Source: an uncultured bacterium (lineage in GTDB: Bacteria; Eisenbacteria; RBG-16-71-46). From it: DNA of 64,000 nt. This document shows positions 1 through 64,000 of this stretch, in pieces. The notes under the pieces were generated by a model. The model worked only from the letters and a program-made list of their open reading frames with translations. It had not been told where the DNA came from and did no database searches. Where the stretch lies: assembly GCA_964542745.1 (NCBI GenBank), contig CAZIVR010000007.1, positions 379 to 64,378 on the forward strand. The letters are read 5' to 3'. The translations under genes were made by a program, and so were the position numbers. Every line of letters starts with the position of its first letter. The first letter of the stretch is position 1.

Positions 1-20
1 AGGAGGCCGGGCGCCCGGGC

Positions 21-1418
21 GTGCTGTTCCCGCAGGCGCTGCCGCTCGACGTGTTCCTGCACGTCACGCTGCCCACGATGCTGCTCGAGACCGGGTGGTT
101 CAACGCCAACGGCGCGGCGCGCCTGATCGGCGCGGTCGAGGCGGCGCTGCTCGCGGTGCTGGCCGTGATGCTGGTTCGCGTGCTGGCGCTGCGCGGGGCC
201 GCGGCGGTGGCGGTGGCGGCGCTCGCGTGGTGGAGCGGCGCGCTCACCATGTTCACCGGCTACAGCAAGGCCTTCGCCGAGATGGGACTGCTCTCGGCGG
301 CCGCCGGGGTGTTCGCGCTGCGCTCGCTGCGGAGCGGCGCGCCCCCGCTCGGGCTCGGCATCGTGCTCGCGATCGGCGTCACGCTCCACCGCTCCGCGCT
401 CGGGCTGGTCCCGGTGTGGATCGCGACGTGGGCGCTGTGGGCGCGGGCGCACGGCCGCGCGGGCGGCTGGCGCAGGCCCGCCGCGTGGATCGCGTTCGCG
501 ATCCCGGCGGCGGCGCTCGGGCTCCTGCTCCCCAAGATCGTCGCCACCTTCCTGCGCTGGGACGCGGTCCACGTGGCGCCCGCCGGGGTGAAGGAGCAGG
601 GCGGCCCGCTGCGCGCGGCGTTCGCGGGGCGGCGCCCGCTCGACCTCGCCAACCTGCTGATGGTGCTGGCGCCCGCGCTTCCCGCGGCGCTCGCGGCGGC
701 CGCCGCCTTCGGCCGCGACCTGCCGCGCAAGCGCGAGGCGCTGCTGCTGGCCGCGCTCGCCGCCCCGCTCACGCTGGTCATCCCGTTCATCCACCCGGCG
801 CAGGGCTTCTACCGCGACTGGGACGACTTCGCCTCGGCGGCCGCCGCGCTGGGCGTCGCCTCCGCGTGGGTGGCCGGCGAGGCGCTGCGCGCGGCACCCC
901 GGCTGCGGTGGCTCGCGCTCGCGGCCGCGCTGGCGGCGGCCGCGCCCAGCCTCCAGTGGCTCGCGGTGCAGAGCGACCTCGAGCGCGGCCTGCGGCGCGT
1001 GGAGGCGATGGCGCTCGGACCGCCGCGGCGCACCGGGTCGGAGTGGGGGAGCACGTGGGACTACCTCGGGATCCGCAACTACCGCCTGTTCCGCTGGGAC
1101 GCCTCGGCGCGCGCCTTCGGGCACGCGGCGGAAACCTCGCCGAGCCCGCGCATCCTCCTCCAGTGGGGGCTCGCGGAAACCAAGCGCGGGGACTGGCGGG
1201 CCTCGATGCGGGTGAACCGCCTGCTGGTGACCCGCAACCCGGACGACTACTTCGGCTGGGCGGGGATCGGCGCCGCGGCGTCGCAACTGAAGGACGTGGA
1301 GGCCGCGCGCGAGGCGGCGCGCCAGATGGAGCGGATCCGGCCCGGGGACCGCCAGGCGGCGATCCTCAACGAGTCCATCGACGACTACCTGCGGCGCACC
1401 CCCGAAGGGGCGAGGTAG
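21..1418 (+). CDS. Polytopic membrane protein with a C-terminal TPR-like soluble domain (GT39/PMT-like architecture). It may be 5'-partial, because the frame stays open back to the window edge.
   Basis: The N-terminal two thirds are hydrophobic with several predicted TM helices. The C-terminal ~150 aa are a hydrophilic, TPR-like helical repeat. AGGAGG at positions 1-6 lies before the GTG at 21. The composition is not Arg/Gly-biased, unlike the junk frames. Confidence 0.5.
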   Translation: MLFPQALPLDVFLHVTLPTMLLETGWFNANGAARLIGAVEAALLAVLAVMLVRVLALRGAAAVAVAALAWWSGALTMFTGYSKAFAEMGLLSAAAGVFALRSLRSGAPPLGLGIVLAIGVTLHRSALGLVPVWIATWALWARAHGRAGGWRRPAAWIAFAIPAAALGLLLPKIVATFLRWDAVHVAPAGVKEQGGPLRAAFAGRRPLDLANLLMVLAPALPAALAAAAAFGRDLPRKREALLLAALAAPLTLVIPFIHPAQGFYRDWDDFASAAAALGVASAWVAGEALRAAPRLRWLALAAALAAAAPSLQWLAVQSDLERGLRRVEAMALGPPRRTGSEWGSTWDYLGIRNYRLFRWDASARAFGHAAETSPSPRILLQWGLAETKRGDWRASMRVNRLLVTRNPDDYFGWAGIGAAASQLKDVEAAREAARQMERIRPGDRQAAILNESIDDYLRRTPEGAR

Positions 1419-1425
1419 CCGCGGC

Positions 1426-2157
1426 TCAGAACCACCAGTTGAGCGCGACCGAGCCCGAGCCTTCCTGGCTGCGGATGCCGTCGGCGAAGGTCATCGAGCG
1501 CACCGCGATCTCGGGGGCGATCGAGACGCGGCGGTACAGCGGCCATTCGTAGCCCGCCGCGAGGTCGAGCCCGAACCCGTGGTCCTGGTACTGGACGAAG
1601 AACGGGTCGGTGAAGACGAGGTGCGGCGCGAGCGTGGTCCGCCCCACCCCCGAGGCCGGGAAGAAGGGCGGCAGCTTCTCGATCACCGTGGTGATGCCCG
1701 CGCCGCCCCGCACGAAGAAGTGCCCGGCGCCCGGGTAGTAGGTGGCGGTGAGCGCGGACATCGTGAAGCTCCACTTGTAGGTGTCGAAGTCCTTGGACCA
1801 CTGGCTGCGCTCGAAGCCGAAGGCCCAGCGCGGATTCATCGCGTACCCCACGCGGAACTGGATGGCCGCGCCGGTCTCGATGTCGGTGCCGCTCCAGTCC
1901 GGCTTGCCCACCACCAGCGGCGGGAACTCGGAGCCCGCGTCCGAGCGCAGCTCGGCCACGACGTCGCGGTCGGAACCGACGAAGCGGGTGCCGGCGTAGC
2001 CGTAATGGAAGCCGATCATCCACGCGCGGCGCTCGGGAACCGAGCTTCCGGGGGTGGTGGGGGGCTTCGCCGCCGCGGCCCCATCCTGCGCGCGCGCGGG
2101 CAGCGTCAGCGTGGCGAGGGCGAGGGCCGCGAGGCCGATCGAGCGCCAGAACCGCAT
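1426..2157 (-). CDS. Outer-membrane beta-barrel protein (OmpW/OmpA-like), exported
   Basis: Signal peptide MRFWRSIGLAALALATLTLPARA. Alternating amphipathic beta-strand pattern, rich in aromatic and Gly residues. The C-terminal residue is Phe (NWWF), the typical signature recognised by the BAM outer-membrane insertion machinery. Confidence 0.7.
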   Translation of the reverse strand: MRFWRSIGLAALALATLTLPARAQDGAAAAKPPTTPGSSVPERRAWMIGFHYGYAGTRFVGSDRDVVAELRSDAGSEFPPLVVGKPDWSGTDIETGAAIQFRVGYAMNPRWAFGFERSQWSKDFDTYKWSFTMSALTATYYPGAGHFFVRGGAGITTVIEKLPPFFPASGVGRTTLAPHLVFTDPFFVQYQDHGFGLDLAAGYEWPLYRRVSIAPEIAVRSMTFADGIRSQEGSGSVALNWWF

Positions 2158-2336
2158 GAGCGACTCCTTCAGGAACTCCGGTCGGGTGATCGTTTCGGTC
2201 GTGGGCCGGCCGCGCCCGCACGGTCGCGGGGAAGAGGCGCGTCAGCCGGGCGGGTAACTTAGCCGGTTTGGGCGGGGGCGCGCCAGTGGGGGGAGCGGCG
2301 GGGCGCCCCGCGCCCTCCGCGGAGGCGAGCCGCGAG

Positions 2337-2385
2337 GTTCGGCACGGTTCAGGCCCCGTTCAGCACGGTTCAGGCCTCGTTCGGC
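2337..2385. promoter_or_regulatory. 21-bp tandem repeat (about 2.3 copies) with GTTC cores at 10-11 bp phasing. It sits in the divergent intergenic region between the outer-membrane protein gene and the TonB-dependent receptor gene. Candidate binding array for a transcription factor.
   Basis: The sequence reads GTTCGGCACG GTTCAGGCCCC GTTCAGCACG GTTCAGGCCTC GTTCGGC. The GTTC cores start at 2337, 2347, 2358, 2368 and 2379. Confidence 0.4.
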
Positions 2386-2480
2386 TTCGCGGCGGGCTCC
2401 GGAAACCCGGTCCCCGATGATGGGTAGTGCAGGCGTGCCGTTCGACCGCGACCGCCGACTCCATCCAGGGGGAGCGTGAC

Positions 2481-4877
2481 ATGCACTCGAATTCCAGGCG
2501 TCTCGAATTCGCGCTGGCGCTGGCCGCCCTCCTTGCCGGCGCGGGTGCCCCGTCGCATGCGGACGGGATCACGGTTCGAGGCCGGGTCAGCGACTCCGAC
2601 ACGCGCGAGCCCGTGGAGATGGCCGAGATCGTCGTGCTGGAGTCCGGACGCCGCACCTACTCCGACGACCAGGGGCGGTTCGTGCTGGAGGGCGTCGAGC
2701 CCGGCCGCCACCTGCTGGCGGTCCACCGGCTCGGCTACGCGCCGCTCCGCCATGAGTGGGTGGTCGGCGAGGCGGCCCCGCCCGGGCTCGAACTGCGCCT
2801 GGTGAGGACCGCGATTCCGCTCGAGACCATGACCATCTCGCCCGGCAGCTTCTCGATCATGGGCCGGGCCGGCGGAACCCGGCAGACCCTGTCGCGCGAG
2901 GAGATCGAGGCGCTTCCGCAGGTCGGCAGCGACATCTTCCGGGCCGTCAACCGCCTCCCCGGGCTGTCGTCGAACGACTACGCCGCGCACTTCGGCATCC
3001 GTGGAGGACGCCACGACGAGACGCTCATCCTGCTCGACGGGCTCGAGCTGCACGAGCCCTATCACCTGAAGGACTTCAACGAGGGCGCGTCCAGCATCGT
3101 CGACTCGAAGACGATCGACGGTGTCGAGCTCATGACCGGCGGGTTCCCGGCCCGCTTCGGCAACCGGCGGAGCGGGGTCTTCGACATCACGTCGCGCACC
3201 CCGGACCCGGAGCGCGCCGAGGTCGAGCTGGGCGCAAGCTTCCTCAATTCCCACGCGCTCGCGATGGGCCCGTTCGGCGACGGCAGGGGTTCGTGGCTCG
3301 CGTTCGGCCGCACCGGCTACATGGGGCTGCTGTTCCAGTTCATCGACCAGGCCGACCTCCCCAGGCCGCGCTTCGAGGACGGCTTCGCCAAGGCGAGCTA
3401 CCGGCTCAGCCCGACCCAGCAGCTGGCGCTGGAGTTCCTGCACGCGGGAGACCGCTACACGTACGACATCGCGGCCACCACCGGATTCCTGGACTCCATC
3501 AACACCCGCGAGGCGGCGCGAACGCGCTACGGCAACCGCGTCGCGTGGACCACGCTGCGATCGGCCCTCGGCCGGCGCACCAGCGTGAGGACCATGCTCT
3601 CGGCCGGGCTCGTGACTCGCTCGCGCGACGGATCGGAACGGAACGTCCTCACGCCCGCGCCCTTCTATGCCATCGAAAACGAGCGACGCGTTTCGATCCT
3701 CGGAGCGGCGCAGGACTGGACGCTGGGCCTTTCCGACCGCGACGTCGTGAGCTTCGGCGTCGAGGTTCGCGGCCTGCGCAATCGCGATGCCTATCGAAGC
3801 GTGGTCTACCGTGACCCGGACGATCCGACCCCCGATCCGCTGGGGACCTACCCGATCCGCACGAATTCGGCGTTCGAGCGCTCGGGATCGCGGTTCTCGC
3901 TCTACCTGTCCAACCGCTGGCGGGTGGCGGGCCGGCTCGCGCTCGAAGCCGGCGGGCGTTTCGACCGCGCGACCTGGACGGGGGATCGCGACCTCAGCCC
4001 GCGCACGAGCGCCGCGCTCGACCTCGGGCGGGGCATGACGATGCGCATCGGCTGGGGCCTCTACCGCCAGATCCAGAACCTCGACGACGTGGCGGCGCTC
4101 AACAACGCCACGCGGTTCTACCCGTCGGAGCGCTCCGAGCAATGGACCGCGGGCTGGGACCGGGCCCTGGGCAAGGGGTCGCGGCTCCGGGTCGAGGGCT
4201 ACCTCAAACGCGGCTCGCGCCTTCGGCCCGTGTTCCGGAACTGGAAGGGCGTGATCGACGCGTTTCCCGAGTCCAACGAGGATCGCGTGCTGGTTTTCCC
4301 GCGCCGCAGCACCGGGAAGGGCCTCGAGGCGTACTTCGACCGGCCGCTCGCCCGCAGCCTGACCGCGCGTGTCAGCACCTCCTGGTCCTTCACCGAGGAG
4401 GAGGCCCGTATCGTGAACGCGAACAGCACCGAACCGCTCACCTACGACCCGACCCACCCCGGCCCGCAGGACCAGCGCCACGCGGCCAACCTGGACTTCA
4501 CCTGGCGGCTGAGCCGCGCGACGCTCAACGGATCGTTCGCCTACCACAGCGGGTGGCCGTCCACGCTCGAGCAGCTGACCCCGGTGGTGAACGACAACGG
4601 CGACCCGGACTTCGCGGTGCGGCCCGCGAAAATCTACGGCGCTCGCCTGCCCGACTACCTGAGGTTGGACCTGCGCGCCACGCGCCGTTGGGCGACCCGC
4701 TGGGGCGAGTTCGACGGCTCCCTCGAGATCATCAACCTGACCCAGCACGCGAACGTCTTCGGGTACGACTACTTCCGCCAGCGCGACGCCGCCGGCCGCA
4801 TCGTGCTCGGCCGCGGGGACGAGACGTGGTTCTCGCTGCTGCCCTCGCTGGGGCTGAACTGGAGCCGGAAGTTCTAG
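2481..4877 (+). CDS. TonB-dependent outer-membrane receptor with an N-terminal carboxypeptidase-regulatory-like domain
   Basis: GGGGGAG ribosome-binding site before the ATG at 2481. Signal peptide present. A CarbopepD_reg-like segment (GRVSDSDTREPVEMAEIVV...GRFVLEGVEPGRH) is followed by the plug motif (ETLILLDGLELHEPYHLKDF). The protein is a long beta-barrel that ends in a C-terminal Phe (NWSRKF). Confidence 0.85.
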   Translation: MHSNSRRLEFALALAALLAGAGAPSHADGITVRGRVSDSDTREPVEMAEIVVLESGRRTYSDDQGRFVLEGVEPGRHLLAVHRLGYAPLRHEWVVGEAAPPGLELRLVRTAIPLETMTISPGSFSIMGRAGGTRQTLSREEIEALPQVGSDIFRAVNRLPGLSSNDYAAHFGIRGGRHDETLILLDGLELHEPYHLKDFNEGASSIVDSKTIDGVELMTGGFPARFGNRRSGVFDITSRTPDPERAEVELGASFLNSHALAMGPFGDGRGSWLAFGRTGYMGLLFQFIDQADLPRPRFEDGFAKASYRLSPTQQLALEFLHAGDRYTYDIAATTGFLDSINTREAARTRYGNRVAWTTLRSALGRRTSVRTMLSAGLVTRSRDGSERNVLTPAPFYAIENERRVSILGAAQDWTLGLSDRDVVSFGVEVRGLRNRDAYRSVVYRDPDDPTPDPLGTYPIRTNSAFERSGSRFSLYLSNRWRVAGRLALEAGGRFDRATWTGDRDLSPRTSAALDLGRGMTMRIGWGLYRQIQNLDDVAALNNATRFYPSERSEQWTAGWDRALGKGSRLRVEGYLKRGSRLRPVFRNWKGVIDAFPESNEDRVLVFPRRSTGKGLEAYFDRPLARSLTARVSTSWSFTEEEARIVNANSTEPLTYDPTHPGPQDQRHAANLDFTWRLSRATLNGSFAYHSGWPSTLEQLTPVVNDNGDPDFAVRPAKIYGARLPDYLRLDLRATRRWATRWGEFDGSLEIINLTQHANVFGYDYFRQRDAAGRIVLGRGDETWFSLLPSLGLNWSRKF

Positions 4878-4941
4878 GCTCCGGTCGGGCCTCTCCCGCG
4901 CATCCTCGCGGGATTCACGGGCGGGGCACGCCCGGCCCCGC

Positions 4942-5703
4942 CTACCGCGGCGCCGGGGCCGCGGCGATGCGGCGAGCCAGGCGCTCCGCCCACTCGCTCG
5001 CCGGATCCCGCGCGAGGTACCCGGCCGCGACGCGCCGGGCCTCGTCCGTCCGCCCCACCTCGGCCAGCAGCACCGCCCGGCCGTAGTCGGCCGCGAGCCG
5101 CTCGGGCGCCGAGGGGCGCACCGCGGCCAGCTGGGCGATGGCGCGCAGTTGCAGGCGGCGCTCCTTGAAGGGGTCGGGCTCGAGCGACGCGAGCCGCGCC
5201 AGGGTCACCCCGAGGCCGAGGCGCGCCTCGTCGTGGTGCGGGGCCAGGTCCACCGCCGCGAGGTAGCGGCGCACGGCGTGGTTCGGTCGCTGGCGCACCA
5301 GGTCGAGGTGCCCGATCGCCGAGTGGAGCCGCGGGTCCTCCGGGCGGCGCGCCACGGCTTCGATCAGGAGCGACTCCGCGCGCTCGGCGCGCCGCATGTG
5401 GTCGGCGCGCACCCGGCCCGCGGGAAGCGTCGCGACGCCGAGCGAGGTCTCGAGCCGGAGGTCGAGCAGGCCCGCCTCGAGGCCGGGCGAGGCGATCGCC
5501 CACGCGGCGCGCGCGTCGGGGTCGTCGGGAACGCCGCCGAGGATGCGGGGCGGGATCAGCAGCGAGGCGAGCGCCACCGCCGCGAGGCCGAGCATGAGCC
5601 CGAGAAAGCCGACCATCGCGAGCCAGCGCCAGCGGAAGCGGCGCTCGAACTCGGCGCCGGGCTCGATGGGCGGCAGGGGCGGGGGGACGCGGGCGGTCGC
5701 CAT
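4942..5703 (-). CDS. Membrane-anchored TPR-repeat protein
   Basis: A single N-terminal TM helix (WLAMVGFLGLMLGLAAVALASLLI) is followed by helical TPR-like repeats (AIAQLAAV..., YLAAVDLAPHHDEARLGLGVTLARL). Confidence 0.55.
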   Translation of the reverse strand: MATARVPPPLPPIEPGAEFERRFRWRWLAMVGFLGLMLGLAAVALASLLIPPRILGGVPDDPDARAAWAIASPGLEAGLLDLRLETSLGVATLPAGRVRADHMRRAERAESLLIEAVARRPEDPRLHSAIGHLDLVRQRPNHAVRRYLAAVDLAPHHDEARLGLGVTLARLASLEPDPFKERRLQLRAIAQLAAVRPSAPERLAADYGRAVLLAEVGRTDEARRVAAGYLARDPASEWAERLARRIAAAPAPR

Positions 5704-5887
5704 GGCGTGAGGGGCAGGGTAGCCAAGGCGCGGGGCCGCGCGCCACGCAGGGCTTCAGGACCGGGCCCGAAGGGCCGAAAACGTTGGTGCAACCCCTTCC
5801 CGCCTGCTACGTTCCGGCGTGCCCGCGCCCCGCGCGGCGCCGCCTCCGGCTGCTCGCGATCCTTCATGAGGAGTGGTTCGCGCCCCT

Positions 5888-7156
5888 ATGGCCGTCGCCC
5901 GGTTCCTGCAGGTCTCCGATCTCCACCTCGGCCGCACGTTCGGCTGGCTGCCCCCGGAGAAGCGCGCCGAGCGCCGCGCCGACCAGCGCCGCGCCCTCGA
6001 GCGCGTGGTGCGCGAGGCGATCGAGCGCGGGGTCCACGCCATCCTGATTCCCGGCGACCTGTTCGACGCCGACGGCGTGGACGCGGAAACCATGGCCTTC
6101 ACGCTCAAGGTCTTCGACGTGGCGGGCTGCCCGCCGGTGTTCATCGCCCCCGGCAACCACGACCCGTGGTCCGAGCACTCGCACCTGTGGAGCCCGCGGC
6201 TCCTGAAGGCGCGCGGCTGGGCGTGGCCCGAGCGCGTCCACATCTTCACGACCGCCGGGTGGAGCCCGGTCAGCGTCCCCAACCTCGGGAACGTCCGGAT
6301 CTGGGGGCGCTGCTTCACCTCGAGCGCGGTCATGACCGCGCGTCCGCTGGCCGAGGGCTCGATCATCCTGCCCTCCTCGGCCGACGCGCAGGGCCTCGAC
6401 ATCGCGATCTTCCACGGCTCGAACGAGGGCGGCTGCCCGCCGGGGCAGGCGGTCACCGGCCCGTTCAGCGAGAAGGAGGTCGGCTACTCGCCCTTCGGCT
6501 ACCACGCGGTCGGGCACTACCACGTGCCGAGCCGCATCGAGGTGAAGGGCGCGGGCGTCACGTCCACCAGCGGGCGCGGCGTGAGCGGCGTGGCGTCGGG
6601 CGGCGTGCGGCTCGCCTACGCCGGCTCGGGCGTGGCCCTCGACCTCACCGAGGCCGGCCAGCACGGCGCCCTCGAGGTGCGCGTCGAGTACGGGGGCCGC
6701 CAGCCGTTCGTCGAGGTCGAGTCGGTGACGCTCGACCGCCGCCGCGTGTTCGACCTCGAGGCCGACGTGGCCGGGTGCGCGAGCCCGGAGCAGGTGGACC
6801 GCCGGGTGCTGAAGGCCGTGGACGAGGCCGGCGCGAGCGAGCTGGACATGGCGCAGGTGCGCCTCACCGGGCGGCTCGCCCACGGCGTGCGGTACGCGGG
6901 GCCCGGCCTCGAGCTGGCCCGCCGCCTGTTCTTCCTGCGCGTGGACCTGCGCGCGGTGCGCCCCGACTACGACCTCGAGCGCTACCGCCGCGACGAGCCC
7001 GCGACCACCGAGCAGCGTTTCGCCCGCGCCCTGCTGGACCGCATCGCCGCCGAGCAGGATCCGGAGGAGCGCGCGCTGCTCGAGAGCGCGCTCTACTACG
7101 GCCTCGACGCCTTCAAGCTGCGCGAGGTGGTGCCCGCGTACGAGGAGATGGCGTGA
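5888..7156 (+). CDS. Mre11/SbcD-family metallophosphoesterase (DNA double-strand-break repair nuclease; SbcD/YhaO-like)
   Basis: Calcineurin-like phosphoesterase motifs DLHLG, GDLFD and GNHD. GAGGAG lies before the ATG at 5888 (an in-frame GTG at 5873 is also possible). The stop codon overlaps the start of the downstream ATPase gene (GTGA). Confidence 0.8.
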   Translation: MAVARFLQVSDLHLGRTFGWLPPEKRAERRADQRRALERVVREAIERGVHAILIPGDLFDADGVDAETMAFTLKVFDVAGCPPVFIAPGNHDPWSEHSHLWSPRLLKARGWAWPERVHIFTTAGWSPVSVPNLGNVRIWGRCFTSSAVMTARPLAEGSIILPSSADAQGLDIAIFHGSNEGGCPPGQAVTGPFSEKEVGYSPFGYHAVGHYHVPSRIEVKGAGVTSTSGRGVSGVASGGVRLAYAGSGVALDLTEAGQHGALEVRVEYGGRQPFVEVESVTLDRRRVFDLEADVAGCASPEQVDRRVLKAVDEAGASELDMAQVRLTGRLAHGVRYAGPGLELARRLFFLRVDLRAVRPDYDLERYRRDEPATTEQRFARALLDRIAAEQDPEERALLESALYYGLDAFKLREVVPAYEEMA

Positions 7157-10041
7157 AGATCCTGCGCCTCAAGACCGACGGGTTCGGGCCGCTCCACGGC
7201 GAGTGGCGCTTCGACCCCGCCCGCGTGACGCTGCTGGTGGACGAGAACGAGCGCGGCAAGTCGTCGCTGCTCGCCGCGATCGCCGCCGCCCTGTACGGGC
7301 TCGACGACGACCGGCGCACCCACCGCGTGGTGACGCCCCTCGAGCGCTGGCGTCCCTGGGAGGGCTCGGCGTTCCGCGTCGAGCTGGAGTGCGAGTCGGG
7401 CGGAACGACCTACACGATCAAGCGCGACTTTTCGCGGGGCTCGATCGAGGTGTGGAACCAGCGCGGGCAGGAGGTCACCGCCGAGTTCCGGGCCGGGAAG
7501 GACGACTACCCGGTCGGCCACCGGCTGCTCGGGCTCGACGCCGCCGAGTTCGAGAAGTGCGCGCTGGTGCGGCAGAACGATCTCGAGGCCGTGGTGCCCG
7601 GCGAGGAGCGCGCCCGCCGCGTCTCCACCCTCCACGCGCGGCTCGAGAACGCCGCCGACACGCGCGTCGGCGACACCAACGCCACCGAGGCGCTGCAGGT
7701 GCTGGCCGGGGCGCTGGCGAGCTACACCAGCAAGGACCTCGAATCCACGCTCACGGTGGACAACGCGATCAAGAAGCTCGAGGTGGCGGTCGGGTTCCTA
7801 GACGTGGAGCTCAAGCAGCTCGAGAACGACTACGCGCAGATCGCCGGGCCGCTCGAGGAGCTGTCGCGCCTGAGCGAGGCCGAGAAGGACGCCCGGGCCG
7901 CGATCGGCATGCTCGAGAGCGAGCGGCGGGAGACGCTGGCCGCCGAGATCCGCGGCAAGCTCGACGCCGACACCGCGAACCAGGCCGAGCGGAACCGCCT
8001 GCGGGCCGAGGCCGCGGGGCTGGCGCTGGCCGCCGCGATGCCCGCCAACGCCGAGGCCGACCTGCGCGAGACGGTCGCCAAGTACGAAGAGGCGATGCGC
8101 AACCTCGAGACCCTCGAGGCGCGCCGTCGCGAGGAGCAGGCGCGCGAGCGGGGCTCGCTGGCCGCGGAGGCCGAGTCGCTCGGGGCCTACGTGCTGTGCT
8201 CGGCCGAGGACGCGGACCGCGCGGTGGCGCTGGCCGCCGAGCTCCGGCGTGTCACCGAGGAGGACCGGCGCCTGCGCGAGGAGGTCTTCTCGCTGCGCGA
8301 CGCGCTCGCGAGCAAGGGCTACGAGCCCGAGCGCCTGCAAAAGCTCACCGGCCGCTTCGACGCGCTGCCCGAGGATTCCCAGCGGCTGCTGCGCAACCAG
8401 TCGGAACTGGCGCTGGCCTTCCAGACCGAAGTCGCGGACCTCGAGAGCATCCGCACCGAGAGCACCGAGATGCTGCGCGACATCGACGCGGTGCGCAGCT
8501 CGCGCCGCGTGCCCGGCTGGGTGCTGCTGGCCCTCGGCCTCGGCACCGCGGCGGCCGGCATCGTGCTCATGGTGCTGCAGCTCGAGCCGGTGCTGTGGAA
8601 CACGCTCGCGATCGGCGGCGCGGCGCTGCTCGCGGTGGGCGGCGCGCTGCTCAGCTCCGCGGCCACCGCGCGCAAGAGCGACCGCGAGCTGGCGCTCCGG
8701 CAGCTGAGCGACGCGCAGCGGCGGCTCAACCAGCTCCGCAGCCAGCGCGCCGAGTCGGAGGTGGCGCTGGGCGAGCTGTCGCGCGAGATGGGCTACCGCG
8801 ACGCGGTCGAACTGATCCGCGACTGGGGCGAGTACTCGCGCATCCAGGACGAGAGCGGCCCCGTGGTGCGGGCCCAGCAGCAGCTCGCCGCGCTCGAGGC
8901 GCGTCGCAAGGAGGTGGCCGACGACGCGCGCCGCCTGCTCGAGCGCGCCGGCGGCGGCGCCGCCGAGCCGGAACGGCTCGAAGCGGCCGCGGCCGGAATC
9001 CGCAAGCTGGTTTCGGTGCGCCAGAAGATCGCCGACACCGACAAGAGCTGGTCGTGGATCGACGACGAGAAGCGCGTCGCCGAGGCCGCGGCCGCCGGGC
9101 TCCACGACCGCGCCGTCGGGATCCTGAAGAGCGCCGGGCTGGAGTACGACCCGGAGCGCCCGTGGGGCCCGCAGGTGACCGCGCTGGCCGAGCGGGCGCG
9201 CGGGCGCGAGCGCCACGCCCTGCTCGTGAACGAGCTGATCCCGCAGGCCGAGCGGCGGGTGCTGCCCGAGAAGTCGCGCCACGAACTGGAGAAGCAGCTC
9301 CAGATGGTCGAGGCCGAGGCCGACGGCGGCGGCGCCGCGCCGGCGCGCGGGGCCGCCGAGCTGGAGGTCGAGAGCCGCAAGCGCCGCGAGGCCCTCGAGC
9401 AGGTGCAGCAGCGGCGCAACGAGCTGCGCTTCGAGGTCGAGGAGACGTGGCGCCGCTACCACGCCGACCACCCCGAGAAGTCCGAGCGGCTCGAGCGCGC
9501 GCGCCTCGCGCTCCAGCGGGCGCGGCGCTTCAAGCGCGCCGTGGACCTCGCCCGCGAGACCATCCAGAGCGTGAGCGAGGAGACGCACCGCCGCTGGGCC
9601 GACCACCTGAACGCCCGGGTCGGGGAGCTGCTGCGCGGCGTGGGCGTGGGGATCGAGCAGGTGCGCTTCGGCGAGGACCTCGATTTCTCGATCACCACAC
9701 CGGGCGGCCAGCAGCTGGCCCGCGGCCGGGCCGTCCAGCAGATCTCGGCCGGGGCCCGCGACCAGCTCTACCTCGCGGTGCGGCTCGCGGTGAGCGAGTA
9801 CCTGTCGCGCGGCCGCGGCGCCCTGCCGCTGCTGCTCGACGACGCCTTCGCCAACAGCGACGACGCCCGCACCCGGCTCGGCGTGAGGATCCTGCTCGAG
9901 CACTTCTCGCGCGAGCACCAGGTGATCCTCGCCACCTGCCACCGCCGGCGCTTCGAGCACCTCGCCGAGCAGGACCGCGAGCTGTTCGCGGAGCGGGTGC
10001 AGTGGCTGGAGCTGGACCCGGCGAAGGCCGCCGCGAAGTAG
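7153..10041 (+). CDS. Rad50/SbcC-family SMC-like ATPase (YhaN/SbcE-like) with an internal transmembrane hairpin
   Basis: N-terminal Walker A (VDENERGKSSLL). Long coiled coils. C-terminal signature and D-loop (SAGARDQLYLAV...LPLLLDDAFANSDD). No CXXC zinc hook. Instead, two hydrophobic helices (WVLLALGLGTAAAGIVLMVLQL / LAIGGAALLAVGGALLSSAA) sit at the midpoint. The GTG start at 7153 overlaps the upstream stop codon. This gene is the real 3' part of the track ORF 5149..10041. Confidence 0.8.
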   Translation: MKILRLKTDGFGPLHGEWRFDPARVTLLVDENERGKSSLLAAIAAALYGLDDDRRTHRVVTPLERWRPWEGSAFRVELECESGGTTYTIKRDFSRGSIEVWNQRGQEVTAEFRAGKDDYPVGHRLLGLDAAEFEKCALVRQNDLEAVVPGEERARRVSTLHARLENAADTRVGDTNATEALQVLAGALASYTSKDLESTLTVDNAIKKLEVAVGFLDVELKQLENDYAQIAGPLEELSRLSEAEKDARAAIGMLESERRETLAAEIRGKLDADTANQAERNRLRAEAAGLALAAAMPANAEADLRETVAKYEEAMRNLETLEARRREEQARERGSLAAEAESLGAYVLCSAEDADRAVALAAELRRVTEEDRRLREEVFSLRDALASKGYEPERLQKLTGRFDALPEDSQRLLRNQSELALAFQTEVADLESIRTESTEMLRDIDAVRSSRRVPGWVLLALGLGTAAAGIVLMVLQLEPVLWNTLAIGGAALLAVGGALLSSAATARKSDRELALRQLSDAQRRLNQLRSQRAESEVALGELSREMGYRDAVELIRDWGEYSRIQDESGPVVRAQQQLAALEARRKEVADDARRLLERAGGGAAEPERLEAAAAGIRKLVSVRQKIADTDKSWSWIDDEKRVAEAAAAGLHDRAVGILKSAGLEYDPERPWGPQVTALAERARGRERHALLVNELIPQAERRVLPEKSRHELEKQLQMVEAEADGGGAAPARGAAELEVESRKRREALEQVQQRRNELRFEVEETWRRYHADHPEKSERLERARLALQRARRFKRAVDLARETIQSVSEETHRRWADHLNARVGELLRGVGVGIEQVRFGEDLDFSITTPGGQQLARGRAVQQISAGARDQLYLAVRLAVSEYLSRGRGALPLLLDDAFANSDDARTRLGVRILLEHFSREHQVILATCHRRRFEHLAEQDRELFAERVQWLELDPAKAAAK

Positions 10042-10140
10042 CGGTTCCCGCCGGTCCCGCGATTCCGGCGCCCCGTCCGTCTCACCCCGCGCGCGGGCGC
10101 GCGCCGCGGCTCGAGGCGCCGGCGCGTGGACTCCCCGGCG

Positions 10141-10602
10141 TCAGGCCTTCGGGGCTCCGTTGCTCGGCCACACGAGCCGCGAGCTGATCAGCAGCGCGAC
10201 GCCGACCAGGATCGGGATCAGGGCGACGCCCCAGATGTTCTTGTCCGGCTGGATCAGGATGAGGAACACGAGGATCCCGGCGCCCCCGAACGAGGTGACC
10301 AGCCCGCCGATCATGAGGCTCTGGGCGCGGCGCTTCGCCGCCTCGTAGGGCGGCATGCCGAGCGCGCCGATCTCCAGCGCCACCTGCGGGATCGCGGGGA
10401 GCTTGTCGAGGTCCACGCCGCGCTCGATGGCGGCGATCCGCTCGCGCTGGGCCAGCTCGAGCATGCGCTGCTGGCCCGCGGAGCGTACGATGCCGGCCAC
10501 GATGCCGCCGACGATGGCGACGATCGGGATCGAGAGCACGAAGAAGGGGACGATGAAATCGGGATCGAACATGGGGCACGCTCCGGGTCCGGGGGCGGTC
10601 AA
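10141..10602 (-). CDS. Small polytopic membrane protein (function unknown)
   Basis: Three or four hydrophobic helices (IVPFFVLSIPIVAIVGGIVAGIV; LMIGGLVTSFGGAGILVFLILI; GVALIPILVGVALLISS). An alternative start is the ATG at 10572 (MFDPDF). Confidence 0.5.
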   Translation of the reverse strand: MTAPGPGACPMFDPDFIVPFFVLSIPIVAIVGGIVAGIVRSAGQQRMLELAQRERIAAIERGVDLDKLPAIPQVALEIGALGMPPYEAAKRRAQSLMIGGLVTSFGGAGILVFLILIQPDKNIWGVALIPILVGVALLISSRLVWPSNGAPKA

Positions 10603-10787
10603 GGGATCGGTTTCGTTCGCTGGGACCGGCGGCCCGGCCGCCGCGGTTTCAGCGTCCGCCCGGGCGGGCGGGGGGGGACCGGGCCCCGGGGCCCGGTTCC
10701 GCCGCGCCGCGGCTCCGCGCCCCCGCCGCGCGGAAGGCCGGCCCCGGGCTGAAACCCGGCCCGGGGCGCGATCCGTCTAAGGAGCCG

Positions 10788-11474
10788 ATGGCCACCCCGA
10801 CCGCCACCCTGCCCGCCTTCGCCGCCCCGGCATGGCCCGCGCCCGCGCCGCGGGCCGCGAGGCCGCCGTCGCCGGCCGAGGTCCGCGCGCGAGGCGTCGC
10901 GGGGCCGGCGCGCGAGTCCGTGGCCGCCGATCCCGACCGCGACCTCGCGGAGCGGGCCCGCCGCGGGGATGAGGCGGCCTTTCGCGCGCTGGTGGAGCGC
11001 CATCGCGACCGCGTGTTCGCGGTGGCCCGGCGCGTCGTGCGCTCGGACGCCGACGCCGAGGAGGTGGCGCAGGACGCCTTCGTCCGGGCCTGGCGCGCGC
11101 TGCCCGAGTTCCGCGGCGAGTCGCGCTTCGGCACGTGGCTCCACGCGATCGCCGTGCGCCGCGCGCTCGACCGGGCCGAGACGCTGGGCCGCAGGCGCGG
11201 CCGCGAGTTCGCGCTCGACACCGCCCCCGAAGGCGCGGGGGCCGTGGGCGGGCCCGACCCCGAGGCGCTGCTGCGGGCGCGGCGGCTCGACGGGCTGATG
11301 GGGGAGCTGAGCGGCGTGCAGCGGGCGGCGGTGTCGCTCTACTACTTCGAGGATCACTCGGTCGAGCGCGTGGCCGAGGCGCTCGGGCTTCCCGGGAACA
11401 CGGTCAAGACCCACCTGAGCCGGGCGCGCGCCGTGCTGCGCGAGGCGTGGCTGCGCACGGAGGGCGGGGCGTGA
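10788..11474 (+). CDS. ECF (group 4) sigma-70 family RNA polymerase sigma factor
   Basis: Sigma-70 region 2 (FRALVERHRDRVFAVARRVVRSDADAEEVAQDAFVRAWRAL) and a region-4 helix-turn-helix (VQRAAVSLYYFEDHSVERVAEALGLPGNTVKTHLSRAR). The true start may be an internal GTG near 10920, because the first ~45 aa are Ala/Pro-rich. Confidence 0.85.
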   Translation: MATPTATLPAFAAPAWPAPAPRAARPPSPAEVRARGVAGPARESVAADPDRDLAERARRGDEAAFRALVERHRDRVFAVARRVVRSDADAEEVAQDAFVRAWRALPEFRGESRFGTWLHAIAVRRALDRAETLGRRRGREFALDTAPEGAGAVGGPDPEALLRARRLDGLMGELSGVQRAAVSLYYFEDHSVERVAEALGLPGNTVKTHLSRARAVLREAWLRTEGGA

Positions 11475-12007
11475 ACTGCGAACGGTTCGACCGCTGGCTC
11501 GACGACGGGCGCCCCGCGGCCGACGACGCGGCGGCCCGCCACGCGCGCGGCTGCGACCGCTGCGCCGCGGCGCTGGGCGCGGCCCTCGAGCTGGAGGCGT
11601 CGCTCGCGTCCACCGCGGCCGCGCCCGCCGGATTCACCGACCGCGTGATGGCGCGCGTGGCGCGGACGCCCCAGGCGGCGCCCGCCGCGCTCCGCCCGCG
11701 CCACGCCGTGGCGCCGCTCGTCGCTCCCGCGATGCCGTGGTGGGTGCGCGCGGCCACGCAGCCTCCGGCGCTGATGGCCGTGGTGCTGGCCGCGCTGCTC
11801 GCGGGCTGGTCGGGCGCGCTCTTCGACGCCGCCCGCGCCGGCGCGTCCCTGCTGGCCGGGGCGCTGGCCCGCGACGCGTTCGCGGGCGGCGGGTTCGTCC
11901 TCTTCGACGACCCGCGGCTCGCGACCGCCGTGGCCGTGGCGCTCGCGCCGAGCCTGGTGTGGACGAGCGTCCAGCTCTACGCGTGGGGACGCCGGCTGGG
12001 CCGCTGA
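11471..12007 (+). CDS. Zinc-binding anti-sigma factor (ZAS family) with a C-terminal transmembrane segment
   Basis: The GTG start overlaps the sigma-factor stop codon (GTGA). HxxxCxxC motif (HARGCDRCAAAL). C-terminal hydrophobic helices (LMAVVLAALLAGWSGALF). Confidence 0.7.
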   Translation: MNCERFDRWLDDGRPAADDAAARHARGCDRCAAALGAALELEASLASTAAAPAGFTDRVMARVARTPQAAPAALRPRHAVAPLVAPAMPWWVRAATQPPALMAVVLAALLAGWSGALFDAARAGASLLAGALARDAFAGGGFVLFDDPRLATAVAVALAPSLVWTSVQLYAWGRRLGR

Positions 12008-12141
12008 TCCCGCGCCTCCCGGCGCGACGCCGCGCCGGACCCCGCGGCACCCGGATCCCCGCCCCCCGAACCCGCCGCATGGCCGTCCCCTGACCGCGCC
12101 CTGACAGGGTTTCGCGGGGCGTCTGCTAGCCTCGCCCGCCT

Positions 12142-14273
<2,132 letters not shown>

Positions 14274-14274
<1 letters not shown>

Positions 14275-16241
14275 TGAGGAGATTCGAGGGAAGCGGCGGG
14301 ACGGTTCGCGGCGCGCGCGCCAATCCGGCGGGTGCCGCCGCCATGTCGCGTGCCGCGCGCCGCGCGCGAGGATTCGTTGCCTTCGCAGCGATCACCGCGA
14401 TGGCCGCGCTCGCGATCCTCGCCCTCGCGGCTCCCGCGCGCGCCCAGTTCGGCGAGCCGATTCCCGAGACCCGCGACCTGGTGAAGGCGGTCGCGAAGCC
14501 GGTGCGGGTCGCCGCGGGGGGCGCCGCGGCCGCGACCGTGCAGGTCACGGTGCTCCCGACCTGGCACATCAACGCCAACCCGGCCGCCAACGAGAACGCG
14601 ATCCCGACCGAGATCGAGATCGTTCCCGCTCACGGCGTGAGTGCCGGGGCCGTCCGCTACCCCGAGCCCACCATCGCCAAGCTCTCGTTCGATCCCGAGC
14701 CGATGCTGGTGTTCGACGGCGTGACGGAGATCCCGGTGACGCTGCGCGCGGCCGCGGGCGCGGCCGCCGGCATGTACAGGATCGCGGGAAAAGTCCACTT
14801 CCAGGCCTGCAACGACGCCATCTGCCTGCCGCCCGCCTCGGTGCCGTTCGAGGTCGCGGTCGAGATCGTCGCGGCCGGGAGCCCGGGAGCCCCCGCCGAC
14901 CTGCCGGCGGACTCGGGGGCCGCGGGCGCGGCGGGCGCCGGAAGCGGCGCCCCGGGCGCGGTGGGAGCGTTCGAGAGCGCGCCCCCCGCCGGCGCGGGCG
15001 CGTCGCCGAACGCCGCCGCGCGCCAGCTCGACGCGGCGCTCGCCCGCGGCGGCCTGTGGTGGTTCCTCGCGCTGTTGGTGGGCGGACTGCTCCTCAACCT
15101 CACGCCCTGCGTGTTCCCGATGCTCGGCGTCACCGTCTCGATCTTCGGCGCGCGGCGGCAGGAGCCGCTGCCGCGGGTGCTCACGCACGCCACGCTCTAC
15201 GTGCTCGGCATCTGCGTCATGTACTCGTCGCTCGGCGTGGTGGCCGCCCTCACCGGCGGCCTGTTCGGTGCCGCCCTTCAGAACATGTGGGTCAACGTCG
15301 GGATCGGCGCGCTGATGGTGGCGCTCTCGCTCTCGATGTTCGGCCTCTACGAGCTGCAGCCGCCGCAGTGGATGCTCCAGAAGCTCGGCGGCTCGGCCAG
15401 CGCCTCGTTCGCGGGCACGTTCATGGCCGGGCTCGGCGTGGGCATCATCGCCGCCCCCTGCGTGGGGCCCTTCGTGGTGGCGGTGCTCGCGATGATCGCC
15501 CAGAAGCAGAGCCCGCTGTTCGGCTTCCAGACCATGTTCACGCTCTCGCTCGGGCTCGGGGCGCCCTACCTGCTGCTCGGCACCTTCTCGAACCTGCTGC
15601 AGAAGCTGCCGCGCTCGGGCGACTGGATGGTATGGGTGAAGGCGGTGTTCGGCGTGATCCTCGCGGGGGTCGGCACCTTCTACGCCATGCTCGCCCTCGC
15701 GCCACGGCTCTCGCCGTGGGTCGCGCCCGCCGTGATGATCGCGGGCGGCCTCTACCTCGGCTGGATCGAGCGCACGCGCGGCCGCGGACCCGGGTTCCGC
15801 TGGTTCAAGCGCGCGTTCGGCTCGCTCACCGCGGCGGCCGGGGTGGCGATCGTGCTCACCACGCCCACCCGCGGCATCGAGTTCCAGCCCGCCTCCGAGG
15901 ACGCGCTGCGCGCGGCCGCCGCTCGGGGCCGCCCGGTGATCCTCGAGTTCTCGGCCGACTGGTGCGTGCCCTGCCACGAGCTGGAGCGCGCCACGTTCAG
16001 CGACCGCGCCGTGATCGCCGCGAGCCGTGAGTTCGCGACGTTCAAGGTGGACCTGACCCGCTACGACTCGCCCGAGTCCGAGGCGTGGCGGCGGAACTGG
16101 AACGTGCCCGGGGTGCCCGCGGTGATCTTCATCGGGGCGGACGGGGTCGAGCGCATGGACCTGCGCGTGGTCGGGTTCATTCCGCCGGGGCCGTTCCTCG
16201 AGCGGATGAAGCGGGTGGTGCGAGCGCAACTCTCCAGTTGA
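14274..16241 (+). CDS. dsbD: Thiol:disulfide interchange protein DsbD (N-terminal periplasmic domain, CcdA-like TM core, C-terminal thioredoxin domain)
   Basis: Signal peptide. The TM core carries the conserved motif LNLTPCVFPMLGVTVSIFG plus a second TM Cys (AAPCVGPFVVAVLAM). The C-terminal thioredoxin domain has ILEFSADWCVPCHELE. Confidence 0.85.
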
Positions 16242-16295
16242 CGAGCGCGGGAGCGCGCGTTCTACTCGGGGCCTGACGACCGGGGTGGAGGTCGC

Positions 16296-19106
16296 TTGGG
16301 CCCGATGAAGTTCCGCGCCGCGTCCCGAGTCCTGCTGGGGCTCGGCCTGTTCGCCCTGACGGCCGGTGCCGCCCTCGCCGAAGCGTCCGCGCATGGCTCG
16401 CTCGCGACGCCCGGGCTCCACCGGCCGCGACACGATCCCCTGCCGCCCTGGTCTCCGGAGCCTTTTCAGGGCGTGTGGTACGAGGCCGCCCACTCCCCGA
16501 GGCCGCAGGCCGCGGTCGTCTTCGACTCCCGCCGCGGGCGGCTGATCCAGTTCGGCGGCCTTTCCGGGGAGGCCTACCCCTGTGCCGCGCTGTGGTCGTT
16601 CGATCTCCGGCGAGGTGAGGGCTGGCAGCCGCTGGTGGCGCTGGGGCAGCCGCCGGCCCCCCGCACCGGCTCCGCGGCCGTCTACGACTCGGTGCAGGAC
16701 CGCGTGGTGTTGTTCGGCGGGTACCAGCGTGATTCCGGGATTCCCGCGTTCGACGACCTGTGGGAACTGCGGCTGGGCGGGCTTCCACGCTGGCGGCGGC
16801 TGGAGCCGGCGGGTGCTCGCCCCGGGCCGCGTTCCCGTGCGGGGGTCGCGCTGGATGCCCGCAGGCGGCGCATGATCGTCGTTGGCGGGGAGCGATGCGT
16901 CGGGTCCATTCTCGAGTACCACGGCATGGTCTTCGTGAACGATGCGTGGAGCCTCGATCTCGCGGGTGCGCCGGTCTGGACGCGGCTGGATCCCGTGGGG
17001 GACGGGCCCCCACCCACGGGTGGCCTCGCCGCGGCCTACGATTCCGGGAGGGACGCCGTCGTGCTGGCCGGTGGCCGCGGAGCGCTCGACGCGATGCGGC
17101 TCGTGTACCGGGACGAGGTGTGGATGTTGTGGCTCGGAGAGTCGACGCGCTGGGAGTTGCTCGGAGCGGCGTCGTTGGGAACCACGCCACCCCCGAATGG
17201 CGAGATGTCCCCGTCGCTCGTCCACGATCCCGCCACGGGGCGCGTGGTCCTCTTCTCCGGCCGCGACTCGATCACGCGCGCGTTCGTTCCCGGAAGCGAT
17301 CAGCCGTGGGTCACGCTCGGCGCTGGGGCTCCAGGGCCCGGCCAGTCGTTCGGCCAGGCGATGGTGCTGGACCGCGAGTCCCGCCAGATCGCGCTTACCG
17401 GAGTCTCCGGTTCCGATGCGCTATGGCGGCTCGGACTCACGCAGGGATCCGTCTGGAGTCGCGAGGCAGAGACGGGTCGCGGGCCGATCGCCACCCTGGA
17501 CTTCACGCTCACTTCCGATCCCGCGCGGGGCCGCGCGCTGCTGGTCGGGGGGACACGGTGGGTCCGCGAGGGCGGCAGGGATCGCACCAGGCCGGTGGAT
17601 GAAGTTTGGGAGTTCTCCCTCGAGGGGCGGCGCTGGAGCCGTCTCGAAGGAGTTCGACTCCCGAACGCCGGATTGGTGGGGCACCGCGCCGTGCTGGACC
17701 CCTCCCGGGATCGGCTGCTCCTCCTCGGAGGTCGCATTCCCGGTGTCTCCCCGGATTCCCTGATTCCGAATCCGTTCCTCTACGCGCTCTCGCTCTCGGA
17801 CGATCGAAGCTGGGGCGTGGAGCGGATCGAAGGTTGGCCGGACGACCTGAGCGATGCGCCGAGCGTGACCCACGATCCGATCGGCGACCGCCTGTTGATC
17901 CAGGGGGACGCGATGTTCGCGCGGCGCCCCACCCGCGTCTGGCAGCTCCCGCTCGCCGGCCGCTCGCGGCTGGAGCCGCTGGAGACGACCGGAGCCCCGC
18001 CCGCGGGCAGCTACGGAAGGGCGACGGTCTTCGATCCGGCGCGCCAGCGCATGATCGTCGAACAGGATCCCTACCAGACCGGCGCGGACGACAACGCTTC
18101 GCTGTGGGCGCTCTCGCTGGAGGGGACTCCCCGCTGGAGCCCGATCGCACCCGCCGGAACGCCGCCCCGGCCGACGATGCGCCAGCATTCCGCCTACGAC
18201 CCGGCCCGCGACCGGCTCGTGAGGTTCGGGGGCCGATGGACTCCCAACCACCGCACCTACCAGGCGGCCCCGGGAGTCTGGAGCCTCGCGCTCGCGACGG
18301 CCACGACCTGGGACTCCCTCGAGTTGCAGGGCCCCGAACCCGTGGAGGCGCGCGAGCCCACGATCGCGTTCGATCCCCGGCTTCGCCGCCTGTTGGTGGC
18401 GCGGGCCCGTCACCTCGCGCCCGTGGCCGACGCCTACGTGCTCGACTTCGAGCGGCCGATCCGGCGCGTCCGCGCGCTCGCCACGCGCGGCCACGGCCAC
18501 GCGATCCGGCGCGGGCCCGACGCGCCGGGAGCGGACGAGGTCGCGATTCTCTCCGAGCCGGCGTTCGACGCGACGCGCCTCGATCCCGGCGCCCTGACGC
18601 TCGACGGCGCCCCGGTGGAACGCGCCGCCGGACGATGGCGTGTCTGGACCGCGGATGCCGACGGCGATGGTCTCGGGGACCTCGTGTGCCGCTTCGCGCT
18701 CGGGGCGCGGCTGCTCCGCGAACCACGCCCGCGGCTCCTCGCCGGAGTGGACCCGGAAGGGTTTCCACTGCAGGCCGAGGTGGCGGTTCGGGAACGTCCC
18801 GATCGTGCCGCGGAGGAGCCGGAGCGCGAGGCGGATCACCTGGCGCCCGAGTTCCACGGCGCCGCACCCAATCCGTGGACCGGCGGAGACCTGCGCGTGC
18901 GCTTCGCGGTTGTCGCGGGAGAAGCTGCCGTTCTCGAACTGCTCGACCTCGCCGGCCGGCGGCTCCTGCGCCTCGAAGTCGGTGCGCGGCCGGGTTCGCA
19001 AGAGGTGGATCTCGCGGGATCGGCCGCCTTGCGCCCGGGACTCTATTGGGCGCGCCTGAGCCAGGCGGACCGATCGGTCACGATGCGTGTCGCGCGCCTT
19101 CGTTGA
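16296..19106 (+). CDS. Secreted Kelch-type beta-propeller protein (about 12 blades) with the shared C-terminal sorting-type domain
   Basis: Signal peptide (MKFRAASRVLLGLGLFALTAGAALA). Repeated Kelch-like blades (xAVYDSxxDRVVLFGG, HDPATGRVVLFSGR and similar). The C-terminal ~80 aa (PNPWTGG...LDLAGRRLLRLEV...GLYWARL...RVARLR) are homologous to the tails of the other cluster proteins. Confidence 0.7.
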   Translation: MGPMKFRAASRVLLGLGLFALTAGAALAEASAHGSLATPGLHRPRHDPLPPWSPEPFQGVWYEAAHSPRPQAAVVFDSRRGRLIQFGGLSGEAYPCAALWSFDLRRGEGWQPLVALGQPPAPRTGSAAVYDSVQDRVVLFGGYQRDSGIPAFDDLWELRLGGLPRWRRLEPAGARPGPRSRAGVALDARRRRMIVVGGERCVGSILEYHGMVFVNDAWSLDLAGAPVWTRLDPVGDGPPPTGGLAAAYDSGRDAVVLAGGRGALDAMRLVYRDEVWMLWLGESTRWELLGAASLGTTPPPNGEMSPSLVHDPATGRVVLFSGRDSITRAFVPGSDQPWVTLGAGAPGPGQSFGQAMVLDRESRQIALTGVSGSDALWRLGLTQGSVWSREAETGRGPIATLDFTLTSDPARGRALLVGGTRWVREGGRDRTRPVDEVWEFSLEGRRWSRLEGVRLPNAGLVGHRAVLDPSRDRLLLLGGRIPGVSPDSLIPNPFLYALSLSDDRSWGVERIEGWPDDLSDAPSVTHDPIGDRLLIQGDAMFARRPTRVWQLPLAGRSRLEPLETTGAPPAGSYGRATVFDPARQRMIVEQDPYQTGADDNASLWALSLEGTPRWSPIAPAGTPPRPTMRQHSAYDPARDRLVRFGGRWTPNHRTYQAAPGVWSLALATATTWDSLELQGPEPVEAREPTIAFDPRLRRLLVARARHLAPVADAYVLDFERPIRRVRALATRGHGHAIRRGPDAPGADEVAILSEPAFDATRLDPGALTLDGAPVERAAGRWRVWTADADGDGLGDLVCRFALGARLLREPRPRLLAGVDPEGFPLQAEVAVRERPDRAAEEPEREADHLAPEFHGAAPNPWTGGDLRVRFAVVAGEAAVLELLDLAGRRLLRLEVGARPGSQEVDLAGSAALRPGLYWARLSQADRSVTMRVARLR

Positions 19107-19116
19107 GCGCGGGGGT

Positions 19117-19136
19117 TCCGGGTCCGGAAGGACCCC
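19117..19136. terminator. GC hairpin (GGGTCC-GGAA-GGACCC, GNRA-type loop) between two convergent genes. Possible bidirectional terminator. There is no U-tract.
   Basis: An inverted repeat is visible in the sequence. Both flanking genes end here (16296..19106 on the plus strand, 19194..19688 on the minus strand). Confidence 0.3.
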
Positions 19137-19193
19137 GAGACAACGACGCGCGGCGAGGGTCGCCCCCCGCCGCGCGTCGCCGTTTCGTCTCGA

Positions 19194-19688
19194 CTACAGC
19201 TTGAAGTTCCAGCCGATCAGCAGCTTGAAGTCGTGCGCGTCGCCGAGGCCGAGCTTGCCCTCGACGAAGAAGCGGCTGCCGGTCTGGGTCGGCACGATCG
19301 CGCCGCCGATGATGGCGAGGCCCACGTCGGTGTCGGACACGTCGCGGGGCCCCACGTCAATGCTGATGTGCGTGAACGCCAGCCCCGCGCCCACGTAGGG
19401 ACGCCATGGCGAGTTCTGCACCCGGAAATGGTAGTGGATGTCGCCGTTGAGCCCGATGGTGGTGGCGTTGTCGCCGATGCCGATGTCCACGTTCGGGGTG
19501 AGGGTGAGATCCGGCGTGATGTTCCCGAGGTCGAGCTGCCCCCCGAAGATGAACTGGTCGGGACCGCTGCTGAAGCCGAAGCGGGGGCCCCAGGCGGTGG
19601 CGACCGGAGCCGTGCCTCCCGATTGGGCGAGCGCCGCGGCCGGCAGCGCCGCCACGAAAAGGGCGGCCATCCAGAATCGCTTGTTCAT
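19194..19688 (-). CDS. Small outer-membrane beta-barrel protein (porin-like, about 8 strands)
   Basis: Signal peptide MNKRFWMAALFVAALPAAALA. Amphipathic beta-strand pattern. C-terminal ...IGWNFKL. Confidence 0.65.
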   Translation of the reverse strand: MNKRFWMAALFVAALPAAALAQSGGTAPVATAWGPRFGFSSGPDQFIFGGQLDLGNITPDLTLTPNVDIGIGDNATTIGLNGDIHYHFRVQNSPWRPYVGAGLAFTHISIDVGPRDVSDTDVGLAIIGGAIVPTQTGSRFFVEGKLGLGDAHDFKLLIGWNFKL

Positions 19689-19857
19689 GAGTTTCCTTTC
19701 ATGCGGCCGGCATGGGAGCGGAGTGGAGAGGGGGCAGGATAAGGGGGCGTCGCGGGCCAAGGCAATCGGGGCCGGGGCCGTCCCTCGCGGCTCCGCGATC
19801 GGCTAGAGTTCCGCGTTCCCGCGTTCCGCAGGCCCCTTCCCCGGAGATCCCGACGTC

Positions 19858-21735
19858 ATGAGGCTTTCGCGCTTCGCCGTTCTCGCCCTCGCCGCGTTCC
19901 CGGCGCTCCTCCCACCGCCGTCACGGGCCGCCATCACACCCGAGGCGAAGGCGGTGGTGGATCGTTTCTTCGAGGCCTCGGGCGGGCGCGCCGCGTGGGA
20001 GCGGACACGCTCGATGCGCTTCAAGGGCTCGATCTCGGTGTTCGGCCTGAAGGGCACCCTCGAGGCGTGGCGGCAGGCGCCGGACCGGCGCGCCAACGAG
20101 GTGGCGATCGGCCCGTTCCAGCTCAAGGAGTGGACCAGCGGGCACCGCGCGTGGCGCGTGGATCCGAGCGGAAAACTCGTGGCGCTCGACGGCAAGGACA
20201 TGGAGCAGGCGCTGGCCTCCGCGTGGTTCGAGAACGAACGCTGGCTCGAGCCCGGGCAGGGCGAAGGCTCCGTCGTGGTCTCGGGCGAGGTCCGCGACTC
20301 GCTCGGCACGCGCACCGTGCTCGAAGTGACCCCGCCCTTCGGCCGTTCCCGCTGGTTCGAGTTCGACCGGACGAGCGGGCTCATGGTGCGGAGCCGCGCG
20401 AAGAGCGACCAGAACGAGATCACCGTCACCAGCTCGGACTTCCGCCCGGTGGACGGCTTCCTGCTCGCGTTCCGCACCTACCAGGAGGTGAGCGGGGCGG
20501 CCGCGAACAACGCGACCATCGTCGTGGACTCGGTGTGGACCGGGGTGGTCCATCCCGAGGGCCGCTTCACGCCGCCCTCGGCCGAGGACTCGAAGGTCTC
20601 GTGGCTCAAGGCGCCCGGCACGGCCCGGATTCCCTTCGAGTACCTGTCCAACCACGTGTGGATCCGGGCCTCGGTGAACGGCGGCCCGCCCGCGGACTTC
20701 CTCTACGACACGGGCGCGAGCGTCACGGTGATCGACAGCGCCTACGCGGCCAGGATCGGGCTCGCCACGGAGGGTGCCGTCCACGCGGTCGGCGCGGGCG
20801 CGGGCGGCAGCGCCTCGTTCGCGAAGCTGGAGCGGCTGAGGGTCGAGGCCGCCGGCGGCGACGGCATCGAGATGCGGGACGTGAGCGCCGCCGTGCTCGA
20901 CGTCAACTCGATCCTCGCGCCGTTCTTCTGGCGCGAGTGCGCGGGCATCGTCGGCTTCGACGCCATCGTCCGCTTCGTCAACGAGCTGGACTACGACGCC
21001 GCGGTGCTGACGCTCCGCGACCCGAAGACGTTCCGCTACGGGGGGCAGGGCGCGGAGATCCCGATGACGCTCGCCGGGCACGTCCCCGCCGTGCGCGTGA
21101 AGGTGGACGGGACGTACGAGGGCGAGGCGCGCGTGGACGTGGGCAGCGGCGCCACGCTCGACCTGCACACGCCGTTCGTCCGCACGCACGGCCTGATCGC
21201 GAAGCACCCGAACGCGATCACGGTGCTGAGCGGCGGCTTCGGCGGCACGTTCGAAAGCCGGCTCGCGCGCATGAAGTCGCTCGAGATCGGGCCGCACCGG
21301 GTGGAGCGGCCCCTGATCGGGTTCTCGACCATCACCGCCGGCGCGCTCGCGAGCGAGGACTACGCCGGGAACCTCGGCAACCGGTTCCTCGAGCGCTTCC
21401 ACGTGACGCTCGACTACGAGCGGAGGAAGATCTACCTGGAGCCGGGCCGGCGCTTCTCCGAGCCCGAGACCTTCTCGCGCTTCGGGGGCCAGTTCGCGAA
21501 GTTCGGCGACGAGGTGCGCGCCGTGCAGGTGCTGCCGAAGTCCCCGGCCGCGTCCGCGGGGCTCAAGGTGGGCGACGTGCTCCTCGCGGTGGACGGCGCC
21601 GCGGTCGTCGAACTGGGCCGGGCCGGCGTGGACGCCGCGCTCGAGCACGGCGCGGCGGGGCGGAAGGTGGAGCTCGCGGTGCGGCGCGGCGGGAAGGAGA
21701 AGAAGCTCAGGGCGACTCTTCGGGAGTTGCTCTGA
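19858..21735 (+). CDS. Secreted retropepsin-like aspartyl protease (clan AA) with a C-terminal PDZ domain
   Basis: Signal peptide. Catalytic LYDTGASVTVIDS (DTGA) plus a second pseudo-repeat. The C-terminal PDZ-like segment is GDEVRAVQVLPKSPAASAGLKVGDVLLAVDG. Confidence 0.7.
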   Translation: MRLSRFAVLALAAFPALLPPPSRAAITPEAKAVVDRFFEASGGRAAWERTRSMRFKGSISVFGLKGTLEAWRQAPDRRANEVAIGPFQLKEWTSGHRAWRVDPSGKLVALDGKDMEQALASAWFENERWLEPGQGEGSVVVSGEVRDSLGTRTVLEVTPPFGRSRWFEFDRTSGLMVRSRAKSDQNEITVTSSDFRPVDGFLLAFRTYQEVSGAAANNATIVVDSVWTGVVHPEGRFTPPSAEDSKVSWLKAPGTARIPFEYLSNHVWIRASVNGGPPADFLYDTGASVTVIDSAYAARIGLATEGAVHAVGAGAGGSASFAKLERLRVEAAGGDGIEMRDVSAAVLDVNSILAPFFWRECAGIVGFDAIVRFVNELDYDAAVLTLRDPKTFRYGGQGAEIPMTLAGHVPAVRVKVDGTYEGEARVDVGSGATLDLHTPFVRTHGLIAKHPNAITVLSGGFGGTFESRLARMKSLEIGPHRVERPLIGFSTITAGALASEDYAGNLGNRFLERFHVTLDYERRKIYLEPGRRFSEPETFSRFGGQFAKFGDEVRAVQVLPKSPAASAGLKVGDVLLAVDGAAVVELGRAGVDAALEHGAAGRKVELAVRRGGKEKKLRATLRELL

Positions 21736-22783
21736 CCGGACCGGTCTGCGGCGCGCCTTCCTTCACCCACGCGAGCCACTCCTTCTCCAGCACCTCGGGG
21801 TGCGGGAGAAGGAACTTCGCGATGTTGAAGGCGGAGCGCTGGGGCTCCCCGAGCAGCACCTTCTCGAGGAAGTGGCCGAGGAAGCGCTCGCCCTCCTTGT
21901 GGCTCAGGAACCGCGCGAACGAGAGGGCCTGGGCGTCGTAGAGGCGCCGCGTCGGGGCTTCCGCGCCGGGCCCCGCCGAACTTGCGGCGGAGGCCCCCGC
22001 GCCGGCCCCGGCCGGGCCGGAAGCCTCCTTCACGGACCCGCGCGGGCGCGCGCCACCCGCCCCGGACCGTGAGCGCCCCGCCGAAACCGGCGGGTCGGGG
22101 GGGCGGCTCATGGCGAGGAAGCGCTCGATCGGGATGCGCCGGTCCATGCGCGCGTGCATCCACGCCACGCGCTGGTTCTGCTCGCTCGGGTGGGTGGCGA
22201 GCCCGGCCAGCGCGGCCTCGAACCAGTCCGGCACGAAGCGCGCGCGGCCCTCGGGCGGCGCGCCGCGGCCCTGCTCGCTCTCGAACGCGGCGAGGTACCA
22301 GCGCGACATGCGCTCGGAGGGCTGCTCGATCCACGCGGTGGCGTCGGCCGCGAGCGCCGCGGGCCGGCCCCCGGGCGGCCGCGGCCAGTCCCGGAGCACG
22401 TGCGGGTAGCCCGCGAAGCGGAGCCGCTCGTCGCTGACGCGCTCGGGATCGGCGAGCGTGCCGAGGGCCGCGATGCCGATGGTCGGCGGGTAGGGGCCCA
22501 TGTACCGGCGGAAGGCGTTGGCGGCGTATTCCGCCTCGCGGCGCAGCTGGCCGAGCGCGCCGATCTCGGCGGCGAGCATCCTCACCCGCGGGCGGTCCTC
22601 GCGCGCGAGCGAATCCAGCGGGAGGGGCATCGGGACGGCCGCCGCGCGCGACGGCGCCACGCCGCCGAGGCACGCGGCGGCCAGCGCGAGCGCCAGCAAG
22701 CTGCGGGAGTTTCCCTGAGGAGTCCGGGCGTTCACGCCCGCGAGTCTAGCGGCTTCCCGCGCCGACTCGTCACGGCCTCGCAA
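21707..22783 (-). CDS. Hypothetical exported protein
   Basis: A signal-like segment (SLLALALAAACLGGVAPSRAAA) and a non-biased internal composition. The start codon is uncertain. Confidence 0.4.
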   Translation of the reverse strand: MRGRDESAREAARLAGVNARTPQGNSRSLLALALAAACLGGVAPSRAAAVPMPLPLDSLAREDRPRVRMLAAEIGALGQLRREAEYAANAFRRYMGPYPPTIGIAALGTLADPERVSDERLRFAGYPHVLRDWPRPPGGRPAALAADATAWIEQPSERMSRWYLAAFESEQGRGAPPEGRARFVPDWFEAALAGLATHPSEQNQRVAWMHARMDRRIPIERFLAMSRPPDPPVSAGRSRSGAGGARPRGSVKEASGPAGAGAGASAASSAGPGAEAPTRRLYDAQALSFARFLSHKEGERFLGHFLEKVLLGEPQRSAFNIAKFLLPHPEVLEKEWLAWVKEGAPQTGPVRATPEESP

Positions 22784-24161
22784 GGTGATGCGAGGTCCGC
22801 GCCTGGTACGCCTCGCCGAGGTCGAGCAGCAGGCCCTCGGACCACGGCGGCCCCATGATCTGGAAGCCCACCGGCAGCCGGTCCCGCCCGCGTCCCGCGG
22901 GCAGGGCCAGCGCGGGCAGGCCGCAGGTGTTGCCGATCGCGCCGACCGGGTCGGGGTAATCGAGCGTCTCGTAGAGGTCGCGGTCCACCGGCGGGGCCAC
23001 CGACAGGAAGTTGGGCGCGAGGATCACGTCGTGGTTCCCGAAGAAGTCGCGCATCCGCTCCTGCAGCGCCGCGCGCAGCCGCCACGCCTTGACGAGATCG
23101 GCGCCGGTCATCGCGGCGGCGATCTCCGGCTGGAGCGGGGCGTAGGGATCCTTGAGCGTCGCGACCGAGCCGTCCCGGTAGAACGGTTCGAACGCCGAGA
23201 GCGCCTCGGCCGTGATGATCGCGCCGGCCACGTCGGCCGCGGGGAACTCGGGCAGCTCCACGGCCTCGGTCACGACGCCGAGGCCGCGCAGCACGCCCAC
23301 CGCCTCGTCGAAGGCGCGCTTTCCCTCGGGCTCGCCGCCCTTCGAGAAATCGAGCGCGATCACCGCCGCGCGCACCCGCGCGGGGAGCGGGCGCGGCCCG
23401 GCGAAGTCGAGCGGCTCGTCGGCGGCGGTCGGGTCGTCGGGGTCGGGTCCCGCGATCGCGGCGAGGATCGCGCGGCAGTCGGCGGCCGAGCGCGCCATCG
23501 GGCCCACCTTGTCGAACGAGTCCGCGCACACCATCGCGCCGGCGCGGCTCACGCGCCCGTAGGTGGGACGGAGCCCGGTGATCCCGCAGAAGGCCGCCGG
23601 GCAGAGGATCGAGCCCCACGTCTCGGTGCCGAGCGCGAAGCCGGCGAGCCCGGCCGCGACCGCCGCACCCGAGCCCGACGACGAGCCCCCGGTCCAGCGC
23701 TCCGGGTTCCACGGGTTGCGCCCCGGGCCGCTGGCGGACGCGTCGGGCCAGCGGTAGCCGAGCCCGCCCGCGAACTCGACCATCGCGAGCTTGCCGAGCA
23801 GCACCGCGCCGGCCTCGCGGAGCCGCCGCACCACCGTGGCGTCGCGGCCGGGGACGCGGTGGCGGAGCGCCTCGGCGCCCCACGAGGTGCGGATCCCGGC
23901 GGTGTCGAAGAGGTCCTTGGCGCCGTAGGGAATGCCGTGCAGCGGCCCGCGCGCGCGGCCCGCGCGGAGTTCGGCGTCGGCGGCGCGCGCCTCGCGCCGG
24001 GCGAGGTCAGCGGTCACGGTCTCGAAGGCGTTGAAGCGCGGCGAGTCGCGGCGGATGCGCTCGAGGCAGGCCTCGGTCAGCTCCAGCGAGGTGGTCGTGC
24101 CCGCGCGGAGCCGCGCCGCGAGCTCGGTGACCGGCAGGTGCGTGGCGCCGGCGGCGATCAT
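22770..24161 (-). CDS. Amidase-signature family amidase (GatA-like)
   Basis: Amidase-signature Gly/Ser-rich core (GGSSSGSGAAVAAGLAGFALGTETWGSI) and the conserved K...S...S arrangement (GIPYGAKD). 463 aa. No signal peptide. Confidence 0.8.
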   Translation of the reverse strand: MIAAGATHLPVTELAARLRAGTTTSLELTEACLERIRRDSPRFNAFETVTADLARREARAADAELRAGRARGPLHGIPYGAKDLFDTAGIRTSWGAEALRHRVPGRDATVVRRLREAGAVLLGKLAMVEFAGGLGYRWPDASASGPGRNPWNPERWTGGSSSGSGAAVAAGLAGFALGTETWGSILCPAAFCGITGLRPTYGRVSRAGAMVCADSFDKVGPMARSAADCRAILAAIAGPDPDDPTAADEPLDFAGPRPLPARVRAAVIALDFSKGGEPEGKRAFDEAVGVLRGLGVVTEAVELPEFPAADVAGAIITAEALSAFEPFYRDGSVATLKDPYAPLQPEIAAAMTGADLVKAWRLRAALQERMRDFFGNHDVILAPNFLSVAPPVDRDLYETLDYPDPVGAIGNTCGLPALALPAGRGRDRLPVGFQIMGPPWSEGLLLDLGEAYQARTSHHLARP

Positions 24162-24532
24162 CGCGCGCTCCCGCGCCCGCGCTTCGAACGCAGCGGCCGG
24201 AACACGAACGCCGGGGCGCTCCCGGGCGGCAGGGGAAACTCGCGCAGGCGCTGGAGGCTCTCGGCCATGGACTTCTTCTGCTTCTCGACCTCCTCCGGGA
24301 GCGCGGGCCGCGCGGCGGGCGCCGCGGGCCGTGCGGGCGGCGGCGCCGGAGGGCCGGTGCGGACGCGCACCGGCGGCGAGGGGCCGGGCTTCACGTCGTC
24401 GGGAGCGGGCTTGCCCGAGCCGCCGGCCGCGACCGCGGGCGACGCGAGCGCGGCCGCCGAGCCCGCGGCCAGCAGCTTCATGAAGGCCCGCCTCGAACGT
24501 GCGGGCCCGGAACGCCTGGCGTCGGTCATGGC
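24158..24532 (-). CDS. Small Pro-rich protein with a twin-arginine (Tat) signal peptide. It is translationally coupled (ATGA) to the downstream amidase gene.
   Basis: Tat signal MTDARRSGPARSRRAFMKLLAAGSAAALASPAVAA. Pro-rich linker. 124 aa. Confidence 0.45.
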   Translation of the reverse strand, partial: AMTDARRSGPARSRRAFMKLLAAGSAAALASPAVAAGGSGKPAPDDVKPGPSPPVRVRTGPPAPPPARPAAPAARPALPEEVEKQKKSMAESLQRLREFPLPPGSAPAFVFRPLRSKRGRGSAR

Positions 24533-24591
24533 GGTGGTCTCCTTCCGTGCGGGGCGCGGCGCGCGGACGCCCGGCGGCCGGGCGCGCGCGG

Positions 24592-25026
24592 TCACGCCAC
24601 CGGCTTCCTCGCGAGATCGCGGCCCTCGAACGCCTCGAGCCGGCGGCGCAGGTCCTCCGGCACCGGGATGCTCGCCTTCGCCGCGTAGTCGTAGCAGACC
24701 TGCACGGTGCTGGCCTCGACCACCAGCCGCCGCGAGGCCTTCTCGCGGATCTCGTAGTCGAAGCCGAACGACTTGGTGCCGATCCACGAGCAGCGCAGCG
24801 CCAGCTCCAGCGTCTCCCGGACCAGCGCCTCGCTCCGGAAGTCGATCTTGACGCCGGCGAGGATGAACGGAACCCGGCGGTAGTCGGACTCGGCGTCCAG
24901 CTCCTGCCAGTAGGCCTGCCGCGCCACCTCGAGGTACGTGACGTAGACCGCGTTGTTGATGTGCCCCATGGCGTCGGTGTCGCGGAAGCGCGGCGTCAGC
25001 TCGCGCACCACCCGGAACGGCGCCAC
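24592..25026 (-). CDS. Acyl-CoA thioesterase, 4HBT/YbgC family (hotdog fold)
   Basis: The N-terminus RFRDTDAMGHINNAVYVTYLEVAR is typical of the 4-hydroxybenzoyl-CoA thioesterase family. 144 aa. Confidence 0.75.
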   Translation of the reverse strand: MAPFRVVRELTPRFRDTDAMGHINNAVYVTYLEVARQAYWQELDAESDYRRVPFILAGVKIDFRSEALVRETLELALRCSWIGTKSFGFDYEIREKASRRLVVEASTVQVCYDYAAKASIPVPEDLRRRLEAFEGRDLARKPVA

Positions 25027-25027
25027 G

Positions 25028-26302
25028 TCAGAACCCGTTCAGCGGGTAGAGGAACGCGGGCCGGGCGCGGAACCAGCCGTCCATGATCTCGTCGGCCCCC
25101 GAGACCGCCTCGACGATGCCGGCCTCGGCGGCGCGGCGCGGCGACAGCGTGCCGGCGACGATCGGCCCGAGGGCGTCCATCGGCACGCGCAGCCGCGGCA
25201 GGCGCCGGCGGCCGGCGCGCGCGCTCTCGAAGCCGACCGTGAGCCGCCCCTCGCGCGCGCTCACCCGGTAGGCGCGGGCGTTCGGGGGCAGGATCGCGTC
25301 CTCGACCTCGAGCACCACCTCGCCCCGCGCGTTGGCCGAGACCGGGAAGCGCTCGAGGCCGAGCTTCACGTCGGTGAAGCGCATCATCGCCCCGGCCGCC
25401 ACGCCGCCGGTGTCGGCGAACACGCTGATCTCGAGCCCCGGCCGCAGGTTCTGCGCGGTGCGGAGCGTCTGGAGCCAGGCGTGGTCGGCGGGCAGCGCGC
25501 TCTGGATCTCGGTGACCTGGTCCGCGAGCGAGCTCAGGTAGCCGGTGAGCCCGCGCGCCGCCTCGGGGCTCGCGGCCACGAACTCGAGCAGCGAGACCTG
25601 CAGCTTGAACGGACCGTTCGAGTGGTCCACGTCGTAGCACAGGTAGCCCTCGATCTGGCCGCGGCGGCGCCCCTCGTAGACCACCCAGTCGCTCGCGTAG
25701 TTCCACAGGCGCTGCGTCCACCACTCGGGCTTGCGGGCGAGCGCGAGGTGCCCCTGCGAGGCGACCCGGTCGTAGAGGGCCTGCACCGCGGGCCGGTCGG
25801 GGATCATGAGCCGCCGCACGAAGCGCGCCTCGTCGGAGCCGGGCAGGTTGCCGGGCGAGATCGCGAGCTGGTGCACGTACTCGACCACGCCGTAGCCGAG
25901 CTTCCGGTAGTACGAGCCGCGGAACGCGTAGAGGAGCCCCAGCGCTTCGCCGTTCTGGCGCATCTCGCGGAGCGCGAACTTCATGAGGGTTTCGGCCACG
26001 CCGCGCCGCCGGTGCTCGGGCGAGACCGCGACCGAGCCGATGCCGGTGGCGGCCACGCGCTGGCCGCGCACGAACGCGGTGAGCGGGTAGAGCACCAGCG
26101 AGGCCACCACCTGTCCGTCGAGTTCGCCCACGCGCACGTCGCGGATCGTGAAGCGCGGGTGGTCGGTGTAGAACTCGCGGCGCTTCTCGAGGCTCGCCAC
26201 CCGGTAGGCGCGGTGGCCGAGGTCGGCGAGGGTCTCGACGTCGGTGCGGCGCGCGGGTCGGTAGCGCAGCGCCGGGGGGCGCGGCGCGCGGGTGCGGCTC
26301 AT
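25028..26302 (-). CDS. Eis-like GNAT acetyltransferase (GNAT domain plus a C-terminal SCP2-like domain)
   Basis: GNAT core (VAVSPEHRRRGVAETLMKFAL). About 420 aa, which is the Eis-type three-domain length. The gene is adjacent to the thioesterase gene (2-nt gap). Confidence 0.6.
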   Translation of the reverse strand: MSRTRAPRPPALRYRPARRTDVETLADLGHRAYRVASLEKRREFYTDHPRFTIRDVRVGELDGQVVASLVLYPLTAFVRGQRVAATGIGSVAVSPEHRRRGVAETLMKFALREMRQNGEALGLLYAFRGSYYRKLGYGVVEYVHQLAISPGNLPGSDEARFVRRLMIPDRPAVQALYDRVASQGHLALARKPEWWTQRLWNYASDWVVYEGRRRGQIEGYLCYDVDHSNGPFKLQVSLLEFVAASPEAARGLTGYLSSLADQVTEIQSALPADHAWLQTLRTAQNLRPGLEISVFADTGGVAAGAMMRFTDVKLGLERFPVSANARGEVVLEVEDAILPPNARAYRVSAREGRLTVGFESARAGRRRLPRLRVPMDALGPIVAGTLSPRRAAEAGIVEAVSGADEIMDGWFRARPAFLYPLNGF

Positions 26303-26366
26303 GGGCGGTCCTCGGGGCGGAAGGGTCGGAGGCCCGCGCGGACGGCGCGGGCGCGGCGCGAGCGGA

Positions 26367-26951
26367 TCACAGGCGCCACTCGATGGTCATGCGGTAGATC
26401 GCCTCGCCCTGGGCGCCCCGGCCGACGCCGGGCCCCGTGAGCGCGAGCCCGCTGCGCGTGGCGTCCAGCACGTTGTCGGGCTGCCAGACCCGGTTGAACT
26501 CGGTGCGGAGCTCGAAGAGGTAGTCGTCCTCGGGGAGCGGATCGCCGGATCCCGGGATCGGGGGACTGTCGAAGGCGCCGGAAATGAGCACCACCTGCTC
26601 GCGGGCCAGCTCCCGCCCGTCGGCGCGGCGCCGGACCGAGACCTGGAGCCGGGCGCCGTCCGGGAGGTCGAAGCGCCCGCGCACGCGCAGGGCGCCGTTG
26701 GAGGCGCGGTAGGGCTCGAACTCGCGGAGCAGCGGCCGGCCCTTCGCGAGCGCGGCCGAGTCGGGGGTCGCGTCGTCGAACTGGAAGCCGAGGCCGGCCT
26801 GCTCCGCGGGCTTCTCGCCGCCGCAGCCCCCGGCCCCGAGGGCGGCGGCCAGCAGGGCGGCGGCCGCGAGCGCCACGCGGCGCGGGCAGGCGGCGCGGAC
26901 TCGGGCCGCGCGGACGCAGGCGCGAAGGGCGGCGACCGGGGCACGTCTCAT
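26367..26951 (-). CDS. Hypothetical lipoprotein
   Basis: Signal peptide with a lipobox-like segment (LAAALGAGGCGGEK). The mature part is hydrophilic. Confidence 0.5.
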   Translation of the reverse strand: MRRAPVAALRACVRAARVRAACPRRVALAAAALLAAALGAGGCGGEKPAEQAGLGFQFDDATPDSAALAKGRPLLREFEPYRASNGALRVRGRFDLPDGARLQVSVRRRADGRELAREQVVLISGAFDSPPIPGSGDPLPEDDYLFELRTEFNRVWQPDNVLDATRSGLALTGPGVGRGAQGEAIYRMTIEWRL

Positions 26952-27184
26952 GACAGGGCAAACTAGCGGAGGCCGCCGCGACGGGGAAGCGGGAAGAACG
27001 CCGCCGGACGATCCGGCGGCTCCGCCGGGGGCCGGCGCGGCCGGGCGCGGCGCCCGGACGCCCGCCTTGTTTCCCCGCCCGACCCTTTGCTAGCTTCCGG
27101 CGCTCGTTCCTGCCCGCGGTTCGGGCCGCCCCGCGCGGCCCGGCCGCCCGAGACCGGGCAGACCGCGCTTCGAAAGGAGTTCCC

Positions 27185-27799
27185 GTGCCCGCGTTCCGCT
27201 TCCCGCACCTCACCCGTCGCCTCGCGTCCGCCGCGCTCGCCGCGCTCGCGATCGGCCTCGGCGCCGCGCCGGCCTTCGCCGAGGAAGGACTGAACGACTC
27301 GGCCTGGAAGCCGGGCGCCCAGTGGATGTCGGTGCGGTTCGGCTACGCCAAGGAGCGCGGCCGGTTCTCGCCCAACGGGAACGTCGGCTACGGCTTCGGC
27401 TACAGCCGCATGGTGAGCGAGCGACTCTCGCTCGGCGCCAACCTCCAGCACGACCTGCTCGGCAAGTTCTCGGGCTCGGCCCTGATCGCCATGCCGTTCA
27501 CGGTCGAGGCGCTCTGGCACTTCCACTGGAGCCCGACCCTCACGCCCTACGTGGGCGGGGGACTCGCGGCGGTCTATCGCAAGACTTACCGCACCGGCGC
27601 GGACGCCTCGAACATGCAGCCGGGCTACAGCCTCACGGTCGGCGCCAACACCCCGATCGACAAGGGTCACCTGCTCGGCCTCGACCTCCGCTTCTCGAGC
27701 GTGGCCAACGAGGCGTGGGTCGTGGATCCGGTCTACCTGACCCGCCGGCCGTCGAACACGATGGTCAGCGCGAAGTTCAACTACTCGCTCACCTACTGA
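27185..27799 (+). CDS. Outer-membrane beta-barrel protein (OmpW/OMP_b-brl family)
   Basis: Signal peptide (LASAALAALAIGLGAAPAFA). Alternating aromatic beta-strands. C-terminal ...NYSLTY. Confidence 0.65.
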   Translation: MPAFRFPHLTRRLASAALAALAIGLGAAPAFAEEGLNDSAWKPGAQWMSVRFGYAKERGRFSPNGNVGYGFGYSRMVSERLSLGANLQHDLLGKFSGSALIAMPFTVEALWHFHWSPTLTPYVGGGLAAVYRKTYRTGADASNMQPGYSLTVGANTPIDKGHLLGLDLRFSSVANEAWVVDPVYLTRRPSNTMVSAKFNYSLTY

Positions 27800-28223
27800 G
27801 TTCGCCCGCCCCGCCGCCCGTCGGGGCTCCCGCGCGCGGCCCGCGCTCCGGATCCCGGCGCTCGCCGCCGCCGCCACCGTCGCCGCGCGGGCGTCGCCGA
27901 CGCCCGCGCGACGTCGCGGCCCCCGCGCCTCCGCGCCCGCTCGCCGCAACCCCGTGCCGCCGCCGCTCGATCGCACGCGCGGCCTCCCGGCACGCCGCCT
28001 GCTCGGAGCCGCTTCGCCGTCGTTCGAATTCGCGGCGCCGGGGACCGGGACGATGCGGGGTGGCGGGGGCCCCCGGGTCCGGCCGCGAGGCGCGTGGCCC
28101 CGCGTCGGCACGGGGAGCGCGCGAACGACGGGCCCTCTTCGCTCGCCCGGGAGCCCGCGGAACGCAGGGGGTCGCGCCGGTGGAGGCCGCGCAGGGAGGC
28201 GTGGGCCGGCGCGGCCGGGCTCG

Positions 28224-29270
28224 CTACCCGGGCGGGGCGCCGTGGCGCCCGCGGCCGATGAGCCGGTAGGCCACGAACAGCGCGAGCCCGGTGGCCGCGA
28301 CGAGCAGCAGGCCGGTGGCGTGGGGCAGCGACTCGAGCATCAGGCTCAGCCCCGCGCACACCGCGCACAGTCCCCACAGCGCGAGCGTCGCGGCGCGGGG
28401 CGAGAGGCCGAGGCGCAGCAGCCGGTGGTGCACGTGCTCGCTGTCGGCGCCGAACACCGGGCGGCCGGCCCGGAGGCGGCGCCCGAAGGCGAACACGCTG
28501 TCGGCGATCGGCACCGCGAGCGCGGTGAGCGGGAAGAGCAGCGCGGCGGTGGTGGTGGCCTTGCGGTTCTCGAGCAGCGAGGCCGCGGCCAGCACCAGGC
28601 CCAGGAAGTGGCTGCCGGTGTCGCCCATGAAGATCCGGGCGGGCGGGAAGTTGAAGACCAGGAAGCCCGCGGTGGTGCCGATCAGGAGCGAGGCGAGGAA
28701 CATCACGTAGAAGTCGCCGTGGCCGCGGCCCACCCACCACAGCGTGGCCGCCGCGATCAGCACCACGCCCGAGGCCAGCCCGTCGAGCCCGTCGATCAGG
28801 TTGACCGCGTTGATCACGATCACCACCCAGAGCACGGCGAGCGGGCCGCTCAGCCACCCGGCCTCGAACGGCGCGCCGAACGGGTTCGACACCAGCGGCA
28901 CGCCGTAGCCGGACGCCATCAGGATCACGCCCGCGAGCGCCTGCACCAGCAGCTTGAGCCGCGGCGGGGCGCCCCGCGTGTCGTCCAGGACTCCGAGGAC
29001 CAGCAGCGGCACCGCGGCCAGCGTGAGCCCGAGCAGGGGGCGCACGTCCAGCTCCTGCGCCTCGTTGGGGAGCGCGCGGGCGAGCCACGCCACGCCGAGG
29101 GCCGCCACCACCATGGCGAGCCCGCCCAGCGTGGGCACCGCGTCGCGGTGCACGCGGCGCGGGCCCGGGTGGTCGAGCGCGCCGGCGCGGATCGCGAGCC
29201 GGCGCACCAGCGGCGTGGCCACGAGCATCAGCGCGAACGCGGCCAGCGCGAGCTGCAGCGAGGTCGGCAC
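28224..29270 (-). CDS. MraY/WecA-family polyprenyl-phosphate N-acetylhexosamine-1-phosphate transferase (glycosyltransferase family 4)
   Basis: About 10 TM helices. Conserved motifs VINAVNLIDGLDGLASG and NFPPARIFMGDTGSHFLG. The N-terminal 270 aa of the 619-aa track ORF are Arg-rich junk, so the start was placed at the GTG near 29270, directly after the stop codon of the GT2 gene. Confidence 0.75.
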   Translation of the reverse strand: MPTSLQLALAAFALMLVATPLVRRLAIRAGALDHPGPRRVHRDAVPTLGGLAMVVAALGVAWLARALPNEAQELDVRPLLGLTLAAVPLLVLGVLDDTRGAPPRLKLLVQALAGVILMASGYGVPLVSNPFGAPFEAGWLSGPLAVLWVVIVINAVNLIDGLDGLASGVVLIAAATLWWVGRGHGDFYVMFLASLLIGTTAGFLVFNFPPARIFMGDTGSHFLGLVLAAASLLENRKATTTAALLFPLTALAVPIADSVFAFGRRLRAGRPVFGADSEHVHHRLLRLGLSPRAATLALWGLCAVCAGLSLMLESLPHATGLLLVAATGLALFVAYRLIGRGRHGAPPG

Positions 29271-29272
29271 GG

Positions 29273-30136
29273 TCAGCGGCTCCGCAGCGCGTTGTGGGCG
29301 AGCATGAGCAGGGCGCGCAGCATCACGAACGCGCCCACCGGCACGGCGAGCAGCGGGTTCCGCGAGTGGTGCTTGCGGAAATAGCGGATCATGCCGAGGT
29401 GCCGCGACCAGATCACCCGGGGCGCGACCTTGCCCTTGCTCGCGCCGATGTGGTGCGTGACCTCGGCCGCGGGCAGGTAGCGGTTGGTCCAGCCGGCCTG
29501 CTGGAAGCGCCGGCACCAGTCCACGTCCTCGTTGAACATGAAGAACTTCTCGTCCATGCCGCCCACGCGCTCGATGGCCGAGCGCCGCACCAGCATGCAG
29601 GCCCCCGACAGCCAGTCCACGTCGCGCGGGCTGGCGTGGTCCCAGTCCGAGAGCAGGTAGCGCCGCGACCAGGGATTGTTCGGGAACAGCCGGGTGAGGA
29701 GCGAGTAACGGTTGAACAGGAACGTGAAGGCGCCCGGAAACGAGCGCGCCGAGTACTCGAGCGAGCCGTCGGTGTTGAGGAGCTTCGGGCCCACCATCGC
29801 CACGCCCGGATGGGCCTCGAGGTGGTCGAGCATGGCGCGCAGCGACCCGCGGTGGGGGACGCAGTCGGGATTGAGCACCAGCACGCAGGGCGCCGAGGTG
29901 GTGGCGATGCCCTGGTTGACGGCACGGGCGTAGCCCACGTTCTCGGCGTTCACCACCAGCCGCGCCGTCCCGCCGCGCCGGGCCATCATCTCGGCCGTGC
30001 CGTCGCGCGAATCGTTGTCGATCACCAGCAACTCGAGCGCGATCCCCCCGGCGCGGGCGTCGGCCTCGAGGGCGTCGAGGCATTCCGCCAGGGCGTCGCG
30101 CGACTTGTAGTTGATGACGACGGCGGAAAGGTCCAT
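29273..30136 (-). CDS. Family 2 glycosyltransferase
   Basis: GT-A motifs VVINYKSRD...LLVIDNDSRDGT (DxD) and the downstream DVDWLSGACMLVRR. The start was chosen at MDLSAVV. The first 45 aa of the track ORF are low-complexity. Confidence 0.75.
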   Translation of the reverse strand: MDLSAVVINYKSRDALAECLDALEADARAGGIALELLVIDNDSRDGTAEMMARRGGTARLVVNAENVGYARAVNQGIATTSAPCVLVLNPDCVPHRGSLRAMLDHLEAHPGVAMVGPKLLNTDGSLEYSARSFPGAFTFLFNRYSLLTRLFPNNPWSRRYLLSDWDHASPRDVDWLSGACMLVRRSAIERVGGMDEKFFMFNEDVDWCRRFQQAGWTNRYLPAAEVTHHIGASKGKVAPRVIWSRHLGMIRYFRKHHSRNPLLAVPVGAFVMLRALLMLAHNALRSR

Positions 30137-30449
30137 GCGCCCCGGCGGGGTCGGACGGCGAGTGGTGCGGCGAGAGCCGGAAGGTTCACCCGCGGGCCGT
30201 CGGGAAAATGCGCGGGCGTGGGGTTCCGGGACCCTTCCCCACGAAGCTTTCGGGCTCCGGAGGTCCGCCACGCCGCGCGCGCCGCATTTTGGGCCAAGTG
30301 CTGCGGGGATGCAACGCCGCGGGGCCGGAAATCGCGGCCGAGACGCCTTCCGGTGGCCGGGCGCCGCGGCGCTCCGGGCGACCGGCCGCGCGGCGCCGCG
30401 GGGGTCCGGGGCTGCGGGGTCCGCCCGCGCGGGCCGGCTCCCGCCCGCG

Positions 30450-30941
30450 TCAGGCGGGTTCGCCGGGAGGGTCCGCGGGCAGCGGCCGGCCGAGCGTGCG
30501 CTCGAGCCATTCGCGGAGCCGCGCCACGTGCGTGCCCTCCCAGTACCACTTGCCGCACTGCGGGCAGTAGTTCACGGCGCGGGTCGCGCGCAGCACCCGG
30601 CCCGGGATCTCGCCGCGCGCCTCCATCGGGTGGCGCCGCTGGAGCGCCACGTTGCAGGCGGGGCAGCGGCTGAAGGGCGCCCCGGCCGGCTCGTGCGCGG
30701 CGGCGATGCCGCGCACCGCCGCCTCGGGCGCGCCGCGGTTCACGACCAGCCGCGGGATCGCGCCGAAGCGGCGCGGGTGCCGGGTGCTGGAGGAGAGCAC
30801 GGTGCGGCCTTCGCGCCGGGCGAACTCGAACAGCTCCTCGAGCCGGGCGCCCCGCAGCGTGGCGACGTCGAAGCCGAGGAAGCGGAGGCGGCGCGCCACG
30901 AAGTCGAGCGAGGAGTCGGTCACGAAGCGGGCCGGGGGCAT
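30450..30941 (-). CDS. Mut7-C/DUF82 RNase-like domain protein with a zinc ribbon
   Basis: An N-terminal PIN-like Mut7-C segment (VTDSSLDFVARRLRFLGFD) and C-terminal paired cysteines (CPACN...CPQCG). Confidence 0.5.
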   Translation of the reverse strand: MPPARFVTDSSLDFVARRLRFLGFDVATLRGARLEELFEFARREGRTVLSSSTRHPRRFGAIPRLVVNRGAPEAAVRGIAAAHEPAGAPFSRCPACNVALQRRHPMEARGEIPGRVLRATRAVNYCPQCGKWYWEGTHVARLREWLERTLGRPLPADPPGEPA

Positions 30942-31067
30942 GGGGGGGGGACGCTAGCGGCGCCGTGCGCGGGGCGGCAAGCGCGGCCCCCCAACTCCAT
31001 GCGGTCCACCCCGTTCCCGGAGCGCGATTGACGCGGGGCCGGGCCCTCCCGCACTCTCCCGCCCACG

Positions 31068-32270
31068 ATGAAACCCGCCACAGGCGGCACGAGGCCGCGC
31101 CTGGGCCCCATCGAGCGGCCCGATTCCCACGACAGCGATCGTCGCCGGTTCCTCCTCGCTGCAGGAGGAGCCGCGGTCTATTGCGCGCTCGGACCCGCGC
31201 TCGCGGCCGCCGAGAAGCTTCCCGACACGCGCCCCGGGCTCCAGCCGTGGTCGCTGCCCGGCGACCTGCCCGCCAACCCGGTGGACGCCGCGCGCGCGCT
31301 GATCGGGGCCGCGGTGCTCGCCCCGAGCGACTGGAACACGCAGCCCTGGCGCTTCGAGGTGGACGGGAACCTGATCCGGGTCGTCGCCGACGCGCGCCGG
31401 GCGCTCTCGGTCACGGACCCCGAACGCCGCGGCATGATGATCGGCCTCGGCGCCGCGCTCGAGAACATGCTGATCGCGGCCCGCGCGTGGGGTCAGCGGC
31501 CTTCGGTCCAGTACCTGCCCCACGAGGGCGCCCGCGGCGTGGTGGCCGAGGTCTCGTGGATGGGCGGCGAGGCGCGCCGCGACCGGGCGCTGTTCGAGGC
31601 CATCCCCGCGCGCCGCACCAACCGCCGGGACTTCGACGAGCGCGGCATCTTCCCGCAGAACCGCTCGCTGCTGATGGCCGAGGCGATGGAAGGGCTCGAG
31701 TTCCACTGGCTCGACGACCCCGAGCGCATGCGCTCGGTGGCCGACCTCGCCTACGAAGCGACGCGCGCCCAGGTGGGCGACGGCCGGGCCCAGGCCGAGC
31801 AGTTCTCGTGGATGCGCTTCGACGGCGACGAGAAGCGGCGTGGCGACGGCGTGCCGGTCGGGGCGCTCGAACTCTCCGGCCCCGCCGGCTGGCTCGCCGG
31901 CCGCTACTTCCGGCCCGGAAGCTGGTTCGCGCGCTTCGGCACCGAGTACGCCGCCAAGCAGGCGCGCTCCCAGGTGAAGAGCGCGGGCGCGCTGCTGCTG
32001 GTCTCCGCGCCGAGGAAGGACGACACCCAGTGCCTGCTGTGCGGGCAGAGCTACGAGCGCCTCGCGCTCAAGGCCACCCACCTCGGGATCGCGAACCAGA
32101 TCCTGAGCGCGCCGGTCGAGGTGGCCCGCCTGCGGCCCGACCTGCGCCGGGCGTTCCGCGCCCCCGCGGGGAACGAGCCGCTGCTGCTGGTCCGGCTCGG
32201 CCACGCCCGCACCCCGGAGCCCGCCCCGCGCCGCGCGGTCAGCGTGGTCGCGACCTTCCGCAACACCTAG
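31068..32270 (+). CDS. Tat-exported nitroreductase-family protein (Acg-like)
   Basis: Tat signal DRRRFLLAAGGAAVYCAL. The nitroreductase fold is duplicated (WNTQPWRFEVDGN...). 400 aa. Confidence 0.6.
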   Translation: MKPATGGTRPRLGPIERPDSHDSDRRRFLLAAGGAAVYCALGPALAAAEKLPDTRPGLQPWSLPGDLPANPVDAARALIGAAVLAPSDWNTQPWRFEVDGNLIRVVADARRALSVTDPERRGMMIGLGAALENMLIAARAWGQRPSVQYLPHEGARGVVAEVSWMGGEARRDRALFEAIPARRTNRRDFDERGIFPQNRSLLMAEAMEGLEFHWLDDPERMRSVADLAYEATRAQVGDGRAQAEQFSWMRFDGDEKRRGDGVPVGALELSGPAGWLAGRYFRPGSWFARFGTEYAAKQARSQVKSAGALLLVSAPRKDDTQCLLCGQSYERLALKATHLGIANQILSAPVEVARLRPDLRRAFRAPAGNEPLLLVRLGHARTPEPAPRRAVSVVATFRNT

Positions 32271-32411
32271 GCTCCGCTCCAGAACGCCGCGCGAGCGCGC
32301 TGGGGCCGCCGGCGGGCTGGTCGCCCGGCGCGGCCCTTCCGGGCCGGACGTCGCCCGCCACCCTTTCCGGCGCCCGCAGGCCCGGACCCCCGCGGCCACC
32401 CTCCGGCTCCG

Positions 32412-32427
32412 TAGGTATACCTAGGTA
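32412..32427. promoter_or_regulatory. AT-rich composite palindrome TAGGTATACCTAGGTA, about 110 bp upstream of the decahaem cytochrome gene. Candidate operator or promoter element.
   Basis: The perfect 12-bp palindrome TAGGTATACCTA overlaps the 10-bp palindrome TACCTAGGTA. The element is conspicuously AT-rich for a ~72% GC genome. Confidence 0.35.
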
Positions 32428-32534
32428 GCATTTCGGCCCTCACCGGTTCCGTCCAAGGTTCCAGGCGAACGGAACTCCCACGCGCGGTCCGGCCGCCTCG
32501 CCGGCCACGACGGGGGAGACGGTGGAGGTGGAGG

Positions 32535-33455
32535 ATGCGACGAGGACTGGTGGTGGCGGGCGCCCTGCTCGGCGCCTCGCTGTTGTCCATGACCGCGGCG
32601 CGGGCGCCCGACTCGCAGCCCGCCGCGACGCTCGCCGGCTCGGAGTCGTGCGAGGAGTGTCACGCCAACGCCTACAAATCCTGGATGCGCGGCTCGCACG
32701 GGCGCGCCAGCCGGGATTCCGTGCTGACCGGCGCCTCGGTGAGCTGCGAGTCCTGCCACGGGCCGGGCTCGCTTCACGTGGCGGCCGACAACGACCGCGA
32801 CGATCCCGGCTTCGACACCATGAAGAAGTTCGCCCGCATGCCGCAGGACGAGGCGAACGCGACCTGCCTGACCTGCCACAACACCGGCGAGCAGTTCTAC
32901 TGGGAGCACAGCTCCCACGAGCGCAAGGGCGTGCGGTGCGTGGACTGCCACTCCATGCACGACGCGCACGATCCCGGGGCCGCGGCCCAGCTCCAGACCG
33001 CGCGGGCCAGCGACCAGTGCCTCAAGTGCCACCTCTCGAAGAAGCTGCAGACGTCGAAGTCGGCGCACATGCCGCTGCGGGAGGGCGGGATGGAGTGCTC
33101 GAGCTGCCACAACCCGCACGGGGCCGCGGCGCCGAAGCAGCTTCGCGCCGCCTCCACCAACGAGCTGTGCGAGAGCTGCCACGCCGACAAGCGCGGGCCG
33201 ATGCTGTGGGAGCACGCGCCGGTGCGCGAGGACTGCACCACGTGCCACGAACCCCACGGCGCCAACAACGACAAGCTCCTGACCGGAAAGAAGCCGTTCC
33301 TGTGCCAGCGCTGCCACATCGCGACGCGGCACCCGAGCAACCTCTACGACTTCCCCGACCTGGCCAGCAACCGGCTCAACAACCGGTCGTGCACCAACTG
33401 TCATTCGCAGATCCACGGCTCCAACCACCCGTCAGGGAAGTTCTACCTGAGGTAG
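32535..33455 (+). CDS. Periplasmic decahaem c-type cytochrome, MtrA/DmsE/PioA/MtoA family
   Basis: Ribosome-binding site GGAGGTGGAGG. Signal peptide. Ten CXXCH motifs in 306 aa (CEECH, CESCH, CLTCH, CVDCH, CLKCH, CSSCH, CESCH, CTTCH, CQRCH, CTNCH). This number and spacing fits MtrA-type decahaems. Confidence 0.85.
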   Translation: MRRGLVVAGALLGASLLSMTAARAPDSQPAATLAGSESCEECHANAYKSWMRGSHGRASRDSVLTGASVSCESCHGPGSLHVAADNDRDDPGFDTMKKFARMPQDEANATCLTCHNTGEQFYWEHSSHERKGVRCVDCHSMHDAHDPGAAAQLQTARASDQCLKCHLSKKLQTSKSAHMPLREGGMECSSCHNPHGAAAPKQLRAASTNELCESCHADKRGPMLWEHAPVREDCTTCHEPHGANNDKLLTGKKPFLCQRCHIATRHPSNLYDFPDLASNRLNNRSCTNCHSQIHGSNHPSGKFYLR

Positions 33456-33464
33456 GAGACGGCC

Positions 33465-35600
33465 ATGTCATCGAGAATCGGAACGTTCGGAGCGGCGGCG
33501 GTCCTGGCCGCCGCGCTGTGGGCCGGCGCCGGGCATGCGGCCGGCGAGAACCACGCCACCTTCGGCAGCCGATGGTGGACGCAGACCGCGCCCGAGGCGA
33601 CCTACCGCGAGTACGTGGACCTTTCGCGCGGCGGGTACCTCGAGTCCTTCCTGGTCCGGGAGTGGAACGCCGACAACGCGCTCGTCCTGAGCGGCGAAAA
33701 CGCGCTGCGCGGGGACCAGTCCACGCGGCTCGCGCTCGCGCGCGGCGTGCGCTGGCGGCTCGAGGTGCGGAACGACCAGATCCCGCACCTCTTCAGCCCG
33801 GTGACGCGCTCCCTCTACACCGAGACCTCGCCCGGCGTGTTCCGCCTGCCCGATTCGCTGCAGGCGCGCAACCAGTCGTTCCCGGGCAACTACGGAACCA
33901 TCATGTCGGACGCGCTGCGGCACGCCTCGCGGGTCGAGGCGGGCTTCCGCACCGAGATCTCGACGGTGCGCCTGCGCTCGCGCCCGGCGCCCGGCTGGCG
34001 CTTCGAGCTGAACGGGGAGCGCCGCGACCGCTCGGGATACAAGGCGATCGGCGCCCCGTTCGGGTTCAGCACCGCGATCGAGATGCTGGAGCCGATCCAG
34101 CAGCAGACGCGGACCGGTTCGGCCACCGCGACCTACCAGCGCGGTGCGGCCAAGGTCGCGGCCACGGTCGGCCTGTCCACGTTCCGCAACCGGGTGGGCG
34201 AGCTGGTCTGGGACAACCCGAAGCGCCTGACCGACCGCAGCGCCTCGGCCGACGACGCCTCTTCGCAGGGACAGCTGGACCTCGCCCCCGACAACCGCCT
34301 GGTGAGCGGGCAGGTGGCGCTCGGCTACCGGCTGCCGCGCCGGACCACGTTCTCGGCCACCGTCGGCGCGAGCCAGGGAACCCAGGACGACGCGTTCCTC
34401 CCGTTCACCATCAACAGCGCGATCGCCCAGCGCTCGCTGGACTCGCTGCCCGCGCGCAGCCTCGACGGCAAGCGGGTCAGCGTGCGGCAGGACTACCGGC
34501 TCACCACGCGGGCGTGGCCGGGCGTGAGCGGAACGCTGCGCTTCCACTCGTCGCACGTGGACAACCAGACGCCGGAGCTGTCCTTCATCGGCGGGGTGCG
34601 CGGCGACCAGTCGTTCTCGCGGGGCGAGCGCAAGAACCACCCGTACGGGCACACGCACAGCGTGCTGGGCGCCGACCTCGACTTCCGGGTCGCCGGCCCG
34701 CTCGGCGTGGGCGTGCTGGTGGAGCGGCGCACGCGCGACCGGACCTTCCGCGAGATCGAGAAGGACGACGAGAACGTGTTCGGCGCGCACGCGAGCGCCG
34801 ACCTGACCGACGACCTGAGCCTGTCCGCCAACGTCCGCGTCGCGGAACGCACGCTCGACGCGTTCCACGACTCGGACTACAAGAACGCCGCGGGCGTCTT
34901 CATCGAGCAGCCCAAGCTGCGCCGGTTCGACGTCGCCAACCGCAAGCAGACCGCGGGCGGCGCGGACGTGTCCTGGCAGCCGGTCCGCTGGTTCGGCGTG
35001 GACGCGCAGTACGGCTACCAGCTGAACGACTTCCCGGACTCCCGCTACGGCCTCGGGCGCGAGGAGCAGCACCTGGTGGTGACCGAGGCCACGCTGCGCC
35101 CGCGGCCGCGCGTGGCGCTGAGCGGGGGCTACGGCTTCGGGCAGGCCGAGACCGAGCAGAACTCGAACGAGACCAACGCCAGCGCGCCGCCCACCGACGA
35201 CGCGGCCACCGACTGGACCGCCACGATCAAGGACCGCAACGTCTACGTGTTCGGGAACGCCGAGTGGTGGGCCATCGAGCGCCGGCTGGCGTTCACCGCC
35301 GCCTACGAGTTCACGCGCGCGCTCGGCGACTACCGCTTCCGGCTGACCCCGAGCGTGTCGCTGCCCACCACGCTGTACCGCCGGCACGACGCGCAGCTCG
35401 GCGCGCGCTGGCGCCTCCAGCACTCGACCGAAATCGGCGGCCGCTGGTCCTACGAGGAGTACGACGTCACCGACGTCCTGAACGAGAACATTCCGCTGTT
35501 GCAGTTCACCGGCACCTCGGCGACCGCGATCTACCTGGGCGACAGTCACCAGGACTACCGGGCGCATCGTCTCGAAGTCCTCGCCACGCGCCGCTTCTGA
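33465..35600 (+). CDS. Decahaem-associated outer-membrane porin, MtrB/PioB/MtoB family
   Basis: The gene lies immediately downstream of the decahaem gene (9-nt gap). Signal peptide. A 711-aa beta-barrel with amphipathic strand periodicity that ends in Phe (ATRRF). Confidence 0.7.
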   Translation: MSSRIGTFGAAAVLAAALWAGAGHAAGENHATFGSRWWTQTAPEATYREYVDLSRGGYLESFLVREWNADNALVLSGENALRGDQSTRLALARGVRWRLEVRNDQIPHLFSPVTRSLYTETSPGVFRLPDSLQARNQSFPGNYGTIMSDALRHASRVEAGFRTEISTVRLRSRPAPGWRFELNGERRDRSGYKAIGAPFGFSTAIEMLEPIQQQTRTGSATATYQRGAAKVAATVGLSTFRNRVGELVWDNPKRLTDRSASADDASSQGQLDLAPDNRLVSGQVALGYRLPRRTTFSATVGASQGTQDDAFLPFTINSAIAQRSLDSLPARSLDGKRVSVRQDYRLTTRAWPGVSGTLRFHSSHVDNQTPELSFIGGVRGDQSFSRGERKNHPYGHTHSVLGADLDFRVAGPLGVGVLVERRTRDRTFREIEKDDENVFGAHASADLTDDLSLSANVRVAERTLDAFHDSDYKNAAGVFIEQPKLRRFDVANRKQTAGGADVSWQPVRWFGVDAQYGYQLNDFPDSRYGLGREEQHLVVTEATLRPRPRVALSGGYGFGQAETEQNSNETNASAPPTDDAATDWTATIKDRNVYVFGNAEWWAIERRLAFTAAYEFTRALGDYRFRLTPSVSLPTTLYRRHDAQLGARWRLQHSTEIGGRWSYEEYDVTDVLNENIPLLQFTGTSATAIYLGDSHQDYRAHRLEVLATRRF

Positions 35601-35679
35601 ACGGAAGCCGCGGGCGGGCGAACCCCGCCGGGATCCCGGGCGGCGAACCCCCCGGGACCCGGCGAACGAAGGAGAAGCC

Positions 35680-36063
35680 ATGAAGTCTGCCCCGATCTTC
35701 ATCCCGATGGCCGTCGCCGCGGTGCTCGCCGTGTTCGCCGCCGCGCCCAAGGACAGCGCCACGGCCGGCAAGGACCTGTTCCTCCAGTACAAGTGCAACT
35801 CCTGCCACACGCTCAAGGCGCACGCGATCGTGAAGCAGGCGGACGCCGAGGAGGAGGAGGCCAAGGAGGGCGACCGCAAGCCGCCCGATCTCTCCGGGGC
35901 CGGGAAGAAGCGCACCGCCGAGTGGATCGGCAAGTACATGCTCAAGACGGTGGACAACGACGGCGAGAAGCACCGCAAGAAGTTCAAGGGCACCGAAGCC
36001 GAGCTGAAGACGCTCGCCGCCTGGCTCGAGTCGCTCAAGGGCGAGAAGAAAGCGGCGAAGTGA
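35680..36063 (+). CDS. Monohaem class-I cytochrome c (MtoD-like periplasmic electron shuttle)
   Basis: Signal peptide. A single CNSCH haem motif. A candidate Met ligand (KYML). 127 aa. Ribosome-binding site GGAGAAG. Confidence 0.75.
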   Translation: MKSAPIFIPMAVAAVLAVFAAAPKDSATAGKDLFLQYKCNSCHTLKAHAIVKQADAEEEEAKEGDRKPPDLSGAGKKRTAEWIGKYMLKTVDNDGEKHRKKFKGTEAELKTLAAWLESLKGEKKAAK

Positions 36064-36070
36064 GCCGGCG

Positions 36071-36769
36071 ATGAACTTCCTGGTGCCGCTGCTCGCGCTG
36101 CTCGGCATCGCGCTGGTCCTGGTGCTGGCCGTGGTCGCCCGGCCCCAGGCCACGCGCCAGCCGAGCGGCAGGATCCTGGCGTTCGTCGCGATCTTCCTGC
36201 TGCCCGCGCTCGCGCTGTGGATGGGCGTGGACGCCCACGTCGAGCAGGCCAAGCAGCGCAGCTTCTGCCTGTCGTGCCACGTGATGGAGCCGTACGGCAA
36301 GAGCCTCTACGTGGACGACGACGAGTACGTACCGGCCGCGCACTTCCAGAACAACCGCGTGTCGCGCGAGAAGGCCTGCTACACGTGCCACACCAGCTAC
36401 GCGCTGTTCGGGGACGTCGAGTCGAAGCTGCGCGGGCTGCGGCACCTGATGGTCTACTACTCGGGCAGCCTGCCCGACACCATCCGCCTCTACACCCCCT
36501 ACAACAATCGCGAGTGCCTGCACTGCCACTCCGGGGCGCGGCGCTTCGAGAAGCACCGGAACCACCACGAGGCCGACACCACCATGGCGGCGATCAAGGC
36601 GAACCGGCTGTCGTGCATGACCTCCGGCTGCCACGACGTGATCCACGACGTCCACAACCTCGCCGACGCCGACCTGTGGGACGAGAGCAAGCCGGCCTAC
36701 GTGCGCCCGAAGCCGGCCCACGACGCGGACGCGGCGAACGGCGAGGGCGGCGAGGAGCACGCGCCATGA
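36071..36769 (+). CDS. NapC/NirT/CymA-family membrane-anchored tetrahaem cytochrome c (quinol dehydrogenase)
   Basis: N-terminal TM anchor (LVPLLALLGIALVLVLAVV). Three CXXCH motifs (CLSCH, CYTCH, CLHCH) plus one atypical CX4CH (CMTSGCH). Confidence 0.75.
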   Translation: MNFLVPLLALLGIALVLVLAVVARPQATRQPSGRILAFVAIFLLPALALWMGVDAHVEQAKQRSFCLSCHVMEPYGKSLYVDDDEYVPAAHFQNNRVSREKACYTCHTSYALFGDVESKLRGLRHLMVYYSGSLPDTIRLYTPYNNRECLHCHSGARRFEKHRNHHEADTTMAAIKANRLSCMTSGCHDVIHDVHNLADADLWDESKPAYVRPKPAHDADAANGEGGEEHAP

Positions 36770-36996
36770 GCCCCGGCGCCCCGAACATCGAGCGCCGCCT
36801 GCGCGCGGCCGGGCTGCTGGTGGCGGCCGGGCTGGTGATCGAGGCCGCGAGCCTGCTGTGGAAGCACCCGCTCTCGTTCATCCTGTTCGCGATCGCCGTG
36901 CCGCTGCTGATGCTGGGCGGGATCGCGATGTTCCTGCTCTCGCTGGCGAGGGAAGGCGGGGCGGTCCCCCCGCGCGGGGACGGCGACGCCGCGTAG
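36766..36996 (+). CDS. Small two-helix membrane protein, translationally coupled (ATGA) to the NapC/CymA-like cytochrome gene
   Basis: 76 aa. Two hydrophobic helices (LLVAAGLVIEAASLLW; FILFAIAVPLLMLGGIAMFLLSL). Confidence 0.45.
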   Translation: MSPGAPNIERRLRAAGLLVAAGLVIEAASLLWKHPLSFILFAIAVPLLMLGGIAMFLLSLAREGGAVPPRGDGDAA

Positions 36997-37080
36997 GCGC
37001 CGCGGCGGGACCCGCGGGGGTCGCGCGCGGCGAGGGCGGCCGGGTTCCCCGCGGGCGCCGCGCGGAGATCCCGGCGGGCG

Positions 37081-38463
37081 TCAGCTGCCGCTGACCGTCA
37101 TCTCCGAGATCAGGAGCGTGGGGCTCGAGACCGAGCCGTCGAGGTCGAGGTCGTTGCCCACCGCGACCACGTTCTTCAGCATCTCGAGCGACGTCGAGGC
37201 CACGGTCACGCCTTCCACCGGCCGGACCTTCTCGCCCTTCTCGATCCAGTGGCCCTGCGCCTGGAAGGAGTAGTCGCCGGTCACGTTGTTGAAGCCGAAG
37301 GAGCCCTGGTCGTCCATCAGGAACCCGCGGTCCACGCGGCGCAGGATCGCGTCCGGGGAGTCGGCGCCCGCCTCGAGGTAGAGATTGCCGTGGCCGATCG
37401 AGGGGGTCGAGCCGTAGCCGCGCACGGCGCTGGCGGTGGAGCGCGTCCCGGCGCGGCGGGCGTGGTAGGCGTCGTAGCAGAACATCGCGCAGCGGCCGCG
37501 GTCCACGAGCACGTTGCGGCGGCTCGCCACGCCGTCGCCGTCCACCGGCGAGGAGCCGGCGCCGCGCGGCATCAGGCCGTCGTCCACCAGCGTCACGAGG
37601 GGGGAGGCCACGGTCTCGCCCAGCTTCTCGCTCAGCCACGAGGAGCGCTTGATCACGCTCTCGCCGCTGAAGGCGTCGAACATCTCGGCGATCCAGCCCG
37701 CCGCGATGTCGGGATGGAGGATGACCGGCACGCGGGCGGTGGGAACCGGGCGCGCGCCGAGCCGCGACACCGCGCGGCGCGCCGCCTCGGCGGCGATCGC
37801 CTCGGCGGGCGGCAGGTCGGCGAGCCAGCGGCGGCTGCGCCCGTAGCCGCCGCTCTGCTGCTTGCCCGCGCCTTCGTCGGCGAGCGCCACCACGTAGGCG
37901 CCGATCGAGGTGGCCGAGTAGCCGCGGCGGAGTCCCGCGGAATTGGCGATCACGAACTGGCCGTCGCGGCTGCTCACGCCCACCGAGTCGGTGCGGCGCA
38001 CGCGCGGATCGTAGGCGAGCGCCAGCCGCTCCAGTTCGAGCGCGAGCGCGATCTTGCGCTCGGCCGGGAGCTCGACCACCGCCGGGTCGAACAGCGCGAG
38101 GTCGGCGGGAGGATCGCCGGCCTCGTCCGGGGTCACGACCCCGTTCCACGCGTCGGGCGTCGAGAAGCGGGCCAGCGCCACCGCCTGGCGGGCGAGGTTC
38201 TCGAGCGATTCGGGGCGCAGGTCGGTGCTCGACACGAATCCCTCGGCGCCGCCCACGAACACGCGCAGGCCGAGTCCGCGCGTCGCGCTCTGCTTGAGCG
38301 ACTCGATCGCGCCGTCCGAAACCTTGACCTTGAACGCCCGGGCGCTCTCGAGGCACGCCTCGGCCTGGTCGGCCCCGGCGCGCCGCGCGCGCGCGAGCAC
38401 GTCCTCGGCGACGTCGAACAGCGCGCGGTCCACCCGCTCGTCGGCGACGATCCCGGCGCTCAC
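37081..38463 (-). CDS. pmbA: PmbA/TldE (peptidase U62 family; modulator of DNA gyrase / microcin-processing partner)
   Basis: The U62 fold is homologous to the upstream TldD. The GTG start overlaps the tldD stop codon (GTGA). The 985-aa track ORF 37081..40038 is this gene plus an out-of-frame junk extension across tldD. Confidence 0.75.
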   Translation of the reverse strand: MSAGIVADERVDRALFDVAEDVLARARRAGADQAEACLESARAFKVKVSDGAIESLKQSATRGLGLRVFVGGAEGFVSSTDLRPESLENLARQAVALARFSTPDAWNGVVTPDEAGDPPADLALFDPAVVELPAERKIALALELERLALAYDPRVRRTDSVGVSSRDGQFVIANSAGLRRGYSATSIGAYVVALADEGAGKQQSGGYGRSRRWLADLPPAEAIAAEAARRAVSRLGARPVPTARVPVILHPDIAAGWIAEMFDAFSGESVIKRSSWLSEKLGETVASPLVTLVDDGLMPRGAGSSPVDGDGVASRRNVLVDRGRCAMFCYDAYHARRAGTRSTASAVRGYGSTPSIGHGNLYLEAGADSPDAILRRVDRGFLMDDQGSFGFNNVTGDYSFQAQGHWIEKGEKVRPVEGVTVASTSLEMLKNVVAVGNDLDLDGSVSSPTLLISEMTVSGS

Positions 38464-39902
38464 GTGGCGGTCCCCCCGACCGTGATCTCCGTGAAGCGCA
38501 CGGTCGGCTGGCCCACGCCCACCGGCTTCCACTGGCCGTCCTTGCCGCACGAGCCGGTGGTGCCGTCGATCGCGAGGTCGTTGGCCACCGCGTCGATCTT
38601 GAGCATCGCGTCGTTGCCGTTGCCCGCGAGCGTGGCGTTGCGGACCGGATGGGTGAGGCGCCCCTTCTCGATCGCCACCGCCTCGGTGACCTGGAACGAG
38701 AAGTTGCCGTCGGCCGGGTTCACCGAGCCGCCGCCCAGGGCCTTGCAGTAGAGGCCGCGCTCGACGCCCGCGATCAGGTCGCCCGGATCGTGCGGACCCG
38801 GCTCGATGTAGGTGTTGGTCATCCGGCACAGCGGGAACTCGCGGAAGCTCGAGCGGCGGCCGTTGCCGGTCGGGCGGTGGCCCGTGAGGCGGGCGTTGAG
38901 GAGGTCCCACATGTAGCCGGTGAGGATGCCGTCCTCGACCAGCACCGTGCGCTGCGCCGGCGTGCCCTCGTCGTCCACGCGGAACGAGCCGCGGCTGTGC
39001 GGGACGAGCCCCGAGTCCACGATCGTCACGCCCTTCGCGGCCACCGCCTCGCCGAGCTGCGTGGCGCGGATCGAGGTCTTCCGGCGGATGGTGTCGCCCT
39101 CCATGCTGTGGCCGAAGCACTCGTGCACCATGACGCCGCCCCAGCCCGGCGCGACCACCACCGGGTAGGAGCCGGCCTCGGGCTCGCGGGCCGAGAGCAG
39201 CGTGACCGCGCTCGCCGCCGCCTGGTCGGCGACCTGCTCGGGCGTGCGCACGCGGTCGAAGTAGTCGGCCTCGACCGAGCCGCCCGCGGCGGCGAAGCCC
39301 GACTGGCGTTCGGCGCCCTCGATCGCGAGCGCGGTCACGGTGAGCCGAGTCAGGTAGGTGCGGTCCTCGGCCCACAGCCCGTCGCTGTTCGCGACCACGA
39401 AGCTCTTGGAGGCGTCGGCGAGGCCGACCCACACCTCGTGGACGCGCGGGTCGTGGGAGCGCGCCCGGTCGTTCGCGCGCCGCACCACCGCGATCTTGTC
39501 CTCGGGGAGCCGCGAGGAGGGGAAGGGGGAGCGCAGCGTGAAGGGCGGCGGCGCGTCCACCACCCGGAAGGGGGCCGGGGGGCCGTCGTGGCCACCCGAG
39601 GTCGCGATGCGGGCGGCGACCCGGGCCGCCTCCCGCAGGTCGGCCGGGTCGAAGCCGTCGGCGAAGGCATAGCCGGTCTGTCCGGCCGCGATCGCGCGGA
39701 TCCCGACCCCCTGCGCGACCTGGTAGGACGAGGTGCGCAGCCGGTTCTCTTCGAAGTGGAAGCCGGTGTGGACGGTGTGCTCGCCGAACACCTCGGCGAA
39801 TTCGGCGCCCTTCGAGCGGGCGATGCGGATCAGCTCCTCCACCAGCTCGCGGGGGAGCTGGCCGGCCAGCGGGCCGCCGGAGGTCTCGGTATTGGGGGTC
39901 AT
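38460..39902 (-). CDS. tldD: TldD metalloprotease (peptidase U62)
   Basis: The conserved motif HECFGHSMEGD (HExxxH-like) at about 260 aa and the C-terminal GGGSVNPADGNFSFQVTEA motif. 480 aa. Confidence 0.85.
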   Translation of the reverse strand: MTPNTETSGGPLAGQLPRELVEELIRIARSKGAEFAEVFGEHTVHTGFHFEENRLRTSSYQVAQGVGIRAIAAGQTGYAFADGFDPADLREAARVAARIATSGGHDGPPAPFRVVDAPPPFTLRSPFPSSRLPEDKIAVVRRANDRARSHDPRVHEVWVGLADASKSFVVANSDGLWAEDRTYLTRLTVTALAIEGAERQSGFAAAGGSVEADYFDRVRTPEQVADQAAASAVTLLSAREPEAGSYPVVVAPGWGGVMVHECFGHSMEGDTIRRKTSIRATQLGEAVAAKGVTIVDSGLVPHSRGSFRVDDEGTPAQRTVLVEDGILTGYMWDLLNARLTGHRPTGNGRRSSFREFPLCRMTNTYIEPGPHDPGDLIAGVERGLYCKALGGGSVNPADGNFSFQVTEAVAIEKGRLTHPVRNATLAGNGNDAMLKIDAVANDLAIDGTTGSCGKDGQWKPVGVGQPTVRFTEITVGGTAT

Positions 39903-39992
39903 GGGCGCTCCCGATGGGCCAGCCGTGGCGAGGGAGCGCGCAGTCTATTCGCAGCGGTCCCAGCGCGCAACGTGGCCTGCCGATGTCGCTGT

Positions 39993-40037
39993 TGACCAAA
40001 AGGTCATCAGTCGAATACATTGTTGACCCAATGGTCA
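39993..40037. promoter_or_regulatory. Tandem palindromic operators TGACCAAAAGGTCA (39993-40006) and TGACCCAATGGTCA (40024-40037). The second overlaps the tetR start codon.
   Basis: Two TGACC-N4-GGTCA inverted repeats 31 bp apart, immediately 5' of a TetR-family gene. Confidence 0.6.
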
Positions 40038-40723
40038 CAAAAGAACATGCGGGAGCGAACCCGAGCGAAAGGCCGCAGGCGAATCACTCGCCGGTTCCTC
40101 GCTGGCGTCGCCGCAAGAGCGCCCGCCCGGCAGAGCTCGTGGACGCCGCCCTCGCGGTCTTCGTCGAGCGCGGCTACGCCGCCACGCGCCTCGCCGACGT
40201 GGCCCGGCACGCCGGGGTCACGAAGGGCACGCTCTACCTCTACTTCGACAACAAGGAAGCGCTCTTCAAGGCGATGGTGCGCGACCGGATCGTGGCCCAC
40301 CTCGCCGCGACCGAGCAGCTGGTCGAGGAGTTCGAGGGCGACGCGCGCGACATGTTCGTGCTGCTCATGGAACGCTGGTGGGCGCGGGTCGTCGAGGGGC
40401 CGATGTCCGGGCTCGCGAAGCTGGTGGTGGCCGAGGTCGGCACCTTTCCCGATCTCGCGCGCTTCTACCACGACGAGGTGGTGAGCCGGAGCCTCAAGCC
40501 CTTCGAGCACGCGCTCCGCCTCGGCATGGCCCGCGGCGAGTTCCGCCGCGTGGACCCGGCGATGGCGGTGCGGCTCACGGTCGCTCCCATGATGATGGCC
40601 GCGCTCTGGCAGCAGACGTTCGCGCGCTGCGTCGAGGGCGCCTACGTGGAGCCGAGGAAGTACTTCGAGACCCACGTGGACCTGCTGCTGGCCGGGCTGA
40701 CGGCGCCTCCCGCGCGCTCCTGA
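40031..40723 (+). CDS. TetR/AcrR-family transcriptional regulator
   Basis: N-terminal helix-turn-helix (AATRLADVARHAGVTKGTLYLYFDNKEALF). The start was chosen at the ATG inside the operator. The track ORF starts at 39914. Confidence 0.75.
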   Translation: MVTKEHAGANPSERPQANHSPVPRWRRRKSARPAELVDAALAVFVERGYAATRLADVARHAGVTKGTLYLYFDNKEALFKAMVRDRIVAHLAATEQLVEEFEGDARDMFVLLMERWWARVVEGPMSGLAKLVVAEVGTFPDLARFYHDEVVSRSLKPFEHALRLGMARGEFRRVDPAMAVRLTVAPMMMAALWQQTFARCVEGAYVEPRKYFETHVDLLLAGLTAPPARS

Positions 40724-40732
40724 CGTCCCGGC

Positions 40733-41146
40733 TTGAGCGGCCCCCGGGGCTCGACTAGCATCGGGCGCGCGGCCGCGTTCCATGGAGGTACCCGTTTGAA
40801 GCTCGACAGGCTGAACGCCGGCGCGCTCGCGGTCGGCGCGTTGCTGCTGCTGGCGGGCGGCCCCTGGCTGGTTCGCCAGCTCGGTTCCCTGCCGCATCCG
40901 ACGGCCCTCGCGGCCCGCGGCGGCGAGCGGATCGTCACCCTCGAGGTGGGCGGGATGACCTGCGGTGCGTGCGAGAGCGCGGTCAAGGGCCAGCTCGCGA
41001 CCGTGGCGGGGGTGAGCGCGGTGGAGGTGCGGGCCCGCGAGCGGCGCGCCTTCGTGGTCTGCGCGCCCGGCGTCGCGGACACCGCCCTCACGGCCGCGGT
41101 GCGGCGGGCGGGAGGCGGGTTCGTGGCGGAGGTGGCGGCCCCCTGA
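40733..41146 (+). CDS. Heavy-metal-associated (HMA) domain protein with an N-terminal TM/signal anchor (MerP/CopZ-like)
   Basis: GMTCGACE metal-binding motif in a ferredoxin-like fold (VTLEVGGMTCGACESAVKGQLATVAGVSAVEV). Hydrophobic N-terminal segment. The start may be the TTG at about 40797. Confidence 0.6.
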   Translation: MSGPRGSTSIGRAAAFHGGTRLKLDRLNAGALAVGALLLLAGGPWLVRQLGSLPHPTALAARGGERIVTLEVGGMTCGACESAVKGQLATVAGVSAVEVRARERRAFVVCAPGVADTALTAAVRRAGGGFVAEVAAP

Positions 41147-41321
41147 CCCGGCCTGCCCGGACGTGCAGCCGGCGTTCGGCACGGTCCGGCGGCTGGCTCG
41201 AAAACTCCTCCCTAGGTCGCTCCCGGTCCGGATGCTAGACTCGCTCCTCCGAAACGTGCCATTCACACCCCCATCCGGCGGCTATCCCCCAGCCATCGCC
41301 CACGCCGGGAGACCGTTCATC

Positions 41322-44135
41322 ATGCGTCGCATCTCGCTCGTGCTCGCGGTGGCGTTGCTCGCGTGCGGCCTCCTCGCCGCGCCGCGCTTCCTGATTTCCC
41401 GCGGCACCGGCGCCTCCGACTTCGTGCATTTCGAGTCGCCCCACGTTCACCCCGCCGACCTGACCCCGGCGCGGAACCGGCTGCTCGTGGTGAACACCCC
41501 CGACAACCGGCTCACGGTCTTCAACGTGACCGACAGCCTTCCCACGCGGGAGGCCGAAATCTTCGTCGGCCTCGAGCCGGTCTCGGTGCGCGCGCGCAAC
41601 GACAGCGTCGCGTGGGTCGTGAACCACCTCTCCGACGACGTGAGCATCGTCAACCTCAACACGATGCACGTGAAGGCGACCCTGCGCGTCGGCGACGAGC
41701 CCGGCGACGTGGTGTTCGCGGGCAGCCCGACGCGCGCCTACGTGAGCGTGGGCGGCGAGGACGCGATCAAGATCTACGACCCCGACAACCTGGCCACGCC
41801 GCCCACCGTGATCGCGCTCTCCGGGAGCGAGCCGCGCGCGCTGGCCCGGACCGCCGACGGGAGCAAGGTCTACGTGACGCTCTTCCAGTCGGGCAACCAC
41901 TCCACGCTGCTGAGCCCGCAGAAGCTGCCGCCCGACTCGGTCCCGGAGGACTTCGACCTCCCGATGGACCCGGGGCTGCCGGCCGCGCCGCACGTCGGGC
42001 TCGTGGTCCAGTCGCAGACCGGCGGGAACTGGTACGACATGTACGGCAACCTCTGGAACCACCACATCAAGTACGCGGTGCTGGAGCGCGACGTGATCGA
42101 GATCAACACCTCGACACAGGCGGTGGCGCGCACCTTCGGCAACTGGGGGAGCAACATCTTCGGCGTGGACGTGAGCCCCACCGACTCGCGCATCTCGTAC
42201 GTCGGCACCGAGGCGCGCAACCTGCTGCGGTTCGAGCCGCGCATCCTCGGCTACACGGTCGAGACCAATGCGGTGTTCGTGAATCAGGCCACCGGCGTCT
42301 CGACGCTGAGAAAGCTCAACCCGCACATCGATTTCGACACATCGCCCGGCACCCAGGCCGAGCACGACTCGGCGCTCGGCATCCCGACGGCGGTGGCGTT
42401 CTCGAGCGCCGGGAACCGCGCCTACGTCGCGGCGTTCGCCAACAACCGGATCGGCGTCCTGAATCCCGCCGGGGGCGCGGCGAGCACGATCCTCGGCCGC
42501 GTCCCGTGCGCCCCCGGGCCCTCGGGCATCGTGGTGGACGATCCCAACAACCGCCTGTTCGTGGTGGGGCGCTTCCACAACGAGCTCCAGGTGCTGTCGT
42601 CGTCGGACTTCCGCTCGATCTCGCGCCAGTGGATCGGCTTCGACCCGACGCCGGACCCGATCGTCAACGGGCGGAAATTCATGTACGGCGGGTTCACCTC
42701 GTCGCACGGCGACCAGGCGTGCGCCAGCTGCCACGTCTTCTCGGACACCGACGGCCTGGCGTGGGACCTCGGCGACCCGAACGGCGCCTTCGAGCCTCCG
42801 GGCGGGAGCCCGCCGGGCCTGCAGGGCTTCCACCCGATGAAGGGCCCGCTCGTGACCCAGACGCTGCGCGGCATGTCGGGAGTGGGCCCGCTCCACTGGC
42901 GTGGCGACCGCGTGAATCTCGCGGCGTTCAACAACGCGTTCCTCACCCTGCTCGGCCGCTCCGCGCCGCTCGCCGACAGCCAGATGACCGCGCTCGCCGA
43001 CTTCGCGATGCCGCTCGTCTTCCCGCCCAACCCGCGCCAGAACCTCGACCGCAGCATGCCCGACGCCCCCCCGGGCCAGGGGAGCGCGCTGCGCGGGCAG
43101 AACTTCTTCATGAACACGGTCGTGGACAGCGGGATGACCTGCTCGGACTGCCACTCGGCCGCGTCGTTCGGCCCGGGCACCAACGGCATGATGGTGCGCG
43201 CGGCGCACATCGGCCAGTCGCAGGACCTCAAGGTTCCGCAGCTGCGCAACCTCTACAAGAAGACCAATTTCCTCGACGTGCCCGGGGCGCAGAACAAGCG
43301 CGGGTTCGGTTACACGCACGACGGATCGGTGGACCTGACCTCGAAGTTCAACCACGGGCCGGGCTTCTCGTTCGGCCCCGACTCCGCGACGGCCGCCGAC
43401 AACCGGCGCGACCTCGAGGCGTACCTCTACGCGTTCGACACGGGGCTCGCACCCGCCGTCGGCTACCAGCTCACCTTCCACGGAACCAACAACTCCGACC
43501 CGACCGCGCTGTCGCGCCTCGACACCCTGACCGCGCAGGTCACGGCCGGAAACTGCGATCTCGTGGCGCACGGCCGCGTGGGAGGGCAGCCGCGCGGCTG
43601 GCAGTACGTGGGCAGCGGCGAGTGGAAGCCCGACAAGGCGGCCGAGACCAACGTGACGACGGCCGCGCTCGTGGCGCTGGCCGGGCTCGGCAGCGAGCTC
43701 ACGGTGACCGGCGTCCCGGGGGGCAGCGGGCTCCGGATGGGGCTCGATCGCGACCGCGACACCTACTTCGACGGCGACGAGCGCGACGCGGGAAGCGACC
43801 CGGGCAACCCGGCCTCGACGCCGCTCAACGTGAGCGTGACCCCGCGGGGCGCGGGCGCCACGCGACTCGGCACGATCGGGCCCAACCCGTTCCGCGGCTC
43901 CACCGAGGTGGGCTTCGCGCTGGCCCGCGCCGGGCGCGTGGACCTCGAGGTCTTCGACGTGCTCGGCCGCCAGGTCCGCACCCTCGCGCGCGGACGCTGG
44001 TACGAGGCCGGCACGCAGAGCCTGCGCTGGGACGGCCGCGCCGACGACGGGCGGGACGCGAGGGCGGGCGTCTACTTCGTGAGGCTTCGGACCGAAGCGG
44101 GACAGTGGTCCAGGCCGGTGGTCCGCGTGCGGTAG
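41322..44135 (+). CDS. Secreted YVTN-type beta-propeller fused to a di-haem cytochrome-c-peroxidase (CCP/MauG-like) domain, ending in the shared C-terminal sorting-type domain (paralogue A)
   Basis: GGGAGA ribosome-binding site. Signal peptide (MRRISLVLAVALLACGLLAAP). YVTN-like repeats (LLVVNTPDNRLTVFNV...). Two CXXCH motifs (CASCH, CSDCH) about 140 aa apart, with CCP hallmark motifs (PQLRNL...GFGYTHDGS). C-terminal tail (GPNPFRGST...VFDVLGRQVRTL...WDGRADDGRDARAGVYFVRL...RVR). Confidence 0.75.
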   Translation: MRRISLVLAVALLACGLLAAPRFLISRGTGASDFVHFESPHVHPADLTPARNRLLVVNTPDNRLTVFNVTDSLPTREAEIFVGLEPVSVRARNDSVAWVVNHLSDDVSIVNLNTMHVKATLRVGDEPGDVVFAGSPTRAYVSVGGEDAIKIYDPDNLATPPTVIALSGSEPRALARTADGSKVYVTLFQSGNHSTLLSPQKLPPDSVPEDFDLPMDPGLPAAPHVGLVVQSQTGGNWYDMYGNLWNHHIKYAVLERDVIEINTSTQAVARTFGNWGSNIFGVDVSPTDSRISYVGTEARNLLRFEPRILGYTVETNAVFVNQATGVSTLRKLNPHIDFDTSPGTQAEHDSALGIPTAVAFSSAGNRAYVAAFANNRIGVLNPAGGAASTILGRVPCAPGPSGIVVDDPNNRLFVVGRFHNELQVLSSSDFRSISRQWIGFDPTPDPIVNGRKFMYGGFTSSHGDQACASCHVFSDTDGLAWDLGDPNGAFEPPGGSPPGLQGFHPMKGPLVTQTLRGMSGVGPLHWRGDRVNLAAFNNAFLTLLGRSAPLADSQMTALADFAMPLVFPPNPRQNLDRSMPDAPPGQGSALRGQNFFMNTVVDSGMTCSDCHSAASFGPGTNGMMVRAAHIGQSQDLKVPQLRNLYKKTNFLDVPGAQNKRGFGYTHDGSVDLTSKFNHGPGFSFGPDSATAADNRRDLEAYLYAFDTGLAPAVGYQLTFHGTNNSDPTALSRLDTLTAQVTAGNCDLVAHGRVGGQPRGWQYVGSGEWKPDKAAETNVTTAALVALAGLGSELTVTGVPGGSGLRMGLDRDRDTYFDGDERDAGSDPGNPASTPLNVSVTPRGAGATRLGTIGPNPFRGSTEVGFALARAGRVDLEVFDVLGRQVRTLARGRWYEAGTQSLRWDGRADDGRDARAGVYFVRLRTEAGQWSRPVVRVR

Positions 44136-44356
44136 CCGTTCCCACCAGGCCCCGCGCCGCGGCCAGGAAGAAACCGCGGCTCGAGCCCCGCACGCTCCGT
44201 CGCCCGGACGCGCCCCCCAGCGCCCGGGCGGCATCTTTTGGGCCGCGGGCCGCCCGGCACCCCGCGCGGGGCCCGGCACGCGGGGGCCGTCCCGCGCCCC
44301 GCCGCGCGAGAAAGCCCTCGCCCCGAACGCCGCGATCGGCGAGAATCTTCCGCGCC

Positions 44357-47167
44357 ATGCGCCGACTCCCCCCGCTCCTGCTCCTCGTGGCACTCCTGGC
44401 CGGAATCCTCGCCGCGCCGCGTCACCTGATCTCGCGCCCGCGCGGCGCGCTCGACGCCTCGGCCGACTTCACGCACTTCGAAAGCGGCCACGTCCGCCCC
44501 GCGACGCTCACGCCGTCCGGCGACCGGCTGCTCGTCGTGAACACGCCCGACAACCGGCTCAGCGTCTTCGACCTCACGGGCGGCGCGCCGGCGCGCATCG
44601 CGGACATCCCGGTCGGGATGGAGCCGGTCTCGGTGGCCGCCCGCGACGACAGCACGGCGTGGGTCGTGAACCATCTCTCGGACGACGTGAGCATCGTCAA
44701 CCTCAACACGCTCCACGTGCGGGCGGTGCTGCGCGTCGGGGACGAACCCGCCGACGTGGTGTTCGCGGGGTCCCACGCCTACGTGAGCGTGTCGCAGGAA
44801 GACGCGGTCAAGGTCTACGACGCGGCGACCCTCGCGCCCGTCGGATCGCCGATCGCGATCCAGGGGCGCATGCCCCGCGCGCTCGCGGTGAGCGCCGACG
44901 GCTCGCGCGTGTTCGCGGCCGTGTTCCACGCCGGCAACCGCACCTCGGTGCTGTCCTTCACCGAGGCCAACGATTCGCTGCCCGCGCCGAATCCCCCGCT
45001 CGGGCCCGGGGTGCCGCCGCCGCCCGACGTGGCGCTCATCGTGCAGCAGCAGGGGAACGACTGGCGCGACGAGGCGGGCAAGCTCTGGAACTCGAAGATC
45101 AAGTACACGCTCGCCGAGGTGGACGTCGCCGAGATCGCCACCGCCACGCGCACCGTGGTGGCGAGCCACCGCGACATGGGCACGGTCAACTTCGGGCTCG
45201 CGGCCGCGCCCGACGGGCGCCTCGCCCTCACCGCGACCGAGGCGCGCAACCTGGTGCGCTTCGAGCCCAACCAGCGCGGGCACACGGTGGACACCCGGCT
45301 CTCGATCGTGAGCGCCGGCGCCGTGACCAACAACGACCTCAATCCGCACGTGAACTACACGGTCACGCCGGGCCCCTCGGGCGAGGCCGACTCCTCGCTC
45401 GGAACACCGACCGGCGTGGCGTGGTCCTCGAACTCGCAGCGCGTCTACGTGACGTCGCTCGCGAGCGGGCGGCTCGGCGTGCTGTCGGCGCCCGCCGGGG
45501 GCGGCGCCACGATCCTCGCGCGGGTGCCCACGGCCGCGGGCCCGACCGGCGTGGTGGTGGACGACGCGCGCGGCCGGATCTACGTGGTGGGCCGTTTCCG
45601 CAACGAGCTGCAGACGCTGCGCAGCTCGAACTTCTCGGAGGTGGCGCGCGCGTGGATCGGGTTCGACCCCACGCCCGACGAGATCGTGAACGGCCGCAAG
45701 TTCTTCTACGGCGGCTTCACCTCGGGCCACGGCGAGCAGTCGTGCGCCTCGTGCCACGTGTTCGGCGACTTCGACAACATCGCGTGGGACCTCGGGGACC
45801 CGCAGGGCGCCTTCCAGCCCAGGCCCCCCGGGCAGATCGATCCCTTCCTCGGCGGCTTCCACCCCATGAAGGGCCCGATGACCACGCAGAGCCTGCGCGG
45901 GCTGCCGGGCACCTTCCTGCTCCACTGGCGCGGCGACCGCTCCGACCTGTTCGCGTTCAACGCCGCGTTCGTCGGGCTGATGGGCCGCTCGACGCAGCTC
46001 CCGGACAGCGAGATGACGGCGTTCGCGGACTTCGTGCTGCCGCTCGTCCACCCGCCCAACCCGAACCAGTTCCTCGACCGCGCGTTCCGCGACGCGCCGC
46101 CCGGCGTGCCGAGCGCCCGGCGCGGGCGGAGCTTCTACTTCAACAATCCCGTGGACGGCCCGCTCACCTGCAACGGCTGCCACGCCTCGCTCAACTTCGG
46201 GCCCGGCACCAACGGCCAGGTGATCAACCGCATCGCGCTGCGCGACTCGCAGGACATCAAGATCCCGCACGTCCGCAACATGTACCGGAAGACCGGCTTC
46301 ACCGACCTGCCGGGCGTGGTGAACAAGCGCGGCTTCGGCTTCACCCACGACGGGGCCATCGACAACCTCTTCAACTTCCTGAAATTCCCCGGCTTCGCGT
46401 TCGCCGCCGGGGCGACCGGCGACAACCAGCGCCGCGACGTCGAGGCGTTCCTGCTGTCGTTCGACACCGGGCTCGCCCCGGCGGTCGGCTACCAGATCGC
46501 CTTCACCGGCGGCTCGAGCAACACCGATCCCACCGCGATCGCGCGCCTCGACACGCTCAAGCGCTGCTTCGACTCGACGTGGGTGGACGTGGTGGCGCAC
46601 GGTCGCGTGAGCGGCCAGCCGCGCGGATGGAAGTACCTGGGCGGCGACCTGTGGCAGCCCGACAAGGCCGCCGCGCCGAGCGTCACCTCCGCGGCGCTGC
46701 GCGCGCTCGGCGGGCCGGGCAGCGAGGTGGTGGTGATGGGCGTGCCGCGCGGCGCCGGGACGCGCATGGGCGTGGATCGCGACCGCGACGGCTTCCGCGA
46801 CGGCGACGAGCGTGACGCGGGGAGCGATCCGGGCAATCCCGCCTCGACGCCGGCCAACGTCGGCGTGGATCCGCCGCGGGCGCTGCCCGGCGACTCGTTT
46901 GGATCGCTCGGCCCGAATCCGTTCCGCGCCTCGACCGCGGTCGCGTTCGCGCTGGCGAGGCCCGGTCCGGTGGACGCCGCGGTGTACGACGTGATGGGCC
47001 GCGAGGTTCGCGTGCTCGCCGGCGGACTCCGCCTCGAGGCGGGAACGCAGCGGCTGGTGTGGGACGGCCGCGACGCCGCCGGACGCGAGGCGGGCGCTGG
47101 GGTGTACTTCGTTCGGGTGCGGACTTCGACGGCCCACTGGGTGCGGCCGGTCGTGCGTGTGAAATGA
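44357..47167 (+). CDS. Paralogue B of the beta-propeller/di-haem peroxidase secreted protein, about 60% identical to A
   Basis: Signal peptide (MRRLPPLLLLVALLAGILAAP). Same architecture (CASCH...CNGCH, PHVRNM...GFGFTHDGA). C-terminal tail. This is the real 3' half of the 1934-aa track ORF 41363..47167. Confidence 0.75.
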   Translation: MRRLPPLLLLVALLAGILAAPRHLISRPRGALDASADFTHFESGHVRPATLTPSGDRLLVVNTPDNRLSVFDLTGGAPARIADIPVGMEPVSVAARDDSTAWVVNHLSDDVSIVNLNTLHVRAVLRVGDEPADVVFAGSHAYVSVSQEDAVKVYDAATLAPVGSPIAIQGRMPRALAVSADGSRVFAAVFHAGNRTSVLSFTEANDSLPAPNPPLGPGVPPPPDVALIVQQQGNDWRDEAGKLWNSKIKYTLAEVDVAEIATATRTVVASHRDMGTVNFGLAAAPDGRLALTATEARNLVRFEPNQRGHTVDTRLSIVSAGAVTNNDLNPHVNYTVTPGPSGEADSSLGTPTGVAWSSNSQRVYVTSLASGRLGVLSAPAGGGATILARVPTAAGPTGVVVDDARGRIYVVGRFRNELQTLRSSNFSEVARAWIGFDPTPDEIVNGRKFFYGGFTSGHGEQSCASCHVFGDFDNIAWDLGDPQGAFQPRPPGQIDPFLGGFHPMKGPMTTQSLRGLPGTFLLHWRGDRSDLFAFNAAFVGLMGRSTQLPDSEMTAFADFVLPLVHPPNPNQFLDRAFRDAPPGVPSARRGRSFYFNNPVDGPLTCNGCHASLNFGPGTNGQVINRIALRDSQDIKIPHVRNMYRKTGFTDLPGVVNKRGFGFTHDGAIDNLFNFLKFPGFAFAAGATGDNQRRDVEAFLLSFDTGLAPAVGYQIAFTGGSSNTDPTAIARLDTLKRCFDSTWVDVVAHGRVSGQPRGWKYLGGDLWQPDKAAAPSVTSAALRALGGPGSEVVVMGVPRGAGTRMGVDRDRDGFRDGDERDAGSDPGNPASTPANVGVDPPRALPGDSFGSLGPNPFRASTAVAFALARPGPVDAAVYDVMGREVRVLAGGLRLEAGTQRLVWDGRDAAGREAGAGVYFVRVRTSTAHWVRPVVRVK

Positions 47168-47212
47168 GTTCCGCGTGAAGTTCCTCCGGCCGCCCCGAAG
47201 CTCGAGCCCACC

Positions 47213-50200
47213 GTGATTCGCGCGCCGCGCCGTGCCGGGATCCTCGCCGCCGTCCTGCTGCTCACCGCTTCGGCCGCGCACGCGGGGCGCGGCGCGTTCG
47301 CCTCGGATCCGGCCGCGCCGCTCTGGAGTGCCCCCGGCGCCCCGGTCGCGGGACTCCCGGCCGGCGCCGCGTTCCCGGGCTCGCTCACCGGTGCCACGCC
47401 TTCCGCATGCGACGGCTGGCTGCCGAACCGCGGACAGATCGCGGACGGGCACGGGCAGGTGGCGAGGGACGTGCTCTTCGCCACCCGTTTCCCCGGCGGT
47501 CGCGTCTACCTCACCACGCGCGGGTTCACGCACCTGTTCACGTCGCGGGTGGGCGAGGAGGAGCCCAAGGTCGCGGGCCGCGAGCGGAAGCGGCCGCCCT
47601 CCCGGCTCGTGGAGTGGAGCCGGCTCGACCTCGAGCTGGTGGGCGCCACGATCCGTCCCGAGGCCGCCGTGCCGGGCCGGGTGCGGGCCGACCGCGGCGT
47701 GTCGCACTTCTACCTGCCGCACTGCCCGGACGGTGTCCTCGACGTTCCTTCCTACGGCGAGGTGGTGCTGCGCGAGGTGTATCCGGGCGTGGACTGGGTG
47801 GTGCGGGGCGACGCGGAGACCGGCGCGCACCACGACTTCGTGGTGAAGCCGGGCGGCGACCCCGCGCGGATCCGCTTCGAGATCTCGGGCGCCACCGCGA
47901 TCGAGCTCTCGCCCGACGGCCGCGGGCTCACGCTTCGCACCGCGCTCGGCGACGTGCGCGAAGGGGCGCTGCTCTGCACCCAGGGCGAGGGGAAGCGGCC
48001 GGTGGCGGCGCGCTTCCGGCTCGAGGGCCGCACGCTGTCGTTCGACGTCGGCGACTACGACCGCGCCGAGCCGCTGGTGATCGACCCGCCGATGGTGTGG
48101 TCCACCTATTTCGGCGGCGAGGACTTCGACGGCCCCAACACCGTCGTCTGCGACAACGCCTCGGGCTCCGTGTACGTGGTCGGCTACACCGCCTCCGACA
48201 CGCTCCAGACGCTGGCGGGCGGTTACTACCAGGGCGTGATGGGCGGCTCGGTGGACGGCCTGATCCTCAAGTTCAGCCAGCTCGGGGCGCTGCAGTGGGC
48301 CACGTACTACGGAGGCGGCGGCGGGGACTACTGCACCGACGCCGCGCTCGATCCTTCCGGCAACCTGTTCGTTTCGGGAGGGACGGGATCGAGCAACTTC
48401 CCGGTGCAGTTCCTCTCGGGCGCCTACAACCAGCTCACCACCGGCGGCGGGCAGGACGGGTTCTTCCTCAAGTTCAACTCGCTGGGCGCGCGGCAGTGGG
48501 CCACGTACTACGGCGGGAGCGGCGACGACCAGGCCAACGGGATCGCGTGCGATCCGAACGGCAAGCTCTACGCGTGCGGGCAGGCCATGTCCACCGACCT
48601 GCCGCTCCAGAACCCGGGCGGGGGCGCCTTCATGGACCTCACGCGCGGCGGCAGCGAGGACGCCTTCGTGGCGCGCTTCGGCACGCTGCACTCGCTCGAG
48701 TGGGCCACCTACGTGGGCGGGGACTCGCTCGAGAACGCGGCGGGGATCACCGTGAACGCGGGCCGGCTCTACGTGACCGGCTACACGTGGTCCCCGGACT
48801 TCCCGCTGCTCGACCCGCTGGGCGGCGCCTACTTCCAGCCCACGCTCGCCAGCGGCCAGGACGCCTTCTTCACCCAGTTCACGCCGGCCGGCGTGCTCAC
48901 CTGGTCCACCTTCTACGGCGGGGACGACCTCGACACCGCCAACGACCCGGTGATCCTGCCGAACGGCAACGTGACGATCCTCGGCTTCAGCAAGTCCACC
49001 GATCTCCCCACCTGGTTCCTCGGGGGCGCCTACAACGTCGCGGCGCTCTCGGGCGGGTTCGACCTCTACCTCGCCGAGTTCACGCCGGGCGGCGTCCCGG
49101 TGTGGGGCACCTACTTCGGGGGCAGCGGCGACGACTGGCTGATCCGCGGCGAGGGCAAGCCGATCACCGTGAGCGCCGCGGGCGAGGTGGTGATCACCGG
49201 CGTCACCGCGTCGAGCGACTTTCCCACGCTGAACCCGGGCGGCGCCTACTTCGACAACACGTGGGGGGGCGGAACGGACGCGATCCTCGCCCGCTTCCTG
49301 CCGACGCGCGCGCTCTCGTGGTCCACCTACCTCGGCACCACCTCCACCGACTTCGGCAACGGCGTGGCCTTCGGCACCGGCGGCTGCCTGTTCGCGACCG
49401 GCGAGTCGTGGGAGTACGGGTCGTTCCCGATCGTGAATCCCGGGCTCGGCGCGCTGGTGGACTCCACCAACCACGGCATCGACGACATCTACGTCACCAA
49501 GTTCTGCACCCCGAATTCGGCGTGCTGCCAGGACTTCACCTGCGTGCCGGCGCTGTCGCAGGCGCACTGCTTCAGCATGGGCGGCACCGCGTTCTATCCC
49601 AACCAGCCCTGCGCGAACGTGTCGTGCACGATCCTGTGCACGATCTGCGGGAAGAAATTCCACGACCTGAACCGGAACGGCGTGCAGGACTCGGGCGAAC
49701 CCGCGCTCGCGGGCTGGACCCTCGAGCTCTACTACCCGAACGGGCCGCTCTACGCGACCACGGTCACCGACGGCTCGGGCAACTACTGCTTCAGCGCGAT
49801 CCCGTGCGGCACGTGGGAGGTGCGCGAGCGCAACCAGTCCGGCTGGGTCGCGACCGCCCCGGCCGGCGGTGTCCACAGCGTCACGCTCGGCACCGGCTCC
49901 ACCCAGAACGGCGTCAACTTCGCCAACTTCGGATGCGCGCCCTCCACGCCCTGCATCCCGTCCCCCTCGTGGCTCGCGGCGTGGTGGCCGCTCGGCGACG
50001 GCCCGGGCTCATCCGTGGCGGCCGACGCCGCGCACCTCGATCCGGCCCGGAACGTGGCGCAGCTCGAGGGCGGGGCGTCGCTCGACTCGACGTCGCTCGG
50101 CGTCGCGACCGCGGCCGACGGCGCGCGCGTGCCGCACGCGGGCCAGCTCGGCCTCGACTTCGGCGACGGATCGTTCTCGATCGCCGCGTGGCTCCGGGCC

Positions 50201-51682
50201 GAGGCGGGTACCGCGAGCCCTCGCGTGGTCGCCGCGCGTCGCGCGCTCGACGGCGGCACGGGCACCGTGAAGGGCTGGGCGATCGCGCTCGACGGGATGC
50301 AGGCGGTGCTCGACCTGCACGCCGGCGGCTCGGCCCAGTCGGCGCCGGGTCCGGACGTGGCGGCGGGGACGTGGTCGCACGTCGCGGTCACCCTCGACCG
50401 CGCCGCGGGCCAGGGCCGCTGGTACCTGGACGGCGTCCACGTTCCGTCCTTCGACTTCACGCCGCTCGCGGGCGACGTCACCGCCGCGGCCGACCTGACC
50501 CTCGGCCGCAACGACCCGGGCTACGCCCCGAGCGCGGGCTTCGACGGGAGGATCGGCGACCTGGCGCTCTTCACCGCCGCGCTCTCGAGCGCCGACGTGG
50601 CGAAGGCCGCGGGTCCCGGGCTCCCGCCGATCGGGTTCTGCCCCGAGTACGTGGCGTTCCCCGCCGTGACCACGATCTGCCAGGGCCAGACCTCGAGGCA
50701 GGTTTGCTTCACGATCTGCAACTCGAACCCGACCGCCCAGACCTACCAGTGGTCGCTCGCGGGGCTCCCCTCGGGCGCCGGCTGCACCGACGCGGGGCCG
50801 CTCAGCTTCAGCCCCGCCTCGGGCAGCGTCACGGTGCCCGCCGGGGGCTGCTCGACGCCGATCTGCGTCACGATCCAGCGGCCCGCCGGCTTCACCGCCC
50901 AGAACGCGACCTCGTGCTTCGCGTTCACGTTCCTGAACGCGGCGACCGGGCGCTGCCAGACGCGCACCGGGAAGCTGCGCGTGGACAACAGCTGCTGGTG
51001 CGCCACACCGCCGGCCGCGGTGACCAACGTGGCGGCGCGGATCCCGGCCGGGACCGCGATCGGGATCGGGCTCGGCCACCCGTGCGACCCGCCCGCGACG
51101 CTCGCCTACCGGCTCACCCCCGAGTGGCTCGACCCGGAACACCCGGACCCCGTGGCGCTCAGCCTCAATGGCCTGCCGCCCGGCATGCCGGTCACCGGCG
51201 AGATCACGCTCGGTTCGGGATCGCCGGGCCAGGTGGACGTGGTGGCGCGCTACCCGAAGGGCTACGACCCCTTCGCGCTCTACGAGATCGTGCTCGAGGC
51301 CGACACCGACGGCGACGGCATTCCCGAACGGCTGGCCGGCGCGGTGGTGCGCCCCGCGTACGATTCGGTCGCGAGCACCGCGGTGCCCTCGGGCCCCGGC
51401 GTCGCGGCGCCGGCGTCGCTGCGCGCGAGCCCCAACCCGTTCTTCGCGCGGGCCAGCGTCGAGCTGGTGCTGCCGCGGGGCGGCGACGCCGAGGTGACGG
51501 TCTTCGACCTGGGCGGCCGCCGGGTGCGCACGCTGGCGCGCGGGAGCTTCGAGCCGGGCGAACACCGGCTGGCCTGGAACGGCCACGACGACGCGGGCCG
51601 CCGGGTTCCCGCCGGAATTTATTTCCTGCGCGCCGTCGCCGATGGGCGTAGGCTCGAGGCGAAGCTGGTGAAGTTGAGATGA
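47213..51682 (+). CDS. Giant secreted multidomain protein. Order: N-terminal domain, SBBP beta-propeller repeats, SdrD-B/CarboxypepD_reg-like Ig domain, LamG/concanavalin-like domain, further Ig-like domain, shared C-terminal sorting-type domain.
   Basis: Signal peptide. At least eight SBBP-type repeats (W.TY.GG.GDD...G...D..GN.YV.G.T.S.DFP). Ig-like CTICGKKFHDLNRNGVQDSGEPALAGWTLELY. LamG-like DGSFSIAAWLR...GRWYLDGVHV...GRIGDLALF. C-terminal tail SPNPFFARASV...VFDLGGRRVRTL...WNGHDDAGRRVPAGIYFLRA...KLR. Confidence 0.7.
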   Translation: MIRAPRRAGILAAVLLLTASAAHAGRGAFASDPAAPLWSAPGAPVAGLPAGAAFPGSLTGATPSACDGWLPNRGQIADGHGQVARDVLFATRFPGGRVYLTTRGFTHLFTSRVGEEEPKVAGRERKRPPSRLVEWSRLDLELVGATIRPEAAVPGRVRADRGVSHFYLPHCPDGVLDVPSYGEVVLREVYPGVDWVVRGDAETGAHHDFVVKPGGDPARIRFEISGATAIELSPDGRGLTLRTALGDVREGALLCTQGEGKRPVAARFRLEGRTLSFDVGDYDRAEPLVIDPPMVWSTYFGGEDFDGPNTVVCDNASGSVYVVGYTASDTLQTLAGGYYQGVMGGSVDGLILKFSQLGALQWATYYGGGGGDYCTDAALDPSGNLFVSGGTGSSNFPVQFLSGAYNQLTTGGGQDGFFLKFNSLGARQWATYYGGSGDDQANGIACDPNGKLYACGQAMSTDLPLQNPGGGAFMDLTRGGSEDAFVARFGTLHSLEWATYVGGDSLENAAGITVNAGRLYVTGYTWSPDFPLLDPLGGAYFQPTLASGQDAFFTQFTPAGVLTWSTFYGGDDLDTANDPVILPNGNVTILGFSKSTDLPTWFLGGAYNVAALSGGFDLYLAEFTPGGVPVWGTYFGGSGDDWLIRGEGKPITVSAAGEVVITGVTASSDFPTLNPGGAYFDNTWGGGTDAILARFLPTRALSWSTYLGTTSTDFGNGVAFGTGGCLFATGESWEYGSFPIVNPGLGALVDSTNHGIDDIYVTKFCTPNSACCQDFTCVPALSQAHCFSMGGTAFYPNQPCANVSCTILCTICGKKFHDLNRNGVQDSGEPALAGWTLELYYPNGPLYATTVTDGSGNYCFSAIPCGTWEVRERNQSGWVATAPAGGVHSVTLGTGSTQNGVNFANFGCAPSTPCIPSPSWLAAWWPLGDGPGSSVAADAAHLDPARNVAQLEGGASLDSTSLGVATAADGARVPHAGQLGLDFGDGSFSIAAWLRAEAGTASPRVVAARRALDGGTGTVKGWAIALDGMQAVLDLHAGGSAQSAPGPDVAAGTWSHVAVTLDRAAGQGRWYLDGVHVPSFDFTPLAGDVTAAADLTLGRNDPGYAPSAGFDGRIGDLALFTAALSSADVAKAAGPGLPPIGFCPEYVAFPAVTTICQGQTSRQVCFTICNSNPTAQTYQWSLAGLPSGAGCTDAGPLSFSPASGSVTVPAGGCSTPICVTIQRPAGFTAQNATSCFAFTFLNAATGRCQTRTGKLRVDNSCWCATPPAAVTNVAARIPAGTAIGIGLGHPCDPPATLAYRLTPEWLDPEHPDPVALSLNGLPPGMPVTGEITLGSGSPGQVDVVARYPKGYDPFALYEIVLEADTDGDGIPERLAGAVVRPAYDSVASTAVPSGPGVAAPASLRASPNPFFARASVELVLPRGGDAEVTVFDLGGRRVRTLARGSFEPGEHRLAWNGHDDAGRRVPAGIYFLRAVADGRRLEAKLVKLR

Positions 51683-51711
51683 CCGGGAGGCCCTGAGTCG
51701 GGAGGCGTCCC

Positions 51712-52962
51712 ATGAAACGCACGATGCTCGCGCCCACGATGCTCGCGCTCGCAGCCCTCGTTGCGGCGGCGGGCTGCCGCCGCCCCTTCGCGCCCGAGGG
51801 CGAGCGCGCGGCCCGCGGGGCCAACGGCGAAGCGGCCCGCAGCGCCGCCGCCCGCGGATGGATGGCGTGGCTCCGCTTCTCGGGGGCCACGGTGTCGCTC
51901 GACCGGAACCTCGAGCCGCGGCCCGACAGGCCCGGCTGGACGGACGTGCTCGCGCCGGGCCCCGAGGGCGCGCCGCCCGACACGGTGCCCGCGTTCGCCC
52001 GGCTCGAGTGGGTCCGCTGGAGGCCCGCGGCCGCGGGCCGCTCGGAGCCGCCGGCGGCCGGGCGCGCCGGGCGCGGCGAAGGCGACGACCCGCACGCCCG
52101 CGAGCCCGGGCCGGCGTTCGCGCCGGGCCACCACGAAATGGTGCTGACGGCGCCGGCCCACGCGGGCGGCGGCACCGTCACCGCACGCTTCTTCTCCGGT
52201 TTCGTGCCGGGCGTGTGGTGGGCCGGGCCCGACCCCGACCGCTGGCCGGCCGCGAGCGACGGCGACGGGCGCGCGGTGGACGTCACCGACTGGGCGAGCC
52301 TCGCCACCGTGCCGGCGTGGCCCCCGGACGGGCGCGCCACCTTCGGCGCCGACTCGTTCCGCGTGATCCCCTCGCGGCGGGCTCCGGTGGGAGGGAACTT
52401 CGACCGGCGCACCTTCTACGAGATCCACGGCAACCGCATCTACGCCCGCGAAGAGAACGACACCGTGCACCGGGGAGCGTGGATCGTGGTGAGCCTCGGC
52501 GGCTACGACCGGGACTCACCGTATTCGCCGCTGGTTGACCCGCTCGATCCCGCCCTGCCGGCCGGCTACGCGGCCGATCCGGGGCGCTACCCCGTGCTGA
52601 ACCCGGCCGGCCTCGAGGGCTCCCCGATCGGGTTCCGGGTTCGCGTCTCGATCAAGCTCCCCGACGGCCGGATCGTGCGGCTGCCCGCGGGGCCCACGTT
52701 CCCGAACTTCGATCCCACGTCGGTCTTCCGCCAGCCCCAGGTGCTGGGCTACTGGCCGGCCCAGCTCGAGGGCCGCGCCTACGTCGAGGTGCGCGCGGTG
52801 GACGCGCACGGGCTGCTCTCGCCGGCGCTGCCGGACCCGGTCGCACTCGCGGACCGCGTGGACGCGGGCGGCGGAACTCCCCGCGAACGGCTGGAGCGGC
52901 GCCGCATCCTCACCTTCCGGATCGCCGCGCCCGCCCAGGCGAGGACGGTCGCGGCGAACTGA
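51712..52962 (+). CDS. Hypothetical lipoprotein encoded immediately after the giant secreted protein
   Basis: Signal peptide with lipobox (LAALVAAAGCRRP). Non-biased composition in the C-terminal two thirds. Confidence 0.45.
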   Translation: MKRTMLAPTMLALAALVAAAGCRRPFAPEGERAARGANGEAARSAAARGWMAWLRFSGATVSLDRNLEPRPDRPGWTDVLAPGPEGAPPDTVPAFARLEWVRWRPAAAGRSEPPAAGRAGRGEGDDPHAREPGPAFAPGHHEMVLTAPAHAGGGTVTARFFSGFVPGVWWAGPDPDRWPAASDGDGRAVDVTDWASLATVPAWPPDGRATFGADSFRVIPSRRAPVGGNFDRRTFYEIHGNRIYAREENDTVHRGAWIVVSLGGYDRDSPYSPLVDPLDPALPAGYAADPGRYPVLNPAGLEGSPIGFRVRVSIKLPDGRIVRLPAGPTFPNFDPTSVFRQPQVLGYWPAQLEGRAYVEVRAVDAHGLLSPALPDPVALADRVDAGGGTPRERLERRRILTFRIAAPAQARTVAAN

Positions 52963-53006
52963 GCGGACCCCCCGGCGCGCGGCCCGGGGGCGGACAGGAG
53001 CTGTGC

Positions 53007-54791
53007 GTGAGTCACATCGTGTCCAGGTGCTGGCGACTCGTGCCGACTGCGGCACTGGGCGTAGCCGTCGCGATGGTCCACTTTGTCGCAGCTGCGCTCG
53101 CGTTGCCGACAGGACGAGCGTGGACCCCAATGGACACGACGAAAGTTCCCGGCCACACCCGGGTCTATCCTAGCCGGCTGGACTTGGACCCCGGCGGCTT
53201 GCCGCTGGTGTTCGCTTCGGGAGTCGGAGGAATCGGCTACGACGAGCACGTACTTCGCTGGAATGACTCGGCATGGCTCGTCGTGCAGCAGCTTGGGTAC
53301 CTGACTTCGCCGCTTCACACGGTGGTCTCCACGGAGAACGTAACGTCGCTAGTGTGGCAGACATATGACCGGATCGCCCTGCCCGGCGTGCCCTACCTGG
53401 CTTGCTATCTCGTGTCCGCCGAGTTCGTGGACGATCGCTACTCCAAGTTGGACACGATCAGTACCGTGTTCAGTGGGAACTTCGTTTACTCCGCCGCGAC
53501 CTCCGCGCGTAGGCGCTGGGCGGTCAAGAGCGATGGCCCCTATCGGATGCGCGCGTGGTACTCAGACACTGCGAAGGTCTGGCACGGGGTGTTTCTGCCC
53601 GGCGGAGGGGGTTACGGGGCGGCGGTGGCGGCGATAGACGACACGTCAGCGCTCGTGACCTGGCTCGACTTCGGAGCTCCGATCCGGTGGGGGATCCTCC
53701 GGGGGAGCGTGTGGGAGGACGGGGGGATCGTTCCAGGCAATGTCTTTCCACTCGCCCAGTTTCCCCACTTCCGCCGCAGCCCGAGCGGGACACTGTGGAT
53801 GGCGTGGTCCACGGATCGTGAGTTCATTCAGTACACGACCTACCGCAACGGCGCCTGGGCGCTTCCCGAGTCGCTGAGTGCGCCCAAGCCGACGGCCGGC
53901 AGATGGGTATCCAAGGAACTCCGCCCGAGCCGCGACCGGTGGGAGTTGCCGGTGATCACGTGGGTTGAGCACAACGCATCGAGGGGCTATCTCGGCACGG
54001 TGTGCGTGAGCGTGCCGACGGAGACGGGCCATCCGCCCGGCGAGAACCTCGCCGGCACCGACGACGCGATCTTCGCCGAGTCGGTGCGCGACAGCCTGGG
54101 CGACGTGTGGCTGGTGTGGCGATCGTCCAACAACGGCATGTTCTGGACGCACAGCTACGTGAGGGCCACCGCCACGAAGCCGCGCCTCACGCACCACGGC
54201 CGGCGCCGCACGCTTTCGTGGACGCTCTCCGAACCCGCCCCCGGCTCGTGGTGGACGGTGCTGCGCTCGCGCGGCGATGGGCCATTCGAGGAAGCCGCGC
54301 AGGTGCAGGCGGGCGAAGGGCTCGACGTGTCGTGGGCCGACGACTCGCGTTTGCGCGGCGGGCGAGGCGCCGCGCTCGTCGCGGACGACGAGACCGACCA
54401 CGGCCGTAGTCGCGCCCACGTCCGCTACAAGGTGCGCCGCGACTGCCTCGACACGCGCTACCAGTGGGAGAGCGAGGAAGTCTCGTGGCCGCCGCGGGTG
54501 GCGCACGATCCACCCCGGCACCAGCCGCGCCTCAAGCCGCCGCTCCGGCCGTGGCGCGGGGACGCGATGCTCGAGGTCGCCGACGCGGCCCCGGGAGCGG
54601 TGCAAGTAGCGCTCTACGACCTGCAGGGACGCGAGGTGATGTCGGAGCGCGTGGAGCGTTCGGCCGAAGGGGGCATCCGGTTCCCGCTCGATCGAGCCCG
54701 CGAGCCGCTCCGCGCGGGCGTCTACTTCGCCCGGGTGCGCGATGCCTCGGGCGCCTGGTCCGGGGCGGTGCGGGCGGTGGTGCTGAGGTAA
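53007..54791 (+). CDS. Secreted hypothetical protein with the shared C-terminal sorting-type domain (paralogue C). Lower-GC N-terminal part.
   Basis: Signal-like N-terminus. About 55-62% GC over the 5' 1.1 kb, against about 72% elsewhere. The last about 200 aa are near-identical to paralogue D. Tail ...VALYDLQGREVMS...GVYFARV...VVLR. Confidence 0.6.
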   Translation: MSHIVSRCWRLVPTAALGVAVAMVHFVAAALALPTGRAWTPMDTTKVPGHTRVYPSRLDLDPGGLPLVFASGVGGIGYDEHVLRWNDSAWLVVQQLGYLTSPLHTVVSTENVTSLVWQTYDRIALPGVPYLACYLVSAEFVDDRYSKLDTISTVFSGNFVYSAATSARRRWAVKSDGPYRMRAWYSDTAKVWHGVFLPGGGGYGAAVAAIDDTSALVTWLDFGAPIRWGILRGSVWEDGGIVPGNVFPLAQFPHFRRSPSGTLWMAWSTDREFIQYTTYRNGAWALPESLSAPKPTAGRWVSKELRPSRDRWELPVITWVEHNASRGYLGTVCVSVPTETGHPPGENLAGTDDAIFAESVRDSLGDVWLVWRSSNNGMFWTHSYVRATATKPRLTHHGRRRTLSWTLSEPAPGSWWTVLRSRGDGPFEEAAQVQAGEGLDVSWADDSRLRGGRGAALVADDETDHGRSRAHVRYKVRRDCLDTRYQWESEEVSWPPRVAHDPPRHQPRLKPPLRPWRGDAMLEVADAAPGAVQVALYDLQGREVMSERVERSAEGGIRFPLDRAREPLRAGVYFARVRDASGAWSGAVRAVVLR

Positions 54792-54972
54792 GGGGGCGTC
54801 GGTCAACGGCCCCATGAGCTCTCCACTCCCTGCGCCGGAGGTATTCGAGCCCTGCAGGCCGTGATTTCAGGGCGTGACAGGGGCCCGGCTGCGGCTCATG
54901 CTGATTGGCACCCCGCCATTGGCGCGGCTTGAACGCAGCCCGGACGCCGTACCCGTATCGAGCATTTCCTTG

Positions 54973-56736
54973 ATGGTCAAGAAATCGCCCGCTCCGCTCA
55001 TCGTGCTCCTCGGCCTCCTCGAGGCGACGGTTTGTCTGGCATTGCCGCAGGGCAAGGCATGGGTCCCCACAGTACCGATTGAGTTGCCGGGTTTCGTCTA
55101 CCTTGGGCCCCCTCGTTTCGATTGGAACGGGAAGATGCTCTACCTCCAGACGATGCCTCGCAGGGACTTCGGTGGGGACGCACGGGGGTTCCTCTGGTCG
55201 GATTCAACGTGGGTGGAGACGTGGCGTCTCGGCTATCCCACCCTGATCTTCTGGCCGGTAATCTCGCCCAACATCGCCGAGACTTACCTCGTGTGGGGCG
55301 GGGCGAGCGCGAGCACGGCGGGGACCTACCAACTGGCGCAGTTGCTGGGCAACGAGCTATCCCCCCCCGACACCATCGCCCGCGTGGCCGTCGGCAGAAC
55401 GGAATACGCCGCCGCCGTGGCGGAGCGCCGCCGGTGGTTCGTGGTTCACGATCGAATCCCGAATCCCGGTGGCGTGGGCTCGACCGACGCCCTGAGAATC
55501 TTTTACTCCGATACCGCGAAGGCCTGGCGCGAAGCTCCCATCGCTGGCAGCGCCGGCTTTGGCGTGACCATCGCGCCGTTGGACGACACGACGGCCGTCG
55601 TGGTCTGGGCGAGCAGCAGGTATCCGGAGAAACTTCAATGGGGCCTGCTGCGCGGCCGGGAATGGATCCCTCGAGGGTTGCTGAGCGACGAGGGGTTTCC
55701 GATCCGCCCGCGATTCCGCCGCCGCCCGGGCGGAGGCTACTGGCTGAGCTGGGGAACCGAAGGCCCCGACGTGATGCTCTCCTCCTTCGTCGGGGGCGTC
55801 TGGTCCCCGCCGCTACGAATCACGGCGGACTACGTCGTCGAGCCGCACAACCAGCACTTCGCCGAGGACACTGACATGAGCCGCGACGAGGCGGAATACC
55901 CGGTCGTTGCCTGGGACACGCAGTCTCCGTTCTCGGGTGGCGAGATCGCGGTGAGCTTTCCTCTCGCGGGCGGCTACTCGCTGGGTGAGGTTGTGCCGGG
56001 TTCTGGCGTGGGCGTCCTTCCGTCGGTCGCGCGAGATCTCAATGGCGACACCTGGATCGCATGGTGGCGAGAGTTCGGCCCCACCCGCTGGACCCACACG
56101 TACACGCGCGCCACAGCGGCGGACATTCGCCTGAAGTCCGGGCGCAAGGGCCGGACAGTGACGTGGACGCTCTCCGAACCCGCCCCCGGCTCGTGGTGGA
56201 CGGTGCTGCGCTCGCGCGGCGATGGGCCATTCGAGGAAGCCGCGCAGGTGCAGGCGGGCGAAGGGCTCGACGTGTCGTGGACCGACGACTCGCGTACGCG
56301 CGGCGGGCGTGGCGACGCGCTCGTCGCGGACGACGAAACCGACCACGGCCGCGGTCGCGCCCACGTCCGCTACAAGGTCCGCCGCGACTGCCTCGACACG
56401 CGCTACCAGTGGCAGAGCGAGGAGGTCTCGTGGCCACCGCGGGTGGCGAACGACCCGCCGCGGCACCAGCCGCGCCTCAAGCCGCCGCTCCGGCCGTGGC
56501 GCGGGGACGCGCTGCTCGAGGTCGCCGACGCGGCCCCGGGAGCGGTGCAAGTAGCGCTCTACGACCTGCAGGGGCGCGAGGTGATGTCGGAGCGCGTGGA
56601 GCGCTCGGGCGAGGGGGGTCTCCAGTTCCCGCTCGATCGGGCCCGCGAGCCGCTCCGCGCGGGCGTCTACTTCGCGCGGGTGCGCGACGCCTCCGGCGCG
56701 TGGTCCGGGGCAGTGCGGGCGGTGGTGCTGAGGTAG
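54973..56736 (+). CDS. Paralogue D of 53007..54791, with the same near-identical 3' end
   Basis: Signal peptide MVKKSPAPLIVLLGLLEATVCLA (the track ORF starts at 54874). The N-terminal domain has diverged (for example WYSDTAKVWHG versus FYSDTAKAWREA). The 3' ~600 nt are almost identical to 54190..54791. Confidence 0.6.
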   Translation: MVKKSPAPLIVLLGLLEATVCLALPQGKAWVPTVPIELPGFVYLGPPRFDWNGKMLYLQTMPRRDFGGDARGFLWSDSTWVETWRLGYPTLIFWPVISPNIAETYLVWGGASASTAGTYQLAQLLGNELSPPDTIARVAVGRTEYAAAVAERRRWFVVHDRIPNPGGVGSTDALRIFYSDTAKAWREAPIAGSAGFGVTIAPLDDTTAVVVWASSRYPEKLQWGLLRGREWIPRGLLSDEGFPIRPRFRRRPGGGYWLSWGTEGPDVMLSSFVGGVWSPPLRITADYVVEPHNQHFAEDTDMSRDEAEYPVVAWDTQSPFSGGEIAVSFPLAGGYSLGEVVPGSGVGVLPSVARDLNGDTWIAWWREFGPTRWTHTYTRATAADIRLKSGRKGRTVTWTLSEPAPGSWWTVLRSRGDGPFEEAAQVQAGEGLDVSWTDDSRTRGGRGDALVADDETDHGRGRAHVRYKVRRDCLDTRYQWQSEEVSWPPRVANDPPRHQPRLKPPLRPWRGDALLEVADAAPGAVQVALYDLQGREVMSERVERSGEGGLQFPLDRAREPLRAGVYFARVRDASGAWSGAVRAVVLR

Positions 56737-56839
56737 CACGCCGGCCGGCATCCGGGTCGCGAAGCTCGTGAAGCTGCGCTAGGGCAAAGCGCCCAGCCCC
56801 CGCGCCCCGAGCCCGCATCACTCGGCGGCGCGCCCGGCG

Positions 56840-59233
56840 TTGTATCCTCGCCGCGCCATGAACCGACACTTCCATCACGGGGACTCCTCCGGCGCGGTGC
56901 CCGCCGAGGCGCCGGCGCATCCGCCGCGCGTCGAGGACGGCGAGGGTTGCCTCGAGATCCTCTCGGACCGGCTGCGGCAGAGCCCGGGCGTGGTGGCGAT
57001 CGAGGCCAACTTCCGCGACAGCACGCTGACCGTGCGCTACCAGCCGGACCGCGTGCTGCCCGACCAGCTGAACGCGCTCGCCGACGAGGTGGGGGCCCTG
57101 TTCGCGCAGCGCGTCACCACCTGCGAGCAGCGCCAGTCGCTCGGCGCGTGCGACGAGTGCGCGATGCGGCTGGGCAGGATCCCGCCCGCCGAGCAACGCG
57201 AGTTCGTGGCGGTGGCCGACCCGGGCCGCGTCGGGCTCACCCGGCGCTCGGTGCCGGCCGAGAGCGTCGAGATGGTGCGACCGCTCGCCACCACCAAGGC
57301 GTGGGGGGCGCGCCATAGCGCGGCCGAGCAGGAGCACCTCGCGAAGGGCCGCGCCATGGCCGTGCTCACCGGCGCCTGCCTCGTGCTGCTGGTCGCGGGG
57401 ATCGTGCTCGAGCGCACGGTCGCGGACGCGCGCTATCACCACGCCGCCTACGTGCTGTCGGCGATCGCGGGCGGCTGGTTCACGCTGCGCTCGACGATCC
57501 GCTCGCTCGCGAAGCTGTCCTTCGACGTCAACCTGCTCATGCTGCTCGCGGCGCTGGGCGCGGGGATCATCGGCTACGTGGCCGAGGCCGCCACCCTGAT
57601 GTTCCTGTTCTCGCTCAGCAACACGCTCGAGGTCTACACGATGGGGCGCACGCGCCGCGCCCTCACCGCGCTCCTCAAGCTGCGGCCCTCGCGCGCGCTG
57701 GTGCGGCGCGGCGGGCGCGAGATCGAGGTGGACGCCGAGAGCGTTGCGGTCGGTGAGATCGTGATCGTCAAGCCCGGGCAGGCGATCCCGGTGGACGGGA
57801 TCGTCGTCTCGGGCGAGTCGCTGGTGGACCAGAGCAGCCTCACCGGCGAGTCGGTGCCGGTCACCAAGGCGCGCCACGATTCGATCTTCGCGGGCACCCT
57901 GAACCAGCAGGGCGCGATCGAGGCCGAGACCACGCGCACCGCCGGCGACACCACGCTCGCGCGCATCGTGGCGCTGGTGAGCGAGGCGCAGGAGCAGAAG
58001 TCCCGCACCGAGGAAGTGGCGGACTGGGTGGGCCGCTACTACACGGTGGCCGTGATGGTCGCGGCCGGCCTCATGATCGTGGTGCCGCCCTTCCTGCTCG
58101 GCCACCCGTTCGCCGAGTCGTTCTACCGCGCGATGACCCTGCTGGTCGTGGCCTCGCCCTGCGCGCTCGTGATCGCCACGCCCTCCACCATCCTGTCGGC
58201 GATCGCGAGTGCGGCGCGCAACGGCGTGCTCTTCAAGGGCGGCAGGCACATCGAGGCGATGGGCCGGGTGAGGGCGGTGGCCTTCGACAAGACCGGGACG
58301 CTCACGCTCGGCCGCTTCGAGGTGACCGACGTGATCGCGCTCGGCGGCGCGAGCGAAGCCGACGTGCTCGGCTGGGCGGCCTCGGCCGAGAAGCGCTCGC
58401 AGCACCCGCTCGCGCAGGCGGTGGTGCGGGCCGCGGACGGCCGCGGGCTCGCGGTGGCGCCGGCGAGCGCGCTCACCTCGCACCTCGGCAAGGGACTGGT
58501 GGCGACCGTGGCCGGCGCGACGGTCGAGGTGGGAACGCCCGAGCTGTTCGAGTCGCTGGGTGTTCCCGCGCCCGCCGACGGACTCGCCCACGTCGAGCGA
58601 CTGCGCCGCGAGGCCAAGACCGCGATGCTGGTGCGGCGCGGTTCGGGCTGGGGCGTGATCGCGGCCGCCGACCAGTTGCGCCCGGTCGCGGCCGAGACCA
58701 TCGCCGCGCTCAAGCGCCAGGGCGTGCGCTCGGTGGCGCTGCTCTCGGGCGACAGCGCCCACACGGTCGCGGCGATCGCGGCGCGCGCCGGCGTGGACGA
58801 GCACCAGGGCGGCCTGCTGCCCGAGGACAAAGTCAACGCCATCGCGGAGCTGGAGAAGCGGCACGGCGCGGTGGCGATGGTGGGGGACGGCGTGAACGAT
58901 GCCCCGGCGCTGGCGCGCGCCACGGTCGGCGTGGCGATGGGCGGGATCGGCAGCGACGCCGCCATGGAGAGCGCCGACGTGGTGCTGATGAGCGACGATC
59001 TCACCGCGCTCCCCTTCGCCCTCCGGCTCGCCCGCAAGGCGCGCGTGGTGGTGATCCAGAACGTCACCATCGCGGTGGGGGTGATGGCGCTGCTCGTGGT
59101 CTGGGTGTTCCTCGGCCAGCACACCCCGTTCGGCGCGTTGCGGCTGCCGGTGGCGGTGAGCGGCCACGAGGGGAGCACCGTGCTCGTCATCCTGAACGGC
59201 CTGCGGCTGCTCGCGGAGCGCCGCGGGAGGTAG
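56840..59233 (+). CDS. P1B-type heavy-metal-translocating ATPase (SPC-motif subgroup, P1B-4-like)
   Basis: DKTGTLT phosphorylation motif, GDGVNDAPAL hinge motif, TM6 SPC motif (VVASPCALVIATP). His-rich N-terminus (MNRHFHHGD) plus cysteine-containing segment (CEQRQSLGACDECAM). Confidence 0.85.
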   Translation: MYPRRAMNRHFHHGDSSGAVPAEAPAHPPRVEDGEGCLEILSDRLRQSPGVVAIEANFRDSTLTVRYQPDRVLPDQLNALADEVGALFAQRVTTCEQRQSLGACDECAMRLGRIPPAEQREFVAVADPGRVGLTRRSVPAESVEMVRPLATTKAWGARHSAAEQEHLAKGRAMAVLTGACLVLLVAGIVLERTVADARYHHAAYVLSAIAGGWFTLRSTIRSLAKLSFDVNLLMLLAALGAGIIGYVAEAATLMFLFSLSNTLEVYTMGRTRRALTALLKLRPSRALVRRGGREIEVDAESVAVGEIVIVKPGQAIPVDGIVVSGESLVDQSSLTGESVPVTKARHDSIFAGTLNQQGAIEAETTRTAGDTTLARIVALVSEAQEQKSRTEEVADWVGRYYTVAVMVAAGLMIVVPPFLLGHPFAESFYRAMTLLVVASPCALVIATPSTILSAIASAARNGVLFKGGRHIEAMGRVRAVAFDKTGTLTLGRFEVTDVIALGGASEADVLGWAASAEKRSQHPLAQAVVRAADGRGLAVAPASALTSHLGKGLVATVAGATVEVGTPELFESLGVPAPADGLAHVERLRREAKTAMLVRRGSGWGVIAAADQLRPVAAETIAALKRQGVRSVALLSGDSAHTVAAIAARAGVDEHQGGLLPEDKVNAIAELEKRHGAVAMVGDGVNDAPALARATVGVAMGGIGSDAAMESADVVLMSDDLTALPFALRLARKARVVVIQNVTIAVGVMALLVVWVFLGQHTPFGALRLPVAVSGHEGSTVLVILNGLRLLAERRGR

Positions 59234-59357
59234 CGGCGCGGGAGCCGGCGGCGCCTAACGTTCCGGTGCCGCGCCGCGCCGCCCGCCCGTCGCGATGCCG
59301 GTCGCGCCGCCCGTGCGCGATGCCTGCCGCTCCGGTCGCGCCGCCCGTGCGCGCCGC

Positions 59358-61289
59358 CTACCGCTCCGGGGCCGCCGCCCGCTCGATCATCCGCTCGAGG
59401 AGCGCCCGCGACTCGGGCCGATATTCGAGGGTCGAGAGCGTGTCGAGCTGCGCGCGGGCCTCCGGCAGCCGCCCGAGCCGCGCCAGCGTGATGCCGAGCC
59501 CGGCGCGCGCGTCGGCGGAGCGCGGGAAGAGGCGCACCGCGCGGGCGAAGGCCGCGGCCGCCTCGGGGACCCGCCCGCCGCGATCGGCGATCGCGCCGGC
59601 CAGCGTCCACACCATGGCCGAGCCCGAGTCCGCGGCCAGCGCCCGCGCGATGCGCCCCTCGGCGAGCGGCAGGGTCCCGGAGGCCAGCGCCTCGGCGGCG
59701 AGCCCGGCGTCGGCGCGCACCGCGGGATCCATCAGGTGGGTGCGGCCCGGCTGCCACGCGAACACGCGGAGCACCTCGGGGTTCGGGTCGGCCGTGAACA
59801 GCGGCTCCTGGTTGTCCACCGGCTGCCAGCTCTCGAGCACCGCGAGGTGGGTGACCCCGCGCGCCTCGAACAGCCGCGCGAGGAAGGCCGCGTAGTCGGG
59901 TTTCAGGAGGTGGGGCACGACCTCGGGCGTCACGAGCCCGGCCATGTCCACGATCGGGCGCCGCGCGTGGAAGGCGATCGCTCCCACGTCGTGGGTGGCG
60001 ATCACCGCGTTCGCCGGCGTGTGCTGGGCGAGCCAGCGCCCGGCCCGCACGTGGCGGTCGAGGTGGTAGCGCGAGAAGGCGGCATATTCGCCGAGGAACG
60101 GCGCGAAGGTGAACGCCTGCACCGCGAGCGGCACCACCACCAGCAGCGGGGCGAGGGACCGGGCCCACGGCCGCGCGGCGCCGCCGCGGGCGGGGCCCGC
60201 GGCCCAGCCCGCGAGCTCGCGCATCCCCACCGCGCCCGCGATCGCGAGGGCGGGGAGCGCGGGGACGAGGTAGCGGTTGAAGCGGTGCGAGTAGGGCAGC
60301 ACCACCGCGTAGGCCAGCACCAGCGCCAGCGCCCAGCCCAGCTCGGCCCGCACCGAGGCGCGCGGCGCGGCGCCCGCGCCATCCCGCGGCGGCCGCAGCT
60401 CGAACGCCGCCACCAGCAGCGCGAGCGGGAGCATCGCCATCCAGCCGCCCGCGACGGTCGCCGCCACGTCGTCCGAGAGGAACGCGGTGAAGGGCTTGCC
60501 CGCGTAGTAGGCGGCCTTGGCGGCGAGCGTGTTGGGAAACGCGGTGTGGCCCGTGAGCCAGTTGAAGCCGACGTAGGCCGCGACCAGCGCGGCCAGCGCG
60601 GCGAGACCCGTGGCCGGGCGGCGCGGCGCGCGGCGCGCGATCAGCGCGTCGAGCGCGAACACGCCCGCCAGCACCAGCGCCTCGGGGCGCACCCACACCG
60701 TGGCGCCGAGGGCGGCGCCCGCGCCGCGCGCGTCGTCGCGGGACCACGCGAGGAAGGCGAGCGAGAGCCCGAGCAGGAACAGGCTGGTCTCCATGCCCGA
60801 AACCGCGAGCAGGCCGAAGCGGCCGTCGAGCGCCACCATCGTGACCGCGAAGGCGGCCCAGCCCGCGGACCCGGTGCGCCGCAGCGCCCAGCGCGCGAAC
60901 GCGACGAGGAACGCGGCGTGGGCGGCGAGCCCGAGCCCGAGCCCCACCAGCACCTCGTTGCGGCTCGCGAACCAGAGCAGGGCCTCGAGCAGCGTGAAGA
61001 GCGGCGCCGTGGACCCGGCCGTGGTGCGGTCCCCGGGGAAGTAGCTGAACGCGCCGTGCTCCGCGAGGTTGCGCGCGTACTGGAGGTGGATCCAGGCGTC
61101 GTCCACCGGGAACGAGAGCGGGTCGCCGGCGGCCAGGGCTCGCGCCAGCATCGCGGCCGGCACCACGAGCCCGAGCACGATCGCGGCCGGAAGCAGCCAC
61201 GCGGGCGCCGCGTAGGGCGCGGGGGCGCGGGCGGCGGCGGGCCGCGCGCGGGCGGGAGTCGGGGAGGAGCCGGGTCGGCGCGCTTTCAT
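59358..61289 (-). CDS. Polytopic membrane protein with a C-terminal TPR domain (GT39/PMT-like or DUF2723-like), similar in architecture to the gene at 21..1418
   Basis: At least ten hydrophobic helices followed by TPR-like repeats (AIADRGGRVPEAAAAFARAVRLFPRSADARAGLGITLARLGRLPEA). The start was chosen at MKARRPG. Confidence 0.55.
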   Translation of the reverse strand: MKARRPGSSPTPARARPAAARAPAPYAAPAWLLPAAIVLGLVVPAAMLARALAAGDPLSFPVDDAWIHLQYARNLAEHGAFSYFPGDRTTAGSTAPLFTLLEALLWFASRNEVLVGLGLGLAAHAAFLVAFARWALRRTGSAGWAAFAVTMVALDGRFGLLAVSGMETSLFLLGLSLAFLAWSRDDARGAGAALGATVWVRPEALVLAGVFALDALIARRAPRRPATGLAALAALVAAYVGFNWLTGHTAFPNTLAAKAAYYAGKPFTAFLSDDVAATVAGGWMAMLPLALLVAAFELRPPRDGAGAAPRASVRAELGWALALVLAYAVVLPYSHRFNRYLVPALPALAIAGAVGMRELAGWAAGPARGGAARPWARSLAPLLVVVPLAVQAFTFAPFLGEYAAFSRYHLDRHVRAGRWLAQHTPANAVIATHDVGAIAFHARRPIVDMAGLVTPEVVPHLLKPDYAAFLARLFEARGVTHLAVLESWQPVDNQEPLFTADPNPEVLRVFAWQPGRTHLMDPAVRADAGLAAEALASGTLPLAEGRIARALAADSGSAMVWTLAGAIADRGGRVPEAAAAFARAVRLFPRSADARAGLGITLARLGRLPEARAQLDTLSTLEYRPESRALLERMIERAAAPER

Positions 61290-61386
61290 GAGCCCGGGAC
61301 AATAGTGGCAGTCGGCGCCGGACCGCCACGGCGGGTCGCCGCGCCGAACCGCCACGCCGGACCGCCGCGGCGGATCGCGAGTCGGG

Positions 61387-62073
61387 CTACGGGAGCGGCG
61401 TCACCACCACGTTGTCGTAGTACACCGTGCACTCGCCCACGCCGCCGGTGTAGGCGGCCAGCGCGATGCGCCCGCGCGGGCGCGAATTGCGCGGGTCGCT
61501 GCGGTCGATCTTAAGCTCCCCGTTCACGAACACGCGCACCCTCGGCCCCTGCACCTCGACCCGCAGGTGGTGCCACACGCCGTTGCCGTTGATCGCCGGC
61601 GCGCGCCCCATCGGCCACTCGCGGCGGTGCAGCAGCACGTCCTGGTAACCGGGCCCGCGCAGGTCCACCGCGAGCCCGCTCCCGCCGATCACCCGGACGG
61701 CGACGCCCTTGTCCACGCCGCGCATGCCGCACACGTCGAGGTCCACCGCGTAGTCCTCCCAGTCCTCCGAGCCCGCGTAGAGGAACGAGCGCTCCTGCTT
61801 GGCGTCCGGGAGATCCGCGCGCAGCATGCCGCGGCGGATCGTCCACACGCCCTCGCGGTCGGCTTCCCAGCGCTCGAGCCCGTGCGAGAAGTCGTCGGCC
61901 AGGAGGGCGCCCTTCGGGCGCTCGAACGCCGGGCTCGCGTGGGGGAGCGCGTTGCGTGCCGAGTCGGCGGAGCCGCCGCCCACCAGCAGCAGCGAGCCCG
62001 CGACGAGGGCCAGCCGTGCGATCCGGTTCGAGGTCACGAGGCTCAACGTGCGCGCATCCTCCGGGGGCGTCAA
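61387..62073 (-). CDS. Secreted DUF1080/LamG-like (3-keto-disaccharide hydrolase family) protein
   Basis: Signal anchor (IARLALVAGSLLLVGGG). Motifs typical of DUF1080 jelly-roll proteins (FERWEADREGVWTIRRGML...HLRVEVQG...VFVNGEL). Confidence 0.5.
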   Translation of the reverse strand: MTPPEDARTLSLVTSNRIARLALVAGSLLLVGGGSADSARNALPHASPAFERPKGALLADDFSHGLERWEADREGVWTIRRGMLRADLPDAKQERSFLYAGSEDWEDYAVDLDVCGMRGVDKGVAVRVIGGSGLAVDLRGPGYQDVLLHRREWPMGRAPAINGNGVWHHLRVEVQGPRVRVFVNGELKIDRSDPRNSRPRGRIALAAYTGGVGECTVYYDNVVVTPLP

Positions 62074-62258
62074 ACCGCGGCTCGCGCGGGAGGGTCCCCG
62101 GGGTTATCGGCCGCGTCCCCCGGCGGGGCCAGCCGGGTCTCCGGGGCCGGACCGGCCGGGGCGCGGCCGGGCCGCGATCCACGCGGCTCCGGGGCGCGTG
62201 ACCCCGTGGCCCCGCCGCGTTTGGCCGGCCCCGGACCCCCTGCTATGGTGCGCCCTCG

Positions 62259-63179
62259 ATGGCCCCCCGCAAGCGAAACATCGAAATCATCGGCATTCCC
62301 GTGGACCTCGGCGCCGGACGCCGCGGCGTGGACATGGGGCCTTCGGCGATCCGCATCGCCGACCTCGAGCCCCGCCTCGAGGGCCTCGGGCACCGCGTCG
62401 TGGACTTCGGCGACATCGACGTGGTGATCCCCGAAACCCAGAAGGTGGGCGCCGGGAAGCTGCGCTACAAGGCCCCGATCCTCGCCGCCTGCGACCAGCT
62501 CCGGAAGCAGGTCGAGCGCAGCCTCGGCGAGGGGCGCATCCCGCTGGTGCTGGGCGGCGACCACAGCATCGCGATCGGCTCGGTGGCGGGCAGCAGCAAC
62601 CACTTCGCGCGGCAGGGCGAGAACGTCGGGCTGATCTGGTTCGACGCGCACGGCGACGCCAACACCCCCGAGACCACGCCGTCGGGGAACATCCACGGCA
62701 TGTCGCTGGCCGTCTCGCTCGGCCTCGGCGACCCCGACCTCGTGAACCTGGGCGGCCGCGCTCCCAAGGTGATGCCGAGCAACACCGTGCTGATCGGCTG
62801 CCGCGACCTCGATCCCGGCGAGCGCGCCACGCTCAAGAAGAGCGGGGCGACCGTCTACACGATGCGCGACATTGACGAGCGCGGCATGCGCGACGTGGTG
62901 GACGAGGCGATCCGGCTCGCGAGCGACAACACCGCGGGCATCCACCTCTCGTTCGACCTCGACGTGGTGGACCCCGAGGACGCGCCCGGAACCGGGACGC
63001 CAGTGTGGGGCGGGATCACCTACCGCGAGGCGCACCTCGCCATGGAAATGCTCGCGGACCGCGCCCAGATCGTGGCGCTCGACCTCGTCGAAGTGAACCC
63101 CGTGCTCGACAGCCAGAACATGACCGGCATCCTCGCCGCCGAGCTCGCCCAGAGCGCGCTCGGCAAGCGCATCCTCTGA
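62259..63179 (+). CDS. rocF: Arginase (ureohydrolase family)
   Basis: Manganese-binding motifs GGDHSIAIG, DAHGD and SFDLDVVDP. 306 aa. Confidence 0.85.
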   Translation: MAPRKRNIEIIGIPVDLGAGRRGVDMGPSAIRIADLEPRLEGLGHRVVDFGDIDVVIPETQKVGAGKLRYKAPILAACDQLRKQVERSLGEGRIPLVLGGDHSIAIGSVAGSSNHFARQGENVGLIWFDAHGDANTPETTPSGNIHGMSLAVSLGLGDPDLVNLGGRAPKVMPSNTVLIGCRDLDPGERATLKKSGATVYTMRDIDERGMRDVVDEAIRLASDNTAGIHLSFDLDVVDPEDAPGTGTPVWGGITYREAHLAMEMLADRAQIVALDLVEVNPVLDSQNMTGILAAELAQSALGKRIL

Positions 63180-63211
63180 CCGGCCCCGGAGCCCGGAACC
63201 CCCGAGAACCG

Positions 63212-63745
63212 ATGACCCGACACCGCAGGCTGTGGGCGCAGGCGACGCTGCTGTTCGGGCTTGCCCTGCTGCTCGGCTGCGGGGCGGGCGAGCCGGGCGA
63301 CGGCGCCCGGGCCACGGCCGGGACTTCGGCCGCGGCGGCGCCGGCGCGCACCGCCTCGGTGTCGTCCGAGGGGACGCGCGTCGTGTCGGCGACCTCGCGG
63401 GACGCGACGGTCGCCGGGGACTCCGAGGCGCTCGAGCCCCGGCATCCCGAGGTCGGCTTCCGTTCGCGGGAGCGCCTGACCGAGCATTTCCGCAAGCACG
63501 GCCGCGAGTTCCGGGTGAAGCGCGCCGACGACTACCTGCGGCTCGCCCAGATCCTGCGCGACCGGCCGCGCGGCGAGGAGGTGCTGGAGTTCGTGCGCAA
63601 CGACGCGGTGACCTGCAAGTTCGACCGCGCGAGCGGCGCCTTCGTCGCCTACAACTCCGACGGCACGCTGCGCACCTTCTTCAAGCCGCGCGACGGCGAG
63701 GCGTATTTCGAGCGCCAGAAGTCGCGCGCCGGGGACGCTCCATGA
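63212..63745 (+). CDS. Hypothetical lipoprotein
   Basis: Signal peptide with lipobox (LLFGLALLLGCGAG). Confidence 0.45.
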   Translation: MTRHRRLWAQATLLFGLALLLGCGAGEPGDGARATAGTSAAAAPARTASVSSEGTRVVSATSRDATVAGDSEALEPRHPEVGFRSRERLTEHFRKHGREFRVKRADDYLRLAQILRDRPRGEEVLEFVRNDAVTCKFDRASGAFVAYNSDGTLRTFFKPRDGEAYFERQKSRAGDAP

Positions 63746-63854
63746 CGCGCGACTCCCGAGTCCGAGGCGGCGCGCGCGGGAGGCGGACGGGGCGCGGGCC
63801 GCTGGCCGGCCGCGCCGCCGGCTGCCCGAATCCCGCTCCCGGGGGGCCCGGACG

Positions 63855-64000
63855 ATGAGCGTCGGCGAGATCAAGGAGTTCCTGCGCGGACGCGGCTGCC
63901 CGGAGGGCGTGGTGTCCGCGGGCGTCGAGGGCCTGATCGAGGAATGGGAGCGGGTGGTCGGGCAGGTCGAGGCGGGCTACCCGCTCGGCCTCGACGACTA
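63855..64000 (+). CDS. Hypothetical protein, 3'-truncated by the window edge
   Basis: ATG at 63855. The frame stays open to the window end (MSVGEIKEFLRGRGCPEGVV...). Not evaluable further. Confidence 0.25.
   Translation, partial: MSVGEIKEFLRGRGCPEGVVSAGVEGLIEEWERVVGQVEAGYPLGLDD

Follow-up and report, generated by a model that had tools for sequence, protein, structure and literature searches.

Tail-bearing genes at the locus

We analysed a window of 64 kb, the whole stretch of DNA taken from an Eisenbacteria MAG. Six of its ORFs end in a homologous C-terminal domain of ~81–87 residues, here called the tail. These ORFs encode a Kelch-repeat protein and proteins A, B, C, E and F, and are listed with their tails and the other features of the array.

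16305..19106, + strand: Kelch-repeat protein, 933 aa, with a signal-peptide-like N-terminus (MKFRAASRVLLGLGLFALTAGAALA), a C-terminal tail and a Pfam match to Kelch_KLHDC2_KLHL20_DRC7 (2.6e-38)
18855..19103, + strand: tail of the Kelch protein, 83 aa, short form, final residues VARLR; external profile E 7.8e-13, TIGR04183 20.1 bits (E 4.6e-4)
41322..44135, + strand: protein A, 937 aa, with a signal peptide, a beta-propeller (lactonase/YVTN-like), two CxxCH haem motifs and a tail
43872..44132, + strand: tail of A, 87 aa, FlgD_ig-type; PF13860 27.9 bits (GA 27), TIGR04183 23.1 bits (cut-off 23), external profile E 5.3e-38
44357..47167, + strand: protein B, 936 aa, paralogous to A; it likewise has two CxxCH motifs and a C-terminal tail
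46904..47164, + strand: tail of B, 87 aa, FlgD_ig-type; PF13860 27.7 bits, TIGR04183 22.6 bits, external profile E 1.5e-35
47213..51682, + strand: protein C, 1489 aa, with a signal peptide, DUF7948, SBBP beta-propeller repeats, SdrD_B, Laminin_G_3 and a tail
51422..51679, + strand: tail of C, 86 aa, FlgD_ig-type, final residues AKLVKLR; PF13860 36.4 bits, TIGR04183 20.7 bits; modelled with AF2
51712..52962, + strand: lipoprotein-like gene within the array, 416 aa, with a ...VAAAGC lipobox; tail-less, no family match
53007..54791, + strand: protein E, 594 aa from GTG 53007 (ATG 53073 is an alternative start); the tail is its sole Pfam match and the cargo family was not recognised
54546..54788, + strand: tail of E, 81 aa, short form with RPW, final residues AVVLR; external profile E 1.3e-11, TIGR04183 21.1 bits
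54222..54791, + strand: near-identical 3' tract of E, including the tail, with 91–100% DNA identity to 56167–56736 of F
54973..56736, + strand: protein F, 587 aa from ATG 54973, paralogous to E, with a tail
56491..56733, + strand: tail of F, 81 aa, short form; external profile E 2e-11, TIGR04183 21.1 bits

The Kelch ORF opens at TTG 16296, and the ATG at 16305 is the likelier start. Proteins A and B are 57% identical, and E and F, both of lower GC, are 52% identical. The cargo types named in the earlier note all hold, from the Kelch repeats and the A/B paralogues with their two CxxCH motifs each to the SBBP repeats of C and the lower-GC pair. The six tail proteins carry four unrelated types of cargo. 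At the third codon position, GC3 is 0.843 in the Kelch gene and 0.845 in E, against a median of 0.966. The N-termini of all six proteins display a basic n-region followed by a hydrophobic h-region (a stretch of at least 10 residues, Kyte-Doolittle 2.3–3.2), with Ala-x-Ala-type sites after the h-region in the Kelch protein, C and E; these Sec signal peptides were judged by reading the sequence.

Five of the six tail genes lie in one co-directional array, which bears out part of the proposal that the locus is a surface-protein island. The A/B-type pair, however, adjoins an HMA gene and is kept together with it in other Eisenbacteria MAGs, so this pair is core and not a recent insertion.

The tails form one family of six members

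We built an external tail profile from 92 sequences, all from outside the window, and ran it against 654 six-frame segments of the window. Just the six ORF ends were recovered, with E values of 5e-38 to 2e-11, and the runner-up segment had an E value of 0.04. In profiles built by leaving out one group at a time, every left-out tail was found again (E 7e-7 to 4e-21), with the runner-up segment at 0.2 or worse. At the level of sequence, the similarity among the tails is thus far above chance. The shared domain of ~80 residues claimed in the earlier note is therefore real, and its named carriers (the Kelch protein, the di-haem pair, the SBBP giant and the low-GC pair) all have a terminal copy. 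The count of seven was not upheld: the divergent seventh tail that had been inferred is absent from all six frames, where every other segment scored E ~1 or worse with the window-built profile and 0.04 or worse with the external one. The lipoprotein-like gene at 51712..52962 appears in neither hit list.

Eight columns are constant across the six tails (P6, D29, G32, R33, G46, G65, Y67 and R70 in C-tail numbering), and two forms can be distinguished. The long form, in A, B and C, is FlgD_ig-type and shows the full PNPF...W(D/N)G..D..GR...GVYF pattern. The short form, in the Kelch protein, E and F, does not have the W(D/N)G..D..GR insert, and PNPF is replaced by PNPW in the Kelch tail and by RPW in E and F. 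The consensus first proposed for all the tails thus stands in its entirety for A, B and C, whereas the other three deviate from it. Each window protein has one copy of the tail, with the profile match stopping 0–6 residues before the last residue in all six.

Matches to family models

We scored the tails with TIGR04183 (Por_Secre_tail) and PF13860 (FlgD_ig), as the earlier note had advised, and both were matched. TIGR04183 matches all six tails with E values of 5.5e-5 to 4.6e-4, yet the cut-off of 23 bits is reached by A only (23.1 bits), followed by B (22.6), E and F (both 21.1), C (20.7) and the Kelch tail (20.1). PF13860 places A, B and C above its GA of 27, while the Kelch tail, E and F gave no match at E 0.1 or better. 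The likeness to the FlgD Ig-like and Por tail domains that had been noticed is therefore borne out by PF13860 for three tails, while all six match TIGR04183 but only one at its cut-off. PF18962 was found on A only, at 15 bits against a GA of 27. The C-terminal CTD part of NF033707, the PorU model, is also matched by A, B and C. The FlgD equivalog models aligned over the Ig part only, with 14–28 bits against cut-offs of 230–383. Tails of the same family at related loci exceed the TIGR04183 cut-off, with 24.0–34.6 bits. [quoted passage not shown]

Fold and motifs of the tail

The C tail, the sole tail modelled, gave an AF2 model with a pLDDT of 97.5 and the form of an Ig-like beta-sandwich of seven strands, comprising six DSSP strands of at least three residues and a short N-terminal strand. 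Using Foldseek, the model was matched to the CTDs of PorU (6za2, TMq 0.79), PorZ (5m11, 0.67), NucA bound in the translocon (8glk_D, 0.61) and mirolase (8qb1, 0.60), with further matches to RgpB (7pq4), to FlgD with equally good scores, and to the Vpr fibril (8jmw). The tail sequence profile also finds the CTDs of PorU (1.1e-6), PorZ (7.8e-5) and RgpB (1e-4). The top matches by both sequence (E 1.6e-11) and fold are FlgD Ig domains and not T9SS CTDs, which counts against assigning the tails to T9SS.

Closer examination of the sequences reveals that (F/Y/L)-D-x-x-G-R is constant in all six tails and is equivalent to the loop F695-D-M-N-G-R-R701 of RgpB. Deletion of this loop, or the substitution G699R, blocks the secretion of RgpB (PMC11285876). 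Basic residues close the last strand (VVRVR, VVRVK, LVKLR, VARLR or VVLR), with Arg mostly in place of Lys; a conserved Lys belongs to CTD strand beta7 / motif E, by the motif definitions of PMC11285876 and PMC10202324. The position, fold and key motifs of the tails agree with those of a type A T9SS C-terminal domain.

Relatives of the tail

In a collection of 5.8 billion proteins, homologues of the tail carry PF13860, often with PF18962 on the same stretch, and where the source names them they are called 'T9SS type A sorting domain-containing protein' or 'FlgD immunoglobulin-like domain containing protein [Candidatus Eisenbacteria]'. The assignment has thus already been made by automatic annotation of such proteins, and the tail is a known kind of domain. 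A three-sequence tail alignment was used to collect 80 metagenome loci with close tails. Across 84 related loci there are 133 tail proteins; in 125 of them the tail ends no more than 5 residues from the stop codon, and only one of the 133 has more than one copy. The domain family at large is made up of 514,039 cluster representatives, the top-scoring members having 4–25 internal tandem copies. Since many proteins have members of this family as tandem repeats in their interior, the fold alone is no proof of a sorting role.

A scan of genome collections returned relatives of a tail-bearing window protein at 43–44% identity only, including one from a Krumholzibacteriia MAG, while the TldD protein of the window is 83% identical to that of a Candidatus Eisenbacteria MAG. 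One study takes Eisenbacteria to be the nearest relatives of Joyebacterota, which belongs to the FCB superphylum (PMC13271369), and SprA is described as FCB-specific and missing only from Chlorobiota (PMC12611786). The NCBI taxonomy lists Eiseniibacteriota under 'Bacteria candidate phyla' and in no superphylum, which counts against a T9SS assignment.

Secretion machinery and a tail-bearing C25 peptidase

No T9SS component was found in the 64-kb window when every gene was compared with Pfam and NCBIfam, in agreement with the earlier note, and the window has neither flagellar genes nor PorP/SprF genes, the latter being the partners of type B CTD genes in Flavobacterium.

Among the PorU-sized tail proteins of related loci we found two C25 peptidases, which score 64–73 bits against the NF033707 cut-off of 420 and match it in the catalytic part only. 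This peptidase, encoded outside the window in Eisenbacteria MAGs, is conserved in length (1132–1138 aa) and itself ends in a tail of the same family. In Porphyromonas, porU is paired with porV. Here, no Pfam match to PorV was obtained within 10 kb of the C25 peptidase genes in two Eisenbacteria MAGs, the upstream gene (405–420 aa) matches neither PorV nor any PDB entry, and no T9SS component was found adjoining the C25 genes of the relatives. About ten exported-looking proteins from high-GC related loci gave just a weak PorG-like match and an OmpA/PorE-like match; the negative results, drawn from ~0.7 Mb of scattered loci, are too limited in coverage to count against a T9SS. Judged by its sequence, the tail-bearing C25 peptidase of the relatives is a weak candidate for a PorU-like enzyme, and may alternatively be a gingipain-like cargo protease. 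We found no paper in the searchable literature that links Eisenbacteria with T9SS or type IX secretion.

Comparison with known systems

The nearest known counterparts include the type A CTDs of T9SS (TIGR04183 / PF18962), as found in RgpB, HBP35, PorZ and PorU of P. gingivalis, mirolase of T. forsythia and NucA of F. johnsoniae. Like these, the window tails come after a linker and form the very C-terminus of signal-peptide proteins with diverse cargo, and the C-tail model is an Ig-like beta-sandwich of ~80 residues. Common to both are a P-x-P motif in the first strand, a D-x-x-G-(R/K) loop between beta3 and beta4, a G-x-Y strand and a basic last strand. The window tails differ in the extra W(D/N)G-x-D-x-x-GR segment of A, B and C, which is typical of FlgD_ig, in the Arg that replaces the canonical last-strand Lys, and in that one of six reaches the cut-off. 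Their host is an Eisenbacteria MAG and not a member of the Bacteroidota, and the tails are known here from sequence, one of them also as a model.

With FlgD (PDB IDs: 3osv, 3c12, 7eh9 and 7bhq) the tails have in common the motifs V-x-V-x-D-x-x-G-R-x-V and W-D-G-x-D-x-x-G-x-x-x-x-x-G-x-Y. In FlgD, a substrate of flagellar type III secretion, the Ig domain is internal, whereas in the window proteins it is terminal, and unlike FlgD these proteins have Sec-type N-termini, non-flagellar cargo and no other FlgD region. By these sequence features the domain is common to both, yet none of the window proteins is an FlgD.

PorU, likewise a C25 peptidase, is comparable in size and retains its own CTD. 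The enzyme of the relatives resembles it in combining Peptidase_C25 with a terminal tail over 1132–1138 aa, and differs in its low score against the PorU model and in having no adjoining PorV. The type B CTD and the short sorting tags are likewise C-terminal sorting elements of exported proteins, the role proposed here for the window tails. The short tags (PEP-CTERM, LPXTG, MYXO-CTERM and GlyGly-CTERM) consist of a motif, a transmembrane helix and a basic cluster, unlike the 80-residue beta-sandwich of the window tails.

Interpretation of the tails

We consider that the six tails serve type IX secretion as C-terminal sorting domains and belong to the type A CTD family, in an FlgD-Ig-like form that is common in FCB-related uncultured phyla, and give this a probability of about three in four. 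The host would then have a functioning T9SS, for which the tails would be the signal, and the tails would be cleaved. The proteins would be exported to the periplasm by Sec through their N-terminal signal peptides, where the folded C-terminal beta-sandwich would be recognised by an outer-membrane translocon with a carrier protein, roles that SprA/Sov and PorV have in Flavobacterium and Porphyromonas. After the cargo had passed the outer membrane, a C25-family sortase (PorU-like) would cut the tail, and the cargo would be joined to the cell surface or released. This assignment is favoured by the fact that the six tails are homologous, terminal and of the expected fold, with the essential loop and the last strand kept, by the varied cargo, by the T9SS names that source databases give to homologues, by the Eisenbacteria origin and by the tail-bearing C25 peptidase of Eisenbacteria MAGs. 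It is weakened by the five tails under the TIGR04183 cut-off and the low PF18962 score of A, by the size of the family with its up to 25 tandem copies, which makes the fold also a general Ig module, by the failure to find a component in the window, beside the C25 genes or among the sampled proteins, by the distance of the C25 peptidase from the PorU cut-off, and by the silence of the searchable literature on an Eisenbacteria T9SS.

The tandem copies and the sub-threshold scores would also suit a general-purpose FlgD_ig module that serves in adhesion, spacing or self-association and is not a secretion signal, with the proteins exported by another route. FlgD Ig domains are the top PDB matches of the tails, and the fold match to 8jmw is to the fibril-forming C-terminal domain of Bacillus Vpr. 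A structural module, however, would need neither a terminal place nor a basic last strand, and among close relatives the tail is a single copy next to the stop codon in nearly all proteins; in addition, the cargo is unrelated, a signal peptide is always present and the loop and last-strand motifs of T9SS export are conserved. We therefore regard this as unlikely. It is quite unlikely, too, that the tail is the sorting signal of a non-canonical pathway, in which a lineage-specific translocon and carrier would act with the C25 peptidase as the processing enzyme. The missing literature report, the low PorU score of the tail-bearing C25 family, the want of a porV gene beside it and a tail nearer to FlgD_ig than to PF18962 all point that way, but the absence of machinery over ~0.7 Mb of scattered loci is a weak argument, SprA is reported throughout the FCB phyla except Chlorobiota (PMC12611786), conservation extends to the CTD motifs through which PorV and PorM are contacted in Porphyromonas, and the source databases already label such proteins T9SS type A. 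A fuller version is equally doubtful: that Eisenbacteria secrete and attach proteins bearing the FlgD-Ig-type tail by an apparatus unlike the Bacteroidota T9SS, use the ~1135-aa tail-bearing C25 peptidase for processing and, in one genome, place the long tail on compositionally native genes and the short tail on genes of atypical GC3.

The window has 73% G+C and many long spurious ORFs, and the likeness could in principle come from ORF ends rich in Ala, Arg, Gly and Val or from ORFs that are not genes. We rejected this as extremely improbable: the six-frame searches single out the six ORF ends only, with hundreds of other G+C-rich segments at E 0.04 or worse, the GC3 of the six ORFs is that of coding sequence and they have independent Pfam domains, and the modelled tail folds with high confidence (pLDDT 97.5).

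The tail offers a simple handle with which to list the surface and secreted proteins of a poorly described uncultured phylum. From this window the list holds Kelch and SBBP beta-propeller proteins and a di-haem propeller pair linked to a metal-handling gene. Should the genome prove to encode the machinery, the use of T9SS would be documented in Eisenbacteria, where it is undescribed in the searchable literature; should complete genomes be rich in tails and without machinery, an export route not yet described would be indicated.

The E and F repeat

The near-identical 3' tracts of E and F are direct repeats spaced 1945 nt apart. Outside this tract the identity of the two genes, measured as sliding identity along a MAFFT alignment, is just ~45–55%.

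Six proteins share a homologous C-terminal domain

Long spurious open reading frames are common in the window because its G+C content is 73%, and genes were separated from shadow frames by codon-position G+C, followed by a Pfam check. A profile built from 92 tail sequences, all from outside the window, recovered six C-terminal domains among 654 six-frame segments with E-values of 5e-38 to 2e-11, the next segment standing at 0.04. These homologous domains, or tails, each about 81-87 residues long, end the following proteins:

16305-19106 (+), Kelch, a Kelch-repeat protein
41322-44135 (+), A, a di-haem β-propeller protein
44357-47167 (+), B, paralogue of A
47213-51682 (+), C, the SBBP giant
53007-54791 (+), E, family unknown
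54973-56736 (+), F, paralogue of E

When each cargo group was omitted from the profile in turn, the left-out tails were recovered at E-values of 7e-7 to 4e-21, and in pairwise BLAST unrelated cargo was joined via the tail alone (A-C, 8e-15; B-E, 1e-8; E-Kelch, 4e-3). Composition does not account for the similarity, and it is extremely improbable that the resemblance is an artefact. The earlier note counted seven tails, of which six are borne out; profile searches found no seventh in any of the six frames of the window, and the lipoprotein-like gene between C and E (51712-52962) carries none. The tail pattern proposed in that note is complete in A, B and C, but the other three deviate, with PNPW in the Kelch tail, RPW in those of E and F, and the W(D/N)G-x-D-x-x-GR segment missing from all three. 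There are therefore two tail forms, one long and FlgD-like, the other short.

The tails resemble type IX sorting domains

[quoted passage not shown] The companion suggestion of an FlgD Ig-like domain (PF13860, FlgD_ig) holds for A, B and C, which passed the gathering score of 27 with 27.9, 27.7 and 36.4 bits, but not for Kelch, E and F. The C-terminal sorting domain (CTD) end of the PorU model was also matched by A, B and C, and tail-family members in related loci outside the window scored 24.0-34.6 bits with TIGR04183, above its cut-off. Tail homologues in a collection of 5.8 billion proteins carry PF13860, often with PF18962 over the same stretch, and their source names, where given, are ‘T9SS type A sorting domain-containing protein’ or ‘FlgD immunoglobulin-like domain containing protein [Candidatus Eisenbacteria]’.

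The AlphaFold2 model of the C tail, resting on a 98-sequence alignment, is an Ig-like β-sandwich (pLDDT 97.5) that Foldseek placed equally near FlgD Ig domains and solved T9SS CTDs. The latter include those of PorU (6za2, TMq 0.79), PorZ (5m11), mirolase (8qb1) and RgpB (7pq4), and NucA bound in the translocon (8glk_D) likewise matches the fold. By sequence, the PDB matches of the family profile were FlgD (1.6e-11), then the CTDs of PorU (1.1e-6), PorZ (7.8e-5) and RgpB (1e-4). Within the motif (F/Y/L)-D-x-x-G-R-x-(V/L) of the tails, D, G and R are invariant, and D-x-x-G-R aligns with F-D-M-N-G-R-R, a loop of RgpB; secretion is blocked when this loop is deleted and also by the G699R change (PMC11285876). 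The basic last strand of the tails is the counterpart of the conserved β7 lysine / motif E of T9SS CTDs, which is also required (PMC11285876; PMC10202324).

Secretion machinery and a C25 peptidase family

Pfam and NCBIfam searches of the window genes, three small outer-membrane barrel genes included, found no T9SS core or accessory gene, in agreement with the earlier reading for core genes. Among a few exported-looking proteins sampled in related high-GC loci, the only matches were a weak PorG-like one and an OmpA/PorE-like one. Two tail-bearing proteins of related loci matched the PorU model over its catalytic part, scoring 64 and 73 bits where the cut-off is 420. Both belong to a Propeptide_C25, Peptidase_C25 and FlgD_ig family of near-constant length (1132-1138 aa), found in several Candidatus Eisenbacteria metagenome-assembled genomes (MAGs) at 55-56% identity. 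Genes for C25 peptidases with an FlgD_ig tail are located as follows:

L062, 1597-5034
L041, 1886-5737
L085, 10001-13414
L086, 10001-13399

The family is a candidate for a PorU-like enzyme, though a weak one, and its members could instead be gingipain-like cargo proteases. No PorV gene lies beside the C25 peptidase genes in the related loci examined, and in one MAG the peptidase gene is followed by a second C25 gene.

The C25 neighbourhood is syntenic, with TonB_C, NTP_transferase and ABC-F genes in both L085 and L062, and a trio of Sigma70_r2/r4 sigma factor, DUF6249 and zf-HC2 genes in L085 and L086. Directly upstream of the peptidase is a conserved exported protein of 405-420 aa (L085 8526-9743; L062 126-1388), rich in Asp, Gly, Trp and Tyr and ending in SW..(V/I)KA(L/F)YR. 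Searches of Pfam, NCBIfam and the PDB gave no match for it, and by sequence it is not PorV-like.

Probable role of the tail

Signal-peptide-like N-termini are present in all six tail proteins, which represent four unrelated cargo families (Kelch; di-haem β-propeller; a DUF7948/SBBP/SdrD_B/Laminin_G_3 protein; and an unknown family), and each protein ends in one copy of the tail. Across 80 metagenome and four genome loci, picked solely for a tail match, the domain occurs in 136 proteins, 133 of them with a stop codon inside the locus; in 125 of these 133 it ends no more than five residues from that codon. Only one related-locus protein has two copies, and 2-5 tail genes per 20 kb are common.

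The wider family comprises 514,039 cluster representatives (50%-identity clusters) at E ≤ 1e-3, and its best-scoring members worldwide (P0251-P0400) are giant proteins in which the domain is repeated internally, 4-25 times in tandem. Such size and internal repetition mean that the fold is also a general Ig module, and it is among the most widely reused in bacteria. The case for a sorting role is therefore made by the conserved motifs and by the tail being terminal and present once, rather than by the fold, and an ordinary Ig module that plays no part in sorting is an unlikely reading of the tails. Slightly less probable again is that the tails act as sorting signals of a divergent pathway. T9SS is described in the literature as confined to Bacteroidota or to the FCB superphylum, SprA being FCB-specific and missing from Chlorobiota only (PMC12611786), and the searchable literature yielded no link between Eisenbacteria and T9SS; one paper makes Eisenbacteria the closest relative of an FCB phylum (PMC13271369). 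We favour a T9SS signal, with a probability of about 0.75. The tails were rightly recognised as elements of a known kind, namely type A-like T9SS CTDs of FlgD-Ig-like form on six exported proteins of an Eisenbacteria MAG, and the novelty is low, since automatic annotation already gives such proteins in Eisenbacteria MAGs the same label.

Gene array and sequence composition

The contig belongs to a member of Candidatus Eisenbacteria / Eiseniibacteriota. The TldD protein (38463-39902, −) is 83% identical to a ‘Candidatus Eisenbacteria bacterium’ protein and 78% to an ‘Eiseniibacteriota bacterium’ protein; Eiseniibacteriota are unplaced in the NCBI taxonomy. Ten window proteins are singletons or near-singletons in a public protein collection. 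Five of the six tail genes lie in one co-directional array, where the HMA gene is followed by A, B, C, the lipoprotein gene, E, F and then the P-type ATPase gene. Its other members are:

39914-40723, TetR
40796-41146, HMA-domain protein
56840-59233, P-type ATPase, at the array end

Other Eisenbacteria MAGs have a TldD/PmbA pair, then an HMA gene, then one or two A/B-like proteins (936-940 aa, FlgD_ig tail), and the order seen at 40796-47167 of the window, an HMA (heavy-metal-associated) gene and then one or two di-haem β-propeller tail genes beside TldD/PmbA, is conserved in at least three other Eisenbacteria assemblies (L087 1-3106; L088 and L089 11-9813). Given this recurrence, A and B are conserved core genes tied to a metal-binding gene rather than newly inserted ones; neither C nor the lipoprotein, E or F turned up at the MAG loci. 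The proposed surface-protein ‘island’ is half right: five of the six genes do form one array, but the A/B pair in it is core. The A/B proteins may have a functional tie to metal handling.

GC3 is 0.84-0.85 in Kelch, E and F, whereas the other called genes have a median of 0.966 and none lies below 0.905 (A, B and C, 0.956-0.963), and these three outliers are exactly the short-tail genes. They may be of foreign origin or of a different expression class. E and F share 91-100% DNA identity over their last ~570 nt (54222-54791 and 56167-56736), a tract spanning the tail and about 110 upstream codons; they are ~45-55% identical elsewhere, and beyond the stop codons identity falls again. Such a pattern suggests that recent gene conversion or recombination has homogenised the 3′ ends.

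Other genes in the window

A porin-cytochrome module occupies 32535-36769:

32535-33455, MtrA-like periplasmic decahaem protein, 10 CxxCH motifs
33465-35600, MtrB/PioB outer-membrane barrel (Pfam 7.9e-76)
35680-36063, mono-haem cytochrome c
36071-36769, NapC/NirT-like membrane cytochrome

The module suggests extracellular electron transfer in the window organism. It is variable cargo, as its slot, flanked by the nitroreductase/Mut7-C genes on one side and PmbA/TldD on the other, is filled by unrelated genes in related Eisenbacteria contigs (L087, L088).

After the Kelch gene come a small outer-membrane β-barrel gene (19197-19760, −) and a PDZ/aspartyl-protease-domain gene (19858-21735), a conserved arrangement, since such a pair also comes after a tail-bearing gene in a related metagenome contig of 72% G+C (L016 2350-4277; 49% and 47% identity). 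A divergent trio of ECF sigma factor, DUF6249 and anti-sigma factor genes lies at 10141-12007, and two Eisenbacteria MAGs have a similar trio close to their C25 peptidase locus (L085 1-1674; L086 651-2574); these trios may be paralogous regulatory modules.

Follow-up and report, generated by a model that had tools for sequence, protein, structure and literature searches.

A probable MtrAB/MtoAB-type electron conduit operon with a variant inner-membrane module in an uncultured member of the Eisenbacteria

PioAB and MtoAB are characterised MtrAB-type electron conduits that operate without a surface cytochrome or surface reductase, and both are oxidative (PMC6831781, PMC3274759). The Mto cluster of Sideroxydans comprises MtoA, MtoB, a monohaem cytochrome (PmcA/MtoD) and the inner-membrane cytochrome ImoA (PMC13390432). 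ImoA carries a CXXCHXM motif, whereas CymA lacks the Met after its haem-1 motif (PMC13390432); according to one review, CymA homologues occur only in Proteobacteria (PMC6295460). Homologues of MtrAB have already been documented in Acidobacteria, Gemmatimonadetes, Rokubacteria, and Zixibacteria (PMC8805035, PMC10654088, PMC9769843). In published trees of MtrA/MtrB, Mto/Pio and Mtr are not resolved as distinct groups (PMC8805035), so that homology cannot decide the direction of electron flow in such systems.

We describe five genes from an uncultured soil bacterium of the Eisenbacteria and read them, with a probability of roughly 85%, as one operon for an MtrAB/MtoAB-type trans-envelope electron conduit linking the quinone pool with the outside of the cell. 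To our knowledge, Candidatus Eisenbacteria has no cultured member. The window, by which we mean the whole 64-kb stretch of DNA that was analysed, carries the five tightly packed ORFs at 32535-36996 on the plus strand, and the ORF reading bears out the original prediction of five co-directional, closely spaced genes. The features are as follows.

32412..32435, + strand: AT-rich island, putative promoter -10 region and possible operator
32535..33455, + strand: decahaem c-type cytochrome of the MtrA/MtoA/DmsE family, 306 aa (TIGR03508, ten CXXCH)
33465..35600, + strand: outer-membrane beta-barrel of the MtrB/PioB/MtoB family, 711 aa (PF11854, AF2 model)
35680..36063, + strand: monohaem class-I cytochrome c, 127 aa (PF00034)
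36071..36769, + strand: NapC/NirT-family tetrahaem cytochrome, 232 aa (PF03264)
36766..36996, + strand: small two-helix membrane protein, 76 aa (hydrophobic helices, gene linkage)

Consecutive genes are separated by 9, 79, 7, and -4 bp, and each is preceded by a Shine-Dalgarno sequence, a strong one (GGAGGTGGAGG) in the case of the decahaem ATG. All five ORFs are intact and host-like in codon usage, with a GC3 of 0.86-0.97 that matches the remainder of the window. A scan for CXXCH across the 64 kb returned the three cytochrome genes of the cluster and a few unrelated ORFs only, with no further multihaem ORF. Family models, barrel fold, and operon spacing all support the reading of the locus as a trans-envelope conduit. 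Beyond the cluster, convergent PmbA/TldD genes and a TetR gene precede the gene of a di-haem protein at 41163-44135; this TldD shares 74-83% identity with named proteins of Eisenbacteria.

The first gene encodes a signal peptide (hydrophobic residues 4-23, then ARA) and ten CXXCH motifs within 306 aa, which cannot be a product of chance; about 10 residues lie between the signal peptide and the haem domain. The protein matches TIGR03508 from end to end (254 bits, cut-off 192.2; all 258 profile positions), and all ten of its haem motifs align with those of MtrA (PDB 6R2Q chain A, E 1.2e-60). The expected membership of the DmsE/MtrA family therefore stands, but under TIGR03508 and not the TIGR03507 model that had been named. 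Pfam assigns Paired_CXXCH_1 and related domains, and homologues at E<=1e-10 number 7902. On NF041028, the model for the GSU2203-type decahaem of Geobacter Pcc, the score of 232 bits lies under the cut-off of 325. The product is a periplasmic, barrel-inserted cytochrome of the MtrA/MtoA/DmsE family. Assignment to the type that partners nitrite or DMSO reductases was considered and rejected: NrfB-type models reach only about 50-56 bits where the porin-associated family gives 254, and no more than 9 bp separate the decahaem gene from the start of the barrel gene.

The second gene encodes a protein of 711 aa that begins with a signal peptide, ends in Phe, and contains no cysteine. It matches PF11854 (MtrB_PioB) over nearly the entire profile (256 bits against a gathering threshold of 23; residues 70-710 on positions 35-634 of 635). 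The match to TIGR03509 proposed as a check is likewise strong and nearly full length (207.3 bits, E 4e-61) but short of the curated cut-off of 240.05, so that, judged by NCBI's threshold, the protein would rank as a divergent member of MtrB/PioB; relatives 37-43% identical to it bear the NCBI label "MtrB/PioB family." An AF2 model (pLDDT 93.1, pTM 0.86) has about 26-28 long strands with short and long connections alternating, and DSSP delimits 28 segments of at least 7 residues, two pairs of them short. In a Foldseek search of the PDB, the top match is MtrB (6R2Q_B: E 1e-40, TM 0.83/0.91, rmsd 3.1 A), and other barrels reach a TM of at most 0.43. The large MtrB-like barrel that had been predicted is thus upheld by a confident model whose best structural match, by far, is MtrB. 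By sequence, the two are related at E 6.5e-6, with 16% identity in the structural alignment.

The third product, of 127 aa, has a signal peptide and a single CXXCH (CNSCH), and it matches the class-I cytochrome c profile PF00034 (E 1e-7). The 14 homologues compared conserve His98, in a GEKH motif, but share no Met, and the haem is therefore probably ligated by His/His. A phmmer search against all PDB sequences, which we take to include the solved MtoD structure, gave nothing at E<=0.01, and MtoD was absent from the three weak matches. The protein would therefore be at most a functional analogue of MtoD. Its gene position and the PmcA/MtoD precedent in Sideroxydans point to a presumed role as the shuttle between the decahaem and inner-membrane cytochromes (PMC13390432).

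The fourth product belongs to the family that was predicted, with 40 bits on PF03264 (NapC/NirT; cut-off 24.1; residues 36-193 on profile positions 9-170 of 174). It does have four haem sites, as its description as a tetrahaem cytochrome implied, but these are three CXXCH and one CX4CH (CMTSGCH). Among NCBIfam models NrfH scores highest, with 39 bits where 134 are required, and the protein falls far under every cut-off of the equivalogs NrfH, NapC, and TorC; by these models it would belong to none of the named NapC/NirT subfamilies. Matches at E<=1e-3 comprise 521 cluster representatives of 1.84 billion. In 34 relatives, the residues C66, C69, H70, M72, H91, C103, C106, H107, C149, C152, H153, H165, C182, C187, H188, and H192 are invariant and K119 nearly so; the family conserves four haem sites and three distal His, with CX4CH and CXXCH sharing one alignment column. 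Of the 34, 33 have two hydrophobic segments on the N-terminal side of haem 1. The claim that the protein is CymA-like does not hold: its invariant CXXCHxM, two N-terminal helices, and CX4CH place it, as judged from sequence, in an NrfH/ImoA-like clade of the NapC/NirT family, presumably as a quinol/quinone oxidoreductase.

The ATG of the fifth gene overlaps the tetrahaem stop as ATGA, and the two genes are translationally coupled. The encoded protein, of 76 aa and with two hydrophobic helices, has the consensus IERRLRxAG...W.HPLAF.... and no family match in Pfam or NCBIfam. Of 83 loci, 77 have a homologue of it directly downstream of the NapC-like gene, and the remaining six all lie on contigs that stop at the NapC-like gene or just past it. 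The small protein presumably serves the inner-membrane module as a subunit, and this end of the conduit is a previously undescribed variant. A broader proposal, which we regard as possible but short of probable, is that the last two genes, an NrfH-like tetrahaem cytochrome (two anchor helices, CX4CH fourth site) with its obligate two-helix partner, form an undescribed quinone-pool module dedicated to MtrAB-type conduits, and that the full cassette of decahaem, MtrB-like barrel (partly beyond Pfam detection), monohaem cytochrome, and these two genes is widespread in soil bacteria.

One relative of the locus (L003) has the five genes in identical order on a 4.16-Mb contig, with a decahaem cytochrome 62% identical; the closest relative (L004) holds at least four of the five and is 76% identical; and the pairing of decahaem and barrel recurs in L001-L009. 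In another relative (L005), the porin gene is cut short. With the NapC-like protein as query, 80 soil-metagenome loci were fetched, in which the small gene is always next wherever the contig allows. A ten-CXXCH cytochrome lies upstream of the NapC-like gene in 22 of the 23 loci that have at least 3.9 kb upstream, and a barrel of about 800 aa and a monohaem cytochrome c lie between the two; this barrel is a remote relative of MtrB (hhalign probability 96.5%). The cassette is a conserved unit, as the flanking genes vary from genome to genome. Soil and rhizosphere metagenomes are the source of the overwhelming majority of its relatives. Such modules had been described as belonging mainly to Proteobacteria, and the surprise of finding one here is smaller than implied, since MtrAB is documented in other phyla and proteins of Eisenbacteria MAGs are already named MtrB/PioB in public annotation.

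Upstream of the operon, the AT-rich palindrome that had been noticed is real: a perfect 12-mer, TAGGTATACCTA, at 32412-32423, ending 112 bp ahead of the decahaem ATG. It is overlapped by a conserved 19-mer, ATACCTAnGTAGnATTTCG, at 32417-32435, which has a single copy in the window, against a chance expectation of 0.01, and is present again in L004, 89 bp ahead of the decahaem gene there. The left half of the palindrome shows no conservation in L004; the palindrome as such is not conserved, and its right half with the next bases is kept only in this closest relative. Comparable, AT-richer islands bearing TAnnnT lie upstream in other loci, and the upstream region contains no full sigma-70 consensus. 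The island is probably a promoter -10 region (TAGCAT) and possibly an operator.

Family membership and the barrel fold are shown, as are the residues that bind and ligate the haems and the linkage of the genes in many genomes. In the scheme that we propose, the parts would form a physical complex. In the outer membrane, the 26-28-strand barrel would sheathe the decahaem cytochrome, whose ten-haem chain would span from periplasm to cell surface. The monohaem cytochrome c would carry single electrons across the periplasm to or from the NrfH/ImoA-like tetrahaem protein, which would trade them with the quinone pool; its two anchor helices and the small two-helix protein would make up a four-helix membrane part. 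Because the cluster encodes neither an MtrC/OmcA-type surface cytochrome nor a surface reductase, any species that the outer end meets, at the mouth of the barrel, would have to be soluble or diffusible.

The chain is expected to be reversible, and sequence alone fixes neither substrate nor direction, so the iron or manganese metabolism put forward in the original prediction is an extrapolation. The decahaem phylogeny also proposed there as a check would not be decisive, given the published trees (PMC8805035). The restriction to soluble or diffusible species makes us lean, slightly and tentatively, to an Mto/Pio-style mode, in which uptake would be the main physiological direction and electrons from soluble extracellular donors, e.g., Fe(II), would pass inward to the quinone pool. 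The lack of any other multihaem gene in the 64-kb window points the same way, as do the oxidative roles of PioAB and MtoAB, a Sideroxydans Mto cluster that is the same in content (PMC13390432), and Cyc2-type iron-oxidase homologues reported in Eisenbacteria MAGs (PMC9769843). Against uptake, the cassette encodes neither a high-potential carrier nor a link to an oxidase; menaquinol oxidation is the normal reaction of NrfH-type enzymes, and MtrCAB is able to operate in reverse (PMC13390432, PMC8805035). The same hardware could instead run outward, a reading that we consider a real possibility if a less favoured one: the NrfH-like cytochrome would oxidise menaquinol and pass electrons through the monohaem and decahaem proteins to soluble or colloidal extracellular acceptors, e.g., chelated Fe(III), Mn(III/IV), humic quinones, or flavins, as an anaerobic electron sink for a heterotroph in soil microsites. 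Such a sink fits as well as uptake does with a survey in which Eisenbacteria MAGs, rich in peptide-degradation genes, are grouped with putative heterotrophs (PMC9769843). For MAGs of other phyla, iron reduction is the usual interpretation of mtrAB (PMC9769843). The outward mode also agrees with the self-contained cassette, the soil and rhizosphere origin of the relatives, and a tetrahaem protein nearest to NrfH, a menaquinol dehydrogenase, that keeps CXXCHxM and the conserved Lys; ImoA, placed in Shewanella, can stand in for CymA as a quinol oxidase (PMC13390432). However, neither cluster nor window encodes an MtrC/OmcA-like or other surface cytochrome, whereas other Eisenbacteria loci do keep large multihaem genes beside their MtrAB pair. 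The outward systems that we know of (MtrCAB, DmsEFAB, Geobacter Pcc) all include an extracellular component, and for this locus such a partner could be encoded beyond the 64-kb window.

As DmsEF illustrates, MtrAB-type pairs can also serve surface reductases. That the pair here feeds a cell-surface enzyme encoded elsewhere and delivered by type IX secretion is improbable, although the NCBIfam match of the decahaem cytochrome is to a "DmsE family" model and a candidate enzyme lies 4.2 kb downstream: the 990-aa di-haem beta-propeller protein at 41163-44135, whose two CXXCH lie in a cytochrome-c-peroxidase-like sequence context and whose C terminus is a T9SS/FlgD-Ig tail. The convergent PmbA/TldD genes and the TetR gene separate it from the cluster, the corresponding neighbour in L003 has only the sorting tail in common with it, and no reductase gene adjoins the cassette in the loci examined. 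Least probable of all, by a little, is that the genes form no working extracellular conduit and serve as a periplasmic redox buffer or detoxification chain or persist as an inherited cassette with no current role. The TIGR03509 score and the shortened porin gene of L005 would suit this, but the ORFs are intact with host-like codon usage, the haem sites and ligands are all conserved, and the barrel clade has diversified within Eisenbacteria, spanning 36 to 63% identity. The five-gene architecture is moreover kept in very distant loci, which argues for selection on the whole chain.

An intact conduit from quinone pool to cell surface offers a concrete hypothesis for a role of Eisenbacteria in soil iron and humic redox cycling, and the cassette enlarges the catalogue of inner-membrane partners for MtrAB-type conduits; its two-helix tetrahaem cytochrome and small protein accompany decahaem/barrel pairs in hundreds of soil contigs. 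Some of the soil-locus barrels escape the Pfam MtrB_PioB model, so surveys that use it may undercount such conduits. If the dedicated quinone-pool module proposed above is real, extracellular electron exchange would be common but overlooked in abundant uncultured soil lineages, e.g., Eisenbacteria. The core system is already known in kind; the gain is in distribution and an accessory variant, with no new principle.

Compared with MtrCAB of Shewanella (6R2Q), the decahaem cytochrome aligns with MtrA at each of the ten haems and the barrel model fits onto MtrB (TM 0.83/0.91), but an MtrC/OmcA-type surface decahaem is absent from cluster and 64-kb window, and the cluster supplies its own inner-membrane partner, which is not of the CymA kind. 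An N-terminal CXXC has been reported for gammaproteobacterial MtrB; the barrel described here, free of Cys, cannot carry it. CymA has four CXXCH and a single N-terminal helix, in contrast to three CXXCH plus CX4CH and two helices here. PioABC of Rhodopseudomonas palustris TIE-1, which takes up electrons from Fe(II), likewise pairs decahaem and barrel without MtrC (PMC6831781); the present cluster has no HiPIP-like ORF corresponding to PioC, its decahaem cytochrome (306 aa in all) lacks the long haem-free N-terminal extension of PioA, and a quinone-linked tetrahaem protein stands in the cluster instead. With NrfH, the menaquinol dehydrogenase of the NrfHA nitrite reductase (PDB 2J7A/2VR0), the tetrahaem protein has in common the CXXCHxM haem-1 motif and four haem sites; it differs in an extra N-terminal helix, CX4CH and a conserved distal His at haem 4, and a small membrane partner, and no nrfA lies near the cluster.

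The predicted mto-like arrangement is right in gene content but probably not in the orthology of the accessory proteins, with a monohaem not detectably similar in sequence to MtoD and an NrfH/ImoA-like tetrahaem. The Mto system of Sideroxydans lithotrophicus ES-1 (MtoD-MtoA-MtoB-ImoA(CymA_ES-1)-PmcA) also has a decahaem cytochrome followed immediately by an MtrB-type barrel, no MtrC, and periplasmic monohaem cytochrome c. Gene order differs, the monohaem gene here lying between those of the barrel and the tetrahaem cytochrome; there are two monohaems in ES-1 and one here, which lacks the conserved Met that ligates PmcA. The tetrahaem proteins are both of the NapC/NirT family with CXXCHxM, a likeness by motif and family only; the one described here has two N-terminal helices, a CX4CH fourth site, and an obligate small two-helix partner of a kind not reported for ImoA. 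The hosts are a member of the Betaproteobacteria there and of the Eisenbacteria here.

The region at 32412-36996 of the window holds a real and intact porin-cytochrome module. Its five co-directional open reading frames (ORFs) are present as the original prediction described them, and their packing is tight and operon-like:

32535-33455, + strand: decahaem cytochrome, 306 aa, signal peptide, ten CXXCH
33465-35600, + strand: barrel, 711 aa, signal peptide, no Cys, C-terminal Phe
35680-36063, + strand: monohaem cytochrome, 127 aa, one CXXCH
36071-36769, + strand: tetrahaem cytochrome, 232 aa, three CXXCH and CMTSGCH (a CX4CH site)
36766-36996, + strand: small membrane protein, 76 aa, two hydrophobic helices

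The intergenic gaps are, in order, 9, 79, 7, and -4 bp; the start of the small gene overlaps the tetrahaem stop codon as ATGA. GC3 of the five ORFs is 0.86-0.97, a host-like codon usage, in a window with 70-78% G+C along its whole length. Recent transfer is unlikely because the composition of the cluster matches that of the host; we reject it on this ground and because the barrel clade is specific to Eisenbacteria. An Rfam search of the window returned no RNA family matches, and a terminator scan found terminator-like sites only at chance level.

The outer-membrane pair had been predicted to consist of an MtrA-type decahaem cytochrome and an MtrB/PioB-type barrel, and both assignments are borne out. 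The decahaem cytochrome scores 254 bits with NCBIfam TIGR03508 (DmsE/MtrA family; cut-off 192), in contrast to about 50-56 bits with the NrfB and NrfH models. Its sole strong match in the PDB is 6R2Q chain A (E 1e-60), the MtrA of the Shewanella baltica MtrCAB complex, with which all ten haem motifs align. The barrel matches Pfam MtrB_PioB (PF11854) end-to-end at 256 bits; it is also hit by TIGR03509, at 207 bits, but below the curated NCBI cut-off of 240. Its AlphaFold model, built from an alignment of 95 homologues (pLDDT 93, pTM 0.86), is all-beta, with 26-28 long strands and short turns alternating with long loops. Foldseek against the PDB ranks 6R2Q_B (MtrB) at the top (E 1e-40, TM 0.83/0.91, rmsd 3.1 A), whereas 22-strand TonB-dependent receptors reach a TM of only about 0.4. 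Given these family scores, the 6R2Q alignment, and the barrel model with its Foldseek result, the two outcomes that would have spoken against the original prediction fall away: the barrel matches the MtrB/PioB family and the MtrB fold, and the decahaem cytochrome scores far higher with the DmsE/MtrA model than with NrfB. Published trees do not separate the functions of MtoA, PioA, MtrA, and DmsE (PMC8805035). The barrel's named relatives at 37-43% identity are from Eisenbacteria, the next named group being Acidobacteria at 28%, and NCBI annotation already names MtrB/PioB proteins in Eisenbacteria metagenome-assembled genomes (MAGs).

The third gene encodes a class-I cytochrome c (PF00034). A sequence search against solved structures (PDB) detected no relative, and MtoD was absent from the weak matches, so the search gave no sequence similarity to MtoD. 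The predicted parallel with mto clusters holds for gene content, but does not extend to orthology of this cytochrome. Across 14 homologues from related loci, His98 alone is conserved as a candidate sixth haem ligand, and no conserved Met was found. A single-sequence AlphaFold model was unusable (pLDDT 51).

The inner-membrane cytochrome passes Pfam NapC/NirT, as expected for the fourth gene, and fails the NCBI equivalogs NrfH, NapC, and TorC. All four predicted haem sites are present, but only three are CXXCH. Among 1.84 billion cluster representatives, an exhaustive HMMER scan recovered only 521 relatives (E<=1e-3), which places the protein in a small, distinct clade. Comparison of 34 relatives shows little or no variation at the four haem sites, at three distal His, at the Met of CXXCHxM, or at K119. 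Haem site 4 is CX4CH in the window protein and many relatives and CXXCH, in the same alignment column, in others. Two hydrophobic helices lie N-terminal to haem 1 in 33 of the 34, unlike the single N-terminal transmembrane segment that characteristically anchors NapC/NirT proteins (PMC13390432). The protein shares CXXCHxM with NrfH and with ImoA, the Sideroxydans 'CymA'; CymA lacks the motif (PMC13390432). The description 'CymA/NapC-like' is thus right as to the NapC/NirT family and wrong as to CymA, whose homologues one review confines to Proteobacteria (PMC6295460). Two clade members, P0260 and P0274 (676-688 aa, seven CXXCH plus CX4CH), look like the tetrahaem module fused to additional haem domains. 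The small protein matched none of the families searched.

Related loci reveal which parts of the module travel together. L003 carries all five genes in the same order on a 4.16 Mb contig (decahaem 62% identical), and the closest relative, L004, carries at least four of the five on a farmland-soil contig (76% identity); the flanks of these two loci are unrelated. L006-L009 keep the decahaem/barrel pair only. In two further Eisenbacteria loci, L001 (region 8274-12916) and L002 (region 8167-9799), genes for a Rieske protein and cytochrome b come after the pair. The Rieske iron-sulfur gene is present in both, with cytochrome b 3' of it in L002; L001 also has 9-haem and 17-haem cytochromes after the pair, the latter with a NapC/NirT-like N-terminus. 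These genes take the place of the monohaem/NapC-like/small trio, and the inner-membrane end is therefore modular within the phylum. In L005 (6931-11631), an MtrB-like gene stops after 369 aa, and RadC-, VanY-, and unknown small genes come next, which suggests either a misassembly or insertion of mobile or phage-like DNA into the porin gene.

A scan of metagenome contigs, with a 7-sequence alignment of the NapC-like protein as query, gave at least 515 matches, from which 80 loci, nearly all from soil, were kept. Of 83 loci, 77 have the small gene directly 3' of the NapC-like gene, and the six others are all cut by a contig end. Where at least 3.9 kb of upstream sequence is available, a ten-CXXCH cytochrome is found upstream in 22 of 23 loci. 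Most of these have an intervening ORF of ~800 aa with an outer-membrane-protein-type ending, ...RYAF, and a monohaem cytochrome c between this ORF and the NapC-like gene. Predicted barrels of this type, ~780-900 aa long, occur in L023, L027, L038, L041, L051, L056, L080, and L089. A Pfam search of the intervening ORFs gave no match; hhalign aligns them with the Eisenbacteria barrel alignment over 588 columns (96.5% probability, E 8e-10), and by this profile comparison they are remote relatives of MtrB/PioB. Such conduits would escape surveys that rely on PF11854 or TIGR03509. This linkage in soil metagenomes extends the five-part architecture well beyond the lineage of the window.

The predicted palindrome upstream of the decahaem gene is present: TAGGTATACCTA, perfect, at 32412-32423. 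The overlapping 19-mer ATACCTAnGTAGnATTTCG at 32417-32435 occurs once in the window (0.01 expected by chance) and recurs in L004, 89 bp upstream of its decahaem gene, where the left half of the palindrome is not conserved. The palindrome may act as an operator; as a conserved operator we reject it, since only its right half and downstream bases recur, and solely in L004. Loci farther removed carry different AT-richer islands, 95-170 nt upstream, that contain TAnnnT hexamers. A sigma-70 scan found no full consensus, and the simplest reading of the sequence is that TAGCAT is a putative -10 region followed by a leader of ~100 nt.

Upstream of the module, 31068-32270 (+) encodes an Acg-family FMN-binding oxidoreductase (NF047509, 251 bits; cut-off 199) that ends 265 bp before the decahaem gene and is probably exported, given its twin-arginine-type signal (RRRFLL). 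It is rejected as a conserved partner: L004 has a Na/Ca exchanger gene there instead. Convergent to the operon lies a PmbA/TldD metallopeptidase pair (37081-39902, -), and beyond it, in divergent orientation, a TetR-family regulator (39914-40723, +); no association of these genes with the conduit was seen in other loci. TldD (38460-39902, minus strand) shares 74-83% identity with Candidatus Eisenbacteria/Eiseniibacteriota proteins, one of them on the L001 contig; together with the barrel's named relatives, this points to a host from that phylum. At 41163-44135 (+), 4.2 kb downstream of the conduit, is a gene for a protein of 990 aa. This protein has a beta-propeller at its N-terminus, and its two CXXCH (residues 520 and 660) stand in a sequence context resembling di-haem cytochrome c peroxidases. 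Because two chance CXXCH are very unlikely, the protein is possibly a di-haem enzyme exported to the cell surface; it too is rejected as a conserved partner, the L003 neighbour sharing its tail only. That FlgD-Ig/T9SS-type C-terminal sorting tail recurs on a 1489-aa protein (47213-51682, +) with DUF7948, SBBP beta-propeller repeats, and SdrD B-like and laminin-G-like domains, probably a secreted or surface adhesin-like protein. Farther upstream, 12142-16241 (+) encodes a DUF255 thioredoxin-domain protein and then a DsbD-type thiol:disulfide interchange protein. The one CXXCH-like match in each is a redox-active Cys motif, not a haem site, and this machinery could serve cytochrome c maturation.

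By analogy with 6R2Q, the decahaem cytochrome would thread the barrel (PMC7198977). The monohaem cytochrome may shuttle electrons across the periplasm, as Sideroxydans PmcA carries them between MtoA and ImoA (PMC13390432), and the tetrahaem cytochrome, with the small protein as a subunit, would exchange electrons with the quinone pool. The direction of flow is not encoded in sequence. We lean tentatively toward uptake, at a probability of roughly 0.45, because neither cluster nor window encodes a surface cytochrome, PioAB and MtoAB, the characterised systems without MtrC, work oxidatively, the gene content parallels Mto, and Cyc2 homologues are reported in Eisenbacteria MAGs (PMC9769843). Export is somewhat less likely, and other evidence speaks for it: NrfH-type enzymes dehydrogenate quinols, ImoA is able to function as a quinol oxidase (PMC13390432), the cassette is self-contained, and one survey places Eisenbacteria MAGs among putative heterotrophs (PMC9769843).

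Conduits of the MtrAB/MtoAB/PioAB kind are well known. The original prediction took them to be described mainly in Proteobacteria, a view that is too narrow: homologues are reported in Acidobacteria, Gemmatimonadetes, Rokubacteria, Aquificae, and Zixibacteria (PMC8805035, PMC10654088, PMC9769843), besides the MtrB/PioB proteins named in Eisenbacteria. A FeGenie-based list of iron-cycling taxa includes Eisenbacteria (PMC8478452); a literature search combining the phylum with MtoA found no paper, and the further literature found on Eisenbacteria does not discuss an Mtr-type cluster there. The core conduit is thus already known, and the novelty sits in its accessory, inner-membrane variant: the pairing of a cytochrome that has two anchoring helices and a CX4CH site with an obligate small protein appears undescribed, and so does the systematic association of this variant with decahaem/barrel pairs, including some whose barrels Pfam does not detect.

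Follow-up and report, generated by a model that had tools for sequence, protein, structure and literature searches.

Two adjacent genes found in a soil-dwelling, uncultured member of Candidatus Eisenbacteria (genome of 74% GC) are best explained, with a probability of roughly 0.4 for the reading as a whole, as encoding predicted exported c-type cytochromes of about 100 kDa, which would act as oxidising two-haem enzymes displayed on the cell surface and may have a connection with metal or peroxide stress. In family membership and architecture, they very probably belong to a family distantly homologous to the fused beta and gamma subunits of hydrazine synthase (HZS) and, through it, to the di-haem CCP/MauG superfamily.

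Gene structure and paralogy

Both genes lie in tandem within the window, i.e. the whole stretch of 64,000 nucleotides that was analysed:

41322..44135, + strand: gene 1, 938 codons including the stop codon, product of 937 aa (translation, coding GC pattern)
44357..47167, + strand: gene 2, 937 codons including the stop codon, product of 936 aa, in a frame different from that of gene 1

The product of gene 1 is identical to a database protein (P0001). The GC fractions at codon positions 1/2/3 were 0.66/0.50/0.96 (gene 1) and 0.70/0.52/0.96 (gene 2); since this pattern is the coding signature of a 74% GC genome, both were regarded as real coding sequences. Long overlapping open reading frames (41363-47167 on the + strand, 44072-49876 on the - strand) were rejected as shadow ORFs. 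The lengths of 938 and 937 aa given in a previous interpretation of this DNA (the sequence-only reading) hold for codons counted with the stop, the proteins each being one residue shorter. The same reading had recognized the paralogous pair and estimated its identity at about 60%; the pair was confirmed and the full-length BLASTP value was 57%. Orthologues of gene 2 form the downstream-copy lineage in five of five other two-copy contigs. In Eisenbacteria the family gene is found either singly, as in many genomes, or as an ancient tandem pair of which neither member has been lost.

Domain organization and conserved motifs

The following features were assigned along gene 1:

41322..41393, + strand: N-terminal MRR and hydrophobic helix, residues 1-24, Sec signal or signal anchor (sequence; AF2 helix 2-24)
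41424..42632, + strand: YVTN/lactonase-type beta-propeller, residues ~35-437, 7-bladed
42639..43457, + strand: two-haem CCP/MauG/HZS-gamma-like domain, residues ~440-712, matched by the profiles A2 (Eisenbacteria two-haem domain) and A4 (broad family)
42720..42734, + strand: haem motif 1, C467-A-S-C-H471, aligning with the N-terminal catalytic haem of CCP and haem gamma-I of HZS
42762..42776, + strand: W481-D-L-G-D485 motif, common to HZS gamma (WDLGDE), D485 being at the aligned position of the CCP distal His
42894..42908, + strand: H525-W-R-G-D529 family signature, W526 being the candidate Trp between the haems (CCP FWDGRA)
43140..43154, + strand: haem motif 2, C607-S-D-C-H611, aligning with the electron-transfer haem, the second CXXCH of CcpA and HZS gamma
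43314..43325, + strand: T-H666-D-G segment, aligned to PYFHDG of CCPs
43467..43715, + strand: beta-sandwich, residues 716-798 (AF2 strands, pLDDT above 90)
43728..43820, + strand: acidic DRDRD...DGDERD linker, residues ~803-833, resembling the bacterial TSP3 calcium-binding repeat
43863..44135, + strand: Ig-like C-terminal domain, residues 848-937, FlgD_ig / T9SS type A-like sorting tail

The order is thus signal/anchor helix, propeller, two-haem domain, beta-sandwich, acidic linker and Ig-like C-terminal domain, and the paralogue encoded by gene 2 repeats it; the domain order had been read correctly in the sequence-only reading. The AF2 model of the full-length gene 1 product reached a pLDDT of 87 and a pTM of 0.86, and the model of the two-haem domain alone a pLDDT of 46. 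A standard cleavable signal is present in the Myxococcus homologue. The YVTN propeller, as previously proposed, was recovered in both proteins by TIGR02276 (YVTN repeat; 30.0 and 40.0 against a cut-off of 27.85).

In gene 2 the haem motifs are located at residues 463-467 (45743-45757) and 605-609 (46169-46183). The spacing between the two CXXCH motifs is therefore 140 residues in gene 1 (467, 607) and 142 in gene 2 (463, 605), in agreement with the earlier value of about 140 aa, and no further CXXCH motif occurs in either protein. Haem motif 1 is invariant in each of the 68 Eisenbacteria homologues aligned (68 of 68) and in 49 of 49 members of the broad family, and haem motif 2 is invariant in these alignments as well. 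In the same alignments the HWRGD, WDLGD, PMKGP and THDG segments show no or almost no variation; within HWRGD the H, R and D are invariant and the W is nearly invariant. The equivalence of W526 with CCP FWDGRA comes from a manual motif alignment, HMMER having placed the segment differently. The propeller is conserved to the same degree as the haem domain, and conservation of Cys is limited to the four haem-motif residues and C745 in the sandwich. The beta-sandwich always follows the two-haem domain in the family, and in most of the representatives listed the A2 profile extends over it. For the acidic linker, PF18884 gave a sub-threshold match on gene 2 (E 0.0046); the linker motif also terminates the Myxococcus homologue.

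Relationship to di-haem peroxidases and MauG-type enzymes

Profile A2 matched Shewanella CcpA (3o5c; E 1.3e-4; 17-286 to 24-297) collinearly across both haem motifs and the HDG segment. Profile A4 matched HZS gamma with E 5.3e-13 in two collinear segments spanning both haems, and other solved di-haem enzymes with lower significance: MbnH 6e1c (1.2e-7), CcpA (3.2e-5), Nitrosomonas CCP 1iqc (4.1e-5) and BthA 6v59 (2e-3), the MbnH and BthA matches being confined to the segment around the first haem motif. Among the models that the sequence-only reading had named, PF03150 remained sub-threshold in both proteins (19.4 and 19.6 bits against a gathering threshold of 25.6, haem 1 segment only) but matched 27 of the 49 broad-family relatives at E <= 1e-3 (best 1.1e-9), and DUF1111 (PF06537) gave no match at E <= 1 in either protein. 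The CCP/MauG assignment itself is upheld by the profile matches and by PF03150 in the relatives. The hallmark segment described earlier is also present, PQLRN...GFGYTHDG being aligned by HMMER to VPTLRN...PYFHDG of CcpA.

Both proteins resemble the di-haem CCPs (PF03150) in the CXXCH pair about 140 residues apart, the collinear profile match and the P-x-LRN and HDG segments, and W526 is a candidate for the bridging Trp. They differ from them in an insertion of about 30 residues after haem 1 (the PMKGP segment), in the fused propeller and in the added secretion tail, besides the sub-threshold Pfam scores. Moreover, in the HMMER alignment to CcpA an Asp replaces the first His of the GHH loop, i.e. 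the distal His, the NPKEM loop is without a counterpart, and no Met is found at the position of the TMAD Met. The canonical peroxidase mechanism implied earlier is not borne out at these positions, and peroxide chemistry is not assured because the CCP Glu loop (NPxEM), distal His and Met ligand are unconserved where they align. Apart from HZS gamma, no characterised enzyme of the CCP/MauG type is known to work without peroxide, which speaks for the oxidising reading.

MauG, MbnH and BthA share the superfamily with both proteins. The sixth haem ligand of MauG is Tyr294; no Tyr is conserved at the aligned ligand position in the present family. The partner substrate genes of MauG and MbnH (mau and mbn operons) are absent here, and the MbnH model TIGR04039 gives 12-18 bits against a cut-off of 363.

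Relationship to hydrazine synthase

The closest solved relatives of the propeller half and the haem half are HZS beta and HZS gamma, respectively. The likeness extends to the arrangement, in which a CCP-like two-haem domain comes after a YVTN propeller of seven blades, and to the CASCH...WDLGD motif shared with HZS gamma. HZS beta and gamma (PDB 5c2v) are fused as HzsBC in Scalindua (PMC12758564), and fused beta-gamma homologues outside anammox bacteria, which may overlap the present family, were reported in 2025 (PMC12758564). The earlier statement that this architecture is not well described is therefore half true, the propeller and two-haem portion being the HZS beta-gamma arrangement. The non-anammox homologues are reported to carry a Trp instead of a His between the haems (PMC12758564), and both proteins may do the same, with W526 as the candidate.

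In HZS gamma, Cys165 forms a third covalent haem link and Asp168 lies over haem gamma-I (PMC12758564, PMC12607021), and Glu122 acts at a haem propionate (PMC12607021); Cys165 and Asp168 have no conserved equivalents in the family. The neighbouring alpha subunit gene of HZS is also missing here: no homologue was found among the Pfam-scanned neighbours in the window or in the related Eisenbacteria loci. The NCBIfam HZS models scored far under their cut-offs and on the propeller part only (NF052340, 41-49 bits against 560; NF052342, 30-39 against 1250). Both proteins extend about 250 residues beyond HZS beta-gamma (beta-sandwich, acidic linker, sorting tail), and their predicted destination is the cell surface, in contrast to the anammoxosome for HZS.

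C-terminal tail and predicted location

The tail, which begins at about 46904 in gene 2, was scored by PF13860 (FlgD_ig) over the C-terminal ~85 aa with 27.9 and 27.7 (cut-off 27), and by TIGR04183 with 23.1 for gene 1 and 22.6 for gene 2 (cut-off 23). The sorting-type tail of the sequence-only reading is accordingly a borderline match, just above the PF13860 cut-off in both proteins, at the TIGR04183 cut-off in gene 1 and just below it in gene 2. Like the T9SS type A / FlgD_ig tails of proteins secreted by the FCB group, it takes up the last 85 or so residues of the protein, shows the PNPF...GVYFVR pattern and recurs on unrelated neighbouring proteins; unlike them, its scores are borderline. 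With an unrelated giant DUF7948/SBBP/LamG protein of surface type, encoded at 47168-51682, the tail shares 38% identity (E 9e-20) over the corresponding C-terminal part, and FlgD_ig tails are also found on other proteins in two further Eisenbacteria loci (L002, L089). Relatives in other phyla carry extracellular-type tails, namely TSP_3/TSP3_bac, dockerin, PKD, Calx-beta, DUF4214 and galactose-binding-like domains. Because the C-terminal domain is shared with an unrelated surface-type neighbour and the tails of the relatives are of extracellular type, surface export is predicted, and an extracellular or surface location of both proteins appears fairly likely from sequence. No type IX secretion genes were seen in the part of this genome that was covered, the window, and a literature search for type IX secretion in Eisenbacteria found no paper mentioning both.

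Gene neighbourhood

Three metal-related genes flank the pair:

39914..40723, + strand: TetR-family regulator with a TetR_N-type helix-turn-helix, true start probably later in the ORF
40733..41146, + strand: small HMA protein, one transmembrane/anchor helix followed by GMTCGAC (PF00403)
56783..59233, + strand: P1B-4-type P-type ATPase with SPC and HEGST motifs (Pfam), first ATG at 56858

The TetR gene occupies the same position in relatives; TetR together with tripartite-efflux genes is located upstream of the family gene in three places. The anchored HMA protein is encoded upstream of the gene in the window and in all 6 of the other distinct Eisenbacteria places except L001 and L004; its architecture is the same in L002, L087, L088 and L089 by motif check, and the P0057 place was assigned by Pfam HMA only. 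On the downstream side, both the window and five further loci (L001, L004, L087, L088 and L089) encode a P1B-4 ATPase carrying SPC and HEGST. It adjoins or nearly adjoins the gene in L004, L087, L088 and L089, as does a P-type ATPase of unread subtype in the P0057 locus; in the window it is separated from gene 2 by an insertion of 9.6 kb. The neighbours described earlier (TetR, HMA, porin-cytochrome module) were confirmed, with the correction that the ATPase lies 9.6 kb 3' of gene 2 and is not adjacent. The metal-gene flank is conserved in Eisenbacteria but absent from 82 loci of other phyla, in which the P-type ATPase motif was found in none and the HMA motif in one; no other recurrent neighbour of the family gene was detected in other phyla.

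The porin-cytochrome module, an Mtr-like set of multihaem, porin and NapC genes at 32415-36769, lies 4.5 kb upstream. The other Eisenbacteria loci examined lack it at the syntenic position, so that the functional tie proposed earlier is not supported; multihaem genes also occur near the L088 copy. The L002 locus contains an aquaporin gene and two methionine sulfoxide reductase genes. Arginase, 3-keto-disaccharide hydrolase and TldD/PmbA genes are conserved alongside in Eisenbacteria; because such unrelated genes are conserved as well and insertions accumulate between HMA, the family gene and the ATPase, their adjacency may reflect inherited gene order and not an operon. As an analogy only, the CopA / CueO pairing may be compared, since Eisenbacteria group the gene for an extracytoplasmic redox enzyme with those for an efflux P1B ATPase and a metal-binding protein that faces the periplasm. 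However, CueO is a multicopper oxidase and not a c-type di-haem protein, and CopA-type pumps transport Cu(I), whereas the ATPase here is P1B-4 (Co/Fe/Zn type, from the SPC and HEGxT motifs).

Proposed function and alternative explanations

In the preferred reading, the N-terminal signal would direct export through the inner membrane, and C467xxCH and C607xxCH would each receive a covalently attached haem. By homology, the N-terminal haem, which is without a CCP-type distal His, may pack on the propeller and form the catalytic site, and the C-terminal haem may act in concert with the invariant HWRGD segment (W526) as a relay for electrons or oxidising equivalents. The Ig-like C-terminal domain would then send the folded protein from the periplasm to the cell surface. 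There, haem 1 could activate peroxide or an O2-derived oxidant, and an external reductant would be oxidised at the propeller-haem interface. In Eisenbacteria this reductant would most likely be a reduced metal ion, e.g. Fe(II) exported by the neighbouring P1B-4 pump, and metal and peroxide would thereby be detoxified together. Oxidising, peroxide-type chemistry is given somewhat less than even odds, and a metal as substrate is rather unlikely.

An ordinary H2O2-scavenging di-haem CCP, receiving electrons from periplasmic or surface cytochromes such as the Mtr-like conduit and converting H2O2 to water with the propeller as a scaffold, would fit the superfamily membership, the multihaem, porin and NapC genes upstream, the multihaem genes near the L088 copy and the oxidative-stress genes in L002. 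It is nevertheless unlikely, given the sub-threshold PF03150 scores, the unconserved distal His, NPxEM loop and Met ligand, and the missing Mtr-like module in other Eisenbacteria loci; in addition, a merely passive scaffold would hardly be expected to match the haem domain in conservation, as the propeller does. An extracellular oxygenase or peroxygenase comparable to RoxA, the secreted di-haem rubber oxygenase of CCP-like type, acting on organics (humic or aromatic matter, polyisoprenoids) bound by the propeller, would agree with the spread of the family among soil and sediment degraders, with tails typical of secreted enzymes (dockerin, galactose-binding-like domain, PKD) and with a gene that stands alone without partner genes. 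Such an activity is considered quite unlikely: RoxA was matched in no PDB search, catabolic genes are absent nearby and nothing points to a substrate.

HZS gamma-like N-oxide chemistry, in which hydroxylamine or other N species would be formed from NO or nitrite by reduction at haem 1 and the propeller would gate a channel as in HZS beta, draws on the closest solved relatives of both halves and on the shared WDLGD motif. The lack of a nearby alpha homologue and of conserved Cys/Asp at the gamma Cys165 and Asp168 places, the low HZS model scores and a neighbourhood without N-cycle genes make it very improbable, and no electron supply for a three-electron reduction at the surface is evident. More generally, no obvious electron supply is known for a reductive role of a surface enzyme, a point in favour of the oxidising reading. 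A MauG/MbnH-like maturase, whose high-valent haems would modify a propeller-docked protein or peptide, perhaps the paralogue itself with the two copies as a heterodimer, is suggested by MbnH as the second-best di-haem PDB match, the conserved Trp between the haem motifs, the old tandem pair with both copies kept and the TldD/PmbA peptidase pair conserved nearby. This too is considered highly doubtful, since the gene is single in many genomes, none of the phyla shows a recurrent candidate substrate gene beside family members, and neither Tyr nor Met (the CCP ligand) is conserved at the aligned sixth haem ligand position.

Distribution and significance of the family

Clustered at 50% identity, the family falls into more than 3000 clusters and is represented in Planctomycetota, Myxococcota (including cultured Myxococcus), Acidobacteriota and others; soil and sediment degraders with members include Myxococcus, Corallococcus, Phycisphaerae and Acidobacteriota. 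No curated model covering the family was found. A far-reaching and improbable extension of the surface oxidising enzyme reading would be that the family constitutes an unrecognised extracellular haem enzyme class, the pre-anammox stock for HZS beta-gamma, and in Eisenbacteria a haem-based CueO counterpart, i.e. a surface metal(II):peroxide oxidoreductase working with the P1B-4 pump and a periplasmic HMA chaperone. As the family is large and uncharacterised, both proteins represent a fair biochemical lead and not a new kind of system.

Tandem genes and their coding evidence

At the G+C content of the window (74%), long open reading frames arise in every frame. Gene boundaries were established from translations and the coding G+C pattern, and the genes considered here are listed below.

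Genes and open reading frames in and around the tandem pair
12142-19106, + strand: DsbH-like thioredoxin-domain protein, DsbD thiol-disulfide transporter and a 936-aa Kelch-repeat protein
32415-36769, + strand: MtrA-like multihaem cytochrome, MtrB/PioB porin, monohaem cytochrome c and NapC/NirT tetrahaem protein, in a row (Mtr-like module)
37081-39944, - strand: two adjacent TldD/PmbA-type metallopeptidase genes
39914-41146, + strand: TetR gene, followed 10 nt on by the gene for a small HMA protein
41322-44135, + strand: gene 1, 937 aa
44357-47167, + strand: gene 2, 936 aa, in a different frame from gene 1
47168-51682, + strand: protein of about 1400-1500 aa with DUF7948, SBBP propeller repeats, SdrD_B, LamG and a FlgD_ig/T9SS-like tail
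51697-52962: ORF without Pfam match
53007-54791 and 54874-56736, + strand: ORFs of 594 and 620 aa without Pfam match
56783-59233, + strand: P-type ATPase with SPC and HEGST motifs, P1B-4 subtype

In both genes the G+C content at codon positions 1, 2 and 3 is approximately 0.66-0.70, 0.50-0.52 and 0.96, as in real genes of this genome. The two proteins are 57% identical over their full length and contain exactly two CXXCH motifs each (residues 467 and 607 in gene 1, 463 and 605 in gene 2). With separate frames, a coding G+C pattern, two CXXCH motifs apiece and YVTN repeats, the tandem pair of propeller and two-haem genes described in the sequence-only reading is present. Two overlapping ORFs of 1934 aa each on opposite strands (41363-47167, + strand; 44072-49876, - strand) were rejected as shadow artefacts of the high G+C content, and their equal length appears to be a coincidence. 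The ORF at 16296-19106 was rejected as a third paralogue, since it encodes the Kelch-repeat protein, which is unrelated despite having the length of gene 2. A promoter and terminator scan gave nothing informative.

Domain architecture and localisation

Pfam and NCBIfam searches placed YVTN repeats, above cut-off, and a lactonase-type propeller in the N-terminal half of both proteins, and a FlgD_ig/T9SS type A-like domain, whose scores lie at the model thresholds, at the C terminus. A confident AlphaFold2 full-length model built from 68 full-length homologues (mean pLDDT 87, pTM 0.86) was used to delimit the domains; a model of residues 428-800 alone, from an 18-sequence alignment, reached a pLDDT of 46, too low for use.

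Domains in the full-length AlphaFold2 model
Residues 2-24: helix
Residues about 45-437: propeller
Residues about 445-705: two-haem region, mostly helical
Residues 716-798: beta-sandwich
Between beta-sandwich and Ig-like domain: acidic linker DRDRD...DGDERD
Residues 848-935: Ig-like domain

A lipoprotein reading of gene 1 (LLAC, residue 15) was rejected, the Cys not being conserved. The C-terminal domain of gene 1 is 38% identical (E 9e-20) to the tail of the otherwise unrelated giant protein at 47168-51682, which is itself probably a surface adhesin-like protein, and was found again on other proteins in related loci; judged by this sharing, it acts like a sorting module. This shared domain and the extracellular-type tails found in relatives jointly favour export past the periplasm. 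No literature on type IX secretion in Eisenbacteria was found.

Age of the duplication

In all of the five other contigs carrying two copies, the upstream copy is nearer to gene 1 and the downstream copy nearer to gene 2, so that the duplication is old and both copies have been retained; other genomes have a single copy. Fixed differences between the paralogue lineages number only five, three of them in one propeller loop (gene 1 residues 307, 311 and 314: R/N, Y/H, E/D). This loop (gene 1 residues 307-314, window 42240-42263, + strand, with an equivalent in gene 2) is a candidate specificity or interface determinant. Both copies are probably active, because all core residues are retained in each.

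Relationship to cytochrome c peroxidases and hydrazine synthase

The sequence-only reading assigned the two-haem region to the CCP/MauG group. The Pfam model CCP_MauG (PF03150) matched both proteins below threshold and around the first haem motif only, DUF1111, also proposed as a check, gave no Pfam match, and a PDB search with a single sequence gave no CCP match for this region; matches came with profiles. A profile of the Eisenbacteria two-haem domain aligned collinearly with Shewanella CcpA (E 1.3e-4, 17-286 to 24-297), and the two CXXCH motifs as well as the HDG segment are in register. A second profile, of the broader family, matched the gamma subunit of anammox hydrazine synthase (HZS) in two collinear segments spanning both haems (E 5.3e-13), and further matched MbnH (1.2e-7), CcpA (3e-5), Nitrosomonas CCP (4e-5) and BthA (2e-3). 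PF03150 was matched by 27 of 49 broader relatives (best E 1.1e-9). On the strength of these profile matches, the domain is a divergent member of the CCP/MauG superfamily. Apart from a generic YVTN protein in the case of the propeller, the closest solved relatives of both halves are HZS subunits. The NCBIfam HZS models scored far below their cut-offs and matched the propeller only. No HZS alpha homologue was seen among the neighbours of the pair in the window.

The family signatures are invariant or nearly so in both the Eisenbacteria and the broad-family alignment; these are S-x-H-G-x-x-x-CxxCH, WDLGD, PMKGP, HWRGD, Q-x-x-K-x-P-x-LRN-x-Y-x-K and THDG. In a 2025 study, fused HZS beta-gamma homologues are reported to be widespread outside anammox bacteria, to be without the key HZS residues and to have a Trp between the haems (PMC12758564). 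A sequence-network paper on CCP/MauG contains no propeller fusions. The present proteins fall within a known kind, as CCP/MauG/HZS-gamma superfamily members arranged like HZS beta-gamma, and additionally carry a sandwich domain and a sorting tail.

Size and distribution of the family

A search for the full-length architecture returned 3713 matches, the best 120 of which are about 930-950 aa long, with identities of 55-80%; nearly all of these 120 are listed under the source name Candidatus Eisenbacteria, and one under Candidatus Udaeobacter. An exhaustive profile search for the two-haem and sandwich module yielded 3036 cluster representatives (50% identity), of which 1087 reached E <= 1e-30. 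The location of the module varies among the proteins, which range from about 170 to 1800 aa (the shortest being fragments), and about half of the sampled module-bearing proteins have the propeller. In the sample the tails, which are of extracellular type, vary (TSP3, dockerin, PKD, Calx-beta, DUF4214, FlgD_ig). A scan of one genome per species matched at least 600 stretches, and a relative is encoded in 598 of the 600 listed. The best 80 of these are mostly from Phycisphaerae and other Planctomycetota, and include cultured Myxococcus and Corallococcus as well as Rhodanobacteraceae, Thiobacillus, Acidobacteriota, Dehalococcoidia and others. The 914-aa homologue from Myxococcus eversor carries a standard signal peptide, follows the domain order of the present pair and stops at the acidic linker without an Ig-like tail. 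Source names are generic ('YVTN family beta-propeller protein'), and no curated NCBIfam model for the haem domain was found.

Gene neighbourhood

The context was compared at seven other distinct Eisenbacteria places (eight with one near-duplicate). The recurring order comprises two TldD/PmbA genes on the opposite strand, an optional set of TetR, outer-membrane factor, membrane-fusion protein and MFS pump, a small HMA protein, one or two family copies, the P-type ATPase, a 3-keto-disaccharide hydrolase-like gene and arginase. The TldD/PmbA pair is kept at the same position in most related loci, and no gene for a peptide substrate of it was seen. The pairing of TetR and HMA recurs in related loci with the tripartite efflux system between them. 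All HMA proteins checked have a single anchor helix followed by GMxCxxC (GMTCGAC in the window); by the positive-inside rule, the window protein probably faces the periplasm, like MerP. SPC and HEGST, the P1B-4 signature, are present in all ATPases read at the DNA level, and orthologues in five related loci share the motifs. The P1B-4 subtype comprises Co/Fe/Zn-type exporters such as PfeT, CtpD and CzcP. At its N terminus the window ATPase is extended by about 200 residues that include a His-rich HFHHGD stretch, an unusual trait for the subtype.

In relatives the ATPase gene is adjacent or nearly adjacent to the family gene, whereas 9.6 kb are inserted between it and gene 2 in the window. This stretch is made up of the gene for the giant protein (47168-51682), the ORF at 51697-52962 and the ORFs at 53007-54791 and 54874-56736. 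The last two have a G+C content of 61-70% against 74%, yet carry a third-position coding signal, and the insertion is possibly recently acquired DNA. In one related locus (L002, 12906-13541 and 17538-22316) the paralogues are separated by an aquaporin (MIP) gene and followed by two methionine sulfoxide reductase genes, which may hint at an oxidative-stress setting.

The Mtr-like module has the gene content of the Mto/Pio Fe(II)-oxidation and Mtr clusters. Since the other Eisenbacteria loci lack it at the syntenic place, it appears to be a lineage-specific insertion, and the suggested functional tie to it was rejected as a conserved feature. The link to metal genes held within Eisenbacteria, where HMA protein and P1B-4 ATPase recur, but not beyond: among 82 loci of other phyla, motif scans found the ATPase motif in none and the HMA motif in one, and all-against-all BLAST of flanking ORFs returned as recurrent neighbours only the gene itself and its shadow ORFs. 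Functional inference from the neighbourhood is further weakened because unrelated genes are conserved alongside and insertions accumulate between HMA gene, family gene and ATPase gene. The sequence-only reading, a surface peroxidase or oxidoreductase pair tied to metal genes and an electron conduit, is supported in part, its metal and electron-conduit story weakly.

Proposed chemistry and significance

In these proteins, a CCP/MauG/HZS-gamma-type domain with two conserved sites for haem c attachment is joined to an HZS-beta-type propeller and to predicted export signals. In the proposed mechanism, haem 1 would be catalytic and face the propeller, electrons would be relayed by haem 2 and the HWRGD segment, and the protein would be displayed at the surface. 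Our committed guess is a peroxide- or oxygen-driven oxidising chemistry on an external reductant, because almost all characterised superfamily members, to our knowledge, use peroxide, and because a surface enzyme would be without an obvious electron supply for reductive chemistry. The likeliest donor in Eisenbacteria would be a reduced metal exported by the P1B-4 pump, a specific proposal that we consider unlikely.

One rival is a reduction of N-oxides as in HZS gamma, against which the lack of an obvious electron supply also counts; the family shares the WDLGD motif with that subunit, but lacks a conserved Cys or Asp where HZS gamma has Cys165 and Asp168, whose roles have been described (PMC12758564, PMC12607021). 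Plain peroxide scavenging is a further rival. Compared with CCP, the family has Asp at the aligned position of the distal His, no counterpart at the aligned position of the loop with the catalytic Glu, and no Met ligand at the aligned position. The other rivals are an oxygenase acting on an organic substrate and a MauG-like modification of proteins.

At present the proteins form a well-defined, uncharacterised enzyme family, neither a new system nor categorically new. The family lends itself well to biochemical study, particularly since homologues occur in cultured Myxococcus species. If its chemistry were solved, a function would be assigned to several thousand proteins with the generic name 'YVTN beta-propeller' from soil and sediment bacteria, cultivable Myxococcus included, and the role of the non-anammox HZS beta-gamma relatives would become clear, which bears on the origin of hydrazine synthase. 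If the Eisenbacteria-specific link to an Fe/Co-type pump is functional, it would represent a new coupling of metal export to extracellular redox detoxification.
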